DNA of 57,674 nucleotides from Gammaproteobacteria bacterium SCGC AG-212-F23 (GTDB taxonomy: Bacteria > Pseudomonadota > Gammaproteobacteria > DSM-16500), in contig LSTE01000001.1 of assembly GCA_001644445.1 (NCBI GenBank), positions 1-57,674 on the forward strand, given 5' to 3'. The notes beneath the pieces were generated by a model. The model did not search any database. It was not told where the DNA came from and was given only the letters and a program-made list of their open reading frames with translations. Position numbers and translations under genes: made by a program. The number at the start of each line of letters is the position of its first letter. Within the stretch, counting starts at the first letter, position 1. Shown here in pieces: positions 1-57,674 of the stretch.

Positions 1-1088
1 ATGCGTTCTTCTACATCACGCTGGTTGCGAATAGAACCCATATCAATAAAGTCGATAACAATCAATCCGCCCAAGTCGCGTAAGCGTAATTGACGTGCTA
101 CTTCATCAGCTGCTTCTAAGTTGGTGGAAATAGCAGTTTCTTCAATGTCACCACCTTTGGTTGCTCGTGAAGAGTTGATATCAATCGATACTAAAGCTTC
201 AGTATGGTCAATCACAATAGATCCACCAGAAGGAAGTCTGACTTCACGTTGGAAGGCAGATTCAATTTGGCTTTCAATTTGAAAACGTGTGAAAAGCGGG
301 GTGGGATCTTTGTAAAGTTTTACACGATGAATGAAGTCAGGTCGTATTTGTCGCAAATGATTTAAGACAGCTTCATGTACGCTAGGTTCATCAATTAATA
401 CTTCATCAATATCTTTATGTAAATAATCACGGATAGCACGAATGATTGCATTGCTTTCTTGATATATCAGAAAAGGCGCCGGGCGGTTGCTGGCTTCTTT
501 GATAGCATTCCAATGTCGTAATAAAATATCCAAGTCCCATTGCAATTCCTCATGGCTGCGTCCGCTGCCTGCAGTTCGGACAATAACACCCATGCCCTCA
601 GGTAAATTAAGCGAAGAAAGATTTTGACGAAGCTCAGAGCGTTCATCACCTTCGATGCGACGAGAAATGCCGCCTGCTTTGGGGTTATTAGGCATGAGTA
701 CCAGGTAGGAACCTGGAAGAGAAATAAAAGTGGTAAGCGCCGCGCCTTTTGAGCCACGTTCCTCTTTGTCAATTTGGACAATGAGTTCTTGGCCTTCTTC
801 TAAGACTTCATTGACTGTAGGCCGCCTGCCGTGGTCTTCATAGCTGGTTTTATAACAAGAGCGACTGACCTCTTTTAGTGGAAGAAAGCCATGACGGCCC
901 TCACTAAAATCGACGAATGCAGCCTCTAGGCTGGCTTCGATGCGAGTTATTTTTGCTTTATAAATATTAGACTGTTTCTGTTCGCGAGCAGAGGATTCAA
1001 TAATTAAATCATATAAATTTTGGCCATCGGCTAACGCAATTCGCAACTCTTCGTTCTTATGAGTTGCATTAATCAACATTCTTTTCAT
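1..1088 (-). CDS. rne: Ribonuclease E, N-terminal catalytic region (gene continues beyond the left edge)
   Basis: My own minus-strand translation from ATG 1088..1086 (AGGTGA just upstream) reads [28 protein letters not shown]...RHGFLPLKE...[47 protein letters not shown]...[36 protein letters not shown]...[37 protein letters not shown]. This is collinear with E. coli RNase E. It is absent from the ORF track because the frame is open at the window edge. Confidence 0.93.
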
Positions 1089-1357
1089 AGTCACCTGTAA
1101 TAGTCAGGCGCCCGCTATAGGGGAGGATATCTCTCATCAAATTTTAGTAAGACATCATGTGTCTTAACATTAAGCCCGGACTGTATTTCTGCCAGACCTC
1201 GCAAATTTATACCCTGTTACCGCTGGGCGCAGTTTCATTAAAATCATAGTGATGCACATCGGTCTTCTAGTTTTTAGTGCATAGTTAAAAAAAACTTGCC
1301 TAATGCATATTTAGAGAATATACCAGTATTTTTTATCAGGATCAATGAGATAGCGTA
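1089..1357. promoter_or_regulatory. Divergent rne/rluC promoter region and probable structured rne 5' leader
   Basis: A 269-bp non-coding spacer lies between divergent rne and rluC. It holds a perfect hairpin, TAAGACA-tcatg-TGTCTTA, at 1148..1166. E. coli rne has a long autoregulatory 5' UTR. No covariance-model search was possible. Confidence 0.3.
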
Positions 1358-2299
1358 ATGAATCCATATTCAAGCTCTAAAGTACAATATTTAACCATTG
1401 ATGCTGAATTTGCTGAACAGCGAATTGACAACTATTTACTAACTCATCTGAAGGGAGTACCTAGGACGCATATCTACCGTATCTTGCGTAAAGGTGAGAT
1501 AAGAATTAACAAAAAGCGCATTGATCCTAGTTATCGTTTACAAGCAGGTGATATTTTACGGTTACCGCCCATTCGGCTGTCCGAAAAAAAACCAGTTACA
1601 CCAGGTCAAAGCTTGATAGCGTTATTGAAGGCAAGAATTCTTTATGAAGATAAACAATTGTTGATCATTAATAAACCTTCTGGTATTGCCGTGCACGCAG
1701 GCAGTGGTGTTAAATTAGGCTTAGTTGAAGCGCTAAAGACACTTTATCCTCATTCGCCACAGCTGGAACTTGCGCATCGTTTAGATGCAGATACCTCAGG
1801 ATGTTTGATTCTAGCAAAAAGACGTAGTGTATTGCGTGAATTGCACGAACTTATGCGCAATGGCAGCATTACAAAAATCTATTGGGCCCTCACCAAAGGA
1901 CATTGGCAGTCGACGGACTTGCGTGTTGATGTACCTCTATTAAAAAACCAGGTACAAGGCGGTGAAAGAATCGTTAAAGTTGCTAAAGAGGGTAAGACAT
2001 CGCTGACCCTGTTTAAACCGCTGAAAACATATACCAATGCCTCTTTAGTTGAGGCAGCCTTACACACAGGTCGGACACATCAAATTCGCGTGCATGCTCA
2101 ATACAAAAAACATCCCGTAGCGGGTGATGAGAAATACGGTGATAAACTTTTTAATAAACAAATGCGTCAACTGGGGTTAAAGCGTATGTTTTTGCATGCT
2201 TATTTACTTGACTTTATTTTGCCTTCTACCGGGCAAACCGTTAGGGTCCAGGCACCCTTGGATAAGGACCTGCAAGAATGTCTGGACATGTTATCTTGA
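1358..2299 (+). CDS. rluC: 23S rRNA pseudouridine synthase, RluA family (RluC-like)
   Basis: 313 aa. It has an S4 domain (RIDNYLL..GVPRTHIYRILRKGEIRINKKR), the catalytic motif HRLDADTSGCLILAK and GRTHQIRVH. It is divergent from rne, as in E. coli. Confidence 0.9.
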   Translation: MNPYSSSKVQYLTIDAEFAEQRIDNYLLTHLKGVPRTHIYRILRKGEIRINKKRIDPSYRLQAGDILRLPPIRLSEKKPVTPGQSLIALLKARILYEDKQLLIINKPSGIAVHAGSGVKLGLVEALKTLYPHSPQLELAHRLDADTSGCLILAKRRSVLRELHELMRNGSITKIYWALTKGHWQSTDLRVDVPLLKNQVQGGERIVKVAKEGKTSLTLFKPLKTYTNASLVEAALHTGRTHQIRVHAQYKKHPVAGDEKYGDKLFNKQMRQLGLKRMFLHAYLLDFILPSTGQTVRVQAPLDKDLQECLDMLS

Positions 2300-2320
2300 G
2301 CAGCATAAAATCGCGCCCTT

Positions 2321-2836
2321 ATGCCTAAACAACAACTTGCTGATATTGTTAATCCTTTTCGTCTGGCAGAGAATCGTGCGGAGATGCAAGGTGTGTTTTT
2401 GGCTAAAAATATGCCAAGATTTGCTGAAAGCTTGGCAAGCCCTGATGGTGAAATTGCAGTTGATATTGCATTTGGACGGGATGAGCAAGGTGATACCTTC
2501 ATGAAAGGTACTTGCAAAGCGAATGTACAATTACATTGTCAGCGTTGTATGGAACCCTATATTTGTGAAATAATAAGTCGTTTTAAGTTTGGGTTAGTTG
2601 TTTCTGAAGAAAAAGCAGATAACCTTGCTAAAAGCTATGACCCATTGGTGGTCATAGATGATGAGCTTTTTCTTAAGGATGTTATAGAGGATGAGTTAAT
2701 CATTCATTTACCTATTGTTCCTATGCATAGTGAAGATAAATGCAAGGTGAGATTGCCTATAGAAACCAGCGAACAAGAGAGTAATAACAATCCTTTTAAA
2801 GTAATTGAGATACTAAAGAGTAAAAGCATAAAGTAA
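2321..2836 (+). CDS. yceD: YceD/DUF177 family protein (large-subunit rRNA accumulation protein)
   Basis: 171-aa acidic protein with a CQRCMEPY Cys pair. It sits directly upstream of rpmF, the conserved yceD-rpmF-plsX arrangement. Confidence 0.85.
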
Positions 2837-2855
2837 TTTTTTTGAGGAATTTAAA

Positions 2856-3059
2856 ATGGCTGTTCAGAAAAGTCGTAAATCTCGTTCAACTCGTGGTATG
2901 CGTAGATCGCATGATGCTTTGACTACGTCTGCGTTGTCTGTTGATATTGCAACAGGTGAAACGCATCGTCGTCATCATGTCAGTCCAGATGGTTATTACA
3001 AAGGCCGTCAGGTCGTTGTTAAAAAACCTATCGTTGAAGAAGATAGCGGCGAAGAGTAA
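2856..3059 (+). CDS. rpmF: 50S ribosomal protein L32
   Basis: [22 protein letters not shown] is the canonical L32 N-terminus. AGGAAT lies upstream. 67 aa with an acidic tail. Confidence 0.95.
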
Positions 3060-3064
3060 ATCAC

Positions 3065-4084
3065 TTGAAGCCAATAACCATCGCAGTGGATGCAATGGGG
3101 GGAGATCATGGGCCCTCAGTCACGGTGCCTGCGGCATTGCAGGCTTTGCTTGAGCATGAAGTATTGCAGCTAATCTTGGTAGGTGATGAGGCTGTTTTGC
3201 GCACTGAATTACAGAAAAGGCAAGTACAACCCTCTCCCAGATTAGTGATACAACATGCTTCACAACGTGTAGAAATGAATGAATCCCCTTCGCAGGCATT
3301 GCGCAGCAAAAAAGATTCTTCTATGCGTGTTGCTATTAATCTGGTTAAAGAAGGCAGAGCACAAGCGTGTGTTAGCGCGGGCAACACAGGTGCTTTGATG
3401 GCAACAGCGCGTTTTGTTTTAAAAACATTACCTGGGATTGATCGTCCTGCGATTATTTCTACTTTTCCTACACTCAAAGGCAATAAAAATATGCGCATGC
3501 TAGATCTAGGTGCGAATGTAGATTCTACACCCGAAAATCTTTTGCAATTCGCTGTGATGGGTTCACTTCTTGCTTCAGCAGTTGATGGGGTTGAACGTCC
3601 AGCTGTTTATCTTTTAAATATTGGCGAAGAAGATATTAAGGGTAATGAATTAGTTAAAAGTGCTGCAAATTTATTGGCGAATTCTCAGGTGATTCATTAT
3701 GCAGGTTTTATTGAGGGAGATCATCTTTTTAAAGGTGATGCAGATGTAGTGGTTTGTGATGGCTTTGTTGGTAATGTTGCTCTTAAAGCCAGCGAAGGTA
3801 TTGCAAGTTTTATTCTTAAATTGCTAAAAGACGCATTTAATCGTAATTGGTTAACGCGATTAGCGGGTCTTATTACGCTTCCCGTTTTGAAATCTTTAGC
3901 AAAACGCGTTGATCCCGATCGTTATAACGGTGCTAGTCTTTTAGGTTTGCAAGGTATTGTGATTAAAAGTCATGGGAGTGCGAAAGTAGAAGCGTTTTCC
4001 CATGCGATTGCAGAAGCTATTGTCGAAGTTGACAAAAATATTTTGCAAACGATTAGTAAACAAGTCGAACAACTTTTAAATTAA
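3065..4084 (+). CDS. plsX: Phosphate acyltransferase PlsX
   Basis: TTG start. Contains the [12 protein letters not shown] motif. 339 aa, positioned between rpmF and fabH. Confidence 0.93.
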
Positions 4085-4099
4085 TAGTGATCTTTATTT

Positions 4100-5050
4100 A
4101 TGATTTATACAAAAATTTTAGGCACTGGCAGTTATCTTCCCGAAAAAATTCTAACAAACTTTGAATTAGAAAAAATGGTAGATACTACCAATGAATGGAT
4201 AGTGGAACGTACCGGTATTCACGAACGCAGAATAGCAGCGTCCAACGAAACAGCAGCAACGATGGCAGAGCAAGCAGCAAAACAAGCAATGTTGGCGGCA
4301 GGTATTTCAGCGCGCGATTTAGATATGATTATCGTAGCAACGACCACACCTGAAAAAGTTTTTCCAAGTACTGCATGTTTATTGCAACAACGTTTTGGTA
4401 TTGCAAATTGCGCAGCATTCGATTTGAATTCGGCTGCGTGTTCTGGTTTTATTTATGGGTTAAGTATCGCAGATCAATTTATTCGTAATGGTAATGCCAA
4501 ACATATTTTATTAATTGGCAGCGAAGTAATGTCTAGTATTGTCGATTGGACAGATAGAACAACGTGTATTTTGTTTGGCGATGGTGCGGGTGCAGTTGTA
4601 TTAGGGCCTAGTGATGCACCAGGTGTTATTTGTACGCGTTTGCATGCAGATGGTAATCATAAAGATATTTTATCATTGAGTTCTCAAGAAAAAAATGCCA
4701 AACCCTGTATCAAAATGGCAGGTAATAGTGTTTTTAAATTGGCGGTGAACATGCTGGGTGATTTATTTGATGAAACACTTGCAGCAGCTCATTTAAAAAA
4801 ATCAGATATTCATTGGTTGGTTCCCCATCAAGCTAATATTCGTATCATTCAATCTATGGCAAAGAAACTAGAGCTGCCAATGGAGCGTGTTACTATTACA
4901 CTAGATAAACAAGGCAATACATCCAGCGCATCGATTCCACTTGCATTAGACCAGGCAGTGCGTACAAGGCAAATAAAGCGGGGTGAAATATTAATGCTTG
5001 AAGCATTTGGTGGCGGGTTGGCTTGGGGATCGGCGTTATTGAAATTTTAG
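4100..5050 (+). CDS. fabH: 3-oxoacyl-ACP synthase III
   Basis: 316 aa. Active-site Cys in NSAACSGFIYGL, plus HQANIRI and GNTSSASIP. Confidence 0.95.
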   Translation: MIYTKILGTGSYLPEKILTNFELEKMVDTTNEWIVERTGIHERRIAASNETAATMAEQAAKQAMLAAGISARDLDMIIVATTTPEKVFPSTACLLQQRFGIANCAAFDLNSAACSGFIYGLSIADQFIRNGNAKHILLIGSEVMSSIVDWTDRTTCILFGDGAGAVVLGPSDAPGVICTRLHADGNHKDILSLSSQEKNAKPCIKMAGNSVFKLAVNMLGDLFDETLAAAHLKKSDIHWLVPHQANIRIIQSMAKKLELPMERVTITLDKQGNTSSASIPLALDQAVRTRQIKRGEILMLEAFGGGLAWGSALLKF

Positions 5051-5062
5051 GGGTGACTCATC

Positions 5063-6013
5063 ATGTTAGGATTTGTTTTTCCTGGGCAAGGTTCTCAATC
5101 ATTAGGTATGTTGAGTGATATTGCGCACTCTTTTCCAAGCGTCGAAAAAACATTTGCGGAAGCATCAACAGTTTTAAATTATGATTTGTGGAAATTAATA
5201 CAACAAGGTCCGACAGAAGAACTCGATAAAACAATTCATACGCAACCGGCTTTGCTAACGGCTTCCTATGCATTATGGCGTATTGTGCAATCGCACATGA
5301 AAATAAAACCTGTATTATTAGCAGGGCATAGCCTAGGTGAATACACAGCATTAGTTTGTGCAGAGGCTATGTCATTTACGGATGCAGTAAAAGTAGTTGC
5401 TGCACGCGGTCAATATATGCAAGAAGCATCTCCTGCAGGTCAAGGTGCGTTGGCTGCCATCGTAGGTTTGGATGATGCCACTGTTGCTGAACTTTGCCAG
5501 AAAGCCATATTAAAAAACGAAGTATTAGCACCTGCAAATTATAATAGCCCTGGTCAAGTGGTTATAGCAGGTCATACAGAAGCAGTTGAACGTGCAATGA
5601 TTTTAGCGAAAGAATCGGGTGCGCGTCTCGCAAAAATTTTGCCAGTGAGTGTACCGTCCCATTGTTTTTTAATGAAGCCTGCGGCAGAGCGTTTGCAAAA
5701 AATGTTAAATAACATCGCTTTTTCTCAACCCAATATTCCAGTGATTAATAATGTAGATGTCGCGATTTATCAAAATGCAGAAATGATTCGTGATGGTTTA
5801 GTAAAGCAATTATTTATGCCTGTTCGTTGGGTAGATACCGTTAAAAAATTTGTGACAACAGGTATTTCCTCTATTGTAGAATGTGGGCCAGGAAAAGTAT
5901 TAAATGGGTTGAATAAGCGTATTGCTCCAGAAATGCAGTTGATTAACATCAATGAGCTAACAAGTTTACAGACTTTCATAGGGGGTCAGGAATGTCTCAT
6001 CAAGGTAAAATAG
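5063..6013 (+). CDS. fabD: Malonyl-CoA:ACP transacylase
   Basis: Contains the FPGQGSQ and GHSLGEY motifs. Its 3' end overlaps the fabG start by 22 nt. Confidence 0.95.
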   Translation: MLGFVFPGQGSQSLGMLSDIAHSFPSVEKTFAEASTVLNYDLWKLIQQGPTEELDKTIHTQPALLTASYALWRIVQSHMKIKPVLLAGHSLGEYTALVCAEAMSFTDAVKVVAARGQYMQEASPAGQGALAAIVGLDDATVAELCQKAILKNEVLAPANYNSPGQVVIAGHTEAVERAMILAKESGARLAKILPVSVPSHCFLMKPAAERLQKMLNNIAFSQPNIPVINNVDVAIYQNAEMIRDGLVKQLFMPVRWVDTVKKFVTTGISSIVECGPGKVLNGLNKRIAPEMQLININELTSLQTFIGGQECLIKVK

Positions 6014-6735
6014 CATTAGTGACCGGAGCAAGCCGTGGTATTGGCAAGGCCATCGCGATAGCATTGGGGCATCAGGGTGCAACGATTATTGGCACAGCTA
6101 CAACACAACAAGGTGCTGATAAGATTACTCAAGCTTTGCAAACAGAAGGCATTAAAGGTTGTGGTGTCCTATTGGATGTGATTTCAGACGAATCTATCCA
6201 AAAAACCATAGAATTTATCAAAGATTCTTACGCAATGCCGGCTATTTTGGTTAACAATGCGGCGGTAACCCGAGATAATCTTTTTTTACGAATGAAAGAA
6301 GATGAATGGGATGCAGTGATCGCAACGAATTTAACTTCACTTTTTAGGCTTACTAAATTGTGTTTACGCGATATGATTAAGGCCCGTTGGGGTAGAATCA
6401 TTAGTATTGGTTCAGTGGTGGGTTCAACAGGGAACCCTGGTCAGGCAAATTATGCTGCAGCTAAAGCAGGGCTATTAGGTTTTACCAAAGCACTTGCCCA
6501 GGAAGTGGGTTCAAGAGATGTTACCGTGAATGCTATTGCTCCTGGGTTTATTGATACCGATATGACGCGTAGTTTATCTGAAGACCAACGTCAGGTATTA
6601 TTACAGCGCATTCCTATGCAGCGTTTAGGCTTGCCTGAAGATATTGCCCAAGCAGTGGTATTTTTGGCTTCCGAGGCTGCAGGATACGTAACTGGACAAA
6701 CTTTGCACGTTAATGGTGGAATGTACATGCCATAA
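5992..6735 (+). CDS. fabG: 3-oxoacyl-ACP reductase
   Basis: SDR motifs TGASRGIGKAIA, NNAA and YAAAK. 247 aa. Confidence 0.95.
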   Translation: MSHQGKIALVTGASRGIGKAIAIALGHQGATIIGTATTQQGADKITQALQTEGIKGCGVLLDVISDESIQKTIEFIKDSYAMPAILVNNAAVTRDNLFLRMKEDEWDAVIATNLTSLFRLTKLCLRDMIKARWGRIISIGSVVGSTGNPGQANYAAAKAGLLGFTKALAQEVGSRDVTVNAIAPGFIDTDMTRSLSEDQRQVLLQRIPMQRLGLPEDIAQAVVFLASEAAGYVTGQTLHVNGGMYMP

Positions 6736-6806
6736 CGTAAAAATCTGTTTGCAAGTGTTAACATTTTAAATAAACTACCATTTTTATTAAAAGGGAAGGA
6801 TGAGTT

Positions 6807-7058
6807 ATGAGTACCGTAGAAGCACGTGTCAAAAAGATTGTTGTTGAACAACTCGGTGTTAAAGAAGATGAAGTATCCAATGATGCATCTTTTGTTGATG
6901 ATTTAGGTGCGGACTCTTTAGATACTGTTGAATTAGTAATGGCACTCGAAGAAGAATTTGAAACTGAAATTCCAGACGAAGATGCAGAAAAAATTACAAC
7001 CATTCAACAAGCAATTGACTACATCAATGCCCATATTAAAGAGCGTTCAAACGGCTAA
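6807..7058 (+). CDS. acpP: Acyl carrier protein
   Basis: Phosphopantetheine site [31 protein letters not shown] lies upstream. Confidence 0.97.
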
Positions 7059-7069
7059 GGTGGATTGAG

Positions 7070-8320
7070 GTGAATGTCGTGGGTAGAAAGCGTATTGTTG
7101 TAACAGGTCTAGGTATGGTCACGCCCTTAGGTCTTAATGTGGACGATACCTGGAAAGCTATACTGGCAGGACGAAGTAGTATTGATGTAATCGATCACTT
7201 TGATCCTGAGGGTTTAAGTTGCCGTATTTGTAGTCGGGTAAAAAACTTTGATCCGCTGGTTTACATGTCAGAAAAAGAAGCGCGAAAAAAAGATACTTTT
7301 ATCCAGTTCGGTATAGCAGCTGCTGTTCAAGCCATTCAAGACGCTGGTTTACAAGTGACGGAAAGTAATGCCCACCGCATTGGTCTTGCTATCGGTTCTG
7401 GTATTGGCGGTTTACCGCTTATCGAAAAATGCCACGAGATTTTATTGGCGTCAGGCCCAAGAAAAGTCACGCCTTTTTTCATTCCTGGTGCTCTTATTAA
7501 TTTAATCGCAGGTAATGTTGCTATTATGTATGGCATGTCTGGGCCCAATATTGCAGTTGTGAGTGCTTGTACGACCGGGACACACAATATTGGTCTTGCT
7601 GCTCGCATGATCACCTATGGCGATGCTGATGTCATGATTGCAGGTGGTGCTGAGATGGCTACTACCAAATTAGGTATTGGTGGATTTGCCTCTATGCGTG
7701 CTTTGTCGACACGTAATGATGCGCCTCAGAAAGCAAGTCGCCCTTGGGATAGAGACCGTGATGGTTTTGTACTCGGCGATGGTGCGGGCGTTATTGTTTT
7801 AGAAAGTTATGAGCACGCTAAAAAACGCGGCGCAAAAATTTATGCCGAATTAGTAGGCTTTGGCATGAGTGATGATGCGACTCATATTACTACGCCACAT
7901 CCTCAAGGTTTAGGCGCAGCAGCTGCGACGACGAATGCACTCAATGACGCGGGGATGAATCCAGAAGATGTTGATTATGTCAATGCTCATGCAACTTCAA
8001 CACCTGCAGGTGATGAGTTGGAAGTCTTAGCGATTAAACGTAGTTTTGGTGATCATGCTTATAAATTAGCAATCAGTTCTACCAAATCGATGATGGGACA
8101 TTTGCTAGGTGCTGCAGGTTCTGTTGAAGCTATTTTTTCAATTTTAGCGATTCGCGATCAAGTTGCGCCACCCACAATTAATTTGGATAATCCTAGTGAA
8201 AATTGCGATTTGAATTTTGTTCCACACACAGCACAAGAGATGCGAATCAGAGCTGCAATTTCTAACTCATTTGGTTTTGGCGGAACAAACGGTACCTTAT
8301 TGTTTAAAGAATTTGAATAG
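7070..8320 (+). CDS. fabF: 3-oxoacyl-ACP synthase II
   Basis: GTG start 5 nt after GGTGGA. Contains RIVVTGLG, active-site [15 protein letters not shown] and GHLLGAAG. Confidence 0.95.
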
Positions 8321-8328
8321 GTGCCTAC

Positions 8329-9405
8329 GTGACTAAACAGCGCATCTATTTAGTGCTGGCGGTTGGGGTTCTTGCTGTAATAATACGTTTATTAGTTTTT
8401 GTTTTTATGCCTGTTGTTCATGATACAGCAGGTGTGAAATATCTCGTTTCACCTGGTATGACTTTTCAAACGGTTGTTACTGATCTAAATCAACAAAAAA
8501 TTATTACCCATCCTTTTTTATTTGAATCTCTCATTGTGTTACGTGGCGCAACCCATCGTTTAAAAAAAGGCGAATATCTATTCCGTCAAGGTTCTACTCC
8601 TTTAACAATGATTAATCAAATGATGACAGGTACAGGTTTGGTGCAATATGAGTTTACACTGGTTGCGGGATGGAATATCACACAAGTAAAAAATGCGTTA
8701 GCAAAAGAAAGTGTTTTACGTCACTCAATAGAACACATGAGTGACAAAGAAGTAATGGATAAATTAGAATTACCGAACGATTTTTCCCCCTTTGAAAAAG
8801 AGGGGTCCATGGAGGGAATGTTTTTTCCAGAAACATATTTTTATACTAGAGGTTCGTCAGATATAGGATTGCTAAAACGCGCATTGCGTTTGATGAAGAA
8901 TAAATTAGATAAAGCATGGATTAACAGAGATGTCGACCTTCCTTTTGAAACACCATACCAAGTATTAATTGTCGCATCACTAGTTGAAAAGGAAACGGCG
9001 GTACCCGCTGAGCGCGCTATTATTGCGGGTGTTATTATCAATCGTCTTAAGCATAATATGTTATTACAAATTGATCCTACTGTGATTTATGGGTTAGGAT
9101 CGCGTTATACTGGCAAGATTCGTAAAGAAAATTTGCAAGATAAGAGCCCTTATAATACTTATCTTAACAAAGGGTTGCCTCCTTCGCCGATCGCAATGCC
9201 TAGCATGGAAGCGTTACTTGCTGTTTTACATCCGCAACACAATGATTACTTTTATTACGTTGCAAAAGGTGATGGGACACATATTTTTTCAAAATCTTTA
9301 GTTGAACATCGTGCTGCGATACAAGAGGTCAAAAAAACAGTAGGGCGTCGTCCCGCGGCTTGTCCGCGGGATCCAGCTTGTTTATCAGTAAAGGATAAGC
9401 TATGA
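8329..9405 (+). CDS. mltG: Endolytic murein transglycosylase MltG (YceG family), with a repeat-derived C-terminal tail
   Basis: GTG start and an N-terminal TM helix. YceG motifs are VEKET, QIDPTVIYG and YNTYLNKGLPPSPIAMP. The last ~20 codons run through repeat module A (see findings). Confidence 0.88.
   Translation: MTKQRIYLVLAVGVLAVIIRLLVFVFMPVVHDTAGVKYLVSPGMTFQTVVTDLNQQKIITHPFLFESLIVLRGATHRLKKGEYLFRQGSTPLTMINQMMTGTGLVQYEFTLVAGWNITQVKNALAKESVLRHSIEHMSDKEVMDKLELPNDFSPFEKEGSMEGMFFPETYFYTRGSSDIGLLKRALRLMKNKLDKAWINRDVDLPFETPYQVLIVASLVEKETAVPAERAIIAGVIINRLKHNMLLQIDPTVIYGLGSRYTGKIRKENLQDKSPYNTYLNKGLPPSPIAMPSMEALLAVLHPQHNDYFYYVAKGDGTHIFSKSLVEHRAAIQEVKKTVGRRPAACPRDPACLSVKDKL
9346..9376. repeat. Module A palindromic end (CGTCGTCCCGCGGCTTGTCCGCGGGATCCAG), solo copy inside the mltG 3' end
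   Basis: Exact 31-nt match to copies at 13780, 40714, 44472, 47457 and 48060. It has an internal 7-bp stem, CCCGCGG-cttgt-CCGCGGG. Confidence 0.95.
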
Positions 9406-10025
9406 ATTTTATCACCATCGAAGGCATCGAAGGCGTAGGCAAAACCACTGCCATGAAATTCGCAGAATCTTTTTTCCAAACCCATAAAAAAGACTTTATT
9501 CTCACTCGTGAACCTGGCGGTACAGCCATCGCGGAACAAATTCGCCAAATTCTTTTGACACCAGAAACAACAGTAGAAGCAATCACTGCCAATACAGAAC
9601 TATTGTTAATGTTTGCTGCGCGTGCTCAACATATTCAATATGTGATTAAACCTGCTTTGCAAACAGGGAAATGGGTCATTAGTGATCGTTATGTTGATGC
9701 GAGTTTTGCCTATCAAGGCGGTGGTCGTGGTATTTCCGAAAACACCATTGCATTTTTAGAAGAATGGATTGTCGCAGACATTTTACCGGTTGCGACGATT
9801 ATATTAGATGCCCCAGCTGAAATTGGTTTAGCAAGGGCGAAAAATAGAAGCGCTCACGATAGAATAGAACAAGAGAAGGTTGATTTTTTTGTAAGAGTGC
9901 GCGAAGCTTATCTAATGCATGCTCGTAAAAACCCGCATCGTTACTATATCATTGATGCAACAAAACCTTTAGAGAGCGTAGAGCAGGCGCTAATCCAAGT
10001 ATTTACCAAGGTAGTATTGAAATGA
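9402..10025 (+). CDS. tmk: Thymidylate kinase
   Basis: P-loop IEGIEGVGKTT, REPGGT and DRY. Its start overlaps the mltG stop (ATGA). Confidence 0.93.
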   Translation: MNFITIEGIEGVGKTTAMKFAESFFQTHKKDFILTREPGGTAIAEQIRQILLTPETTVEAITANTELLLMFAARAQHIQYVIKPALQTGKWVISDRYVDASFAYQGGGRGISENTIAFLEEWIVADILPVATIILDAPAEIGLARAKNRSAHDRIEQEKVDFFVRVREAYLMHARKNPHRYYIIDATKPLESVEQALIQVFTKVVLK

Positions 10026-10942
10026 TTTATCCATGGCAGCAATCACAGTGGCAACAATTTAATGATATGCAAAAAAATCGCATACCACATGCGTTGTTAT
10101 TGCTAGGTAAGCCAGGCTTAGGTAAAAAATCATTTGCTGAAATGATGGCAAAAACACTTTTATGTGAACAAGCTAATGACGTTGCTTGTGATCATTGCCA
10201 TTCATGCTCTTTATTTCAAGCGAATACACATCCTGATTTTAAAAGTATTTCGCCAGAAGAATCTGCATCTATGATTAAGATTGATCAGATTCGTGATGTT
10301 ACACATTTTGTTTATGAAACCGCACAACAGAGCAAAAATCGTGTTGTCGTGATTGATCCTGCTACACGTATGAATATACAGTCCATGAATGCCTTGTTAA
10401 AAACCTTAGAAGAACCAGCACCACATGTTGTTATTATTTTAACAGCAGAGCAGTCACTACGGTTGCCAGCAACGATCACTAGTCGCTGCCAAAAAATTAT
10501 TTTTCATGCACCTGCCGAAAAAGTAGCATTAGCATGGTCAGAAGATTTAACAGTAGAAGCCCTAGAGTTAGCAGAAGGCGCACCTTTAAAAGCACTAGCA
10601 ATGATCAAGGAAAATCAATTAACGGTAAAAAAAGAGTTATATCAAGGATTAATAGATTTAGCTCAAGATAAAGCAGATCCTTTACAACTTGCATTGAAAT
10701 ACCAAGAAATGGATCTACGCTTTATACTAGATCTATTATTCATTTGGGTAAAAGGATTGTTGCGTGCTCAGTTGCAGGCGGTACACGAATTTCCATTTAA
10801 AAAATTGAAAAGCAGTCAATTGGTTGAATACAGTCATTATATTCAAAAAATATATGAATATGTTTTTGCATCTGTTAACTTAAATAAACAATTATTACTA
10901 GAAGACTTATTTATACGGTGGAAACAATATGTATCTGGTTGA
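10022..10942 (+). CDS. holB: DNA polymerase III delta' subunit
   Basis: Contains GKPGLGKKSFA, the Zn module CDHCHSCSLF, TLEEP and SRCQ. It follows tmk, as in E. coli. Confidence 0.85.
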   Translation: MIYPWQQSQWQQFNDMQKNRIPHALLLLGKPGLGKKSFAEMMAKTLLCEQANDVACDHCHSCSLFQANTHPDFKSISPEESASMIKIDQIRDVTHFVYETAQQSKNRVVVIDPATRMNIQSMNALLKTLEEPAPHVVIILTAEQSLRLPATITSRCQKIIFHAPAEKVALAWSEDLTVEALELAEGAPLKALAMIKENQLTVKKELYQGLIDLAQDKADPLQLALKYQEMDLRFILDLLFIWVKGLLRAQLQAVHEFPFKKLKSSQLVEYSHYIQKIYEYVFASVNLNKQLLLEDLFIRWKQYVSG

Positions 10943-11690
10943 TTCGCATTGTCATATTGATCAAATTGATATACCTGATCTTTTGTCGCAAGCAAAAGAG
11001 GCGGGCGTAGGTCATATGTTATGTGTGTGTATTACATTGACTGATTTTCCTAAGATGTTAAGCATGGTGCAGCCGTATTCGTATATTAGTGCATCGGTGG
11101 GTTTGCATCCTAATGAAACTGTAGAGCAAGAACCCACTGCAAAAGAACTAATTGTTTTGGCACAACCAGAAAAAGTTGTTGCCATCGGCGAAACAGGGCT
11201 AGATTATTACCGAACGACAGGTGATGTGAAATTTCAACAAGAACGGTTTCGTCAACACATTCATGCTGCGCGAACAGTAAAAAAACCTTTAATTATCCAT
11301 ACGCGTCAAGCTCGTGAAGATACCATGGCTATCTTGCGTGCAGAAAAAGCCAATGAAGTTAGTGGTGTGATGCATTGTTTTACCGAAGATTGGGCGATGG
11401 CAAAAGCTGCATTAGATTTAGGATTTTATATTTCATTTTCTGGTATTATTACTTTTAAAAATGCAGTAGAAATTCAAGAGGTAGCTAAACAAGTTCCTCT
11501 GGATAGAATGCTAATTGAAACAGATTCGCCTTATCTTGCGCCCAATCCCTATCGTGGCAAAACGAATCAGCCTGCTTATGTGCGTTATGTTGCTGAATAT
11601 ATTGCATCTTTACGTGGTATTAGTTTAGAAAAAGTAGCGGAACACACGACTAATAATTTTTTTAATTTATTCAAGGGAGCGAAAAAATAA
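10929..11690 (+). CDS. ycfH: TatD-family metal-dependent hydrolase/DNase
   Basis: Contains DSHCHID, GETGLDY, IHTR and ETDSPYLAP. It follows holB, as in E. coli. Confidence 0.88.
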   Translation: MYLVDSHCHIDQIDIPDLLSQAKEAGVGHMLCVCITLTDFPKMLSMVQPYSYISASVGLHPNETVEQEPTAKELIVLAQPEKVVAIGETGLDYYRTTGDVKFQQERFRQHIHAARTVKKPLIIHTRQAREDTMAILRAEKANEVSGVMHCFTEDWAMAKAALDLGFYISFSGIITFKNAVEIQEVAKQVPLDRMLIETDSPYLAPNPYRGKTNQPAYVRYVAEYIASLRGISLEKVAEHTTNNFFNLFKGAKK

Positions 11691-12941
11691 ATGTTTCGTC
11701 CATTATCTATTTTTATGGGATTACGTTATTTGCGTGCTAAACGTCGAAATCATTTTATTTCTTTTATTTCGATGACGTCGATGATTGGTATCGCTTTAGG
11801 TGTCTTAGTTTTGATTACAGTGTTGTCTGTGATGAATGGCTTTGATCGGGAAATCAAAACACGTGTTTTTAGCGTGATTCCTGCATTAACGGTGACAGGT
11901 ATCGATGGTAAGATGCAAAATTGGCAATCACTGGAAAAAACGCTATCAGAAAATCAAACAATCACATCTATTGCACCCTTTGTCAGTGGGCAAGCATTGC
12001 TTGCGAATGCTAATTTTGTTCATCCAGTTTCAGTCGTTGGTATTTTACCTCAGCAAGAAAAAAAAATGTCTGAGTTAAACGCAAAAATGATTGAAGGTAG
12101 TTTGGATGCATTATTGCCAGGAAAATTCGGTATAGCGCTTGGTGAAGATTTAGCGAGTCAGTTAGCTGTAGGTGTTGGTGACAAGATTGCCGTGTTTACT
12201 TCACAGTTTTCCGTTTCTATTGCAGGCATTATTCCACGTATTAAATTGTTTACCGTTGTTGGAATTTTTAGAACGAATGCCGGGTTTCATGTTGACTCGG
12301 ATTTGGCTTTTATTCAATTGCAAGATGCCCAGCGATTATTTCAAATGGAAAACAATGTGACAGGGTTGCATATTAATATTCACAACATCTATCAGGCACC
12401 TATATTTGAAAATGAGTTGATTCGCGCATTGCCGCCAGCCATTCGTGTTTCTAATTGGACTGACCAAGTAGGAACGTATTTTCAAGCGGTGAATATGGAA
12501 AAACATATGATGTTTTTGATTTTAATGTTAATCATTATCGTTGCTGTGTTTAATCTAGTAAGTACATTGGTCATGGTTGTTAATGAAAAAGAAGCAGACA
12601 TTGCTATTTTAAGAACATTTGGCGCGACTCCGCGTATGATATTAATGACGTTTATTTTTCAGGGCGGGGTGATTGGTGTGATTGGCACGCTCCTGGGCGT
12701 GATAGGTGGTGTAGCTTTGGCATTGCATGTCACCGAGGTTGTCAATTGGCTGCAAGCAGTGTTACACGTACAGTTTTTATCTTCTAGCGTTTATATCCTA
12801 GATTATTTGCCTTCTGAATTATTGTGGTCTGATGTGTTGGTCATCGTAAGCTGTGCACTTTTATTTAGTTTATTAGCAACGCTTTATCCTGCATTCAGGG
12901 CATCGAAAACGGAACCAGTGGAGGCGTTGCGTTATGAATAA
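11691..12941 (+). CDS. lolC: Lipoprotein-release ABC permease (LolC/LolE family; only one permease gene is present, possibly LolF-type)
   Basis: 416 aa. It has an N-terminal TM, a large periplasmic domain and a C-terminal FtsX-type 3-TM bundle. It overlaps lolD. Confidence 0.85.
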   Translation: MFRPLSIFMGLRYLRAKRRNHFISFISMTSMIGIALGVLVLITVLSVMNGFDREIKTRVFSVIPALTVTGIDGKMQNWQSLEKTLSENQTITSIAPFVSGQALLANANFVHPVSVVGILPQQEKKMSELNAKMIEGSLDALLPGKFGIALGEDLASQLAVGVGDKIAVFTSQFSVSIAGIIPRIKLFTVVGIFRTNAGFHVDSDLAFIQLQDAQRLFQMENNVTGLHINIHNIYQAPIFENELIRALPPAIRVSNWTDQVGTYFQAVNMEKHMMFLILMLIIIVAVFNLVSTLVMVVNEKEADIAILRTFGATPRMILMTFIFQGGVIGVIGTLLGVIGGVALALHVTEVVNWLQAVLHVQFLSSSVYILDYLPSELLWSDVLVIVSCALLFSLLATLYPAFRASKTEPVEALRYE

Positions 12942-13620
12942 TATTTTAGAATGTGTTGGTTTATCGAAAAGTTATGCTGAAAATTCTTCTAAGATTGATA
13001 TTCTGCAGCAAATCAATTTTTCAGTAAAATCTGCTGAACTTGTTGCGATTGTTGGGGTATCTGGTTCTGGCAAAAGTACTTTTTTACACCTTTTAGGTGG
13101 CTTGGATAAACCTACATCGGGTAAAGTTACATTATTAGGCTATGATTTGGCAACGTTGTCTGAAAATATGAAATGTGAATTACGTAATAAACATTTAGGA
13201 TTTGTTTATCAATTCCATCATTTATTACCTGAGTTTACCGCCTTAGAAAATGTTTCTATGCCTTTGCTTATTCGTGGTAATATTGCAACGAATGTGATTC
13301 GAGAAAAAGCCAGTCACATATTAGAAAAAGTGGGGTTAAAAGATCGTATGCAACATAAAAGCGGTGAACTTTCCGGTGGCGAACGTCAACGAGTAGCTAT
13401 TGCTCGTGCTTTGGTAGCTAACCCAGATTGTATTTTAGCAGATGAACCTACTGGTAACTTAGATCCAAGAAACGCCGAAAAAGTATTAGAATTATTTTTT
13501 GATTTACAAAAAACCTTCCAAACCAGTGTTGTTATGGTCACTCACGATGCCCAAATTGCTAAACGTGCGCAAAGAATTTTGATGATTGAAGAGGGTAGAT
13601 TGATAGAATCTGGGCATTAA
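12934..13620 (+). CDS. lolD: Lipoprotein-release ABC ATPase
   Basis: Walker A GVSGSGKST, signature LSGGERQRVAIARAL and Walker B ILADEPTGNLD. Confidence 0.9.
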   Translation: MNNILECVGLSKSYAENSSKIDILQQINFSVKSAELVAIVGVSGSGKSTFLHLLGGLDKPTSGKVTLLGYDLATLSENMKCELRNKHLGFVYQFHHLLPEFTALENVSMPLLIRGNIATNVIREKASHILEKVGLKDRMQHKSGELSGGERQRVAIARALVANPDCILADEPTGNLDPRNAEKVLELFFDLQKTFQTSVVMVTHDAQIAKRAQRILMIEEGRLIESGH

Positions 13621-13623
13621 TTT

Positions 13624-13954
13624 CCCCTCACCCCAACCCTCTCCCGCTATAGAGTTCATTTTTTTGCAATACTCATAGCGGCGGGAGAGGGAGCTTTATG
13701 TATCGTTCTAAATTTCCCTTCAATTCCCGCTCTAGAGTTCATTTTTATGCAATACTCATAGCGGATTGCTCTAAATAAACGTCGTCCCGCGGCTTGTCCG
13801 CGGGATCCAGAGAATACTCGTCATCCCCGCATGCTTTAGCGGGGATCTCCTCCTCTACTAGCTAGAAAAGAACAATCAAATAGAGCTCCCTCTCCCGCCG
13901 CTATGAGTGTTGCAAAAAAATGAACTCAATAGCGGGAGAGGGTTGGGGTGAGGG
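13624..13954. repeat. Composite nested repeat: module D arms flanking a partial D copy, a module A end and a module B hairpin
   Basis: The D left arm (13624..13695) and D right arm (13884..13954) are reverse complements at 69/71 nt. Between them lie a partial D (13714..13764), A (13780..13810) and B (13819..13850, CGTCATCCCCGCATGCTTTAGCGGGGATCTCC). Confidence 0.92.
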
Positions 13955-13978
13955 TAAACCAATAAAAGGAAAAAATAC

Positions 13979-16279
13979 ATGAAAATATTAATTTTATTAT
14001 TTCTAACCGGCATTATATGCCTACAATTTTTTTCATACATACCATCATTAAAAGGCATAATTTTCTTATTAATTATTTTTTTACTTCTAAAATATTTCAC
14101 AACAAAATTCCCACAAACATTAAAAATTATTATCGCAACTTTAATGGGTTTCACCTGGGTCTTATACTTCTCCTTATCGCATCTTTCCTGGTCAGTTCCA
14201 AGCGATCAAGAAGGAAAAACCATCCTCATCACCGGGCAAATCACATCCATCCCCAACACAGAAAACCATACAACCAGTTTTCTATTCCAACTAAAAACAT
14301 TTAACAATAAACCCACCAACGCTTTAATAAAACTGAGCTGGCGTAATTCACTAGAACATTTGCATGCAGGTGAACAATGGCAACTCTACGTACGCCTAAA
14401 AAAAATCCATAGTTTAATGAATCCAGGCGGTTTCGATTATGAAACCTACGCATTTCAACAAGGCATACGCGCAACCGGCTACGTTGTTACAAAAAATATA
14501 GAAAATAAACGAATAACTAATCATTGGTACCATCAACCATTAAATCGGGTCCGCCAATCGTTAAAAGAAAAAATAGAAAATAATGTTCCGCTTAGTAATA
14601 CTTCACCATGGCTAGTTGCTTTAGCTTTAGGCGAAAGACATGGCATTGCTCCCGAAAATTGGCAAGTATTAAGAAATACAGGCACTAATCATTTGATGGC
14701 AATTGCCGGCTTGCATATTGGTTTTATGTCAGGATTTATTTTTGCTTTAGTCAGTTGGTGTTGGCGTCGTATTCCTGCGTGTGCATTAGTATTGCCGGCA
14801 CAGCATGCGGGTGCAATTGCAGCATTAATGATGGCCTTGATTTACAGTATGCTCGCGGGATTTTCTATTCCCACGCAACGTGCATGCATTATGTTAATGA
14901 CTTTTTTGTTATGGGTGTTATCCAATAAAAAAATAATTGCATGGCAAGCATGGTTTACTGCATTGCTTTGTGTTTTATTATTCAATCCACTTAGCACACT
15001 TGATGCTAGTTTTTGGTTGTCATTCGGTTCAGTCGCATTAATTATTTATGGAGTAAGCGCAAGAGTCGCAGCAAAAGGTTTGTGGTGGAAATTGGGTAGA
15101 ATCCAATGGGTTATCGCAATAGGATTAATTCCACTCAGTATTTGGTTGTTTCAACAGTGCTCAATCGTTTCATTTGTTGCTAATAGTATTGCTATTCCTT
15201 GTGTTGGTTTTATTATCGTGCCTCTTTGTTTATTAGGTTGTTTTTTTCTAATGATTTCAGGAAAGATTGGCGGATTGATTTTATTGCTAGACGATAAAAT
15301 ATTAGCGTTGCTTTGGAAAGTGCTTGCTTACCTTTCACAGTTATCTTGGAGTTCTTGGTATCAAGTTGTGCCAGAGCATTGGATTTTATGTAGCGCTTGT
15401 GTGGGTGTTTTTCTTTTATTGTTGCCAGCGGGTATGCCGGGAAGATGGTTAGGTATTATTTGGATGTTGCCTATGTTTTTATATAAACCAACAATACCTA
15501 AAGAGGGCGAAGCGTGGTTTACATTGTTAGATGTAGGGCAGGGGTTAGCTAGTGTTGTAGAAACACGTAAGCATATTTTAGTTTTTGATACAGGTGCGCG
15601 TTTAAGTGATAGTTATGATATGGGTGCCAATGTCGTCGTGCCATTTTTGCGTACCATCGCTGCGAAAAAAATAGATATGTTAGTGATTAGCCACGGTGAT
15701 AATGATCATATCGGCGGTGCAAAAGCTGTGTTGACTGCATTACCTGTCTCTGCTGTTAAAACCAGTGTTCCAGAAATGTTGCCAACACATAATACTAGTT
15801 ATTGTTTGCGTGGTGAATCTTGGCGTTGGGATGGTGTAGAATTTTCATTTCTTTCTCCTGTTAAAGAAACCTTGAATCAAGGAAATGATAGCTCTTGTGT
15901 ATTACGTATTCGTGCTGCAAATAAAACAGTATTATTTACAGGTGATATTGAAAAATCAGCAGAAAAATTTTTAGTGGAAAATGAAAAAGCTAATTTAAGT
16001 GCTGATATTTTAGTAGCCCCCCATCATGGCAGCAAAACCTCCGGCCTAAAAGAATTCGTCGTAGCTGTTCATCCTAAAATAGTGTTACTCCCTCTAGGCT
16101 ATCGCAACCGTTACCATTTTCCCCATCCACAAATTCTCGCGCAATATGCAAATTTAGGCGCAATTTTTTATGACAGTGTCACAGCAGGTGCAATCACCTA
16201 CAAAATAAATTCTCAAGGGTTGATTTCTTCACCAGAACTTTATCGTAAAGAAAATAAAAAATTTTGGCATAATGATTAA
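13979..16279 (+). CDS. comEC: DNA internalisation competence protein ComEC/Rec2
   Basis: 766 aa. It has a polytopic ComEC membrane core and a C-terminal metallo-beta-lactamase domain (ISHGDNDHIGG, APHHGS). Confidence 0.88.
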   Translation: MKILILLFLTGIICLQFFSYIPSLKGIIFLLIIFLLLKYFTTKFPQTLKIIIATLMGFTWVLYFSLSHLSWSVPSDQEGKTILITGQITSIPNTENHTTSFLFQLKTFNNKPTNALIKLSWRNSLEHLHAGEQWQLYVRLKKIHSLMNPGGFDYETYAFQQGIRATGYVVTKNIENKRITNHWYHQPLNRVRQSLKEKIENNVPLSNTSPWLVALALGERHGIAPENWQVLRNTGTNHLMAIAGLHIGFMSGFIFALVSWCWRRIPACALVLPAQHAGAIAALMMALIYSMLAGFSIPTQRACIMLMTFLLWVLSNKKIIAWQAWFTALLCVLLFNPLSTLDASFWLSFGSVALIIYGVSARVAAKGLWWKLGRIQWVIAIGLIPLSIWLFQQCSIVSFVANSIAIPCVGFIIVPLCLLGCFFLMISGKIGGLILLLDDKILALLWKVLAYLSQLSWSSWYQVVPEHWILCSACVGVFLLLLPAGMPGRWLGIIWMLPMFLYKPTIPKEGEAWFTLLDVGQGLASVVETRKHILVFDTGARLSDSYDMGANVVVPFLRTIAAKKIDMLVISHGDNDHIGGAKAVLTALPVSAVKTSVPEMLPTHNTSYCLRGESWRWDGVEFSFLSPVKETLNQGNDSSCVLRIRAANKTVLFTGDIEKSAEKFLVENEKANLSADILVAPHHGSKTSGLKEFVVAVHPKIVLLPLGYRNRYHFPHPQILAQYANLGAIFYDSVTAGAITYKINSQGLISSPELYRKENKKFWHND

Positions 16280-16345
16280 AAATTTATATTGAAAACACAT
16301 ATTGCTTAATCATGTTATTCTGATAGAGATATTGAATAAATATGA

Positions 16346-16616
16346 GATGATTGCGATACACTCAGGCCGTAGGCCTGGTAGCTCCACTAGCCTAGGGCAA
16401 GTGCACGCTCTTTGTGCGCGCCGCCCTAGGTAAGAGGCTTTCCTATGTGATGTTTGCGCTGTAAGCGCATTCTCTAGAAAATGATTGGTAGCTATTGCGC
16501 TTACAGCGCAAGCAATTTAGAGAGGATCATTGTTACCTAGGGCGGCGCGTGAAGAGCACGCTTGCCCTAGGCTAGTGGAGCTACCAGGCCTACGGCCTGA
16601 GTGCATCACAATTATC
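16346..16616. repeat. Module E: ~270-bp long imperfect palindrome
   Basis: The outer arms CTCAGGCCGTAGGCCTGGTAGCTCCACTAGCCTAGGGCAAG (from 16361) and their reverse complement (ending 16603) match perfectly over 41 bp. The inner pair is TGCGCTGTAAGCGCA / TGCGCTTACAGCGCA. It lies between convergent comEC and the J-domain gene. Confidence 0.92.
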
Positions 16617-16646
16617 TAGAGTAATCCAATGTTGATTGGGTTATTT

Positions 16647-17825
16647 TTAATGAGTTTTTTTAATTTTCAACGCCTCATTCGCCAAATTAAGCAGCGTCAT
16701 CTGTTCGCCCGCAAGCACTGGGTCAATTGTACCTGCTGCCACTTTATCAGGATGCCAGAAGAGAGAGAGTTCTATATAAGATGCCCTGATGGCAGCTTTT
16801 TGCTCTTTTGGAGATTTATTGTTATGTATTATTGGGTTAATTTTTAATATTTTAAAAGCAATAGTACGGCATTTGTCTATTTGATCATTGGTTCTTGCTT
16901 TGAATGGATTTTCGGCGAAAGGATCCTTCAGTTGACACTGACTGCTCAATGTATCTTTTTCTTTGTCTGATAATAGGACTATTGTTGGCATCGGTTTATA
17001 AAAACGATTATGAACATGTTTTCCAACCAAAGAACCTCCACAAAATGCCAAATCACCCACTAATTTTTTCAAAAATATTTCTGACTTAGGATAAGAAAAT
17101 GGTGTTTGTGGTGATCGTCTAGCTTTGATGAAATCAAAAATATAATCAGATAAACCTTGCAATAAGGTTCCGCCAATATAACAAGCGACAAGAGCACCAT
17201 TAGATTCCGACATATAGTCAATCGCAATTCCTAACCCTAAACCTGTTAACCAATAAGCTTGTTTTGATGGATTTCGCATTGTTGCATTAACAGCAACTTT
17301 GCTCAGTGATTGTGTTAATAGCCCGCTAAATATATGAGAATAGCTAGTATTATATTCTTCACCATAATAACAACCTGCAAAAAATAAAATACTTAACGCA
17401 TATTCAGCATGATCTAATCTAATGGTTGAGAGAATTTCAGGTGCTAATTCGTTAATAGCATGAATGAAATTAGAAGGATGCTCAAAATAATGGGTTTGTT
17501 TAAACGCTGACAATGCAGAATAAAATAAGTTAGCAATAAATTCACGTGTTTTACATATGCGCTGACTTCGAGTGACTTCACGTTTTAAAAGAGCGAATAT
17601 CTTATAGGTTTGTGATGTAATAACTGTTTCTAATCGGATGATTTCTTCCATTCGATTTAATAATTGTAAAGATAATATGCCATCAGATGAGCTGTTCAAT
17701 AAATCATACATAGATTGTATATGGGTAGGGTAGTCTTTAACCCTAGGAAGAATACTTATAATCTTTCTGCCAACACTAGTTTTATACTCTGAAAGTATTT
17801 TTAAGGCTTGTTTTTTTGTAAGCAT
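16647..17825 (-). CDS. Membrane-associated protein with a C-terminal DjlA-like J domain
   Basis: 392 aa. The extreme C-terminus, ...AAIRASYIELSLFWHPDKVAAGTIDPVLAGEQMTLLNLANEALKIKK, carries the HPD tripeptide and helix pattern of a J domain. Hydrophobic Gly-rich segments (AYWLTGLGLGIAIDYM, GALVACYIGGTLLQGL) lie mid-protein. The N-terminal 300 aa resemble nothing I recognise. Confidence 0.65.
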   Translation of the reverse strand: MLTKKQALKILSEYKTSVGRKIISILPRVKDYPTHIQSMYDLLNSSSDGILSLQLLNRMEEIIRLETVITSQTYKIFALLKREVTRSQRICKTREFIANLFYSALSAFKQTHYFEHPSNFIHAINELAPEILSTIRLDHAEYALSILFFAGCYYGEEYNTSYSHIFSGLLTQSLSKVAVNATMRNPSKQAYWLTGLGLGIAIDYMSESNGALVACYIGGTLLQGLSDYIFDFIKARRSPQTPFSYPKSEIFLKKLVGDLAFCGGSLVGKHVHNRFYKPMPTIVLLSDKEKDTLSSQCQLKDPFAENPFKARTNDQIDKCRTIAFKILKINPIIHNNKSPKEQKAAIRASYIELSLFWHPDKVAAGTIDPVLAGEQMTLLNLANEALKIKKTH

Positions 17826-17887
17826 AAGAATTGATATAGTATAATTTTTAATTGTTTAATCATATCAATTTATTTAGTTTTTGTAAA

Positions 17888-18274
17888 TTATTTTGCTGTT
17901 TCTTTCCTACCATGCAATAACAGATCAATTGCCATCAGCAACGCTGTTTTGTCTACCGGTTTTTCAAAAGAAACTGCAGCGCCTAAGGATTCTGATAAAT
18001 CCAAATAACCTGTAGGGTCTAAACGACCACCGCCGGAGATAGCAATGATTTCCATGTTGGGATGTTTATTTTTGACTTCAGAAATGAGAGTGATGCCACT
18101 TTTTTTTGGCATGATAATGTCAGTGACCATAATATCAGGAGATATTTTTTTCAAATAGTTGGTGGCTTCCTCGCCATCGGCAGTGCAAGCTACTTCGTGG
18201 CCAGCACGTGTGAGCATTTGTGCTAGCATATCGTTGACTAAATCATCATCTTCCACTAGTAATATCTTTGCCAT
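17888..18274 (-). CDS. Single-domain (CheY-like) response regulator
   Basis: I chose the start MAKILLVEDDD (ATG 18274, AAGGA upstream), not the 18295 start in the ORF track. Phospho-acceptor context is DIMVTDIIMP. There is no output domain. It overlaps the kinase 3' end by 29 nt. Confidence 0.85.
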   Translation of the reverse strand: MAKILLVEDDDLVNDMLAQMLTRAGHEVACTADGEEATNYLKKISPDIMVTDIIMPKKSGITLISEVKNKHPNMEIIAISGGGRLDPTGYLDLSESLGAAVSFEKPVDKTALLMAIDLLLHGRKETAK

Positions 18275-19256
18275 AATCCAATTCCTTGTCTTCAATGACC
18301 TTATGTTCAGGTATTAAAATAGTAAATGTGGTGCCATGACCTAACTGGCTTTTCACGCTAATTTCGCCCTGGTGTTCTTTAATAATAGCATGGACTGTAG
18401 AAAGTCCTAACCCCGTACCTTTACCTACTTCCTTAGTGGTAAAAAAAGGTTCAAAAATACGTTCTTGGGTGGGGAGGTCCATGCCATAGCCTTCATCAAT
18501 AATATCAATTTTGCAATAATTTTTATCAAAATTAACATTATTTGCAGCAGAGGTTCTAGTTAAAGAAATATGAATCTGGCCTTCACCACCCATTGCATCC
18601 ACGGCATTGTTAATAATATTGACAATAACTTGATGTAATTGGGTCTGATTGCCCAAAATAGGATAAGGCGGATTTTTGACCTCAAAATCTAATTCTATGC
18701 TGGCAGGAATAGTGGGTTTTAGCAGCTGTAAGATGCTTTTTATCGTCTCATCTAAGCAAATAGCGTTAAATTCAAGATGTTGTTGGCGACTGAAAGTTAA
18801 AATACGAGCGACCAAATCTTGACCACGTTTGGCTCCCTCTAATACTTTAGCCAGATTTTTATAAATTAAACTTTCAGGAGGGCTATCTTCACGTGCCATT
18901 TCCACATAACCGATAATAGCATACAAGATATTATTAAAATCATGGGCAATACCGCCTGCCAAAGTACCTATGGCTTGGAGTTTTTGCCCTTGTAAGGAAT
19001 CTTTTTCCAATTTATGTTGGGCTTCTTCGGCGCGTAGACGGTCATAAGCTTCATTTTGCAGTTTATGATGCATTTTTTGAATGGATTCTAACTGTGATCT
19101 AGCGAGTAGGGCAAAGTAGACACTAGCACCCAAGAGACCGGCAATAGCGAACCCCATGAGCAACATAGTGATTGATGTTGGCTTAGCAAAGAAATGCCAG
19201 GCCGCAATTAAGCCTAACACTGTCACTAGACAAGGTAAGTAGCGGTTTAATTGCAT
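18246..19256 (-). CDS. Sensor histidine kinase with two TM helices, a minimal loop and no sensory domain
   Basis: H-box GGIAHDFNNILYAI. HATPase motifs NAVDAM, DEGYGM and GKGTGLGLS. The two N-terminal TM helices are separated by only a few residues. Confidence 0.85.
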   Translation of the reverse strand: MQLNRYLPCLVTVLGLIAAWHFFAKPTSITMLLMGFAIAGLLGASVYFALLARSQLESIQKMHHKLQNEAYDRLRAEEAQHKLEKDSLQGQKLQAIGTLAGGIAHDFNNILYAIIGYVEMAREDSPPESLIYKNLAKVLEGAKRGQDLVARILTFSRQQHLEFNAICLDETIKSILQLLKPTIPASIELDFEVKNPPYPILGNQTQLHQVIVNIINNAVDAMGGEGQIHISLTRTSAANNVNFDKNYCKIDIIDEGYGMDLPTQERIFEPFFTTKEVGKGTGLGLSTVHAIIKEHQGEISVKSQLGHGTTFTILIPEHKVIEDKELDYGKDITSGR

Positions 19257-19358
19257 AACTGGAGTGCCGTCAGTAAAAATATCATCTTAATAGATTTGTC
19301 ACATGTTATCTATATGCGCTACACTATGCCATCGGCAATTTTTATATCAAGTGAAACT

Positions 19359-22300
19359 ATGCAACTAAAGAAAATCAAGCTCGTCGGCTTTAAGTCGTTT
19401 GTTGATCCCACTGTTATTCTTTTACCTAGCCATTTGGTTGCGGTAGTAGGCCCTAATGGTTGCGGTAAGTCTAATATTATCGATGCCGTGTGTTGGGTCT
19501 TAGGCGAAACCTCTGCTAAGTATTTGCGTGGGTCATTGCTCACTGATGTTATTTTTAATGGTTCCAGTAGCCGCAAACCCGTAGGTCAAGCTTCCGTTGA
19601 ATTGGTTTTTGATAACCAAGATGGCTCTATTGGCGGCGAGTATGCTAGTTACACCGAAATTGCAATTAAGCGACAGATTAGTCGTGATGGTGATTCTTTT
19701 TATTTTCTTAATGGCGCGCGTTGCCGACGTAAAGACATCGTCGATATTTTCTTAGGCACAGGGTTAGGGCCACGCAGTTATTCTATCATTGGCCAAAATA
19801 TGATTTCCCGTATCATAGAGGCGAAGCCCGATGAAATGCGTGTTTATATGGAAGAAGCAGCAGGTGTTTCCAAATATAAAGAACGACGCCGCGAAACAGA
19901 AAATCGTATCCAACATACTAAAGATAATTTAGCGCGTCTAAATGATATTCAAGCAGAACTTGAAAAGCAGCTCGCGAGCCTGCAACGCCAAGCCAATGCT
20001 GCCGAGAAATTTAAAGTGCTTAAGCAACAAGAAAGAGACTTACGTGCACAATGGCAAGCTGTGCAATGGCGTGATTTAGATAACCAATCAGTAGGTTATG
20101 TTTTGCAAATTCAACAGCAAGAAACAGCGTTGGAAGCAAAACAAGCGGATGTCATTCAATTCAATCGACAGATTGATGACACAAGAGAGCAGCAAAGAAC
20201 CGCCAATGAATCCTTTCAAGAAGTACAAAAACGTTATTATACGGTAGGCAATGAAATTACCCGCATAGAGCAAGAAATACGCCACCATAAAGAACGTCAA
20301 TTACAATGGCAACAAGATTTAGAACATGTCAGACAGAATTGGGAAGCCGCTAACACCAGTCTGGAAGAAATGACAGATGAAATGCGAGAATTAGAACAAG
20401 AATACACACGCCTGCAACCTGAATCAGAAAGTTCGGCACGCAAGGTTAAGGAAGCTACGCAACATTTATCTTTACTAGAAGAAGCCATGAATACATGGCA
20501 AACGCGTTGGGATGAATTCAATCAACGTATTGCTAAGACAACGCAAGTTGCACAAGTTGAGCAGACGCGTATCCAACATTTAGAACAACGCTATGCATCT
20601 TTGCAACAACGACAGCTGAGTTTACAAAAAGAGTGTGAACATATTGATTTCAGCCAATTTAAAGAAGACATCGCTAGTCTCACACAGCAGTTATCTCATA
20701 TCTCGCAACAAACACAAGTGCACGAGACCGCGCTTATTAATAGTAGGAATGCAATCACGGAACAACAACGTATCCAACAACAAACTACGATTGAATTAGA
20801 TGAAGTCCGTAGTCAATTACAACGGTTACATGGCCAACAAGCATCATTAGAAGCATTGCAACAAACCGCATTAGGGCAGCGCGATAATAAAGTCATGCAC
20901 TGGTTGGCAGCCCATCAATTAGATAAAAATTCACGTCTTGCGCAACATATAGAAGTAGCATCTGGTTGGGAATTAGCAGTCGAAAAAGTATTAGGAACTT
21001 ATTTGCAAGCAGTTTGTGTTGACAACTTATCTGAAGTGAGTGCATTCATTGACGATTTCAAACAAGGTAATCTAGCTGTATTTTCAACAGCAGTAGCGGC
21101 GGATCATTCCATAGAAAAAAACACTGCGAATACTTTAGTTGATAAAATTAAATCTCCTTGGTCTTTAGCATCATTGTTATCCGATGTCTATGTTGCTGAA
21201 ACGCATGAACAAGCTTTTGCTCTTTGCAAAACTTTGCAGGCGCATGAATCAGTGATTACGCGTGATGGTTTGTGGATGAATCCTTCGTGGCTTAGAGTTG
21301 CACATGATGAAGATCCTGCGGCAGGTGTTTTTCAACGTGAACAAGAGTTAAAACATATTGCAGCCGTGATGGTTGAATCAACAGCGCAGCAAAACGCATT
21401 AGAAACTCGTTTGCAACAAACAGCTGATCATTTGCGAACACTAGAGCAACAAAGAGATGCATTACAACAAGCTGCCAATCAAGTGCAAACGCAATTGGCT
21501 GAAGTACGTGCGAATCAGCAAGCTAAGCAAGAACGTTTAACAGAATTAACTTCGCGTTCTGAGCAATTGCGTAATGAACTTATGGAAGCGGCAACTGAGT
21601 TGCAACAAACGCAACAAGATTTAGTTGCCGCTCGCAAGATATGGCAACAAGCTATGCAAGAGTTGGATACCGAAAATGAGCAACGCAATCATTGGCTAGC
21701 TGAGCGCGATGATTTGCGTGAACAATTGCAGACAGCAAAAACAATCATGTATCAAACCAAAGATGAAGCTCACCAAGTGGAGTTGCGTCTGCAAACTTGC
21801 AAATCACAAGAACATGCTCTGCGCCAGAATATCACCCGTATGGAGTCGCAAGTTGAACTTTTGGAAGAACGTAAATCACACTTGCAAAGCGAAGCTAATA
21901 GTTTTGCATCACTTGATGCTTTTACGACAGAATTAAATGCTGCTTTGAACCAGCGTCTCACCATTGAAGAAGAATTAAATACAGCGAGACATAAGAACGC
22001 AGAATATGATCAAGCGCTACGCGTATTGGAGAATGATCGCCATACTACGGAAACGGAAGTCGCAAAGTGTAGAGATAGACTGGAAACACTGCGTTTAGAA
22101 TGCCAATCTTATAAAGTGAAATCAGAAACATTAGTGACCCAGATTACTGAGTCAGGATTTCAGTTAGAAACATTGTTAGCAACGCTTCCAGAAGAAGCTA
22201 ATGCCGAACAATGGCATGCTGAGTTAGAACAAATCACACAACGCATTACGCGTTTAGGTGCGATCAATCTAGTCGCTATTGAAGAATATGCATCCTGTTT

Positions 22301-22868
22301 AGAACGTAAAGAATATTTGGATAAACAAACGGATGATTTGCAACAAGGGTTAGCTACTTTGGAAGATGCTATTCACAAAATTGACAAAGAAACTCGCGCT
22401 CGTTTCAAAGAAACTTTTGACAAAGTTAACGATCGTTTCCAAGAATTATTTCCGCTTATTTTTGGTGGTGGGAAAGCTAACTTGGAACTTGCCGGCGAGA
22501 ATTTATTAGATGCCGGGATTACAGTTATGGCATGTCCACCCGGCAAGCGCAACAGTACGATTCATTTGCTATCGGGTGGTGAAAAAACGTTAACTGCAAT
22601 AGCACTAGTGTTTTCTATTTTTCATTTAAATCCAGCGCCGTTTTGTCTACTCGACGAAGTTGATGCGCCATTGGATGATGTGAATATTGGACGTTTCTGT
22701 CAGTTAGTAAAAAACATGGCGGAAAAAACGCAGTTTATATTCATCAGCCATAATAAACTGGCGATTGAAATGGCAGAGCACTTGATGGGCGTTACTATGC
22801 ATGAGCCAGGTGTATCACGTCTGGTCAGTGTAGATATTCAGGAGGCAGTGAGTTTAGCAGGAGCGTAA
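19359..22868 (+). CDS. smc: Chromosome partition protein Smc
   Basis: Start MQLKKIKLVGFKSF at 19359 (the track start 19251 adds 36 non-homologous residues). Walker A GPNGCGKSN, long coiled coils, a hinge, LSGGEK and Walker B LLDEVDAPLD. Confidence 0.93.
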   Translation: MQLKKIKLVGFKSFVDPTVILLPSHLVAVVGPNGCGKSNIIDAVCWVLGETSAKYLRGSLLTDVIFNGSSSRKPVGQASVELVFDNQDGSIGGEYASYTEIAIKRQISRDGDSFYFLNGARCRRKDIVDIFLGTGLGPRSYSIIGQNMISRIIEAKPDEMRVYMEEAAGVSKYKERRRETENRIQHTKDNLARLNDIQAELEKQLASLQRQANAAEKFKVLKQQERDLRAQWQAVQWRDLDNQSVGYVLQIQQQETALEAKQADVIQFNRQIDDTREQQRTANESFQEVQKRYYTVGNEITRIEQEIRHHKERQLQWQQDLEHVRQNWEAANTSLEEMTDEMRELEQEYTRLQPESESSARKVKEATQHLSLLEEAMNTWQTRWDEFNQRIAKTTQVAQVEQTRIQHLEQRYASLQQRQLSLQKECEHIDFSQFKEDIASLTQQLSHISQQTQVHETALINSRNAITEQQRIQQQTTIELDEVRSQLQRLHGQQASLEALQQTALGQRDNKVMHWLAAHQLDKNSRLAQHIEVASGWELAVEKVLGTYLQAVCVDNLSEVSAFIDDFKQGNLAVFSTAVAADHSIEKNTANTLVDKIKSPWSLASLLSDVYVAETHEQAFALCKTLQAHESVITRDGLWMNPSWLRVAHDEDPAAGVFQREQELKHIAAVMVESTAQQNALETRLQQTADHLRTLEQQRDALQQAANQVQTQLAEVRANQQAKQERLTELTSRSEQLRNELMEAATELQQTQQDLVAARKIWQQAMQELDTENEQRNHWLAERDDLREQLQTAKTIMYQTKDEAHQVELRLQTCKSQEHALRQNITRMESQVELLEERKSHLQSEANSFASLDAFTTELNAALNQRLTIEEELNTARHKNAEYDQALRVLENDRHTTETEVAKCRDRLETLRLECQSYKVKSETLVTQITESGFQLETLLATLPEEANAEQWHAELEQITQRITRLGAINLVAIEEYASCLERKEYLDKQTDDLQQGLATLEDAIHKIDKETRARFKETFDKVNDRFQELFPLIFGGGKANLELAGENLLDAGITVMACPPGKRNSTIHLLSGGEKTLTAIALVFSIFHLNPAPFCLLDEVDAPLDDVNIGRFCQLVKNMAEKTQFIFISHNKLAIEMAEHLMGVTMHEPGVSRLVSVDIQEAVSLAGA

Positions 22869-22890
22869 GAGTCAATAGGAAGGAGGGCGT

Positions 22891-25463
<2,573 letters not shown>

Positions 25464-25474
25464 AAAAAATTTTG

Positions 25475-25710
25475 CCCCTCACCCCAACCCTCTCCCGCTG
25501 TGGGGTTCATTTTATTTCATGATAGCTAGCGGCGGGAGAGGGAGGATTGCTCGTGTACGTTAATTCTCCTGCTCTTGGGTTCATTTTATTTTATAATAGC
25601 TAGCGGCGGGAGAGGGAGGATTGCTCGTGTACATTAACTCTCCCTCTCCCGCCGCTGTGACGGTGAAAAATAAGATACCTTTCTAGCGGGAGAGGGTCGG
25701 GGTGAGGGGG
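25475..25710. repeat. Module D composite with an internal 61-bp unit duplicated at a 74-bp period
   Basis: The left end CCCCTCACCCCAACCCTCTCCCGC (25475) is matched by the right end GCGGGAGAGGGTCGGGGTGAGGGGG (to 25710). The units at 25503..25563 and 25577..25637 are near-identical direct copies. Confidence 0.9.
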
Positions 25711-25713
25711 TTA

Positions 25714-26058
25714 CTATTCTTTATTTAATAAAACCAACTCACGATTCAACGAATAATTCAGCACCGTACGGATAACCACTATAATTGCCAATAGTCCCAC
25801 CGCATAATAATCCGGCGTAGTCGTAGTTCCAATTAAATCCGCAGCAACAATAAATTCCAATCCTAGGATTAAGGTACGACCCAAATTCATTCGTATGAGA
25901 TTAATTGCTTGATTATCAGTAGACGCTTGCCCTGAAAAAATATAATAAAAATACTTTCCCAGTGCAGATAATACACCCGTGAGAATGACAACAATTGCCA
26001 AAATAGAAATAAAGCGCTGAATGAAGACTAATCCTTCATGAATCAGTTGCCAATGCAT
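25714..26058 (-). CDS. DUF1622-like small membrane protein
   Basis: 114 aa with 3-4 TM segments. The motif RMNLGRTLILGLEFIVAADLI is typical of DUF1622. Confidence 0.7.
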   Translation of the reverse strand: MHWQLIHEGLVFIQRFISILAIVVILTGVLSALGKYFYYIFSGQASTDNQAINLIRMNLGRTLILGLEFIVAADLIGTTTTPDYYAVGLLAIIVVIRTVLNYSLNRELVLLNKE

Positions 26059-26061
26059 GAA

Positions 26062-26298
26062 TTAACGTCTCCCACCACCACCGGCACGAATAGCGCCTGC
26101 TTGCGAAGAAAGTGCATCATAAGCGCGAGCCGAAGGAGCACGATAAACATAATCAGGGACATCACCACCCTCACCATAAGATGTCGTAGCCGCTGTGCCT
26201 GTAGTTGTACCACCGCTACCACCATGACCCACTGCACAGGCGGTTAAACCAAGAAAACCGATCAAGATAGTAATTTTTAAAAATAATGCTCTCATCAT
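26062..26298 (-). CDS. Gly/Thr-rich lipoprotein
   Basis: Signal peptide with lipobox LGLTAC. The mature part is rich in G/T/A. It ends 3 nt before the DUF1622 gene, so the two are likely co-transcribed. Confidence 0.6.
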   Translation of the reverse strand: MMRALFLKITILIGFLGLTACAVGHGGSGGTTTGTAATTSYGEGGDVPDYVYRAPSARAYDALSSQAGAIRAGGGGRR

Positions 26299-26407
26299 CT
26301 ATTTCCTTATTAATGAATTGAATATCATCCAGTTTAAAATATCTGCAATAAATTTTCAACGCTATTGTTTTAAAGGACATTGTTGTCTAAATATTTTTTC
26401 TTAAGCA

Positions 26408-26440
26408 GGAGATCCCCGCTAAAAGCATGCGGGGATGACG
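26408..26440. repeat. Module B hairpin, inverted orientation
   Basis: GGAGATCCCCGCTAAAAGCATGCGGGGATGACG is the reverse complement of the 13819..13850 copy, apart from a 1-nt loop difference. Confidence 0.9.
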
Positions 26441-26473
26441 GGATGTGTCTCGCAAGAAATCGCTAGTACTAGA

Positions 26474-26821
26474 TTATTTCTTTTTATCTTCATCATCTTT
26501 CACCCACGAATGCGGCATACCCGTGGGACGTGGAGCAGTATTGAAAGGGGTAGGAGAGAATGTTTGGCTGGTGCCAGGACGTCCTGATGATGATCCCGAA
26601 GAGGATGAAGAGCTGCCTTCTTTCTGTTCAAGATCAGCTTGACTAAACGTACGGATATGATCACTAAATTCATATAATTTATAAGTTGCAGTGACGCTAA
26701 AATGATTATCTTCTGCAAGCGATTTTTGGATAAATGCAATGGCATCTTTTTCTTTAGCGAAATCTTGCATAGGAGTTTCAGTATTGCGGCCAGGATATAT
26801 TTTCGTAACTTTGAAATACAT
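26474..26821 (-). CDS. Hypothetical protein with a poly-Ser/Pro-rich C-terminal half
   Basis: 115-aa ORF. It has a structured-looking N-terminal 60 aa, then EGSSSSSSGSSSGRPGTSQTFSPTPFNTAPRPTG and an acidic/basic tail. It lies 23 nt downstream of the 132-aa ORF. Confidence 0.5.
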   Translation of the reverse strand: MYFKVTKIYPGRNTETPMQDFAKEKDAIAFIQKSLAEDNHFSVTATYKLYEFSDHIRTFSQADLEQKEGSSSSSSGSSSGRPGTSQTFSPTPFNTAPRPTGMPHSWVKDDEDKKK

Positions 26822-26844
26822 GGTGTAGAATTTCCGCTATCATT

Positions 26845-27243
26845 TTAACGTTTTTTTGACGCATTTTTTGCAGCAGTGATTTGCAAAGCCTGCGCGTCAA
26901 ACCCAGGTAGTCTGGTATAATAAGTAATAAAATGATCGGCGTAAAGTTTTTCCAGTTGTGGTTTTGGCAATTTTCGTAAAGAATGTTCGCATTGATGATA
27001 CAAAGTGCTTAAACGCTCATTATTCTGTAACTCGGGCATGGCCAAGCGTAATATCTCAATGTAGATGGCGAGCTTAGCTAAATCATAATCAGTATTGCCG
27101 ATAGAGGCTTTTTTAAGCGCATTGATATTTTCATTGAGTCTTAATGTGATTGTTGCAGGAAGTTTGTCAACCGACTGTAAAATAACTCTTAATTCAGATA
27201 TTTTATCGGCGTACGCCCGCTTATCTGTCTTGATAATTGGCAT
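26845..27243 (-). CDS. Hypothetical helical protein
   Basis: 132-aa ORF with no recognisable motif. It is divergent from sdhE. Confidence 0.55.
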   Translation of the reverse strand: MPIIKTDKRAYADKISELRVILQSVDKLPATITLRLNENINALKKASIGNTDYDLAKLAIYIEILRLAMPELQNNERLSTLYHQCEHSLRKLPKPQLEKLYADHFITYYTRLPGFDAQALQITAAKNASKKR

Positions 27244-27377
27244 AATGTGTCACCCGTTCGTTTTGTAGTATTTTATAGGTCTTTTCATTAGCATACTAAA
27301 CGGGCAGATTGCTGGCAACAGGATTCAGTAATAAAATAGCATAAAAACAATATTAATGATATTTATCAAGGAGTTAT

Positions 27378-27635
27378 ATGGATAATGTCAATCTATCTCG
27401 ACTACGCTGGTCTTGTCGTCGTGGCATGTTAGAGCTAGATATTTTATTGGGAAATTTTCTCGATAAGCAGTATTTAAAATGCTCAAAAAAAGACCAAGAG
27501 ACCTTTGTTCGTCTGTTAGAAAATACGGACCAAGATTTATTTCTCTGGTTAATGGGAAAAGAAGTTCCCAACGACCCTGAATTTCGTTTATTAGTGGAGA
27601 AAATTCGTGAAGTCAGCGCGTCATCTCACACTTGA
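27378..27635 (+). CDS. sdhE: FAD assembly factor SdhE (YgfY/CptB family)
   Basis: 85 aa. RLRWSCRRGMLELDILL contains the conserved RGxxE motif. GGAG lies upstream. Confidence 0.85.
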   Translation: MDNVNLSRLRWSCRRGMLELDILLGNFLDKQYLKCSKKDQETFVRLLENTDQDLFLWLMGKEVPNDPEFRLLVEKIREVSASSHT

Positions 27636-28035
27636 ATTAAAGCCTTCGAAAATAGCTATTTTTTTGATAAGCATAGTGATTGTAAGTTCTATGTTGATAT
27701 CATTTTTATTGCTTGTTTCATGGGTGGAAAAGCTAATACTGTTATTGTTTATTTCAGGCTATGGTAGCCAAATTATGCGTAAATATGGCTTATTAACCGC
27801 TAGAAATGCAATTTTCCATTGTCGATATTCTGATGAAAATGGTTGGTATTTTTCGAGCCACGATGTGGATTTTTTTGCTGTAGATATCATGGGTGAAAGT
27901 ACGCTAACACGCTGGCTGAGCGTTTTGCGTTTTCAAATAGCAGGGGAAAAAAGTAAGCAAGCCTGTGTTATTTTTAAAGACAGTATTGCAACAAATGATT
28001 ATCGTAAAATGCTAGCCATTCTTCGTAATTATTGA
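27607..28035 (+). CDS. YgfX/CptA-like inner-membrane protein
   Basis: GTG start overlapping sdhE by 29 nt. Two adjacent TM helices are followed by a soluble domain ending ...VIFKDSIATNDYRKMLAILR. The layout matches E. coli YgfX, which also follows sdhE. Confidence 0.6.
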   Translation: MKSARHLTLELKPSKIAIFLISIVIVSSMLISFLLLVSWVEKLILLLFISGYGSQIMRKYGLLTARNAIFHCRYSDENGWYFSSHDVDFFAVDIMGESTLTRWLSVLRFQIAGEKSKQACVIFKDSIATNDYRKMLAILRNY

Positions 28036-28092
28036 TGGTGTGCCTCAGCAAAATCAGCTACTATTTAACCCTTTAACTAGCGCATTTAACGC

Positions 28093-29886
28093 ATGGAACA
28101 TATACGAAATTTTTCTATCATTGCCCATATTGATCATGGCAAATCGACGTTAGCGGACCGCTTAATTCAGCTATGCGGTGGTTTGACTGAGCGAGAAATG
28201 TCTGCGCAAGTGCTAGATTCAATGGATTTAGAGCGTGAACGTGGGATTACCATTAAAGCGCATAGCGTCACTTTGAATTATAAGGCACAGAATGGCCGTG
28301 TGTACCAATTGAATTTTATTGATACGCCGGGGCATGTGGATTTTGCTTATGAAGTTTCTCGTTCACTGGCGGCATGTGAGGGTGCGCTTTTAGTGGTTGA
28401 CGCAGGACAGGGTGTAGAAGCACAAACACTTGCGGTTTGCTACACGGCTATCGAACAAGGATTACATGTTTTGCCTGTGTTAAATAAAATTGATTTACCA
28501 CAAGCAGATCCCGATCGTGTCATTCATGAAATTGAAGAAATCATTGGTATTGAAGCACAAGATGCTTTGCGTGTTAGCGCAAAACAAGGTTTAGGCATAG
28601 AAGAATTGCTCGAAAAACTCATTACAGAAATTCCACCACCCGTAGGTGATCCCGATGCTTTATTGCAAGCATTGATTATTGATTCATGGTTCGATAGCTA
28701 TTTAGGTGTTGTATCTTTAGTGCGTGTTAAAAACGGTACCTTGCGCGTAGGCGAAAAAATGCAAGTCATGTCTACCGGTAAAAATTATGAAGTGAATGGC
28801 ATAGGCATATTCACGCCTAAACGCGAAGCAACAGGTATCTTGCGTGCGGGTGAAGTAGGTTATGTGGTCGCAGGCATCAAAGAGATTAATGGTGCGCCCG
28901 TGGGTGATACACTCACGCATGCACATAAACCTGCAGCAGAAGCACTACCTGGGTTTAAAAAAGTGAAACCACAAGTATATGCAGGATTATTTCCTGTTTC
29001 ATCCGATGACTTTCCGGCTTTTCGTGATGCTTTATCTAAACTGTGTTTGAATGATGCAGCATTATTTTTTGAACCCGAATCATCAGAAGCTTTAGGCTTT
29101 GGTTTTCGTTGCGGATTTTTAGGTATGCTACACATGGAAATTGTGCAAGAACGTTTGGAACGAGAATATAATTTAAATTTAATTACCACAGCACCTACCG
29201 TTGTTTACGAAATATTAACTACAAAAGGTGAAGTGATTACCATTGATAGTCCTTCTAAATTACCACCACCGAATGTCATTGATGAAATTCGTGAACCTAT
29301 CGCGAAAGTCAATATTTTATTGCCACAGCTTTATTTAGGCAGTGTTATTACCTTATGTACAGAAAGACGTGGTATTCAGAAAAATATTGTTTATCTAGGT
29401 AATCAAGTATCATTAACTTATGAGATACCGTTGGCTGAAGTGGTCATGGATTTTTTTGATCGATTGAAATCGGTGAGTCGTGGTTATGCTTCTTTAGATT
29501 ATAGTTTTTCATATTTTCAAGCAGCTGATTTGATTAAATTAGATTTAATGGTGAATGGTGATAAATTAGATTCTCTATCCAATATTGTGCATCGCGATCA
29601 GGCGCAGTACAAAGGTCGGAAAATCGCCGAAAAAATGCAAGAACTGATTCCAAGGCAAATGTTTGATGTAGCCATCCAAGCAGCAATAGGTGCCAATATT
29701 ATTGCGAGAACGACTGTGAAAGCATTACGTAAAAATGTATTAGCAAAATGTTATGGTGGTGATATTACTCGTAAGAAAAAATTATTAGAAAAGCAAAAAG
29801 AAGGCAAGAAACGCATGAAGCAAGTGGGTAACGTGGAGATTCCTCAGGAAGCATTTTTAGCAATTTTAAAGGTGGACAACAAATGA
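28093..29886 (+). CDS. lepA: Elongation factor 4
   Basis: G motifs [14 protein letters not shown] and NKID, plus a conserved LepA C-terminal domain. 597 aa. Confidence 0.97.
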
Positions 29887-30671
29887 ATTTTGATTTTGAA
29901 TTAATATTATTTTATGCAACGTTAATTTCCGGTGTTTTGTCATTATTTGATATTGTGTTATTAGCGCCCGCGCGCAAAAAAGCAAAGGTTGAAAAGTTGC
30001 CTATGCTGATGGATTATGCGCGGTCGTTTTTTCCTGTTTTGTTGACTGTTTTTTTGTTAAGGTCATTTCTTTATGAGCCTTTTCGTATCCCTACGGGTTC
30101 ATTAAAACCAACACTGCTTGTAGGCGATTTTATTTTAGTAAACAAATTTGATTATGGTGTTCGCTTGCCCGTAGTCCATACCAAAATTTTTAATTGGAAA
30201 GAGCCAGAACGTGGTGATATTGTTGTTTTCCGCTATCCTGTGGATCCTTCTATTGATTTGATTAAACGCGTCATAGGATTGCCGGGAGATCATATTGACT
30301 ATATTAATAAAGTGATTTATGTCAATGGCAAGAAAGTATCACAAGAATTTCAAAAAGATGTAAAAGATATCAATGAACAAGGCAATTTGCTTGATCTAGT
30401 ACAAAAGCAAGAGAATTTTTTTGGTATTCGTCATGCGATTTATCAAAATCCAATCGATGTTTCTTATGATTACCATGATATTGTTGTGCCATCGGGCATG
30501 TATTTTATGATGGGTGATAATCGTGATGATAGTTTAGATAGCCGTTTTTGGGGTTTTGTACCTGAAAAAAATATTGTAGGGAAGGCGAATTTCACCTGGA
30601 TGAGTTGGAATGCGAATGATGGTTGGCTGCATAAGATTCGTTGGAATCGTATTGCTAAAAGTATTTATTAG
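29883..30671 (+). CDS. lepB: Signal peptidase I
   Basis: Contains [24 protein letters not shown] and [14 protein letters not shown]. It overlaps the lepA stop. Confidence 0.93.
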
Positions 30672-30682
30672 GATATTTTTTT

Positions 30683-31360
30683 ATGGGCCATGAATTATAC
30701 CGCGCGTTAGGTTACACATTTAACGATGAAAAACTTTTAAAATTAGCGTTAACGCATCGCAGTAGCAATGATGAGAATAATGAGCGCTTAGAATTTTTTG
30801 GTGATTCTGTGGTTAATTTTGTGATTTCAGAAGCGGTATTTAATCGATTTCCACAGGCGCAAGAAGGTGATTTAAGTCGGTGGCGTGCATCATTGGTGAA
30901 TCGTGATACTTTAGGCGAATTGGGACGTCAATTTGACTTAGGCCGATATTTGATTTTGGGGCAAGGTGAATTAAGAAGCGGCGGTAATCAACGTTTATCA
31001 ATCATATCTTGTTGCATGGAAGCAGTGATTGGTGCAATTTATTTTGATTCTGATTTAGAAACAGTGCGCAAATGTATTTTACGTTGGTATGAGCCGATAC
31101 TGAATGCGATTCCTGCGGGTGGAAGTATAAAAGATCCAAAAACGCAATTGCAAGAGCTATTGCAAGGTCGTAAGTTATCTTTACCCACTTATGCGGTTGA
31201 ATCTATCGGCGGTGAGGTGCATCAACAAATTTTTGTTGTTAATTGTTTTGTGCGTTCGTTGCAAGCTACAACAACAGGTCGAGGTGCTAGCCGACGCCGA
31301 GCTGAACAAAACGCGGCAGAACTCATGTTGGAGAAAATTAAAAACAATGCAACAAAATAA
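30683..31360 (+). CDS. rnc: Ribonuclease III
   Basis: Signature ERLEFFGDS and a C-terminal dsRBD (GRGASRRRAEQNAA). Confidence 0.95.
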   Translation: MGHELYRALGYTFNDEKLLKLALTHRSSNDENNERLEFFGDSVVNFVISEAVFNRFPQAQEGDLSRWRASLVNRDTLGELGRQFDLGRYLILGQGELRSGGNQRLSIISCCMEAVIGAIYFDSDLETVRKCILRWYEPILNAIPAGGSIKDPKTQLQELLQGRKLSLPTYAVESIGGEVHQQIFVVNCFVRSLQATTTGRGASRRRAEQNAAELMLEKIKNNATK

Positions 31361-32240
31361 TTCAAAGTGTGGTTATATTGCAATAGTTGGTAGACCTAAT
31401 GTAGGTAAATCGACGTTGTTAAATCATTTGATAGGGAAAAAAATAAGTATCATTACCCCTAAACCACAAACTACTCGCAATCAAATTTTAGGAATTAAAA
31501 CTATAGGCAATGTTCAAGCTGTTTATATCGATACACCTGGTATTCATTATACTGAAAAACGCGCCATGAATCGCTATTTAAATCGCTTAGCCAGTGCTGT
31601 TATACATGATGCTGATGTCATTGTTTTTGTGATAGAGGCTTTACATTGGAACAGAGAAGATGATTTGGTTTTGCAAAAATTAATGGATGTGAAAAAGCCG
31701 GTGATATTGGCTATTAATAAAGTAGATACTATAAAAGATAAAGCAAAACTTTTGCCTTTCATACAACGTATTCAAGATAAATTTGCATTTGCGGATATTG
31801 TGCCACTATCGGCTAAAAAATCTTTAAATACCTCATTATGTGAAGAAATTATCATGAATAAATTGCCAGAAAACCCCCATTTTTTTTCGGAGGAACAGTT
31901 CACTGATAAAAGTGAATTTTTTCAAGCGGCTGAAATTATTCGCGAAAAATTAATTCAAGCAACAGAGCAAGAGTTACCCTATAGTACAACAGTTACCATT
32001 GATGAATTTAAGCAAAGTAGTAAACGCTTAGAAATCAGTGCTATTATTTGGGTAGAACGCGAAGGACAAAAAGCGATTGTGATTGGTAAGGGTGGATTAT
32101 TACTCAAAAAAATTGGCACACAAGCGCGTAAAGATATTGAAAAATTATTTAATAAAAATGTTTTTTTAAATCTCTGGGTCAAAGTAAAAAACGATTGGAC
32201 GGATGATGAGAAGGCTTTACAAACATTAGGATTTACATGA
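31347..32240 (+). CDS. era: GTPase Era
   Basis: Start MQQNNSKCGYIAIVGRPNVGKST at 31347, overlapping rnc by 14 nt (the track start 31191 lies inside rnc). DTPG, NKVD and a KH domain are present. Confidence 0.95.
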   Translation: MQQNNSKCGYIAIVGRPNVGKSTLLNHLIGKKISIITPKPQTTRNQILGIKTIGNVQAVYIDTPGIHYTEKRAMNRYLNRLASAVIHDADVIVFVIEALHWNREDDLVLQKLMDVKKPVILAINKVDTIKDKAKLLPFIQRIQDKFAFADIVPLSAKKSLNTSLCEEIIMNKLPENPHFFSEEQFTDKSEFFQAAEIIREKLIQATEQELPYSTTVTIDEFKQSSKRLEISAIIWVEREGQKAIVIGKGGLLLKKIGTQARKDIEKLFNKNVFLNLWVKVKNDWTDDEKALQTLGFT

Positions 32241-32311
32241 TTCACAATTGAATAACTGAAAACTGGCTGAAAGCCTGATAGCTTTAGAATATAGAGTGAT
32301 AAATTTAGAGT

Positions 32312-40829: not shown

Positions 40830-43514
40830 TTAAATAACTACTTCCTTAGATAGCATACTCCGCAACACATACTGCAAAATCCCACCATTACGAAAATATT
40901 CCATTTCATTTAAGGTATCAATACGACAAAGCAGTTCAATATCAGTTGTTGTACCATCAGTTCTATGAATTTTCGCTTGCACATTCATATGAGGTTGAAT
41001 ATTGCCATCTATATTTAAAATATCAAAAACTTCATCACCTTTGAGTTGCAAAGTTTTACGCGTCATTTGATTTTTAAATTCTAAAGGCAAAATACCCATG
41101 CCAACTAAATTAGAACGATGAATACGTTCGAAACTTTCTGCAATCACCGCTTTAACGCCTAGAAGTTTAGGGCCTTTGGCTGCCCAGTCACGCGAAGAGC
41201 CGGTGCCGTATTCTTTTCCTGCAATAATAATTAAAGGGATATGATTATTTTGGTAACGCATAGCGGCATCGTAAATAGATAATGTTTCACCGGTTGGAAT
41301 ATATTTAGTAAAACCACCTTCTATATTATCTAACATTTCATTTTTGATACGGATGTTAGCAAACGTTCCACGCACCATGACTTCATGATTACCACGTCTT
41401 GCACCTAATGAATTAAAATCTGCAACACTGACGCCATGTTCTAATAGATATTGGCCAGCAGGACTGTCTTTTTTGATAGAGCCTGCAGGTGAGATATGAT
41501 CAGTAGTAATGCTGTCGCCTAAGATTGCTAAAATGCGTGCGCCTTGAATATTGTGTAATTTGTCAGGTGTTTTTTGCATGTCGTCAAAAAAAGGTGGTTC
41601 GTGAATATAAGTAGAACTTTTTTGCCAAACATAGGTTTGGCTATCGGGTGTTTTCATGGCTTGCCAATCATGTGCGCCGGTAAAAACATCTTTGTATTGT
41701 TCTCTAAACATTTTGCCGCTGACTTTTTCCATGGCTTTTGCAATTTCGGCACTCGATGGCCAAATATCTTTAAGAAAAACAGCTTGGCCTTTTTGATCAT
41801 GGCCCAATGGTTCTTTGTTTAAATCAATTTGCGTTGTGCCAGCAATAGCAAACGCAACCACTAATGGTGGTGAGGCTAACCAATTTGCTTTCACTTGTGG
41901 ATGTACGCGGCCTTCAAAATTACGATTGCCTGAGAGTACAGCAGAGACAATTAAATCATTTTGAGTAATGGCATTCGCAACAGGATCAGGTAGAGGGCCT
42001 GAATTGCCTATACATGTTGTGCAACCGTAACCAACAAGATTAAATCCTAATTTATCTAAATAATTTTGTAAGCCTGCTTCTTTGAGATAAAGTGTCACGA
42101 CTTGTGAACCTGGTGCGAGTGAGGTTTTGACCCAAGGTTTTTGGCTTAAGCCTTTTTCAACAGCTTTTTTGGCGAGTAATCCAGCTGCCATTAACACGCT
42201 AGGATTCGATGTATTTGTGCAACTAGTGATGGCAGCAATGACGACATCACCGTGATGTAAATCATAATCTTCACTGGTTTTGAAAGCGGATTTTTTTTCA
42301 TTTAAGCGATTAGCATCACTGAGTAGTTTATCGAATGCAGGTATTAACTGATTTAAGGTGACATGATCTTGTGGACGCTTAGGGCCAGCAAGACTTGATT
42401 CTATGCTTGTTAAATCCAGTTCTAAGATATCGGTAAATACAGGATCATCTGCATTTTTATCGTGCCATAAGCCTTGTGCTTTTGCATATGTTTCTACGAG
42501 TGCGATAGTTTGTTCATCACGACCTGTTAAACGTAAATAATCTAATGTTGCTTGATCAATAGGAAAAAAACCACAAGTCGCGCCATATTCCGGTGCCATA
42601 TTAGCAATAGTAGCGCGATCAGCTAAAGTGAGCTCATCTAATCCTGGACCATAAAATTCTACAAATTTTCCGACGACGCCTTTTTTACGTAAATGATGAG
42701 TAACAGTGAGTACAAGATCGGTTGCGGTTGTGCCTTCACGCAATTTCCCTGTGAGTTTTACGCCTACGACTTCTGGGATTAACATAGAAATCGGTTGTCC
42801 TAACATAGCCGCTTCTGCTTCAATACCACCAACACCCCAGCCTAAGACACCTAAACCATTAATCATGGTTGTGTGACTGTCTGTGCCAACTAAGGTATCG
42901 GGGTACGCGTATTTTTTGCCATTAATTTCTTGTGACCAAATTGTTTTTGCTAAAAATTCTAAATTCACTTGATGACAAATACCGGTATCAGGCGGCACTA
43001 CACGAAAATTCTCGAATGCTTTTTGCCCCCAACGTAAAAATTCATAACGTTCGCGATTACGGTGCATTTCTAATTTTGCATTGACATCTAACGCTTTGTT
43101 ATTGCCGAATTGATCGACTTGCACAGAATGATCAATCACCAAATCAACAGAGGAGAGTGGGTTAATGCGTTTAGCATTACCGCCTAATTTTTCGATGGCA
43201 GAGCGCATGGCAGCAAGGTCAGCGACTGCTGGAACACCGGTAAAATCTTGCATAAGCACGCGAGCTGGTCGGTAAGCAATTTCACGGTCAGAAGATTTAT
43301 TTTTTAACCAGGCAGGGATGGCTTTGATATCTTCTGTGGTGACTGTTTTACCATCTTCATGGCGTAAAAGATTTTCAAGTAGGATTTTTAAAGAGACAGG
43401 TAGTTGCTTTAGGCCTTTTAATCCAGCATCTTCTGCAGCAGGTAGGCTGAAATAGTCATATTCAGTATTATTTACTGTTAATGTGCGGCGGCTTTTAAAA
43501 GAATCTGTAGTCAT
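40830..43514 (-). CDS. acnA: Aconitate hydratase A
   Basis: 894 aa. Fe-S ligand contexts are TDSHTTM, CTNTSNP and GCTTCIGNSG. Confidence 0.97.
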   Translation of the reverse strand: MTTDSFKSRRTLTVNNTEYDYFSLPAAEDAGLKGLKQLPVSLKILLENLLRHEDGKTVTTEDIKAIPAWLKNKSSDREIAYRPARVLMQDFTGVPAVADLAAMRSAIEKLGGNAKRINPLSSVDLVIDHSVQVDQFGNNKALDVNAKLEMHRNRERYEFLRWGQKAFENFRVVPPDTGICHQVNLEFLAKTIWSQEINGKKYAYPDTLVGTDSHTTMINGLGVLGWGVGGIEAEAAMLGQPISMLIPEVVGVKLTGKLREGTTATDLVLTVTHHLRKKGVVGKFVEFYGPGLDELTLADRATIANMAPEYGATCGFFPIDQATLDYLRLTGRDEQTIALVETYAKAQGLWHDKNADDPVFTDILELDLTSIESSLAGPKRPQDHVTLNQLIPAFDKLLSDANRLNEKKSAFKTSEDYDLHHGDVVIAAITSCTNTSNPSVLMAAGLLAKKAVEKGLSQKPWVKTSLAPGSQVVTLYLKEAGLQNYLDKLGFNLVGYGCTTCIGNSGPLPDPVANAITQNDLIVSAVLSGNRNFEGRVHPQVKANWLASPPLVVAFAIAGTTQIDLNKEPLGHDQKGQAVFLKDIWPSSAEIAKAMEKVSGKMFREQYKDVFTGAHDWQAMKTPDSQTYVWQKSSTYIHEPPFFDDMQKTPDKLHNIQGARILAILGDSITTDHISPAGSIKKDSPAGQYLLEHGVSVADFNSLGARRGNHEVMVRGTFANIRIKNEMLDNIEGGFTKYIPTGETLSIYDAAMRYQNNHIPLIIIAGKEYGTGSSRDWAAKGPKLLGVKAVIAESFERIHRSNLVGMGILPLEFKNQMTRKTLQLKGDEVFDILNIDGNIQPHMNVQAKIHRTDGTTTDIELLCRIDTLNEMEYFRNGGILQYVLRSMLSKEVVI

Positions 43515-43550
43515 CTGTCCATATCTCCCATTCTATAGTAATATACTACA

Positions 43551-44441
43551 ATGATAATCCCTATTAATGAAGTAAAAGAATATTTGCTAAGCTTGCAAAA
43601 CATGATTTGTGAGACGTTTAGCCTTTTGGAAAAAGAGAAATTTCCAGAGGATATATGGCAGCACCACCAAGGTGGCGGTGGCATCAGTCGTGTGTTGACT
43701 GATGGTAGTGTGATTGAAAAAGGTGGGGTTAATTTTTCGCACATCTTAGGAGGTGATCTGCCTCCGGCGGCGACTGAAAAGCGTCCTGAATTAAAAGGTC
43801 AAAAATTTCAAGCACTAGGTGTTTCTGCGGTTATTCATCCTGTAAATCCTTATGTGCCGACTTCACATATGAATGTAAGATTTTTTCTTGCTGAAAATAA
43901 TGTGTTTTGGTTTGGCGGTGGTTTTGATTTAACGCCATATTATGGATTTGCAGAAGATTGTGTTCTATGGCATGAATTTGCAAAAAAAGCTTGTGAACCT
44001 TTTGGTAAAGACGTTTATCCTACATTTAAAAAATGCTGCGATGATTATTTTTATTTAAAACACAGGCAAGAACCTCGCGGCATTGGTGGATTATTTTTTG
44101 ATGATTTGCATGAATGGGGTTTTGAACAATGTTTTGCATTTATCAAAAATGTAGGAAAATATTATCTTGAAGCGTACAAAATAATTTTAGAAAAACGTAA
44201 AAATATTTCCTATACTCAACGCGAAAAAGATTTTCAGAAATATCGACGTGGGCGTTATGTAGAATTCAATTTGTTATATGATCGCGGCACATTATTTGGC
44301 TTACAAACAGGCGGTCGTACTGAATCTATTTTAATGTCATTACCTCCTGAAGTTGTTTGGAAATATCAATGGCATCCTGATCCAGGAAGCGCGGAGGCGG
44401 AATTATATGATGAATTTTTGAAGCCAAGAAACTGGGTATAA
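43551..44441 (+). CDS. hemF: Oxygen-dependent coproporphyrinogen III oxidase
   Basis: Contains [14 protein letters not shown] and [30 protein letters not shown]. It is collinear with E. coli HemF from residue 1. Confidence 0.95.
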
Positions 44442-44471
44442 AAAGCGTTGTTGCATGATTCCTCTGATATA

Positions 44472-44546
44472 CGTCGTCCCGCGGCTTGTCCGCGGGATCC
44501 AGAGGATAACTTATTCTGGTTCCCGTGAACAAGTCACGGGACGACG
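44472..44546. mobile_element. Module A, complete 75-bp unit (best-defined copy)
   Basis: Left end CGTCGTCCCGCGGCTTGTCCGCGGGATCCAG, a 13-nt spacer and right end CTGGTTCCCGTGAACAAGTCACGGGACGACG. It lies between the convergent hemF and 145-aa ORF stops. Confidence 0.9.
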
Positions 44547-44554
44547 CCTGAATG

Positions 44555-44992
44555 CTAACTCAACTGATTACCCGATTTAATATTCGCATCTAGCACAATG
44601 GTTTCAATTTTCTTGCTCTTCTTGTTTACAAAGAGTAGACCATTTTCCAGTTTGTAAACGGTAACACAAACAGGTTTACCTTGATGCCAGTGCTGCCAAG
44701 TTGCACACAAAGTTCCATCGGCTTCTACTAGCCATTTGCCTTGATCTGATTGCGGATCATTATCTGGTTTTGCTGAAAAACGACCTTGTAATTGATTATT
44801 TTTGTCAAAATAACCCGTAAATGTATTATTAATAAGCTCATTATTGAGCGTAATTAATGGAATAGTCACAATAGTTTTATCTTGAAGAGTATTAATTACT
44901 TGCAGTTTATTTAAAGATTGAATTGAAAGCCCATAAGCCAAGCTGCTAAGTGTTATTAATAGAGTTGAAATAACTAGAATTAATTTTCTCAT
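44555..44992 (-). CDS. Secreted hypothetical protein
   Basis: 145 aa. A clear signal peptide, MRKLILVISTLLITLSSLAYG. No recognisable domain. Confidence 0.6.
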   Translation of the reverse strand: MRKLILVISTLLITLSSLAYGLSIQSLNKLQVINTLQDKTIVTIPLITLNNELINNTFTGYFDKNNQLQGRFSAKPDNDPQSDQGKWLVEADGTLCATWQHWHQGKPVCVTVYKLENGLLFVNKKSKKIETIVLDANIKSGNQLS

Positions 44993-45115
44993 TGCTATCC
45001 TTCCTTAGATTAAATGAATGAATTATCAATAATACACGATAAAAATAAAAAATGATATCAAAATCAGCTATTTTAAAGTATTATTTGTTTTCATTTATAT
45101 TAATTAGGAGAAGCT

Positions 45116-45781
45116 ATGTTAAGGAAAACAGCTATTATTTTGGGTATGTTATCTTTCTCAACGCTTGCTTGGGGCGAGGGATTTTATCTAGGTGCAGGTG
45201 TTGGCCCCGATTTTGCGAATTTTAAACAAAGCTCTTCTGTCATCATGCCTGGCAGTTTTAATGTCAAAAACACGACGCAAATGGCGGGCACAGGGATATT
45301 TGGTACGCTTTTTGGTGGTTATGGCTGGCGTCAGCAACAATTTTATTTGGCAGGTGAAGCGAATATTGATACGAGTTCTGTTGAATCACAGGCTTCGAAT
45401 GATGAATTTGTTCATAGCAGTTTTTCTAAAACTTCTTATACCATTCCTAATCGTTTTGGTTTAAGTGTGTTACCCGGATATTTATTAGCGCAAGCTACAT
45501 TATTTTATTTACGACTTGCTTACGCTAATGCTAATTTTAAAATTTCCACAACAGATACTTCTTTGGCAGATGTTAGCAAACGATTAAGTGGTTTTCGATA
45601 TGGTTTAGGTGTTAATCAAGAAGTCTCTCAACATTTTGCGGTGAGAATGGAGTACAGCGCGATTCGTTATCAAAATACGACTTTTACTACGTTTGATAAA
45701 CTGAGTAGCGTTACTAAAAAGACAACGATTACACCAGAATCAGGACAAGTCGAGTTTGGTTTAGTTTACAACTTTGGTTAG
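45116..45781 (+). CDS. Small outer-membrane beta-barrel protein (OmpA-like/OMP_b-brl type)
   Basis: Signal peptide ..STLAWG, alternating hydrophobic beta-strand pattern and aromatic-rich C-terminal strand EFGLVYNFG. GGAGAAG lies upstream. Confidence 0.75.
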   Translation: MLRKTAIILGMLSFSTLAWGEGFYLGAGVGPDFANFKQSSSVIMPGSFNVKNTTQMAGTGIFGTLFGGYGWRQQQFYLAGEANIDTSSVESQASNDEFVHSSFSKTSYTIPNRFGLSVLPGYLLAQATLFYLRLAYANANFKISTTDTSLADVSKRLSGFRYGLGVNQEVSQHFAVRMEYSAIRYQNTTFTTFDKLSSVTKKTTITPESGQVEFGLVYNFG

Positions 45782-46991
45782 GGTGCACCGGCAAAATAAA
45801 CAAACTCTGGTGGAAAAAGTAGATGTTATCATTGTCGGTGCTGGCGCTGCTGGGTTAATGTGTGCGATAGAAGCGGGTAAGCGAGGACGTAAAGTAGTCG
45901 TCCTTGAACATGCCAATAAACCAGGTAAAAAAATTTTGATGTCCGGTGGCGGTCGCTGTAATTTTACAAATTATCATATTGATCCAGCCAATTATATTTC
46001 CCACAATCCACATTTTTGTAAATCAGCATTGAGTCGTTACACACAATGGGATTTTATTGATTTAGTTAAGCATCACGGTATTGCGTTTCATGAAAAAACG
46101 TTAGGGCAATTATTTTGCGATCATAAATCGCAGGAAATTCTGCATATGTTATTATTAGAGTGCGAATCAGTGAATGCAGAAATTCGTTTAAACACACACA
46201 TAGAAAAAATTGAAAAAGACAGCGATCATCATTTTAAAATCAGCAGTAGTCGTGGTCACTTTCATTGTCAATCATTAGTGATTGCTAGCGGTGGATTATC
46301 AATACCAACGATGGGTGCTAGTCCATTCGGATATAAAGTGGCTGAACAATTCGGCATTTCTGTTTGGCCAACGCGAGCAGGTTTAGTACCTTTTACGCTT
46401 CATGCCGATGAGAAAGAAAAGTTATCGGTGCTTTCAGGTATTTCAGTGGATGCGCTAGTTAATCATGAGCAGATACACTTTCGTGAAAATATATTGTTTA
46501 CACATCGCGGTTTAAGCGGGCCTGCAGTTTTACAAATTTCTTCTTATTGGCAACCAGGTGAAACAATCACAATAGATATGACTCCGGAAAAAAATCTTTT
46601 TGAAATTTTAAAGTCTGATAAAAAAGCATATCCACAAAAACAATTAAAATCCATCATGGTTGATTACCTACCTAAAAGAGTTATCGATGTATTTTTAAAA
46701 GATATTATTGCTGAAAAGAAAATAGCTGATATTTCGCATCAACACTTACAAGAAGTCGCAGATATATTCAAATCCTGGGTACTTAGCCCTAATGGTACAG
46801 AAGGCTATCGCACTGCAGAAGTCACTTTAGGTGGTGTTGATTGTGATGCAATTTCTTCAAAAACTATGCAGGCAATTAATATTCCAGGTTTGTTTTTTAT
46901 CGGTGAAGTATTAGATGTCACCGGTTGGTTAGGCGGTTATAATTTTCAATGGGCATGGTCTTCCGGCTGGGCAGCGGGACAAGAAGCATAA
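45774..46991 (+). CDS. YhiN/BaiN-family FAD-dependent oxidoreductase
   Basis: Rossmann motif DVIIVGAGAAGLMCA, plus GGGRCNFTN and a C-terminal GGYNFQWAWSSG. The true start may be GTG 45810 rather than TTG 45774. Confidence 0.85.
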   Translation: MVRVHRQNKQTLVEKVDVIIVGAGAAGLMCAIEAGKRGRKVVVLEHANKPGKKILMSGGGRCNFTNYHIDPANYISHNPHFCKSALSRYTQWDFIDLVKHHGIAFHEKTLGQLFCDHKSQEILHMLLLECESVNAEIRLNTHIEKIEKDSDHHFKISSSRGHFHCQSLVIASGGLSIPTMGASPFGYKVAEQFGISVWPTRAGLVPFTLHADEKEKLSVLSGISVDALVNHEQIHFRENILFTHRGLSGPAVLQISSYWQPGETITIDMTPEKNLFEILKSDKKAYPQKQLKSIMVDYLPKRVIDVFLKDIIAEKKIADISHQHLQEVADIFKSWVLSPNGTEGYRTAEVTLGGVDCDAISSKTMQAINIPGLFFIGEVLDVTGWLGGYNFQWAWSSGWAAGQEA

Positions 46992-47002
46992 GGATTATTA
47001 AT

Positions 47003-47419
47003 ATGATAGTGATTACAAAATATATTTCACTCAATCCAGCAGATATCAAATTAACATTTATTGCCTCACCTGGACCAGGAGGGCAAAATGTTAATAAGGT
47101 TGCGACGGCAGTGCAATTACGTTTTGATGTTTTGCATTCACCATCATTGCCAGAAAGTGTGCGAGCAAGACTTTTGACAATGTTAGGTAAAAAAATCACA
47201 AAAGATGGCGAGTTAATTATCAAGGCCAGCACTCATCGCACCCAAGAACGCAACAAGCAAGATGCACTGCATCGCTTGTGTTTGTTAATTAAGCGTGCAG
47301 CAATCGTTCCGAAAAAACGCAAAAAAACAAAACCCACATTAGCATCTAAACAACGTCGTTTAACTACCAAGAAGTTACATAGTGCAAGAAAAGCATTACG
47401 ACGAGCGCCTGTTTCTTAA
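47003..47419 (+). CDS. arfB: Peptidyl-tRNA hydrolase ArfB (ribosome rescue)
   Basis: Start MIVITKY at 47003 after AAGGA (the track start 46949 lies inside the upstream gene). GGQ motif SPGPGGQNVNKV and a basic C-terminal tail. Confidence 0.9.
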   Translation: MIVITKYISLNPADIKLTFIASPGPGGQNVNKVATAVQLRFDVLHSPSLPESVRARLLTMLGKKITKDGELIIKASTHRTQERNKQDALHRLCLLIKRAAIVPKKRKKTKPTLASKQRRLTTKKLHSARKALRRAPVS

Positions 47420-47456
47420 CCGCTTTGCGTTGTTGTATAATTTCTCTGATGATACA

Positions 47457-47592
47457 CGTCGTCCCGCGGCTTGTCCGCGGGATCCAGTGTCATCCCGAGG
47501 TGTGTTTTTCACACCGAGGGATCTCCTGCTTACAGGGAGATCACACGCGTAGCTCGGGATGACACGAGTGCGCACTGGATCCCGCGACGACG
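47457..47592. mobile_element. Nested element: module C inserted inside module A, with a truncated A right end
   Basis: A left end at 47457..47487. Module C at 47487..47565 is bounded by GTGTCATCCCGAG / CTCGGGATGACAC, with internal hairpins at 47499..47515 and 47520..47542. The A right end at 47575..47592 lacks 12 nt of the hairpin. Confidence 0.9.
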
Positions 47593-47607
47593 TATATTAT
47601 TGAGTTT

Positions 47608-47877
47608 TTATTCATTTTTACGGTAAACGATGCCAATACTTCCAATCAACTGAATAGGGCAGGCAAAAACTGCGTCGCAAATTTCAATAAATAGCGCATG
47701 TCGCACATCTCTATCACTTTCAGCAATACGAATTTTTATTAATTCATGATCTGTAAGTCCACGATCTACTTCAGTTTTAATATTTTCAGTAATACCTTGA
47801 TGACCGATAAAAACAATAGGCTTAAGCGCATGCGCTTTGCCTTTAAGGTGTTGCTTTTCTTTTGTGGTTAATTTCAT
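47608..47877 (-). CDS. yhbY: RNA-binding protein YhbY (CRM domain)
   Basis: Start MKLTTKEKQHLKGKAHALKPIVFIGHQGIT at 47877 (AGGAAC upstream). It is collinear with E. coli YhbY. Confidence 0.88.
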   Translation of the reverse strand: MKLTTKEKQHLKGKAHALKPIVFIGHQGITENIKTEVDRGLTDHELIKIRIAESDRDVRHALFIEICDAVFACPIQLIGSIGIVYRKNE

Positions 47878-48033
47878 TTTGTTCCTGAAAAATTGGGATT
47901 CCAAGGACGTAATTTCCCAACATAATTATGATTTTCTATCAACATGTTGCTATAGAAAGTAATACGTTTCTGTATATCATATGGCCACCATAGATTAGAT
48001 AGTGAGCATTGTAAAAGATTGCTAGTAAAAATG

Positions 48034-48816
48034 CTACTTGAATTTATATCCTCGCAAGGCGTCGTCCCGCGGCTTGTCCGCGGGATCCAGTATTTTAGTT
48101 GATGCAGATACTGTTGTTATGTTTGTATTTATCGGTTGATACAACGTAGCTGTAGTTGCTGTGAGAGGCCTAGATGAAACTACTGCTGTGTTTGGCGAAG
48201 AATTACTAGTTGCTGCTTTTGTCCCTGCATTTTGTACATAATGATTTTTAAGATTGATAATATGATTTCGTGTATTTAAAGCGAGAGCATCAAATTGTAT
48301 AGCTGAGATTCCTCGTGACATCATGCCGTGCAAGTTGTCAAAATATTGATTAAAACAATCAAGTGCGAGATCGGTAGTCATCCATTTTCTCTTTACCCAT
48401 TCGGTGACACATTGATTTCGCTTTTTGTATGCATCTATGTATTCATTGGGTGACAAAAAATGAAATGTTTTAAAATATACATGACATTGAGTGTCATATA
48501 AATGTAAGAGAAGAGGTGCTACTATAAATTGTTTTTTTTGCAAATACTTGTTAAGACTATCTTCATAAGATTTAAATGTTACTTCATTTGGGAAATTTGT
48601 AGCACAACTCATTGTTTGTAGAAATTCGGGTATATATTTATCACGCATGGTGTTGGCAAATTCTTTCATGTCATCTGTATCTATTGCCGCTAATGCTTTG
48701 AAATATGCTGTATGTATTGTGTTAAACCAATTAATAAGTAATCCTTCAATATTAGTATTATTATGTATAGAGGTTTGAATAGTGCGAATTGAAGGTATCG
48801 ATCGCGAAAATGACAT
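48034..48816 (-). CDS. Orphan protein with an S/T-rich tail and a repeat-derived C-terminus
   Basis: 260-aa ORF. The last 19 aa (..ILDPADKPRDDALRGYKFK) are read through module A at 48060..48090. Confidence 0.6.
   Translation of the reverse strand: MSFSRSIPSIRTIQTSIHNNTNIEGLLINWFNTIHTAYFKALAAIDTDDMKEFANTMRDKYIPEFLQTMSCATNFPNEVTFKSYEDSLNKYLQKKQFIVAPLLLHLYDTQCHVYFKTFHFLSPNEYIDAYKKRNQCVTEWVKRKWMTTDLALDCFNQYFDNLHGMMSRGISAIQFDALALNTRNHIINLKNHYVQNAGTKAATSNSSPNTAVVSSRPLTATTATLYQPINTNITTVSASTKILDPADKPRDDALRGYKFK
48060..48090. repeat. Module A end, solo copy inside a CDS
   Basis: Exact 31-nt match to the other A ends. Confidence 0.95.
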
Positions 48817-48948
48817 AAAATTTCCTCGTTTTATTGGTATCGGTATTATTTTATATCTTAATCTCTATTTTGTCATTATGTAATGAAAAAATATTTTGGC
48901 ATAAATAATACTCATTTGGATTACGAGAAATCTCGTCAGCGCATAAAT

Positions 48949-49611
48949 CTAAACAAAATCTAAATTTATCGTTGGCACTGCGTGATAAACGCCTGGTTGT
49001 TGTAATAGTTTCATCACTTCTGTTGGCGCAGGTTCCGTCAATAGCGGAATTGTGCCTTCATTATTCAATACTTTTGTTAATAATTTTCCATCTAATCCAT
49101 AAGCCTCATTGGTATGTACAGTGACTGCAAAAAAACCTTGTTCGCTACTATCAGCTGGACCAAATTGATGGTAAATCGTACCGTTAAAGCGTAGTGCAAA
49201 CATGCAGTCTGCCGCAATATTTACCGTATACATTTTATCGATGAAATGTTGTGGACGTTGTTTTACTTCTTCAGGAGTTGCTAAACTAAAACGTATAATA
49301 GAACCCTTAGAACCCGTAATTCCAATAATCACTCTATGCCCAACATGTCTGTGAAACAATACATCTCTGTGATCAACTCCGAAAGTATAAATAGCGGTTG
49401 GGTCATCTTTAGCAAAATTGGTTTTGCCAATGAGTGCACTTTGTTCGCAATATTCTTCAACATAATTGCTATGTGTCGCTTGTTTGATAAATGCGGCATC
49501 AACAAATGTTTTTCCTGTGCCTTTGGGAAACTTACCAACGATAGTAATTTCAATTGGCAAACGCTCATCAAAGGTAGGGATGTGGACATGGTTTTTTACT
49601 GAATTATTCAT
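48949..49611 (-). CDS. Hypothetical protein, possibly cupin-like
   Basis: Start MNNSVKNH at 49611 after GGAGG. The His-rich motif FHRHVGHRV ... YHQFGP suggests a metal site. It is divergent from a LysR gene. Confidence 0.55.
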   Translation of the reverse strand: MNNSVKNHVHIPTFDERLPIEITIVGKFPKGTGKTFVDAAFIKQATHSNYVEEYCEQSALIGKTNFAKDDPTAIYTFGVDHRDVLFHRHVGHRVIIGITGSKGSIIRFSLATPEEVKQRPQHFIDKMYTVNIAADCMFALRFNGTIYHQFGPADSSEQGFFAVTVHTNEAYGLDGKLLTKVLNNEGTIPLLTEPAPTEVMKLLQQPGVYHAVPTINLDFV

Positions 49612-49712
49612 TTTATAGCCTCCAAAATAGGTTAATGAAAGCATTGTAAAATCGTTCTCATTAGAATACAATATAGCTATTAACTAACATAGTGTTTATA
49701 TATGGAAACAAT

Positions 49713-50603
49713 ATGCAACAAACTCTGACGCAAATCGCCATTTTTTATCATGTAGTTGATTTAATGAGCTTTTCTAAGGCAGCCAAACGTCTTGGTATGT
49801 CTAAAGGTTTTGTGAGTAAACAGATTAGCCAATTAGAAAATGATATGCGTAGCAAATTATTAGAGCGTAATACTCGGCATTTGAAATTAACTTTTGCGGG
49901 TGAAGAGCTTTTTAAACATAGCCGTAATATTATTTTGGAATATGATCATGCCACTCAAACACTTACTTCATTACAAAATAATCCTGCTGGGTTATTACGC
50001 GTGACAGCACCTCCTGCGTATGCTGCACATATGCTGGCAAAACACTTACCGAATTTTTTAAAAAAATATCCTGAAATACGACTGGATCTTAACTTAACTG
50101 GTGAACAACTTAATTTATTGGAATTTAAAATTGATGTTGCTATTCGCTTGACCCATACGCCGCCTGCTGATCGCATTGCTAAATTACTTGGGCATTATCA
50201 ATTACAAGTCTGCGCTTCGAGTCACTATTTAAAACAATACCCCAATCTTAAACATCCACAGCAATTAGTAGAGCATCCTTGTTTAGTTTATTCAACAGAA
50301 AAAGTCAGCGAACGTTGGCCTTTTATTATTGATGGTGAGCGCACTCATGTTTATGTTAAACCACGTTTAGCATGCAATACATACGAATCGATTTTACAAG
50401 GTGTTTTAAATCATTGCGGTATTGCGAGATTGCCATCATACGTTCTTGTAGAAGAACTAAAGAAAAAAAATATTCAATTATTATTTAACGAATATCTCCC
50501 GCCCGTTATTCCAGTGTATGCCATCTATGCACAAAACCAAAAAATTTCCCCTGCGGTGCGGGTTTTTATTGAGTTCCTGCAATCGATCGCAATTGATGTT
50601 TAA
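49713..50603 (+). CDS. LysR-family transcriptional regulator
   Basis: wHTH LMSFSKAAKRLGMSKGFVSKQISQLE plus a LysR substrate-binding domain. Start taken at MQQTLTQ (49713). Confidence 0.9.
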   Translation: MQQTLTQIAIFYHVVDLMSFSKAAKRLGMSKGFVSKQISQLENDMRSKLLERNTRHLKLTFAGEELFKHSRNIILEYDHATQTLTSLQNNPAGLLRVTAPPAYAAHMLAKHLPNFLKKYPEIRLDLNLTGEQLNLLEFKIDVAIRLTHTPPADRIAKLLGHYQLQVCASSHYLKQYPNLKHPQQLVEHPCLVYSTEKVSERWPFIIDGERTHVYVKPRLACNTYESILQGVLNHCGIARLPSYVLVEELKKKNIQLLFNEYLPPVIPVYAIYAQNQKISPAVRVFIEFLQSIAIDV

Positions 50604-50615
50604 CCTAAGATTTTA

Positions 50616-50700
50616 CAGACCGAAGGTCTGAAGATTTAGCCTGGGGTTAACAACGCGTTTTTTGCGTGGCAATAATGCCATATCTTTTTAAGCGCTGTAA
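50616..50700. repeat. Module E, half copy
   Basis: CAGACCGAAGGTCTG hairpin, then TAGCCTGGGGTTAACAACGCGTTTTTTGCGTGG, then AGCGCTGTAA. It parallels the left arm of the 16346 and 32312 copies. Confidence 0.7.
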
Positions 50701-50735
50701 ACTTCTCAATTCTAGTTTCAGTTGGATTACTAATA

Positions 50736-52016
50736 TTACCGTGGACTTTTTCCCTGACGAGGTTGGTCTTTAGTGGCTTGGGGTTTATCTATTGTTTTTT
50801 CGTATTGAGGTTGCTTAGTTTGTCTATGAGCAGGTGGGTATAAGCTGCAGCGTGATAAATAGTGCGTTGTGTAAGTAAAAAAATCCGGAAAAAACATTTG
50901 TAATACGGGTTTAGGAAATTGAGCGATAAAAGTGGCCATTTCAGCGAGCTTGTGGTTTTCGTCTTGTTCTGCATAAGGACCATGTTTTGCTTGCATGGCT
51001 TGTTGAAATTGGTGAAAATCATTAAACAATGCTTCTATCCTTCCTTTTGCCGAATGAATATTTTTAGTATGGTGATAACAAATGGAATTTCCTTGAATTT
51101 TTCCGTGCCAAGTAAGTTGGCCAATGGGATAGTTGGGGCCTGGTTCTAAATAATCCCCATCACGTTGTAAAACATTTTTTTCTATAAGATAATGGATTCC
51201 TTTTTCACCACCGAATACGGATAAATCATTACAAAACGTTTGTGGCTTATAATGTTTAGCAGCTGCTAAAAACTGAATAAGAAGATGATTTTCCTCTGTG
51301 GATAGTGAGCATGTTGTTCTTTTTTGCCATAATGCTTTTATTTCACTCATATATTTGCTACCAGTTTCAATAGCTTGTTGCATTTGTTTTTTTCGTTGAG
51401 GGTCAAGAGTGCCATCTTTTTTTAAAAAAGGAATCGCCATTGTTTTGTTACTAATAGGAGATATAATATGACATCGTTTGTGCGCCTTTACGATAAGATG
51501 ACTCATCAGTTCGTTGAACAACGCTTTTTTGTAAGCGTTTTTTGCTAAATGGGATTTGTAATCAAGATAAACTGTTTCTTCGTCTACAGAATAGCCACCC
51601 ATGGTTTCTTCGTTACGTGCTCTTCCTAAAACAATTTTTAGTGATCTATCTCTAATATCCTGCCATAGTTGTGCTCTTGGTAACCAAGAATCCTCGCTTA
51701 AAATTTCTGCAATAGCCTCATCACATAATTGTCTAGCTTCTTGGGCTTTTTCTGGCGTTAAACTTTCTTGTAAAGGAGACGAGAGGATTGTGACGCCGTG
51801 TTTTATTATTTCCGCTGGCACTGGGTTAATCGTAATGCCTCCTGAAGGTCTAACAACAAAATCAGGATATTGTAATTTGGCTAAACCCGCAGTAATTTCT
51901 GGATTTTCTGTAATTTGTTTAGCTTCTATCTTTTGTACTTCATGTAGAAGAAGTATCATTATTATAAAAGAAATATTTGACGAGCTTGCTGGCGAATTTC
52001 CTCGAGTTTTTGACAT
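50736..52016 (-). CDS. Large orphan protein
   Basis: 426-aa uninterrupted ORF. It has a hydrophobic patch near the N-terminus (ISFIIMILLL) and a basic/Gln/Pro-rich C-terminal tail. No recognisable motif. Confidence 0.65.
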   Translation of the reverse strand: MSKTRGNSPASSSNISFIIMILLLHEVQKIEAKQITENPEITAGLAKLQYPDFVVRPSGGITINPVPAEIIKHGVTILSSPLQESLTPEKAQEARQLCDEAIAEILSEDSWLPRAQLWQDIRDRSLKIVLGRARNEETMGGYSVDEETVYLDYKSHLAKNAYKKALFNELMSHLIVKAHKRCHIISPISNKTMAIPFLKKDGTLDPQRKKQMQQAIETGSKYMSEIKALWQKRTTCSLSTEENHLLIQFLAAAKHYKPQTFCNDLSVFGGEKGIHYLIEKNVLQRDGDYLEPGPNYPIGQLTWHGKIQGNSICYHHTKNIHSAKGRIEALFNDFHQFQQAMQAKHGPYAEQDENHKLAEMATFIAQFPKPVLQMFFPDFFTYTTHYLSRCSLYPPAHRQTKQPQYEKTIDKPQATKDQPRQGKSPR

Positions 52017-52246
52017 GTTTATTTCTCAAATTAATTTAATGCTAGTCATTATACATAAGCAAGGTGAAAAGGGAAAGAGGAGCCATCTATCCTTTTGTTT
52101 CTTTTCGTTTTTTTAAAAAGTGTGATCTAAGCAAACGTGATTAGCTTAGTGAGCTAAATCAAAAAAATTAATTTTATGTTTCTTGAAAAAGCTGCTACAA
52201 TTTATTTCATTGTATTATGCTATCATCAGAAATGAAAAGGATGTTT

Positions 52247-52702
52247 ATGATGAATACTTTCCTACGAAAAAATCTAGTGAAACTTTTATTGCTTGTCTTT
52301 AGCATATTATTACCAGGATATCTATTAGCTGCAGAAGACAATAATTATAGCTCTCAATTGATTAATCAGAGCAAACACGCAGTAGCAGGTGGGTACACTC
52401 TCATAAAGACCCGAGTTTGGCCTGAAACTGGATGTGTGATAGATAGCGGCAAAGATATTATTCCTCCTGGCGAAAGCACCCAACTTAAAATTGCAAAGAA
52501 AAAAGAATGTGACCAAGCCGGTATTGGCTATTCCCTATATGAATCATCTGATGTAAAAAATACGCACTTGCTTGGCTATGTTTCTCATCGCTTTCGTGAT
52601 GGTAAATTTAGTTTGCAAGTATCTATTTTTTGCGAGGATGATCAATGTATTTTTAGAGGCCTTAATCCACAACAAGTTACTGTTCAACAGGATCATCAAT
52701 GA
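52247..52702 (+). CDS. Secreted Cys-containing hypothetical protein
   Basis: Start MMNTFLRKNLVKLLLLVFSILLPGYLLAAE (AAGGA 5 nt upstream; the track start is 52217). It has a signal peptide and 4 Cys. It overlaps the next ORF (ATGA). Confidence 0.55.
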   Translation: MMNTFLRKNLVKLLLLVFSILLPGYLLAAEDNNYSSQLINQSKHAVAGGYTLIKTRVWPETGCVIDSGKDIIPPGESTQLKIAKKKECDQAGIGYSLYESSDVKNTHLLGYVSHRFRDGKFSLQVSIFCEDDQCIFRGLNPQQVTVQQDHQ

Positions 52703-53355
52703 GTATAAAAAACTATTTTTACATAATTAAATCACTATTTTTTATTTCGTTTATCATGCTGCTTGGCTTTTCAATTAATGCTTATGCTAAGAATAAAGAT
52801 TTTCATTCTTCTTGCTTCGATATTTCATTGGCTGATAATTTAAATCTTATTGAAAAAACAGAAGAAAAAAATAATGGCTTTTATCGTTATATTTTTTCCT
52901 CAGCAAACAATGAGAATGCTGCATTGCAAATGCGTGTCATTGTTTCCAACAAAAAACCAGAAGCAAATCAAAGTCTAGAAGATTTTCAGACAGCTGCCAT
53001 TGGAGCGATGACTAGTATGTTTATGGACTCCTATAAGCTGTATCAATATATCAACACACCAGAAAATAAAAAAGTTTTAAGTGAAAAACCTTATCAATTA
53101 AAGTTAGGCAACACATCGCTTACTGGAGCAACAATGTATTTTGGTAATATCGATGCATCGTTTTTGGTAACTCGTGCAAATAATATGACATATGCCTTTA
53201 CACTCGTGAGCAAAAATAACAATGCACAAATAAGAAAAAATAATTTAAAAGCGCTCACAGAACAGTTGCAGTCTATAAAATTTTACTCTTGTTTTGAGAT
53301 TCGTGTCATCCCGAGTGTTTTGAAAAATACTGGTTTAACCCATAGACTAAACTAG
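52699..53355 (+). CDS. Secreted hypothetical protein
   Basis: 218 aa with signal peptide ...LGFSINAYA. Its 3' end overlaps convergent ycaC by 50 nt. Confidence 0.55.
   Translation: MSIKNYFYIIKSLFFISFIMLLGFSINAYAKNKDFHSSCFDISLADNLNLIEKTEEKNNGFYRYIFSSANNENAALQMRVIVSNKKPEANQSLEDFQTAAIGAMTSMFMDSYKLYQYINTPENKKVLSEKPYQLKLGNTSLTGATMYFGNIDASFLVTRANNMTYAFTLVSKNNNAQIRKNNLKALTEQLQSIKFYSCFEIRVIPSVLKNTGLTHRLN
53303..53315. repeat. Module C terminal fragment (GTGTCATCCCGAG)
   Basis: Exact match to the module C left terminus at 47487..47499. It lies in the overlap of two convergent CDS ends. Confidence 0.6.
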
Positions 53356-53932
53356 CAAATGGCATATCAAGACCACCATAGACTTTGAAAGCGAGTGGGC
53401 TGGCATTATCTTTTAATATTTCGACAACGACATTTGAATAACCCACTGTTTTAACACCTGCTTGTGCCATTCGCATCACGCCGAGTTCTCCCTGCTTGCG
53501 TGTGAATGCTCCTGATGCGTCAATCACTGCATAAACATCATAACCTTTGCCCACTGCAGTAATTGCTGGGAAGGCAAGACATACATCAGTCGTTATTCCA
53601 GTCATAATCAGCTTTTTTCGACCTGCTTTTTTAATTGCATCAGCAACGCGTTGATCGTCCCATGCGTTGACAGTGGTGCGTTCAATGATGGGAACTTCTT
53701 TTAATAATTCGCGCAATTCCGGAATCATAGGTCCCCACATACTTTCAGTCGTTGTCGTGACAATAATGGGAATGCCAAAAATTTTTATTGCTTTGACTAA
53801 GCCAGTAATATTATGTTTCAACTCAGCAGTATCTATATCTCTTACTCCTGTGTATAAACCAATCTGGTGGTCAATAACCACGAGCGCAGAATTTTCTTGG
53901 GTAAGAGTTTCATAATATTCTTTTCTGGTCAT
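53306..53932 (-). CDS. ycaC: Isochorismatase-family hydrolase YcaC-like
   Basis: 208 aa, collinear with E. coli YcaC (VIDHQIGL, ...TTTTES, NAWDD, ITGITTDVCLAFPA). Confidence 0.88.
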   Translation of the reverse strand: MTRKEYYETLTQENSALVVIDHQIGLYTGVRDIDTAELKHNITGLVKAIKIFGIPIIVTTTTESMWGPMIPELRELLKEVPIIERTTVNAWDDQRVADAIKKAGRKKLIMTGITTDVCLAFPAITAVGKGYDVYAVIDASGAFTRKQGELGVMRMAQAGVKTVGYSNVVVEILKDNASPLAFKVYGGLDMPFASLVYGLNQYFSKHSG

Positions 53933-53952
53933 TTCTCTTTCTCCTACAATGA

Positions 53953-54390
53953 TTATTTAAGTTTTTGCAGTATAAATAAAACAGATTCTCTTGAATGGTC
54001 TATTTCATTAGTAATGATATCGATCGCTCCATCATTTGTTTTTATTTTCATCCAATGTTTATTCCACGTTTGGGTTAATGTATGAATATTGTTGGGTATG
54101 GGAGGTGGCAACAATTCGCTTAAGTCATTAATCATTGCCACATGACTCCAGGCTAAATAAGGATTACCAAAAGTGTTATTGGGTTGATAACGAGCATAGT
54201 TTATGACAGCTTGAAGATCTCCAAGTTCTTTTAAAACTTCAAAAGCTGCAGTACGGATATTACGGTTTTTTTCAGTTTGCTCGTTGCGCCATGTATTGTA
54301 ATACAACGCGCTAATTGCAATAAACAAACTAATTATTGCAATTAAATTATTTTTAATTTGGTGAGGAATAGTGATTGTCTTCATAATCAA
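53953..54390 (-). CDS. Membrane-anchored hypothetical protein
   Basis: 145 aa with a single N-terminal TM (LIAIISLFIAISALYY). No recognisable domain. Confidence 0.5.
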   Translation of the reverse strand: MIMKTITIPHQIKNNLIAIISLFIAISALYYNTWRNEQTEKNRNIRTAAFEVLKELGDLQAVINYARYQPNNTFGNPYLAWSHVAMINDLSELLPPPIPNNIHTLTQTWNKHWMKIKTNDGAIDIITNEIDHSRESVLFILQKLK

Positions 54391-54593
54391 CTAGTAGTAT
54401 GTCTTACAAGCGCATACAAGTCAAAAAGTTATAAAATCATTTGTTGTAAAATACAACTCTATTTCCTTATTTAATTAATATTTAATCAGCGCGCGTATTT
54501 TTACCCGGCATTTGTTATTTAATTCAAGAATTAATTCATTGACTAACATTAATCTAACAAATAACCTGATATTAACACTTTAAGGAGACCATC

Positions 54594-55067
54594 ATGCGTT
54601 TATTAGCTGTAGTGTATTTATTTTTAACCTGGATATGTTTAGCTAGTACTGCGGCATTTGCGACGCCTGTCATTTTTAAACCTTCTGATATTGTCTTTCA
54701 ACCTGCGCCTGGTTTTCCGAAAGGAGCTCAAATTGTTTTGTTAAGAGGAGATTTGAGTAAACCAGAGCTTTACACGATACGATTTAAATTACCGGCCGGA
54801 TTTACCATTCTTTCTCACTGGCATGATAAAGACGAAGAATTAACTGTTCTTTCTGGAGCTGTGAATGTAGGCACAGGAGACAAAGTTGATAAATCGGCTT
54901 CTATAGCTTTGGCAGCAGGAGGTTACCAAATTGTTCCTGCAATGGCGCATCATTATGTCTGGACATCAGAAGATACTGTTTTTCAACTGGATGGTATGGG
55001 CCCACGCACAACAACTTTTGTGAATCCAGACGAGTGGGCTAAATTGATTAAAAACAGCAATCAATAA
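54594..55067 (+). CDS. Secreted cupin-domain protein
   Basis: Signal peptide ..STAAFA and cupin core SHWHDKDEELTVLSGAVNVG...YQIVPAMAHHYVW. AAGGAGA lies upstream. Confidence 0.75.
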   Translation: MRLLAVVYLFLTWICLASTAAFATPVIFKPSDIVFQPAPGFPKGAQIVLLRGDLSKPELYTIRFKLPAGFTILSHWHDKDEELTVLSGAVNVGTGDKVDKSASIALAAGGYQIVPAMAHHYVWTSEDTVFQLDGMGPRTTTFVNPDEWAKLIKNSNQ

Positions 55068-55084
55068 TTTCTAAGGATGTTACT

Positions 55085-55655
55085 ATGAATAAAATTAATT
55101 TGAAAAAAGCCATCATTATTTTTTTATTATCACCGCTTGTTGCTTTTGCAAATGTTCCTTCGTGGACAATTGTTCCTAATGAAAGCACATTAACCTTTAC
55201 TGCTACTCAAAACGGTGCTCCTGTGACAGGTCAATTTACCAATTTTACTGGCGATATTAATTTTGACCCCACACAACTAGACAAATCCAATGTGAAAATT
55301 GTTGTTAATGTTGGCTCAATATCGGACGCTTATCATGTGCTTTCCGATACACTTAAATCTGCTGAATGGTTTAATACTAAAGTATTTCCACAAGCCGTTT
55401 TTTCAATCCACAGGTTTTACTAAAACCGGGGACAAAACTTATCAAGCCAAGGGCACGCTGACCATTAGAGATAAAACACAACCTATTGTTTTAACTTTCA
55501 CTCAAGAAGAATATTCTCAAACAAAAGCAAAAATGACAGGAAGCACTACAATCAAACGTACCGCATTCGGTATTGGTCAAGGCGAATGGTCAGACACAAA
55601 AGCAGTCAAAGATGATGTGAAAATTAATTTTACTGTTAGCGCAATAAGAAAATAA
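55085..55655 (+). pseudogene. yceI: YceI-family periplasmic protein interrupted by a +1 frameshift in a T6 run
   Basis: Frame 1 (55085..55423) gives the signal peptide and the N-terminal half, up to ..WFNTKVFPQAVF. The other frame continues QSTGFTKTGDKTYQAKGTLTIRDKTQPIVL... to 55655. Removing one T from TTTTTT at 55398..55403 restores a ~190-aa YceI. Confidence 0.78.
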
Positions 55656-55715
55656 TAAATAGCGAATTACCATGATAAAAAAACAAGATAAGGCAAAAGC
55701 ATCACTCGAAACAAA

Positions 55716-56294
55716 TTATTGATGTTGAGCAATCCATTCTATGATTTTTGTTGCGGATGATTCTGGCGATAATTGTGTCACATCGAGTGTAAGTTCATTC
55801 GGTAGTTTGGAAAAAAACACTTTTTCATCTTTGAAACGCTTTTTGATTAGCTCAACATCTCGAGTTTTAAAATAATTTAATCGACTGTTATTTTGGACTC
55901 GGTTAAGTAATTCATCTAGCTCACAAGTGATTCGTATTGGCGTTAAATTGGCGCCACGTTTTCTAGCTGCCTGCTGAATTCGTTCAAAGTAATTTTGATG
56001 ATAGGGATTATTAGCTAGCATTTCCGATGTGATAACGAAATTTGAATCTTTTGGGCAAACTTCGGCGATTGTATAGAGCACAACATCAAGTGCTTGATTG
56101 ATTGCATTCCAGCCTTTTTCATTTAATGACCACATGACATCAGCATCATCACCTAAAAGTTTTAAAACAGGTTCCATCGCCAAATCCGGAGTGACTAATT
56201 TAAAATTTGGATTTTGCTTAACAATAGCTTCGCCTATCGTCATCTTCCCAGTTCCAGCTATACCCATCATCAGAATTATATTATTCTTCAGCAT
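55716..56294 (-). CDS. P-loop small-molecule-kinase-like protein (AAA_33 / chloramphenicol-phosphotransferase-like fold)
   Basis: 192 aa. Walker A MMGIAGTGKMT is at the N-terminus. Size and layout resemble nucleotide/antibiotic kinases. Its ATG lies 1 nt after the upstream Zn-finger ORF stop. Confidence 0.65.
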   Translation of the reverse strand: MLKNNIILMMGIAGTGKMTIGEAIVKQNPNFKLVTPDLAMEPVLKLLGDDADVMWSLNEKGWNAINQALDVVLYTIAEVCPKDSNFVITSEMLANNPYHQNYFERIQQAARKRGANLTPIRITCELDELLNRVQNNSRLNYFKTRDVELIKKRFKDEKVFFSKLPNELTLDVTQLSPESSATKIIEWIAQHQ

Positions 56295-56295
56295 A

Positions 56296-56544
56296 TCATT
56301 TATCCAAATAAAAATTAGAATAGGTCAGTAACCCATCTATTTGTAGGCGTTGGGATTGTAATTTTTTTTGCGTGGCTTTACGATCTTCACCTCCAATAAC
56401 ACCTTCACCGCATTTATCGCACCAATAGCCGGGTTGTTTTACGGTAATAGGTATAGATTTATAGCGCAATGTTATTAATTTTATCTGATGAGAACAAGAT
56501 TCTTCTCCACAAAAAGGACAGTGTTCTACTTTGCTTCTATTCAT
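56296..56544 (-). CDS. YgiT-type zinc-finger protein (MqsA N-terminal domain only, no HTH)
   Basis: 82 aa. The pattern CPFCGEE...(beta hairpin)...YWCDKCGEGV matches the CxxC...CxxC pattern of the MqsA Zn domain. The C-terminal XRE HTH of MqsA is absent. GAGAGG lies upstream. Confidence 0.6.
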   Translation of the reverse strand: MNRSKVEHCPFCGEESCSHQIKLITLRYKSIPITVKQPGYWCDKCGEGVIGGEDRKATQKKLQSQRLQIDGLLTYSNFYLDK

Positions 56545-56581
56545 AAGTGCTTACCTCTCGTGATTCGCATATTACGAATGT

Positions 56582-56626
56582 ATTATGACAGTTATTTGCT
56601 AAGTTTCAACGGGTGACAACTTGTCA
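56582..56626 (-). promoter_or_regulatory. Predicted sigma70 promoter with an adjacent palindrome for the Zn-finger/kinase operon
   Basis: On the minus strand: TTGAAA (56609..56604), a 16-nt spacer, then CATAAT (56587..56582). A perfect palindrome, TGACAA-c-TTGTCA, at 56614..56626 abuts the -35 element. Confidence 0.4.
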
Positions 56627-56707
56627 TCACTCAAAATTGTGTATGCAATTAAGATAAAGAATCAATCACTACTGCACTAATTTTTTCTAAATTATCTATC
56701 GCATTAT

Positions 56708-56820
56708 CATATTTTAGCGCTAATGACTTGAGTAACATAATAATCTTTTTCAATGACAGCTTCATTTAAGCTAATGCGCTGGTGCGTTACTGTTATTAAC
56801 TCTATTAAATCTTTTTTATT
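56708..56820 (-). pseudogene. Remnant of an AbiEii-type nucleotidyltransferase toxin (first ~38 codons only)
   Basis: The minus-strand translation ..KKDLIELITVTHQRISLNEAVIEKDYYVTQVISAKI* resembles the N-terminus (..EKD[YF]W/Y..) of AbiEii/DUF1814 proteins, which are normally 250-300 aa. It is now fused in frame to the antitoxin reading frame. The candidate ATG at 56826 is out of frame by 1 nt next to an A6 run. Confidence 0.4.
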
Positions 56821-57243
56821 TAGCATTGATTTTTTTCTCAAATATTAATTCACTGTTTCTATAGCCAATACGTCGACGGCAACGGCTTTTAAGTTTCACG
56901 ATGTTACGTACAGGAACTTGTGTTGATTTGCCTTCGTTGTAATCTTTTTCTGCGCTACCTGGTTCATATGCAACGCCTAAACGCTTTAATGCTTCTCTGA
57001 GGGTGGAGTCAGTGCCGTTTTTGACAAGAGGGATGTCGGAGTATTTGAGAGGTAGGCCTTAGCATAGATGCCGGCTCCGATTTTTACCAGTTTTTTTTCT
57101 GCAATTAATCCCTTTAAAACACGACTTATTTGTCGATAGGAGCCAAGGTCATTGAAGTCTTTGCGCAATACTACATTACCTTGGATCGCTTTTAGGCGGC
57201 CAATGGCTTGGTATTCTATACTTTCCAAATATTTTACACGCAT
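56821..57243 (-). pseudogene. AbiEi/DUF6088-like antitoxin (wHTH) disrupted by a frameshift
   Basis: The 85-aa ORF gives VLRKDFNDLGSYRQISRVLKGLIAEKKLVKIGAGIYAKA, an AbiEi-type wHTH. After ~57050 the homologous-looking continuation lies in another frame: ..LREALKRLGVAYEPGSAEKDYNEGKSTQVPVRNIVKLKSR..IGYRNSELIFEKK. Confidence 0.5.
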
Positions 57244-57253
57244 AATTTTATCG

Positions 57254-57317
57254 CCAATTTAGGACATATATTCAATTATAGCATATTAGATTATTTTGTC
57301 AATTTGGGACATATATT
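57254..57317. promoter_or_regulatory. Two 18-19-bp direct repeats upstream of the AbiEi-like gene (candidate operator)
   Basis: CCAATTTAGGACATATATT (57254..57272) and TCAATTTGGGACATATATT (57299..57317) match at 17/18 in the core, with a 45-bp spacing. They lie in the 108-bp spacer upstream of the antitoxin start. Confidence 0.45.
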
Positions 57318-57351
57318 ATTTATAACTGAATGATATTTATCATGTTTATCA

Positions 57352-57674
57352 TTATAGAAATTGATAGCTTTTGCTTACCTCCTTGATTGTGCCTAATGCT
57401 TTGATTAAGTTTTCAGCTTTTCCATCAAAAAGACCAGAAAGTAGTAGTGGATGTTTGTCTTTCAAACGGCTAACCTCTTGGGTAAGGTCATCTATCACTT
57501 TGTTATGAGAATTAAGCGCTTGAAATGACAGTGAACAAAATACATGATGATGCGAATCTTCTTTTTCTAGCCTGTAATCAATTAAGACGAGATTATAAAT
57601 CAGTTCAAACAAACAAAAATAATAATCGTAATGTCTATCATCAGGTATGACAGTGACTAGTGGAGCGCGCAAAA
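57352..57674 (-). CDS. C-terminal part of an unknown protein (ORF open at the right window edge)
   Basis: The frame stays open to the last base. The M in the track is only a TTG at the edge. No recognisable motif. Confidence 0.35.
   Translation of the reverse strand, partial: LRAPLVTVIPDDRHYDYYFCLFELIYNLVLIDYRLEKEDSHHHVFCSLSFQALNSHNKVIDDLTQEVSRLKDKHPLLLSGLFDGKAENLIKALGTIKEVSKSYQFL

Follow-up and report, generated by a model that had tools for sequence, protein, structure and literature searches.

Hairpin repeats in the spacers of a gammaproteobacterial contig: Ssn-related motifs, a probable DUF559-associated repeat and an orphan palindrome

The spacers of the window analysed here, which is the entire 57.7-kb contig, contain recurring GC-rich palindromes, and the question that they raise is what these modules are and whether they are new. 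The original prediction had sorted them into five new interlocking families, A to E. All five are present at the positions given for them, far above chance (Table 1), their lengths add up to ~1.76 kb, in agreement with the ~1.8 kb estimated, and in this window they are indeed dispersed, structure-conserving, REP-like and non-autonomous. The predicted placement 3' of genes holds for 13 of 13 sites, each downstream of at least one stop codon, with the neighbouring genes convergent at six sites, co-directional at seven and divergent at none; two copies of module A lie within the 3' ends of ORFs (mltG, 8329-9405, and the ORF at 48034-48816). The nesting was borne out too, with A and B within a D palindrome and C within an A doublet. 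However, the division into five new interlocking families does not stand: a single superfamily, already described, includes A, B and probably C as variants, D is an unrelated and very widespread hairpin, and E is an orphan. We believe that the spacers very probably hold three unrelated hairpin classes, namely Ssn-related motifs (SRM; A, A' and B, probably with C), a hairpin probably paired with DUF559 (module D) and a lineage-restricted, MITE-like element (module E).

Table 1. Hairpin modules of the window, in order of position.
Feature	Coordinates	Strand	Remarks
Module A (CGTC-tagged hairpin / SRM)	9346..9376	+	Exact 31-mer; final ~20 codons of mltG ORF, before tmk
D left arm: tag CCCTCACCCCAA + hairpin CCCTCTCCCGC…GCGGCGGGAGAGGG, AT-rich loop	13616..13699	+	Directly after lolD stop
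Extra partial D hairpin (loop + half stems) within D palindrome	13725..13764	+	
Module A, nested within D palindrome	13780..13810	+	Exact 31-mer
Module B	13819..13850	+	Exact match to published SRM search sequence
D right arm	13880..13963	-	93% complementary to 13616-13699
E1, long composite palindrome	16336..16625	.	57-nt arms, 95%; between convergent comEC and ORF 16647-17825
D composite: tag+hairpin, tandem-duplicated 74-nt unit, inverted hairpin+tag	25467..25710	.	Between convergent ligA and ORF 25714-26058
Module B, inverted, one extra loop T	26408..26440	-	
E2	32299..32530	.	Inserted between era and recO
D pair, tags facing inward	33285..33505	.	67-nt arms, 93%; between recO and gltX
Triple hairpin: A(+) 40714-40744, A'(-) 40758-40788, A(-) 40790-40820	40714..40820	.	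10 nt past aconitase stop
Head-to-head doublet A(+)/A'(-), 13-nt spacer	44472..44546	.	Between convergent genes
A(+) 47457-47487, C palindrome 47487-47565, truncated A(-) 47575-47592	47457..47592	.	
Module A	48060..48090	+	Within 3' end of minus-strand ORF 48034-48816
E3, short diverged E-like element	50610..50705	.	Between convergent genes; weak fold, z -1.9
Solo 13-nt module C end GTGTCATCCCGAG	53303..53315	+	Overlapping 3' ends of convergent ORFs

Module A occurs as seven exact 31-mers (at 9346, 13780, 40714, 44472, 47457 and 48060, and inverted at 40790), where none is expected, and has sharp boundaries and the layout CGTC-G-TCCCGCGG-CTTGT-CCGCGGGA-TCCAG. It displays the hallmarks of CGTC-tagged REPs, which have an unpaired 5' tag (CGTC, or else TGTC or CCTC), a stem of 8-9 bp, a loop of 4-5 nt and a short CCA-like 3' tail. 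Its diverged partner A' is real (40758-40788 and 44516-44546) and differs by compensatory changes in the stem. A further inverted copy had been placed at 47575; module A sequence is found there, but as just an 18-nt remnant, CTGGATCCCGCGACGACG, from which the hairpin centre is deleted. Hairpin formation is indicated by covariation, 60 variants yielding 25 compensatory cells, and by folding: the copy at 9346 (8-bp stem, 5-nt loop) folds at -11 kcal/mol (z -4.1), the doublet at 44472..44546 at -27 kcal/mol (z -6.9) and the triple hairpin at 40714..40820 at -54.8 kcal/mol (z -14.9). In the mltG ORF that holds the copy at 9346, the match to the MltG family stops at residue 334-338 of 358. Module B has the tag and stem of CGTC-REPs, whereas its 8-nt loop and CTCC tail set it apart from them; the copy at 13819(+) is exact as predicted, but the inverted one at 26408-26440 has one extra T in the loop and escaped a mismatch search for that reason. 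Module C is, as described, a 79-nt palindrome (47487-47565) lying exactly between A(+) and the truncated A(-), and its 13-nt end recurs at 53303 (three matches against 0.01 expected).

The published SRM search sequence, HGTCWYN(0-2)YYVSBRHN(0-5)WNVSBRGN(0-2)RNCYNB, matches module B at two sites; A and A' add eight sites, but solely when G is allowed at position 5 (W), and shuffled sequences give a mean of 0.05-0.07 matches. Module C has no match to this pattern and is placed with the SRMs because it resembles hairpins adjoining a Spirosoma ssn homologue. Modules A and B are CGTC/TGTC-tagged REP hairpins, the "Ssn-related motifs", and C, judged by that similarity, is probably another; this part of the repeats belongs to a known hairpin class. 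The suggested likeness to REP, BIME and RPE elements was apt, since Rickettsia RPE-4/6 and Neisseria dRS3 share the CGTC superfamily of module A. CGTC-REPs, which include dRS3 and RPE-4/RPE-6, have also been reported in Coxiella burnetii (PMC3733652).

Confinement to the window can be ruled out for A, found in at least 25 species genomes, and for D, found on more than 120 metagenome contigs. The exact 27-mer of module A lies in more than 106 stretches from at least 25 Legionellales/Coxiellaceae species genomes, mostly in head-to-head doublets, and copies with up to five substitutions number 218. Adjacent pairs are oriented +- in 69 cases, -+ in 4, -- in 8 and ++ in 1, the head-to-head dimer typical of CGTC-REPs. 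When ORFs around 162 copies of A were clustered, the only recurrent neighbour, at most 4 nt from A, was a gene for a 96-aa GIY-YIG protein (PF01541, E 3e-16). At nine loci this gene, intact, frameshifted or truncated, sits between A(+) and A(-). The hairpin-ssn-hairpin arrangement is found in relatives at loci L006, L068, L082, L107 (C. burnetii) and L111, with the C. burnetii gene bracketed by an exact module A and its inverse, and decayed ssn copies lie between hairpins at L029, L032, L017, L026 and L066. The protein is 53% identical (E 6e-37) to the N. gonorrhoeae SsnA region and is a single-domain SsnA homologue in which Y7/Y18/E65 align with the catalytic Y6/Y17/E64; mutation of these residues abolishes cleavage by the N. 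meningitidis enzyme (PMC11893778). Furthermore, 10 of 12 distant ssn homologues, drawn from alpha-, beta- and gamma-proteobacteria, cyanobacteria and Bacteroidota, have lineage-specific CGTC/TGTC hairpins near the gene.

The partner of these repeats had been expected to be an IS630/Tc1-like or RAYT transposase; instead, the associated protein is a small nuclease, the GIY-YIG Ssn for A and apparently DUF559 for D. A RAYT, a REP-associated Y1 tyrosine transposase, encoded elsewhere and moving the modules as REP/REPIN elements would suit the REPIN-like doublets of A, the GTAG strings in module E and the flanked single-copy gene, an architecture typical of RAYTs too (PMC3733652). However, given that the tags of A to D are CGTC or CCCTCACCCC and not the GTAG of RAYT-linked REPs, that the close recurrent neighbour of the 162 A copies is GIY-YIG and not a Y1 transposase, that among the ORFs surveyed near copies of A and D there were GIY-YIG and DUF559 genes but no Y1 transposase, and that Di Nocera et al. 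associated no enzyme with CGTC-REPs and concluded that these have no dedicated transposase (PMC3733652), we consider a RAYT highly improbable.

Since every site lies 3' of genes, the hairpins are stable and T runs follow the inner hairpins of E2, one might take the modules for ancestral, structured spacers or for ordinary Rho-independent terminators, kept in place and not dispersed. The data already contradict this reading, to which we give next to no credence. A terminator scan did not pick up A, B or D, all of which lack a T run, and in it the inner hairpins of E2 alone qualified; identical 31-mers recur at loci unrelated to one another and across at least 25 species; and two copies of A sit within ORFs. 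Moreover, the comparison of filled and empty sites that had been called for showed the orthologous spacers in four relatives to be empty, being 6-20 nt long or of other content. At the E2 site (era-recO) the orthologous operons have a gap of 6-20 nt, and at the site of the D pair (recO-gltX) relatives carry pdxJ; the RecO closest to that of the window is 61% identical.

Module D recurs in the window as a 23-nt tag and stem in six copies (13625, 13932(-), 25476, 25686(-), 33339(-) and 33431; none expected), with large inverted arms of 84, 47 and 67 nt and an internal 74-nt tandem duplication at 25491-25638. Its design is a hairpin CCCTCTCCCGC…GCGGGAGAGGG plus a TTGGGGTGAGGG tail, and its hosts range from bacteria of soil to E. 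coli. Genes for DUF559 (Vsr-like) endonucleases were flanked by lineage-specific variants of D in each of three independent samples, and among 33 DUF559 loci picked by protein alone, 17 share a word of at least 16 nt from flank to flank (shuffle maximum 13). The same is true of named genomes: a D-type hairpin whose purine-rich tail mimics its 3' stem arm flanks DUF559 in Azospirillum, Deinococcus, Neisseria and E. coli, as it does at loci L133, L185, L182, L245, L248, L249, L257 and L103. The cognate repeat would comprise a stem such as CCCTCTCCC/GGGAGAGGG, then TT(A), then a near-copy of the 3' arm such as GGGGTGAGGG, and gene-less copies and doublets appear scattered in genomes of Legionellales, E. 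coli, Neisseria, Azospirillum and Deinococcus. Between DUF559 lineages the repeat differs in sequence, and this would point to specific recognition.

The GC-rich repeats CCCTCGCCCC…GGGGAGAGGGTTAGGGTGAGGG, which 2131 of 5426 E. coli genomes carry, resemble D in their CCCTCTCCC/GGGAGAGGG stem, TTAGGGTGAGGG tail and occurrence as doublets, whereas the loop is 3-6 nt in E. coli and GC-rich bacteria and ~35-40 nt and AT-rich in D of the window and at locus L147. We presume that the E. coli repeats may be 'boxC'. From the flanks of the DUF559 genes, where the association is seen at about half of the loci sampled, module D probably pairs with a DUF559 (Vsr-like PD-(D/E)xK) endonuclease in a manner analogous to Ssn and SRM. 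No such link was found in the searchable literature, in which DUF559 figures in no title or abstract, and it is conceivable, if a little short of evenly balanced, that D and DUF559, the genes bracketed by cognate repeats, form a third and apparently undescribed nuclease-repeat partnership beside RAYT-REP and Ssn-SRM.

Module E is seen only in this window, in just three copies: 16336-16625 and 32299-32530 are 82% alike and have long inverted arms, as predicted, and 50610-50705 is a shorter relative at roughly 70%. It is an orphan for which no partner was found, a long palindrome of MITE-like type restricted to this lineage, and here descent from an insertion sequence is still plausible. As an account of the modules in general, classical MITEs, deletion derivatives of an IS moved by a transposase in trans and leaving target-site duplications, would explain the long terminal inverted arms of E and of the D composites, the nested insertions and the empty orthologous sites. 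The window indeed has no transposase, as had been noted, but to conclude from this that the modules are MITEs is to overlook the nuclease gene that lies between the repeats: what the full-length versions encode is not a transposase but a nuclease of 96-115 aa. In addition, a 31-nt hairpin and not a TIR pair forms the unit of A, there is no consistent target-site duplication around A copies, and no IS with ends matching E or the arms of the D composites was found. We regard classical MITEs as unlikely overall.

For the SRM class, we propose the following. The unit would begin with an unpaired CGTC tag at its 5' end, followed by a GC stem of 8 bp with a short loop and by a TCCAG tail at the 3' end. 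The Ssn enzymes of Neisseria and Wolbachia bind their motif as ssDNA and cut a few nt 5' of the tag, the SRM system being defined by recognition and cleavage of one strand and of ssDNA only (PMC11893778); in the present lineage, a cognate ~96-aa single-domain GIY-YIG Ssn may likewise bind and cut ssDNA of the module A type. As the window has neither an ssn nor a DUF559 gene and holds hairpins alone, we infer cognate enzymes for the organism, and the nuclease, if present, would be encoded elsewhere in the genome. The likely outcome would be the cutting of motif-bearing ssDNA, such as transforming DNA on its way into the cell and perhaps intermediates of replication or repair, with stable 3' hairpins in transcripts as a likely side effect. 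Our leading inference for the multiplication of the hairpins is an Ssn-dependent ssDNA route similar to that of IS200/RAYT.

Several known systems offer comparisons. QMITE1 and QMITE2 of Coxiella burnetii (Wachter et al. 2018, PMC5896051) come from the same order and are MITE/REP elements found where genes end, in some cases overlapping the ends of ORFs; compared with D and E by description and not by sequence, QMITE2 differs in carrying a GTAG REP targeted by IS1111. In enterobacteria and pseudomonads, the REP/REPIN-RAYT systems and BIMEs share with the present repeats a nuclease-type gene that is single-copy and lies between hairpins of its own, many gene-less singlets and inverted doublets, and repeat and protein lineages that co-vary, but have a GTAG tag and an HUH Y1 transposase in place of a GIY-YIG or PD-(D/E)xK enzyme. 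CGTC-REPs (Di Nocera, De Gregorio, Rocco 2013, PMC3733652) have the CGTC/TGTC tag, 8-bp stem, 5-nt loop and CCA-type tail of A, form head-to-head dimers, and lie 3' of genes, with a few copies inside them. A further comparison is with the Ssn/SRM system (Chenal et al., Nat Commun 2025, PMC11893778). While module A has G where its search sequence demands A/T (W), is invariant as a 31-mer across at least 25 species, belongs to Legionellales/Coxiellaceae, a lineage that the main text of that paper does not discuss, and stands in a window without ssn, in a branch known here from sequence alone, it is, like the SRM, a CGTC-tagged, oriented hairpin of ~30 nt that is multi-copy and intergenic, and the loci in relatives reproduce the hairpin-ssn-hairpin order around a single-domain GIY-YIG protein of ~94-96 aa with conserved catalytic residues.

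All five palindromic repeat families of the original prediction, modules A to E, are present in the window and nested in the manner described there. The exact 31-mer of module A occurs seven times against 0 expected, together with two copies of A', a variant with compensatory stem changes, and one 18-nt remnant. Module B is present twice, the copies differing by a single base in the loop; module C as one 79-nt palindrome and a solo 13-nt end; the tag and stem of module D six times against 0 expected, within three composite palindromes; and module E as two long palindromes (E1 and E2), 82% alike, and one short relative. We obtained a summed length of ~1.76 kb, close to the ~1.8 kb claimed, and the modules do lie past genes: each of the 13 sites follows the 3' end of a gene, and 0 separate a divergent pair. 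The stretch itself, an entire contig of 57,674 nt with about 38% G+C, is a core chromosomal region of a gammaproteobacterium encoding the plsX-fab cluster, mltG, tmk, lolCDE, comEC, smc-zipA-ligA, lepA-lepB-rnc-era-recO, gltX and aconitase; the best identity to its RecO among 5.8 billion proteins is only 59-61%, and a search of the window for Rfam families and tRNA genes gave no matches. Copies of module A supply the last ~20 codons of two ORFs; the MltG tail so encoded includes …GRRPAACPRDPA…, and the MltG family match ends just ahead of the repeat.

Coordinates of the features discussed in the text
Sequence	Position	Feature
Window	16336-16625	E1, long module E palindrome
Window	32299-32530	E2, long module E palindrome
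Window	33239-33519	recO-gltX spacer, 281 nt, with module D pair
Window	8329-9405	mltG, final ~20 residues repeat-encoded
Window	48034-48816	ORF of unassigned 260-aa protein, final ~20 residues repeat-encoded
Window	13979-16279	comEC (DNA uptake channel)
Window	25491-25638	74-nt module D unit (loop, 3' stem, spacer) tandemly doubled, 91% identity
L006	5120-5160	tandem tag repeats
L029		tandem tag repeats
L032	6950-7010	tandem tag repeats
L082	1-75	tandem tag repeats
L008	3560-3830	tandem tag repeats
L029	3100-3230 (minus)	ssn pseudogene split by palindrome
L111	1238-1275	left module A of ssn cassette, with inserted small hairpin CCCGGGCTTGATCCGGG
L111	1961-2038	gene-less module A doublet near ssn cassette
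L118 (Planktothrix plasmid)	601-885	ssn homologue and TGTCATTCTGAG-type repeats
L110 (C. burnetii AAYJ01000002)	~1875-3082	IS110-family (IS1111-type) transposase insertion
L284 (E. coli)	1201-1286	D-like doublet, wzc-wcaA spacer, some strains
L285 (E. coli)	1201-1248	single D-like unit after tauD (tauD-hemB spacer)

Such palindromes could be either insertions or structured spacers inherited from an ancestor. Three relatives with RecO 59-60% identical to that of the window (L281, L282 and L283) have a compact operon, rnc-era-recO-pdxJ-gltX, in which the gaps ahead of recO are 6 and 20 nt in the cases with era directly upstream, and recO and pdxJ overlap or are 40 nt apart; in a fourth relative, L074, the era-recO gap is 17 nt and an A doublet lies further on. 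The era-recO spacer of the window is 317 nt and holds E2. Given that the relatives lack the element at the sites of both E2 and the D pair, with short gaps at the former and pdxJ at the latter, the E2 and D elements are insertions, not inherited structured spacers, although with the nearest relatives at ~61% RecO identity this comparison of filled and empty sites is coarse. The pdxJ gene, found in the recO-gltX interval of L281, L282 and L283, is absent from that position in the window, which has the module D pair instead. The inner hairpins of module E, itself a long palindrome of composite build, are the sole terminator-like features among the modules; module E matched none of the 280+ fetched loci, and nothing in IMG/VR (exact 30-mer) or PLSDB (blastn), and its default reading is that of an IS-derived MITE.

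Module A is not confined to the window. With its central 27-mer as query and one genome per species, the census returned at least 106 stretches and, among the matches listed, at least 25 different Legionellales, Coxiellaceae or unclassified gammaproteobacterial MAGs, each from another species. The unit is sharply bounded, by C at -1 and CAG at +1 to +3; 120 of 218 copies are exact, and neighbouring copies, 7-49 nt apart, are by far most often head-to-head (69 +- against 4 -+). Its hairpin, with a stem of 8 bp and a loop of 5 nt, is upheld by compensation: 60 variants gave 25 compensatory cells, and at the loop-closing pair 13 changes are compensatory and 0 break it. In one gene-less doublet (L111) the stem variant is fully compensated (CCTGCGG/CCGCAGG). 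The sole non-gammaproteobacterial label among the matches listed belongs to an alphaproteobacterial-binned contig with an exact module A (L020, NZ_DASWTE010000066.1, labelled a Phenylobacterium MAG), which could reflect mis-binning or transfer.

The original prediction took the repeats to be non-autonomous, with no transposase or integrase present; module A does have a partner, and module D apparently has one too. Clustering of every ORF in the module A loci gave, among the matches listed, a single recurrent close neighbour, a 96-aa GIY-YIG domain protein (PF01541, E 3e-16) encoded at most 4 nt away. It is 53% identical to gonococcal SsnA, a small single-domain GIY-YIG ssDNA nuclease (Ssn), and the catalytic Tyr/Tyr/Glu align. 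The ssn cassette reads A(+), a ~20-nt stretch holding a ribosome-binding site, ORF, stop codon, A(-), and nine loci form a decay series from intact to frameshifted, interrupted and truncated genes between or beside A copies. Over 2,700 homologues were found, one of them in Coxiella burnetii, where ssn is single-copy in the dapB-gcvP spacer and stands between an exact copy of the module A 31-mer and an inverted one, within a longer inverted repeat. The window itself contained no GIY-YIG gene by tblastn. Since the 31-mer is near-invariant across species while the protein varies between 63 and 97% identity, the constancy of the site points to selection through protein recognition and not recent spread alone.

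A tblastn search of PLSDB placed further homologues in Azospirillum, Sinorhizobium, Rhizobium, Shinella, Neorhizobium, Sphingobium, Novosphingobium, Neisseria, Aeromonas, Photobacterium, Planktothrix and Spirosoma. Lineage-specific CGTC/TGTC hairpins lie near the homologue in 10 of the 12 regions inspected, among them dRS3-type (Neisseria), B-like (Azospirillum) and C-like (Spirosoma) hairpins; in the Photobacterium and Rhizobium tumorigenes regions copies are distant only. The Planktothrix homologue lies within a defence island, with an MmeI-type restriction-modification gene on one side and DISARM drmA on the other. Beside several ssn cassettes the 5' tag and ~13 nt of flank are tandemly repeated 2-4 times, for example GGGACGACGTAGTGGGAGCTAC|GGGACGACGTAGTG; these repeats could be repair footprints, because they sit at the reported cleavage site of Ssn enzymes. 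The AT-rich, near-perfect palindrome of ~130 nt that splits the L029 pseudogene, with TATAG on both sides, looks like a separate MITE insertion. In one C. burnetii strain an IS1111-type element, absent from other strains (cf. L107), was considered as an insertion within module A, which was ruled out as it lies ~50 nt past the outer inverted repeat of the cassette.

Metagenomes yielded at least 120 contigs with GCGGGAGAGGGTYGGGGTGAGGG of module D, and those listed come for the most part from soil and water bacteria of high GC content. The unit combines a hairpin, CCCTCTCCCGC-(2-6 nt)-GCGGGAGAGGG, with a T[TC]GGGGTGAGGG tail; the window and two AT-rich contigs (L147 and L153) have an AT-rich loop of ~35-40 nt. 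L147 has modules D and C in common with the window and no other module, and thus both occur outside the window, dispersed in another genome. The recurrent close neighbour of module D, among the matches listed, is a ~110-aa DUF559 protein (PF04480, E 1e-38) whose gene has D-type units or doublets on either side. ABC-ATPase ORFs, the biggest ORF cluster near D motifs, were dismissed as ordinary abundant genes. In the reverse direction, 36 DUF559 relatives were chosen from IMG/VR by protein pattern alone, and 8 of the 14 closest have D-type units within about 150 nt. A motif-free comparison, of exact words common to the 300-nt upstream and downstream gene flanks, gave a word of at least 16 nt in 17 of 33 DUF559 loci (shuffle maximum 13), and the Ssn positive control gave at least 18 nt in 8 of 12. 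These words are hairpin-and-tail units whose sequence varies with DUF559 lineage.

Genes for DUF559 adjoin their own hairpin variant in Azospirillum brasilense, Deinococcus, N. gonorrhoeae and a Legionellales MAG (L103). In E. coli two D-like hairpins lie downstream of the DUF559 gene, and 2131 of 5426 complete genomes of this species carry D-like units, at 1-5 places each. No DUF559 gene was found by tblastn of the window. At the level of sequence, we regard the association of module D with DUF559 as well supported. Among the searchable papers mentioning DUF559, none names it in its title or abstract, and the novelty of the association is likely but unproven. We believe this pairing is the part most deserving of follow-up: if true, it offers a lead on what a large domain of unknown function does, and one on a GC-rich repeat present even in E. 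coli, and it suggests that a small nuclease with its own hairpin repeat is a recurrent design spanning at least three nuclease folds.

Our analysis demonstrates for module A a sequence family, a gene-flanking layout in this bacterial order, orientation rules and structural conservation. Ssn enzymes bind their own hairpin in single-stranded DNA, which they cut 5' of the tag (Chenal et al., 2025; PMC11893778). We propose that the source organism would have a cognate Ssn, that module A sites would be cut when single-stranded, for example in DNA imported via ComEC, which the window encodes, and that gene-less singlets and doublets may derive from, or have been spread by, the ssn cassette. A D/A/B cluster lies upstream of comEC and E1 downstream, an arrangement that is suggestive, since Ssn is reported to act in transformation, and may be coincidence. 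Modules A to C would place a Legionellales-type genome and C. burnetii within the Ssn/SRM system, where SRM, the Ssn-related motif, is the hairpin repeat of the nuclease. An invariant 31-nt site in at least 25 species, against a nuclease down to 63% identity, offers a clean system in which to study ssDNA recognition by Ssn, and bears on whether Ssn restricts transformation in naturally competent Legionellales.

The original interpretation is partly supported: the dispersed hairpins are REP-like, as predicted, but do not amount to five new families, the main ones being further members of the CGTC-REP/SRM kind. CGTC-REPs, defined by Di Nocera et al., 2013 (PMC3733652), have a CGTC tag, a stem of 8-9 bp, a loop of 4-5 nt, a CCA tail and head-to-head dimers. 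Their hosts include C. burnetii, Neisseria (dRS3) and Rickettsia (RPE-4/6), and the same authors concluded that the repeats "apparently lack a dedicated transposase". Module A agrees with this description on every point. The published SRM search sequence matches module B in the window, and module A with G allowed at one W position, against 0.05 hits in the shuffled window; for this reason, we regard modules A and B, as judged from their sequences, as further members of the known family, and module C as a probable one. The link between CGTC-REPs and a GIY-YIG nuclease is already published, and mobilisation of CGTC-REPs by a GIY-YIG protein was dropped as a novel proposal since Chenal et al., 2025 (PMC11893778) precedes it; the main text of that study makes no mention of Legionella or Coxiella. 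These authors found that N. meningitidis SsnA, a 94-aa single-domain GIY-YIG protein, binds the oriented hairpin CGTCATTCCCGCGMAVGCGGGAATCYRG solely in single-stranded form, cuts a few nt upstream of it and reduces transformation by motif-bearing DNA. Homologues span phyla, 71% being flanked by at least one SRM and 42% on both sides, and the motif-ssn-motif layout was likened to an IS or to a domesticated RAYT, the REP-associated tyrosine transposase (Chenal et al., 2025; PMC11893778).

Follow-up and report, generated by a model that had tools for sequence, protein, structure and literature searches.

The window analysed here, a stretch of 57 674 nucleotides of a gammaproteobacterial genome, contains a long palindrome between two convergent genes, and the locus raises the question of what such a structure is, how it came to be there and why it persists. 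The palindrome covers 271 bp (positions 16346-16616). Its outer arms (16345-16401 and 16561-16617, 57 nt) are 95% complementary and include a perfect 41-nt core, CTCAGGCCGTAGGCCTGGTAGCTCCACTAGCCTAGGGCAAG, present at 16361-16401 on the forward strand and at 16561-16601 on the reverse strand; in a control for the arms, none of 100 shuffled sequences gave any match. Further inside, a 17-nt pair (16417-16433 and 16533-16549) is perfectly complementary, and the centre holds the inverted pair TGCGCTGTAAGCGCA (16455-16469) and TGCGCTTACAGCGCA (16496-16510). An earlier sequence-only reading of the window had described these features (a long palindrome with perfect outer arms of 41 bp, imperfect inner parts and a central inverted pair), and all of them are present. 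It had also noted that flanking bases extend the symmetry, which holds as well; a weaker similarity of the ends may reach about 16330 and 16632. Folded as single-stranded DNA, the palindrome has a free energy of -116 kcal/mol, compared with -42.8 +/- 3.5 in shuffled sequences (z = -20.8); the RNA fold reaches -232 kcal/mol (z = -22).

The palindrome starts 66 nt past the stop codon of comEC and ends 30 nt from the stop codon of a convergent open reading frame of 392 aa (16647-17825, reverse strand). The sequence-only reading had placed it between comEC and a J-domain gene. The first assignment is right, the identity of ComEC being confirmed. The second is weaker: the sole Pfam signal of the 392-aa protein is a DnaJ match at residues 339-387, which at 17.2 bits stays below the cut-off of 27.8 bits. 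The protein has no homologue at E <= 1e-10 among 30 relatives, and its gene looks like an orphan that encodes a J-like segment at the C-terminus. A search of metagenome contigs for ComEC gave a best relative with no more than 45% identity, and neither of these two routes led to an empty orthologous site.

The palindrome is not specific to the comEC locus. The genome (a 1.46-Mb MAG of 125 contigs, 64% complete, 38.5% G+C) was searched with BLAST and with an nhmmer profile of the arms. This census, which the sequence-only reading had proposed, gave about 37 half-modules on many contigs, in the form of inverted doublets, solo arms and decayed remnants; the strict pattern described below matches 24 times in the same 64%-complete assembly. 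There are six full doublets (the window copy and those on contigs C32, C34, C41, C50 and C121), hybrid doublets (window positions 32307-32530 and contig C101) and solo arms on contigs C24, C54, C101, C116, C72 and C56. Three contigs end inside the element (C26:1-52, C31:1-92 and C104:30454-30517), so that the true copy number must be higher. All 13 loci examined in this genome are intergenic, with convergent neighbours in seven cases and tandem neighbours in four; a further two have a gene on one side only because of contig ends, and no locus has divergent neighbours. The copies are 70-94% alike and none are near-identical, which may indicate that the activity is old, with the caveat that identical copies would collapse in a MAG.

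Solo arms occur beside doublets, and comparison of the copies shows that the basic unit is not the whole palindrome. It is an arm module of about 110 nt, composed of three local, self-complementary hairpins, H1, H2 and H3, a string that the sequence-only reading had overlooked in each arm. H1 is CAGGCC-GTA-GGCCTG. H2 consists of an outer stem, CCTAGGGC/GCCCTAGG, around a small G+C hairpin. H3 is TGCGCT-GTA-AGCGCA and is oriented toward the centre. The motif GTA(G/A) is located in the loops of H1 and H3, and not at the foot of a stem. The two arms of one doublet are of different subtypes, with an H2 core of 21 nt in type a and of 17 nt in type b, and the spacers between H2 and H3 are also unlike. 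This difference in subtype accounts for the imperfect inner pairing noticed earlier.

In the window, the whole gene-less doublet, named module E (16346-16616, forward strand), has an a-type arm on the left and a b-type arm on the right. Its left terminal segment, GATGATTGCGATACA (16346-16361), matches the end motif (A)ATTGCGAT(G/A), which is conserved at nearly all copy ends. There follow, all on the forward strand, H1 (TCAGGCC-GTA-GGCCTGG, 16362-16378), in which all seven pairs have compensatory changes; the H1-H2 linker (16379-16390), locally unpaired, with its complementarity to the other arm of the doublet kept; the composite H2 (16391-16430), with the outer stem CCTAGGGC/GCCCTAGG and the a-type inner stem GTGCACGC-TCTT-TGTGCGCGC; and H3 (16455-16469), the hairpin that is always gene-proximal in transposase-containing units. 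The central spacer of 26 nt (16470-16495) occupies the position of the Y1 gene in complete units. The right arm, on the reverse strand, comprises H3' (16496-16510), H2' (16536-16571, with the b-type inner stem GCGTGC-TCTT-CACGCGC), H1' (16584-16600) and the right terminal segment TGCATCACAATTATC (16601-16616).

The window was said to hold three related copies, and all three exist, but they are unequal. The first is the full doublet. The second (32307-32530, forward strand) is a hybrid doublet: its left arm is of type E, its right arm is of the sister type E' (see below), and its H3 hairpins abut. The third (50613-50700, forward strand) is a decayed solo arm with an intact H1, an H2 that has lost its 3' half, and a truncated H3. 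Elsewhere in the genome there are solo H1 remnants that carry both terminal 'feet' (…ACATTCTCAGGCCTACGGCCTGGGAACAT…; C38:30895-30926 and C39:13260-13299). They look like doublets whose interior was lost completely when the two H1 palindromes recombined.

The origin of this arrangement is suggested by the transposase genes. There are two Pfam Y1_Tnp genes in the genome, on contigs C54 and C24, and their products are 63% identical. On C54, the Y1 gene is preceded by an E-type a-arm, whose end lies 23 nt upstream of the ATG (H3 end at 14,464, ATG at 14,493). The product starts with MSQSLSELWIHIIFSTKKRYPF and the contig stops about 15 codons short of the stop codon; only the upstream flank of this unit is therefore assembled, and a search for a contig with the missing 3' end and right flank found none that overlaps. 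The Y1 gene on C24 (153 aa) has inverted sister modules, E', on both sides, in the order H1-H2-H3 with H3 innermost. The half-modules can be divided by their nearest flank, 21 being closer to C54 and about nine closer to C24. The Y1 homologues of five relatives (G011, G018, G076, G092 and G060) are all flanked in the arrangement [H1-H2-H3]-gene-[H3'-H2'-H1']. The two sides of these units are 87-98% identical, and the stem sequences vary between genomes. A tRNA-like sequence (GGTAGCTCAGTCGGTAGAGCA…TTCGAGTCC…) was observed at C24:2770-2850, about 150 nt upstream of the E'-flanked unit, and is followed by a partial H2 fragment.

Because the same inverted layout surrounds the Y1 genes, the window palindrome corresponds to that layout without a gene. 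As far as sequence comparison can tell, it is made of two three-hairpin flanks of a Y1 gene, joined head to head with the gene missing; given the a-arm on the left and the b-arm on the right, the missing gene would read on the forward strand. We consider it likely that the palindrome is a non-autonomous REPIN-like doublet of Y1-transposase ends, dispersed in trans by a Y1 protein. The idea of a dispersed or mobile element, one of those put forward when the palindrome was first noticed, thus gains support from the census of about 37 half-modules and from the link of the module to a Y1 transposase gene. Another of those ideas, a protein-binding site, is probably right in the form of putative recognition hairpins for an HUH/Y1 protein, by analogy with known enzymes of this type.

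The hairpins were examined in an alignment of 30 half-modules, consisting of the E and E' copies of this genome, the transposase flanks of the five relatives and the doublets of genome G006. The structure predicted by RNAalifold consisted of precisely these hairpins, H1, H2 (with its outer and its inner stem) and H3, with 97.9% of the alignment cells paired. Changes on both sides occur in 17 of the 24 pairs, compared with 6.5 +/- 1.6 in shuffled alignments, none of which (0/500) reaches 17; slid controls, in which the partners were shifted by one to three columns, gave only three to five such pairs. The hairpin structure is supported by covariation and is selected. In the H1-H2 linker, seven derived states are common to both arms of one doublet, where 1.6 are expected (P < 0.0005). 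As the linker is locally unpaired, these symmetric states indicate that selection, or conversion within the element, maintains the outer long-range stem as well.

An alternative history would be that the doublets are independent deletion relics of full units, each of which lost its gene on the spot by recombination between the palindromic H3 hairpins, so that no doublet ever moved as such. This genome does contain internal deletions between palindromic hairpins, as in the solo H1 remnants on C38 and C39, and on the side of the a-arm the spacer is similar to the 5' UTR of the C54 gene. The central junction, however, is identical in the C32 and C50 doublets, near-identical in that of C104 and shortened in the window copy, a pattern pointing to one deletion followed by copying, and there are just two Y1 genes (63% identical) for about 37 half-modules. 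Moreover, the a-arms are 85-94% identical across loci and the b-arms 86-94%, compared with about 80% between a and b. The common central junction and the fixed pairing of an a-arm with a b-arm imply that the doublets spread as units. As judged from these sequences, a single gene deletion with subsequent copying of the doublet would fit the data, and independent decay of many full units would not; we regard the latter history as improbable.

The long terminal inverted repeats, together with the MITE-like size and distribution, would also suit a conventional MITE, derived from an insertion sequence with a DDE transposase and moved via terminal inverted repeats with target-site duplications. Such an origin is very improbable here. 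The sole gene found inside the same ends, in seven genomes, is a Y1/HUH gene, and the arms are built of covarying hairpins, which are typical of HUH substrates. At the two copies whose flanks are clean (in the window and on C121), direct repeats could not be seen, the exact ends being uncertain.

The partner of the doublet would then be a Y1 protein close to the IS200 group. Both Y1 proteins of this genome pass the NCBIfam IS200 model (74 and 83.6 bits, cut-off 55) and score 96-108 bits with Pfam Y1_Tnp. With the NCBIfam model for RAYT proteins (NF047646, REP_Tyr_transpos) they reach 30.8 and 37.9 bits, below the cut-off of 80. Their Y motifs are YINNQAKHH and YIENQVAHH, and not the Y---NP of class 2. 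The closest solved structure is IS608 TnpA, in which the HUH and catalytic-Y (YIENQ) motifs are aligned. The protein has about 150 aa, the motifs DH[VI]H (HuH), WQxGY and YIxNQxxHH, a conserved C-terminal tail of about 30 aa, a low copy number and diverged paralogues. Judged by published signatures alone, it fits TnpA-Y1 subclass 1.2, with which it shares the HuH motif DH[VI]H, WQ, Y---Q--HH, a length of about 148 aa, the tail of about 30 aa and the low copy number.

Quentin et al. 2018 (PMC6006769) tabulate subclass 1.2 as 'REP: no', without typical terminal structures, and describe it as mostly cyanobacterial and from Bacteroidetes. The genes described here, in contrast, are flanked by inverted hairpin modules in a REPtron-like manner, and they are found both in Gammaproteobacteria of the Coxiellaceae type and in ten or more other phyla. 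The subclass probably corresponds to a group that Bertels et al. 2017 (PMC5581495) call 'IS200 Group 3', an outlier that is never duplicated, never found on plasmids and flanked by abundant 16-mers; among the papers searched, no later one takes this up. At E <= 1e-30, the protein family comprises 123 representative clusters. Many of the best matches (P0001, P0003-P0006 and others) have about 290 aa with two matched stretches, and are tandem-fused double Y1 domains, possibly single-chain versions of an obligate dimer.

By BLAST, relatives of the element were detected in one other genus only (G006) among 40 relatives. A structure-based pattern, consisting of the H2 foot, the closing half of H2 and H3, reaches further. 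It is present in 13 of the 86 genomes of the family (reversed control, 0), which a cross-reference of contig names groups with 'uncultured Coxiellaceae' MAGs. These 13 include every one of the six genomes in which a strong Y1 homologue was detected (hypergeometric P = 3.7e-6, or 2.4e-5 without the genome studied here); the six span five genera and are thus not fully independent. In the assemblies of the other seven module-bearing genomes there is no subclass-1.2 gene, which could be due to loss or to assembly gaps. Other Y1_Tnp genes exist among these genomes and were considered as possible partners, but no module lies within 1.5 kb of them, so that they do not explain the orphan modules. Contig ends within modules were also seen in G061 and G076, and are frequent in MAGs of the family. 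Breaks of this kind mean that the copy numbers of the repeats and the presence of the transposase are underestimated in short-read assemblies, and the element accounts for numerous breaks between contigs, and for many 'MITE-like' spacers, in MAGs of the Coxiellaceae type.

Across one genome per GTDB species, the pattern matches at least 116 stretches. Among the matches listed, there are MAGs of Coxiellaceae/Legionellales, other Gammaproteobacteria, Planctomycetia, Verrucomicrobiota, Acidobacteriota, Sumerlaeota, Hydrogenedentota, Lentisphaerota, Bacteroidota, a Clostridiales genome and Acanthopleuribacter. Matches in Streptomyces and Roseococcus were set aside, as they have no H2 hairpin and look like chance occurrences in high-GC DNA. 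In the other phyla among the matches listed, the three-hairpin layout is complete, and H3 is the hairpin most conserved across phyla. By this pattern, the module would recur in at least ten phyla beyond the Coxiellaceae-type Gammaproteobacteria. Among 22 distant module-bearing genomes, 18 encode the protein, with one to four homologues each, and inverted repeats are present in the flanks of 25 of 30 distant Y1 genes.

The module may be pan-bacterial, as it can be recognised in taxa that range from Coxiellaceae to Bacteroidota, Verrucomicrobiota, Planctomycetota, Acidobacteriota and others. We see an even chance that the subclass-1.2 protein is the partner of a previously undescribed pan-bacterial REPIN-like class with the unit H1 - AGCCYNGG..CCNRGG(T) - GCGCTGWARGCGC. 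If so, there would be a second, independent (or ancestral) route of domestication from IS200 to a system of the REPIN/RAYT type.

A different view of the palindrome is that a host function came first, such as a stabiliser of mRNA 3' ends or a barrier to transcription between convergent genes, a source of small RNA, or a site for a nucleoid protein or gyrase. Seven of the 11 two-sided loci are between convergent 3' ends and none is at a divergent promoter, the fold of the RNA is highly stable, and the outer arm-to-arm complementarity of 57 nt is kept. Precedents are found in REP/BIME elements and in the QMITE2 element of Coxiella burnetii, which yields the small RNA CbsR16 (Wachter et al. 2018, PMC5896051). 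On the other hand, the bidirectional terminator suggested in the sequence-only reading finds no support: no T-tract follows the stems, and a consensus scan of 15900-17000 detected no terminator-like site. The Rfam scan proposed at the same time gave no family match in 15500-17500, the only hit being a chance snoRNA match (E 0.68) outside the element. Nor is the sequence tied to this one locus, and the hairpins co-vary with the transposase gene across phyla, where a purely local function fails as an explanation. A primary host function is therefore unlikely, although it is compatible with a Y1-dispersed doublet as a secondary, exapted effect.

QMITE2 itself is, by its description, a comparable element of a related bacterial group (QMITE2/GTAG-REP; PMC5896051, PMC3733652). 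It is a structured element of 150-190 bp, located in intergenic regions or 3' UTRs, with full and truncated (REP-like) versions and a very stable fold, as in module E. Unlike module E, it is described with direct repeats of 7-11 nt and has no assigned transposase.

The doublet is ordinary in kind when compared with the REPIN-RAYT system (Bertels & Rainey 2011, PMC3116915), including the REPtron of E. coli (Ton-Hoang/Messing 2012, PMC3479197). In both cases there are inverted doublets of hairpin repeats dispersed in intergenic DNA, the same repeats invertedly flank a low-copy HUH/Y1 gene, and compensatory changes and restriction to a lineage are observed. The window element has inverted units separated by a short spacer of 26 nt, forms one long hairpin, and has many extragenic copies elsewhere in the genome. 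It lacks the single REP unit of 20-40 nt with a 5' GT[AG]G stem foot that characterizes REPINs; the unit here is a three-hairpin string of about 110 nt. The doublet has about 270 bp, whereas REPINs have about 70-110 bp, and the protein motif is Y---Q--HH, whereas class-2 RAYTs have Y---NP. BIMEs (bacterial interspersed mosaic elements) are likewise mosaics of palindromic units in alternating orientation, with repeat families nested in the same spacers, but they are composed of single REP units and defined linker motifs rather than of a fixed three-hairpin module. The partner enzyme and the three-hairpin unit appear to be undescribed.

Insertion sequences of the family IS200/IS605, such as IS608 and ISDra2, also share several features with the system described here, namely hairpin ends, no visible target duplication, and gene-less derivatives, known as PATEs. 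Their ends, however, are not inverted repeats of each other, whereas the flanks here are 87-98% inverted repeats, and they form many near-identical copies, whereas there are two genes here, 63% identical. Among replicators that persist for long within bacterial genomes and are inherited vertically, REP/REPIN-RAYT systems are the main example, and they have so far been tied to class-2 RAYTs. The present locus would tie an IS200-proximal and reportedly REP-less Y1 subclass to a larger three-hairpin repeat class of its own that is conserved across phyla. It offers a candidate for a link from IS200 insertion sequences to RAYTs in their domesticated form.

The activity of TnpA of IS608 and ISDra2, and of TnpA-REP of E. 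coli, is well established, and a mechanism can be proposed on this basis. By analogy with IS608 TnpA and E. coli TnpA-REP, the cognate Y1 protein (for E-type copies, that of the C54 gene) would recognise the hairpins in single-stranded DNA. A Y1 dimer would bind one or more of them and cleave near the conserved ATTGCGAT termini. Candidates for recognition include H3, the most conserved and gene-proximal hairpin, and H1, which is subterminal like the hairpins of IS608. The doublet would be excised and inserted by the Y1 protein in trans, without target duplication and probably at the replication fork; we infer this trans-mobilisation from the analogy. The window copy would be a passenger between two convergent 3' ends. 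Read-through transcripts at the comEC site would fold into a very stable hairpin, and a secondary effect on mRNA 3' ends is possible there. The module would also provide a testable DNA substrate for this uncharacterised family of HUH enzymes.

In E. coli, long palindromes are made unstable by the nuclease SbcCD, and for this reason the sequence-only reading had taken the persistence of the palindrome in three related copies as a sign of recent mobility or of function. This argument does not apply here. SbcD (TIGR00619) was not detected in this genome, and it scores above the cut-off in one of the 86 family genomes (on a short contig), compared with eight of 14 controls. SbcCD seems, on this evidence, to be absent from the lineage, and the apparent paradox of a stable long palindrome disappears with it; the palindrome would persist as one of the long palindromes tolerated without the nuclease. 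Its asymmetric centre of 26 nt and imperfect interior also bear on its stability. The lack of SbcCD may be the reason why several families of long palindromes accumulate in this lineage.

Other repeat families are present in the window and elsewhere in the genome. A second family, CGTCGTCCCGCGGCTTGTCCGCGGGATCCAG, has six copies in the window (9341-9382, 13775-13816, 40709-40750, 44467-44508, 47452-47493 and 48055-48096), several of which are paired in inverted orientation. Its first letters, CGTC, are also those of the 'CGTC-tagged' REP superfamily described by Di Nocera et al. [quoted passage not shown] Other spacers, among them the one upstream of comEC, contain nested palindromes of 180-350 bp that belong to a third family, CCCTCACCCCAACCCTCTCCCGC... 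(13616-13963, 25453-25731 and 33292-33488). Finally, a hairpin unit, AAATCCCCCTTTTTCAAAGGGGG (+TTGCATAAATAA...), occurs as inverted pairs that bracket module E doublets and, elsewhere, other module families (C32:17079-17445, C34:8780-9150, C41 and C50:10020-10395; C32:20587-20849, C47:5623-5762 and C96:493-714). The window copy of module E has no bracketing unit of this kind. The AAATCCCCCTTTTTCAAAGGGGG pairs may represent a further REPIN-like layer or a preferred target.
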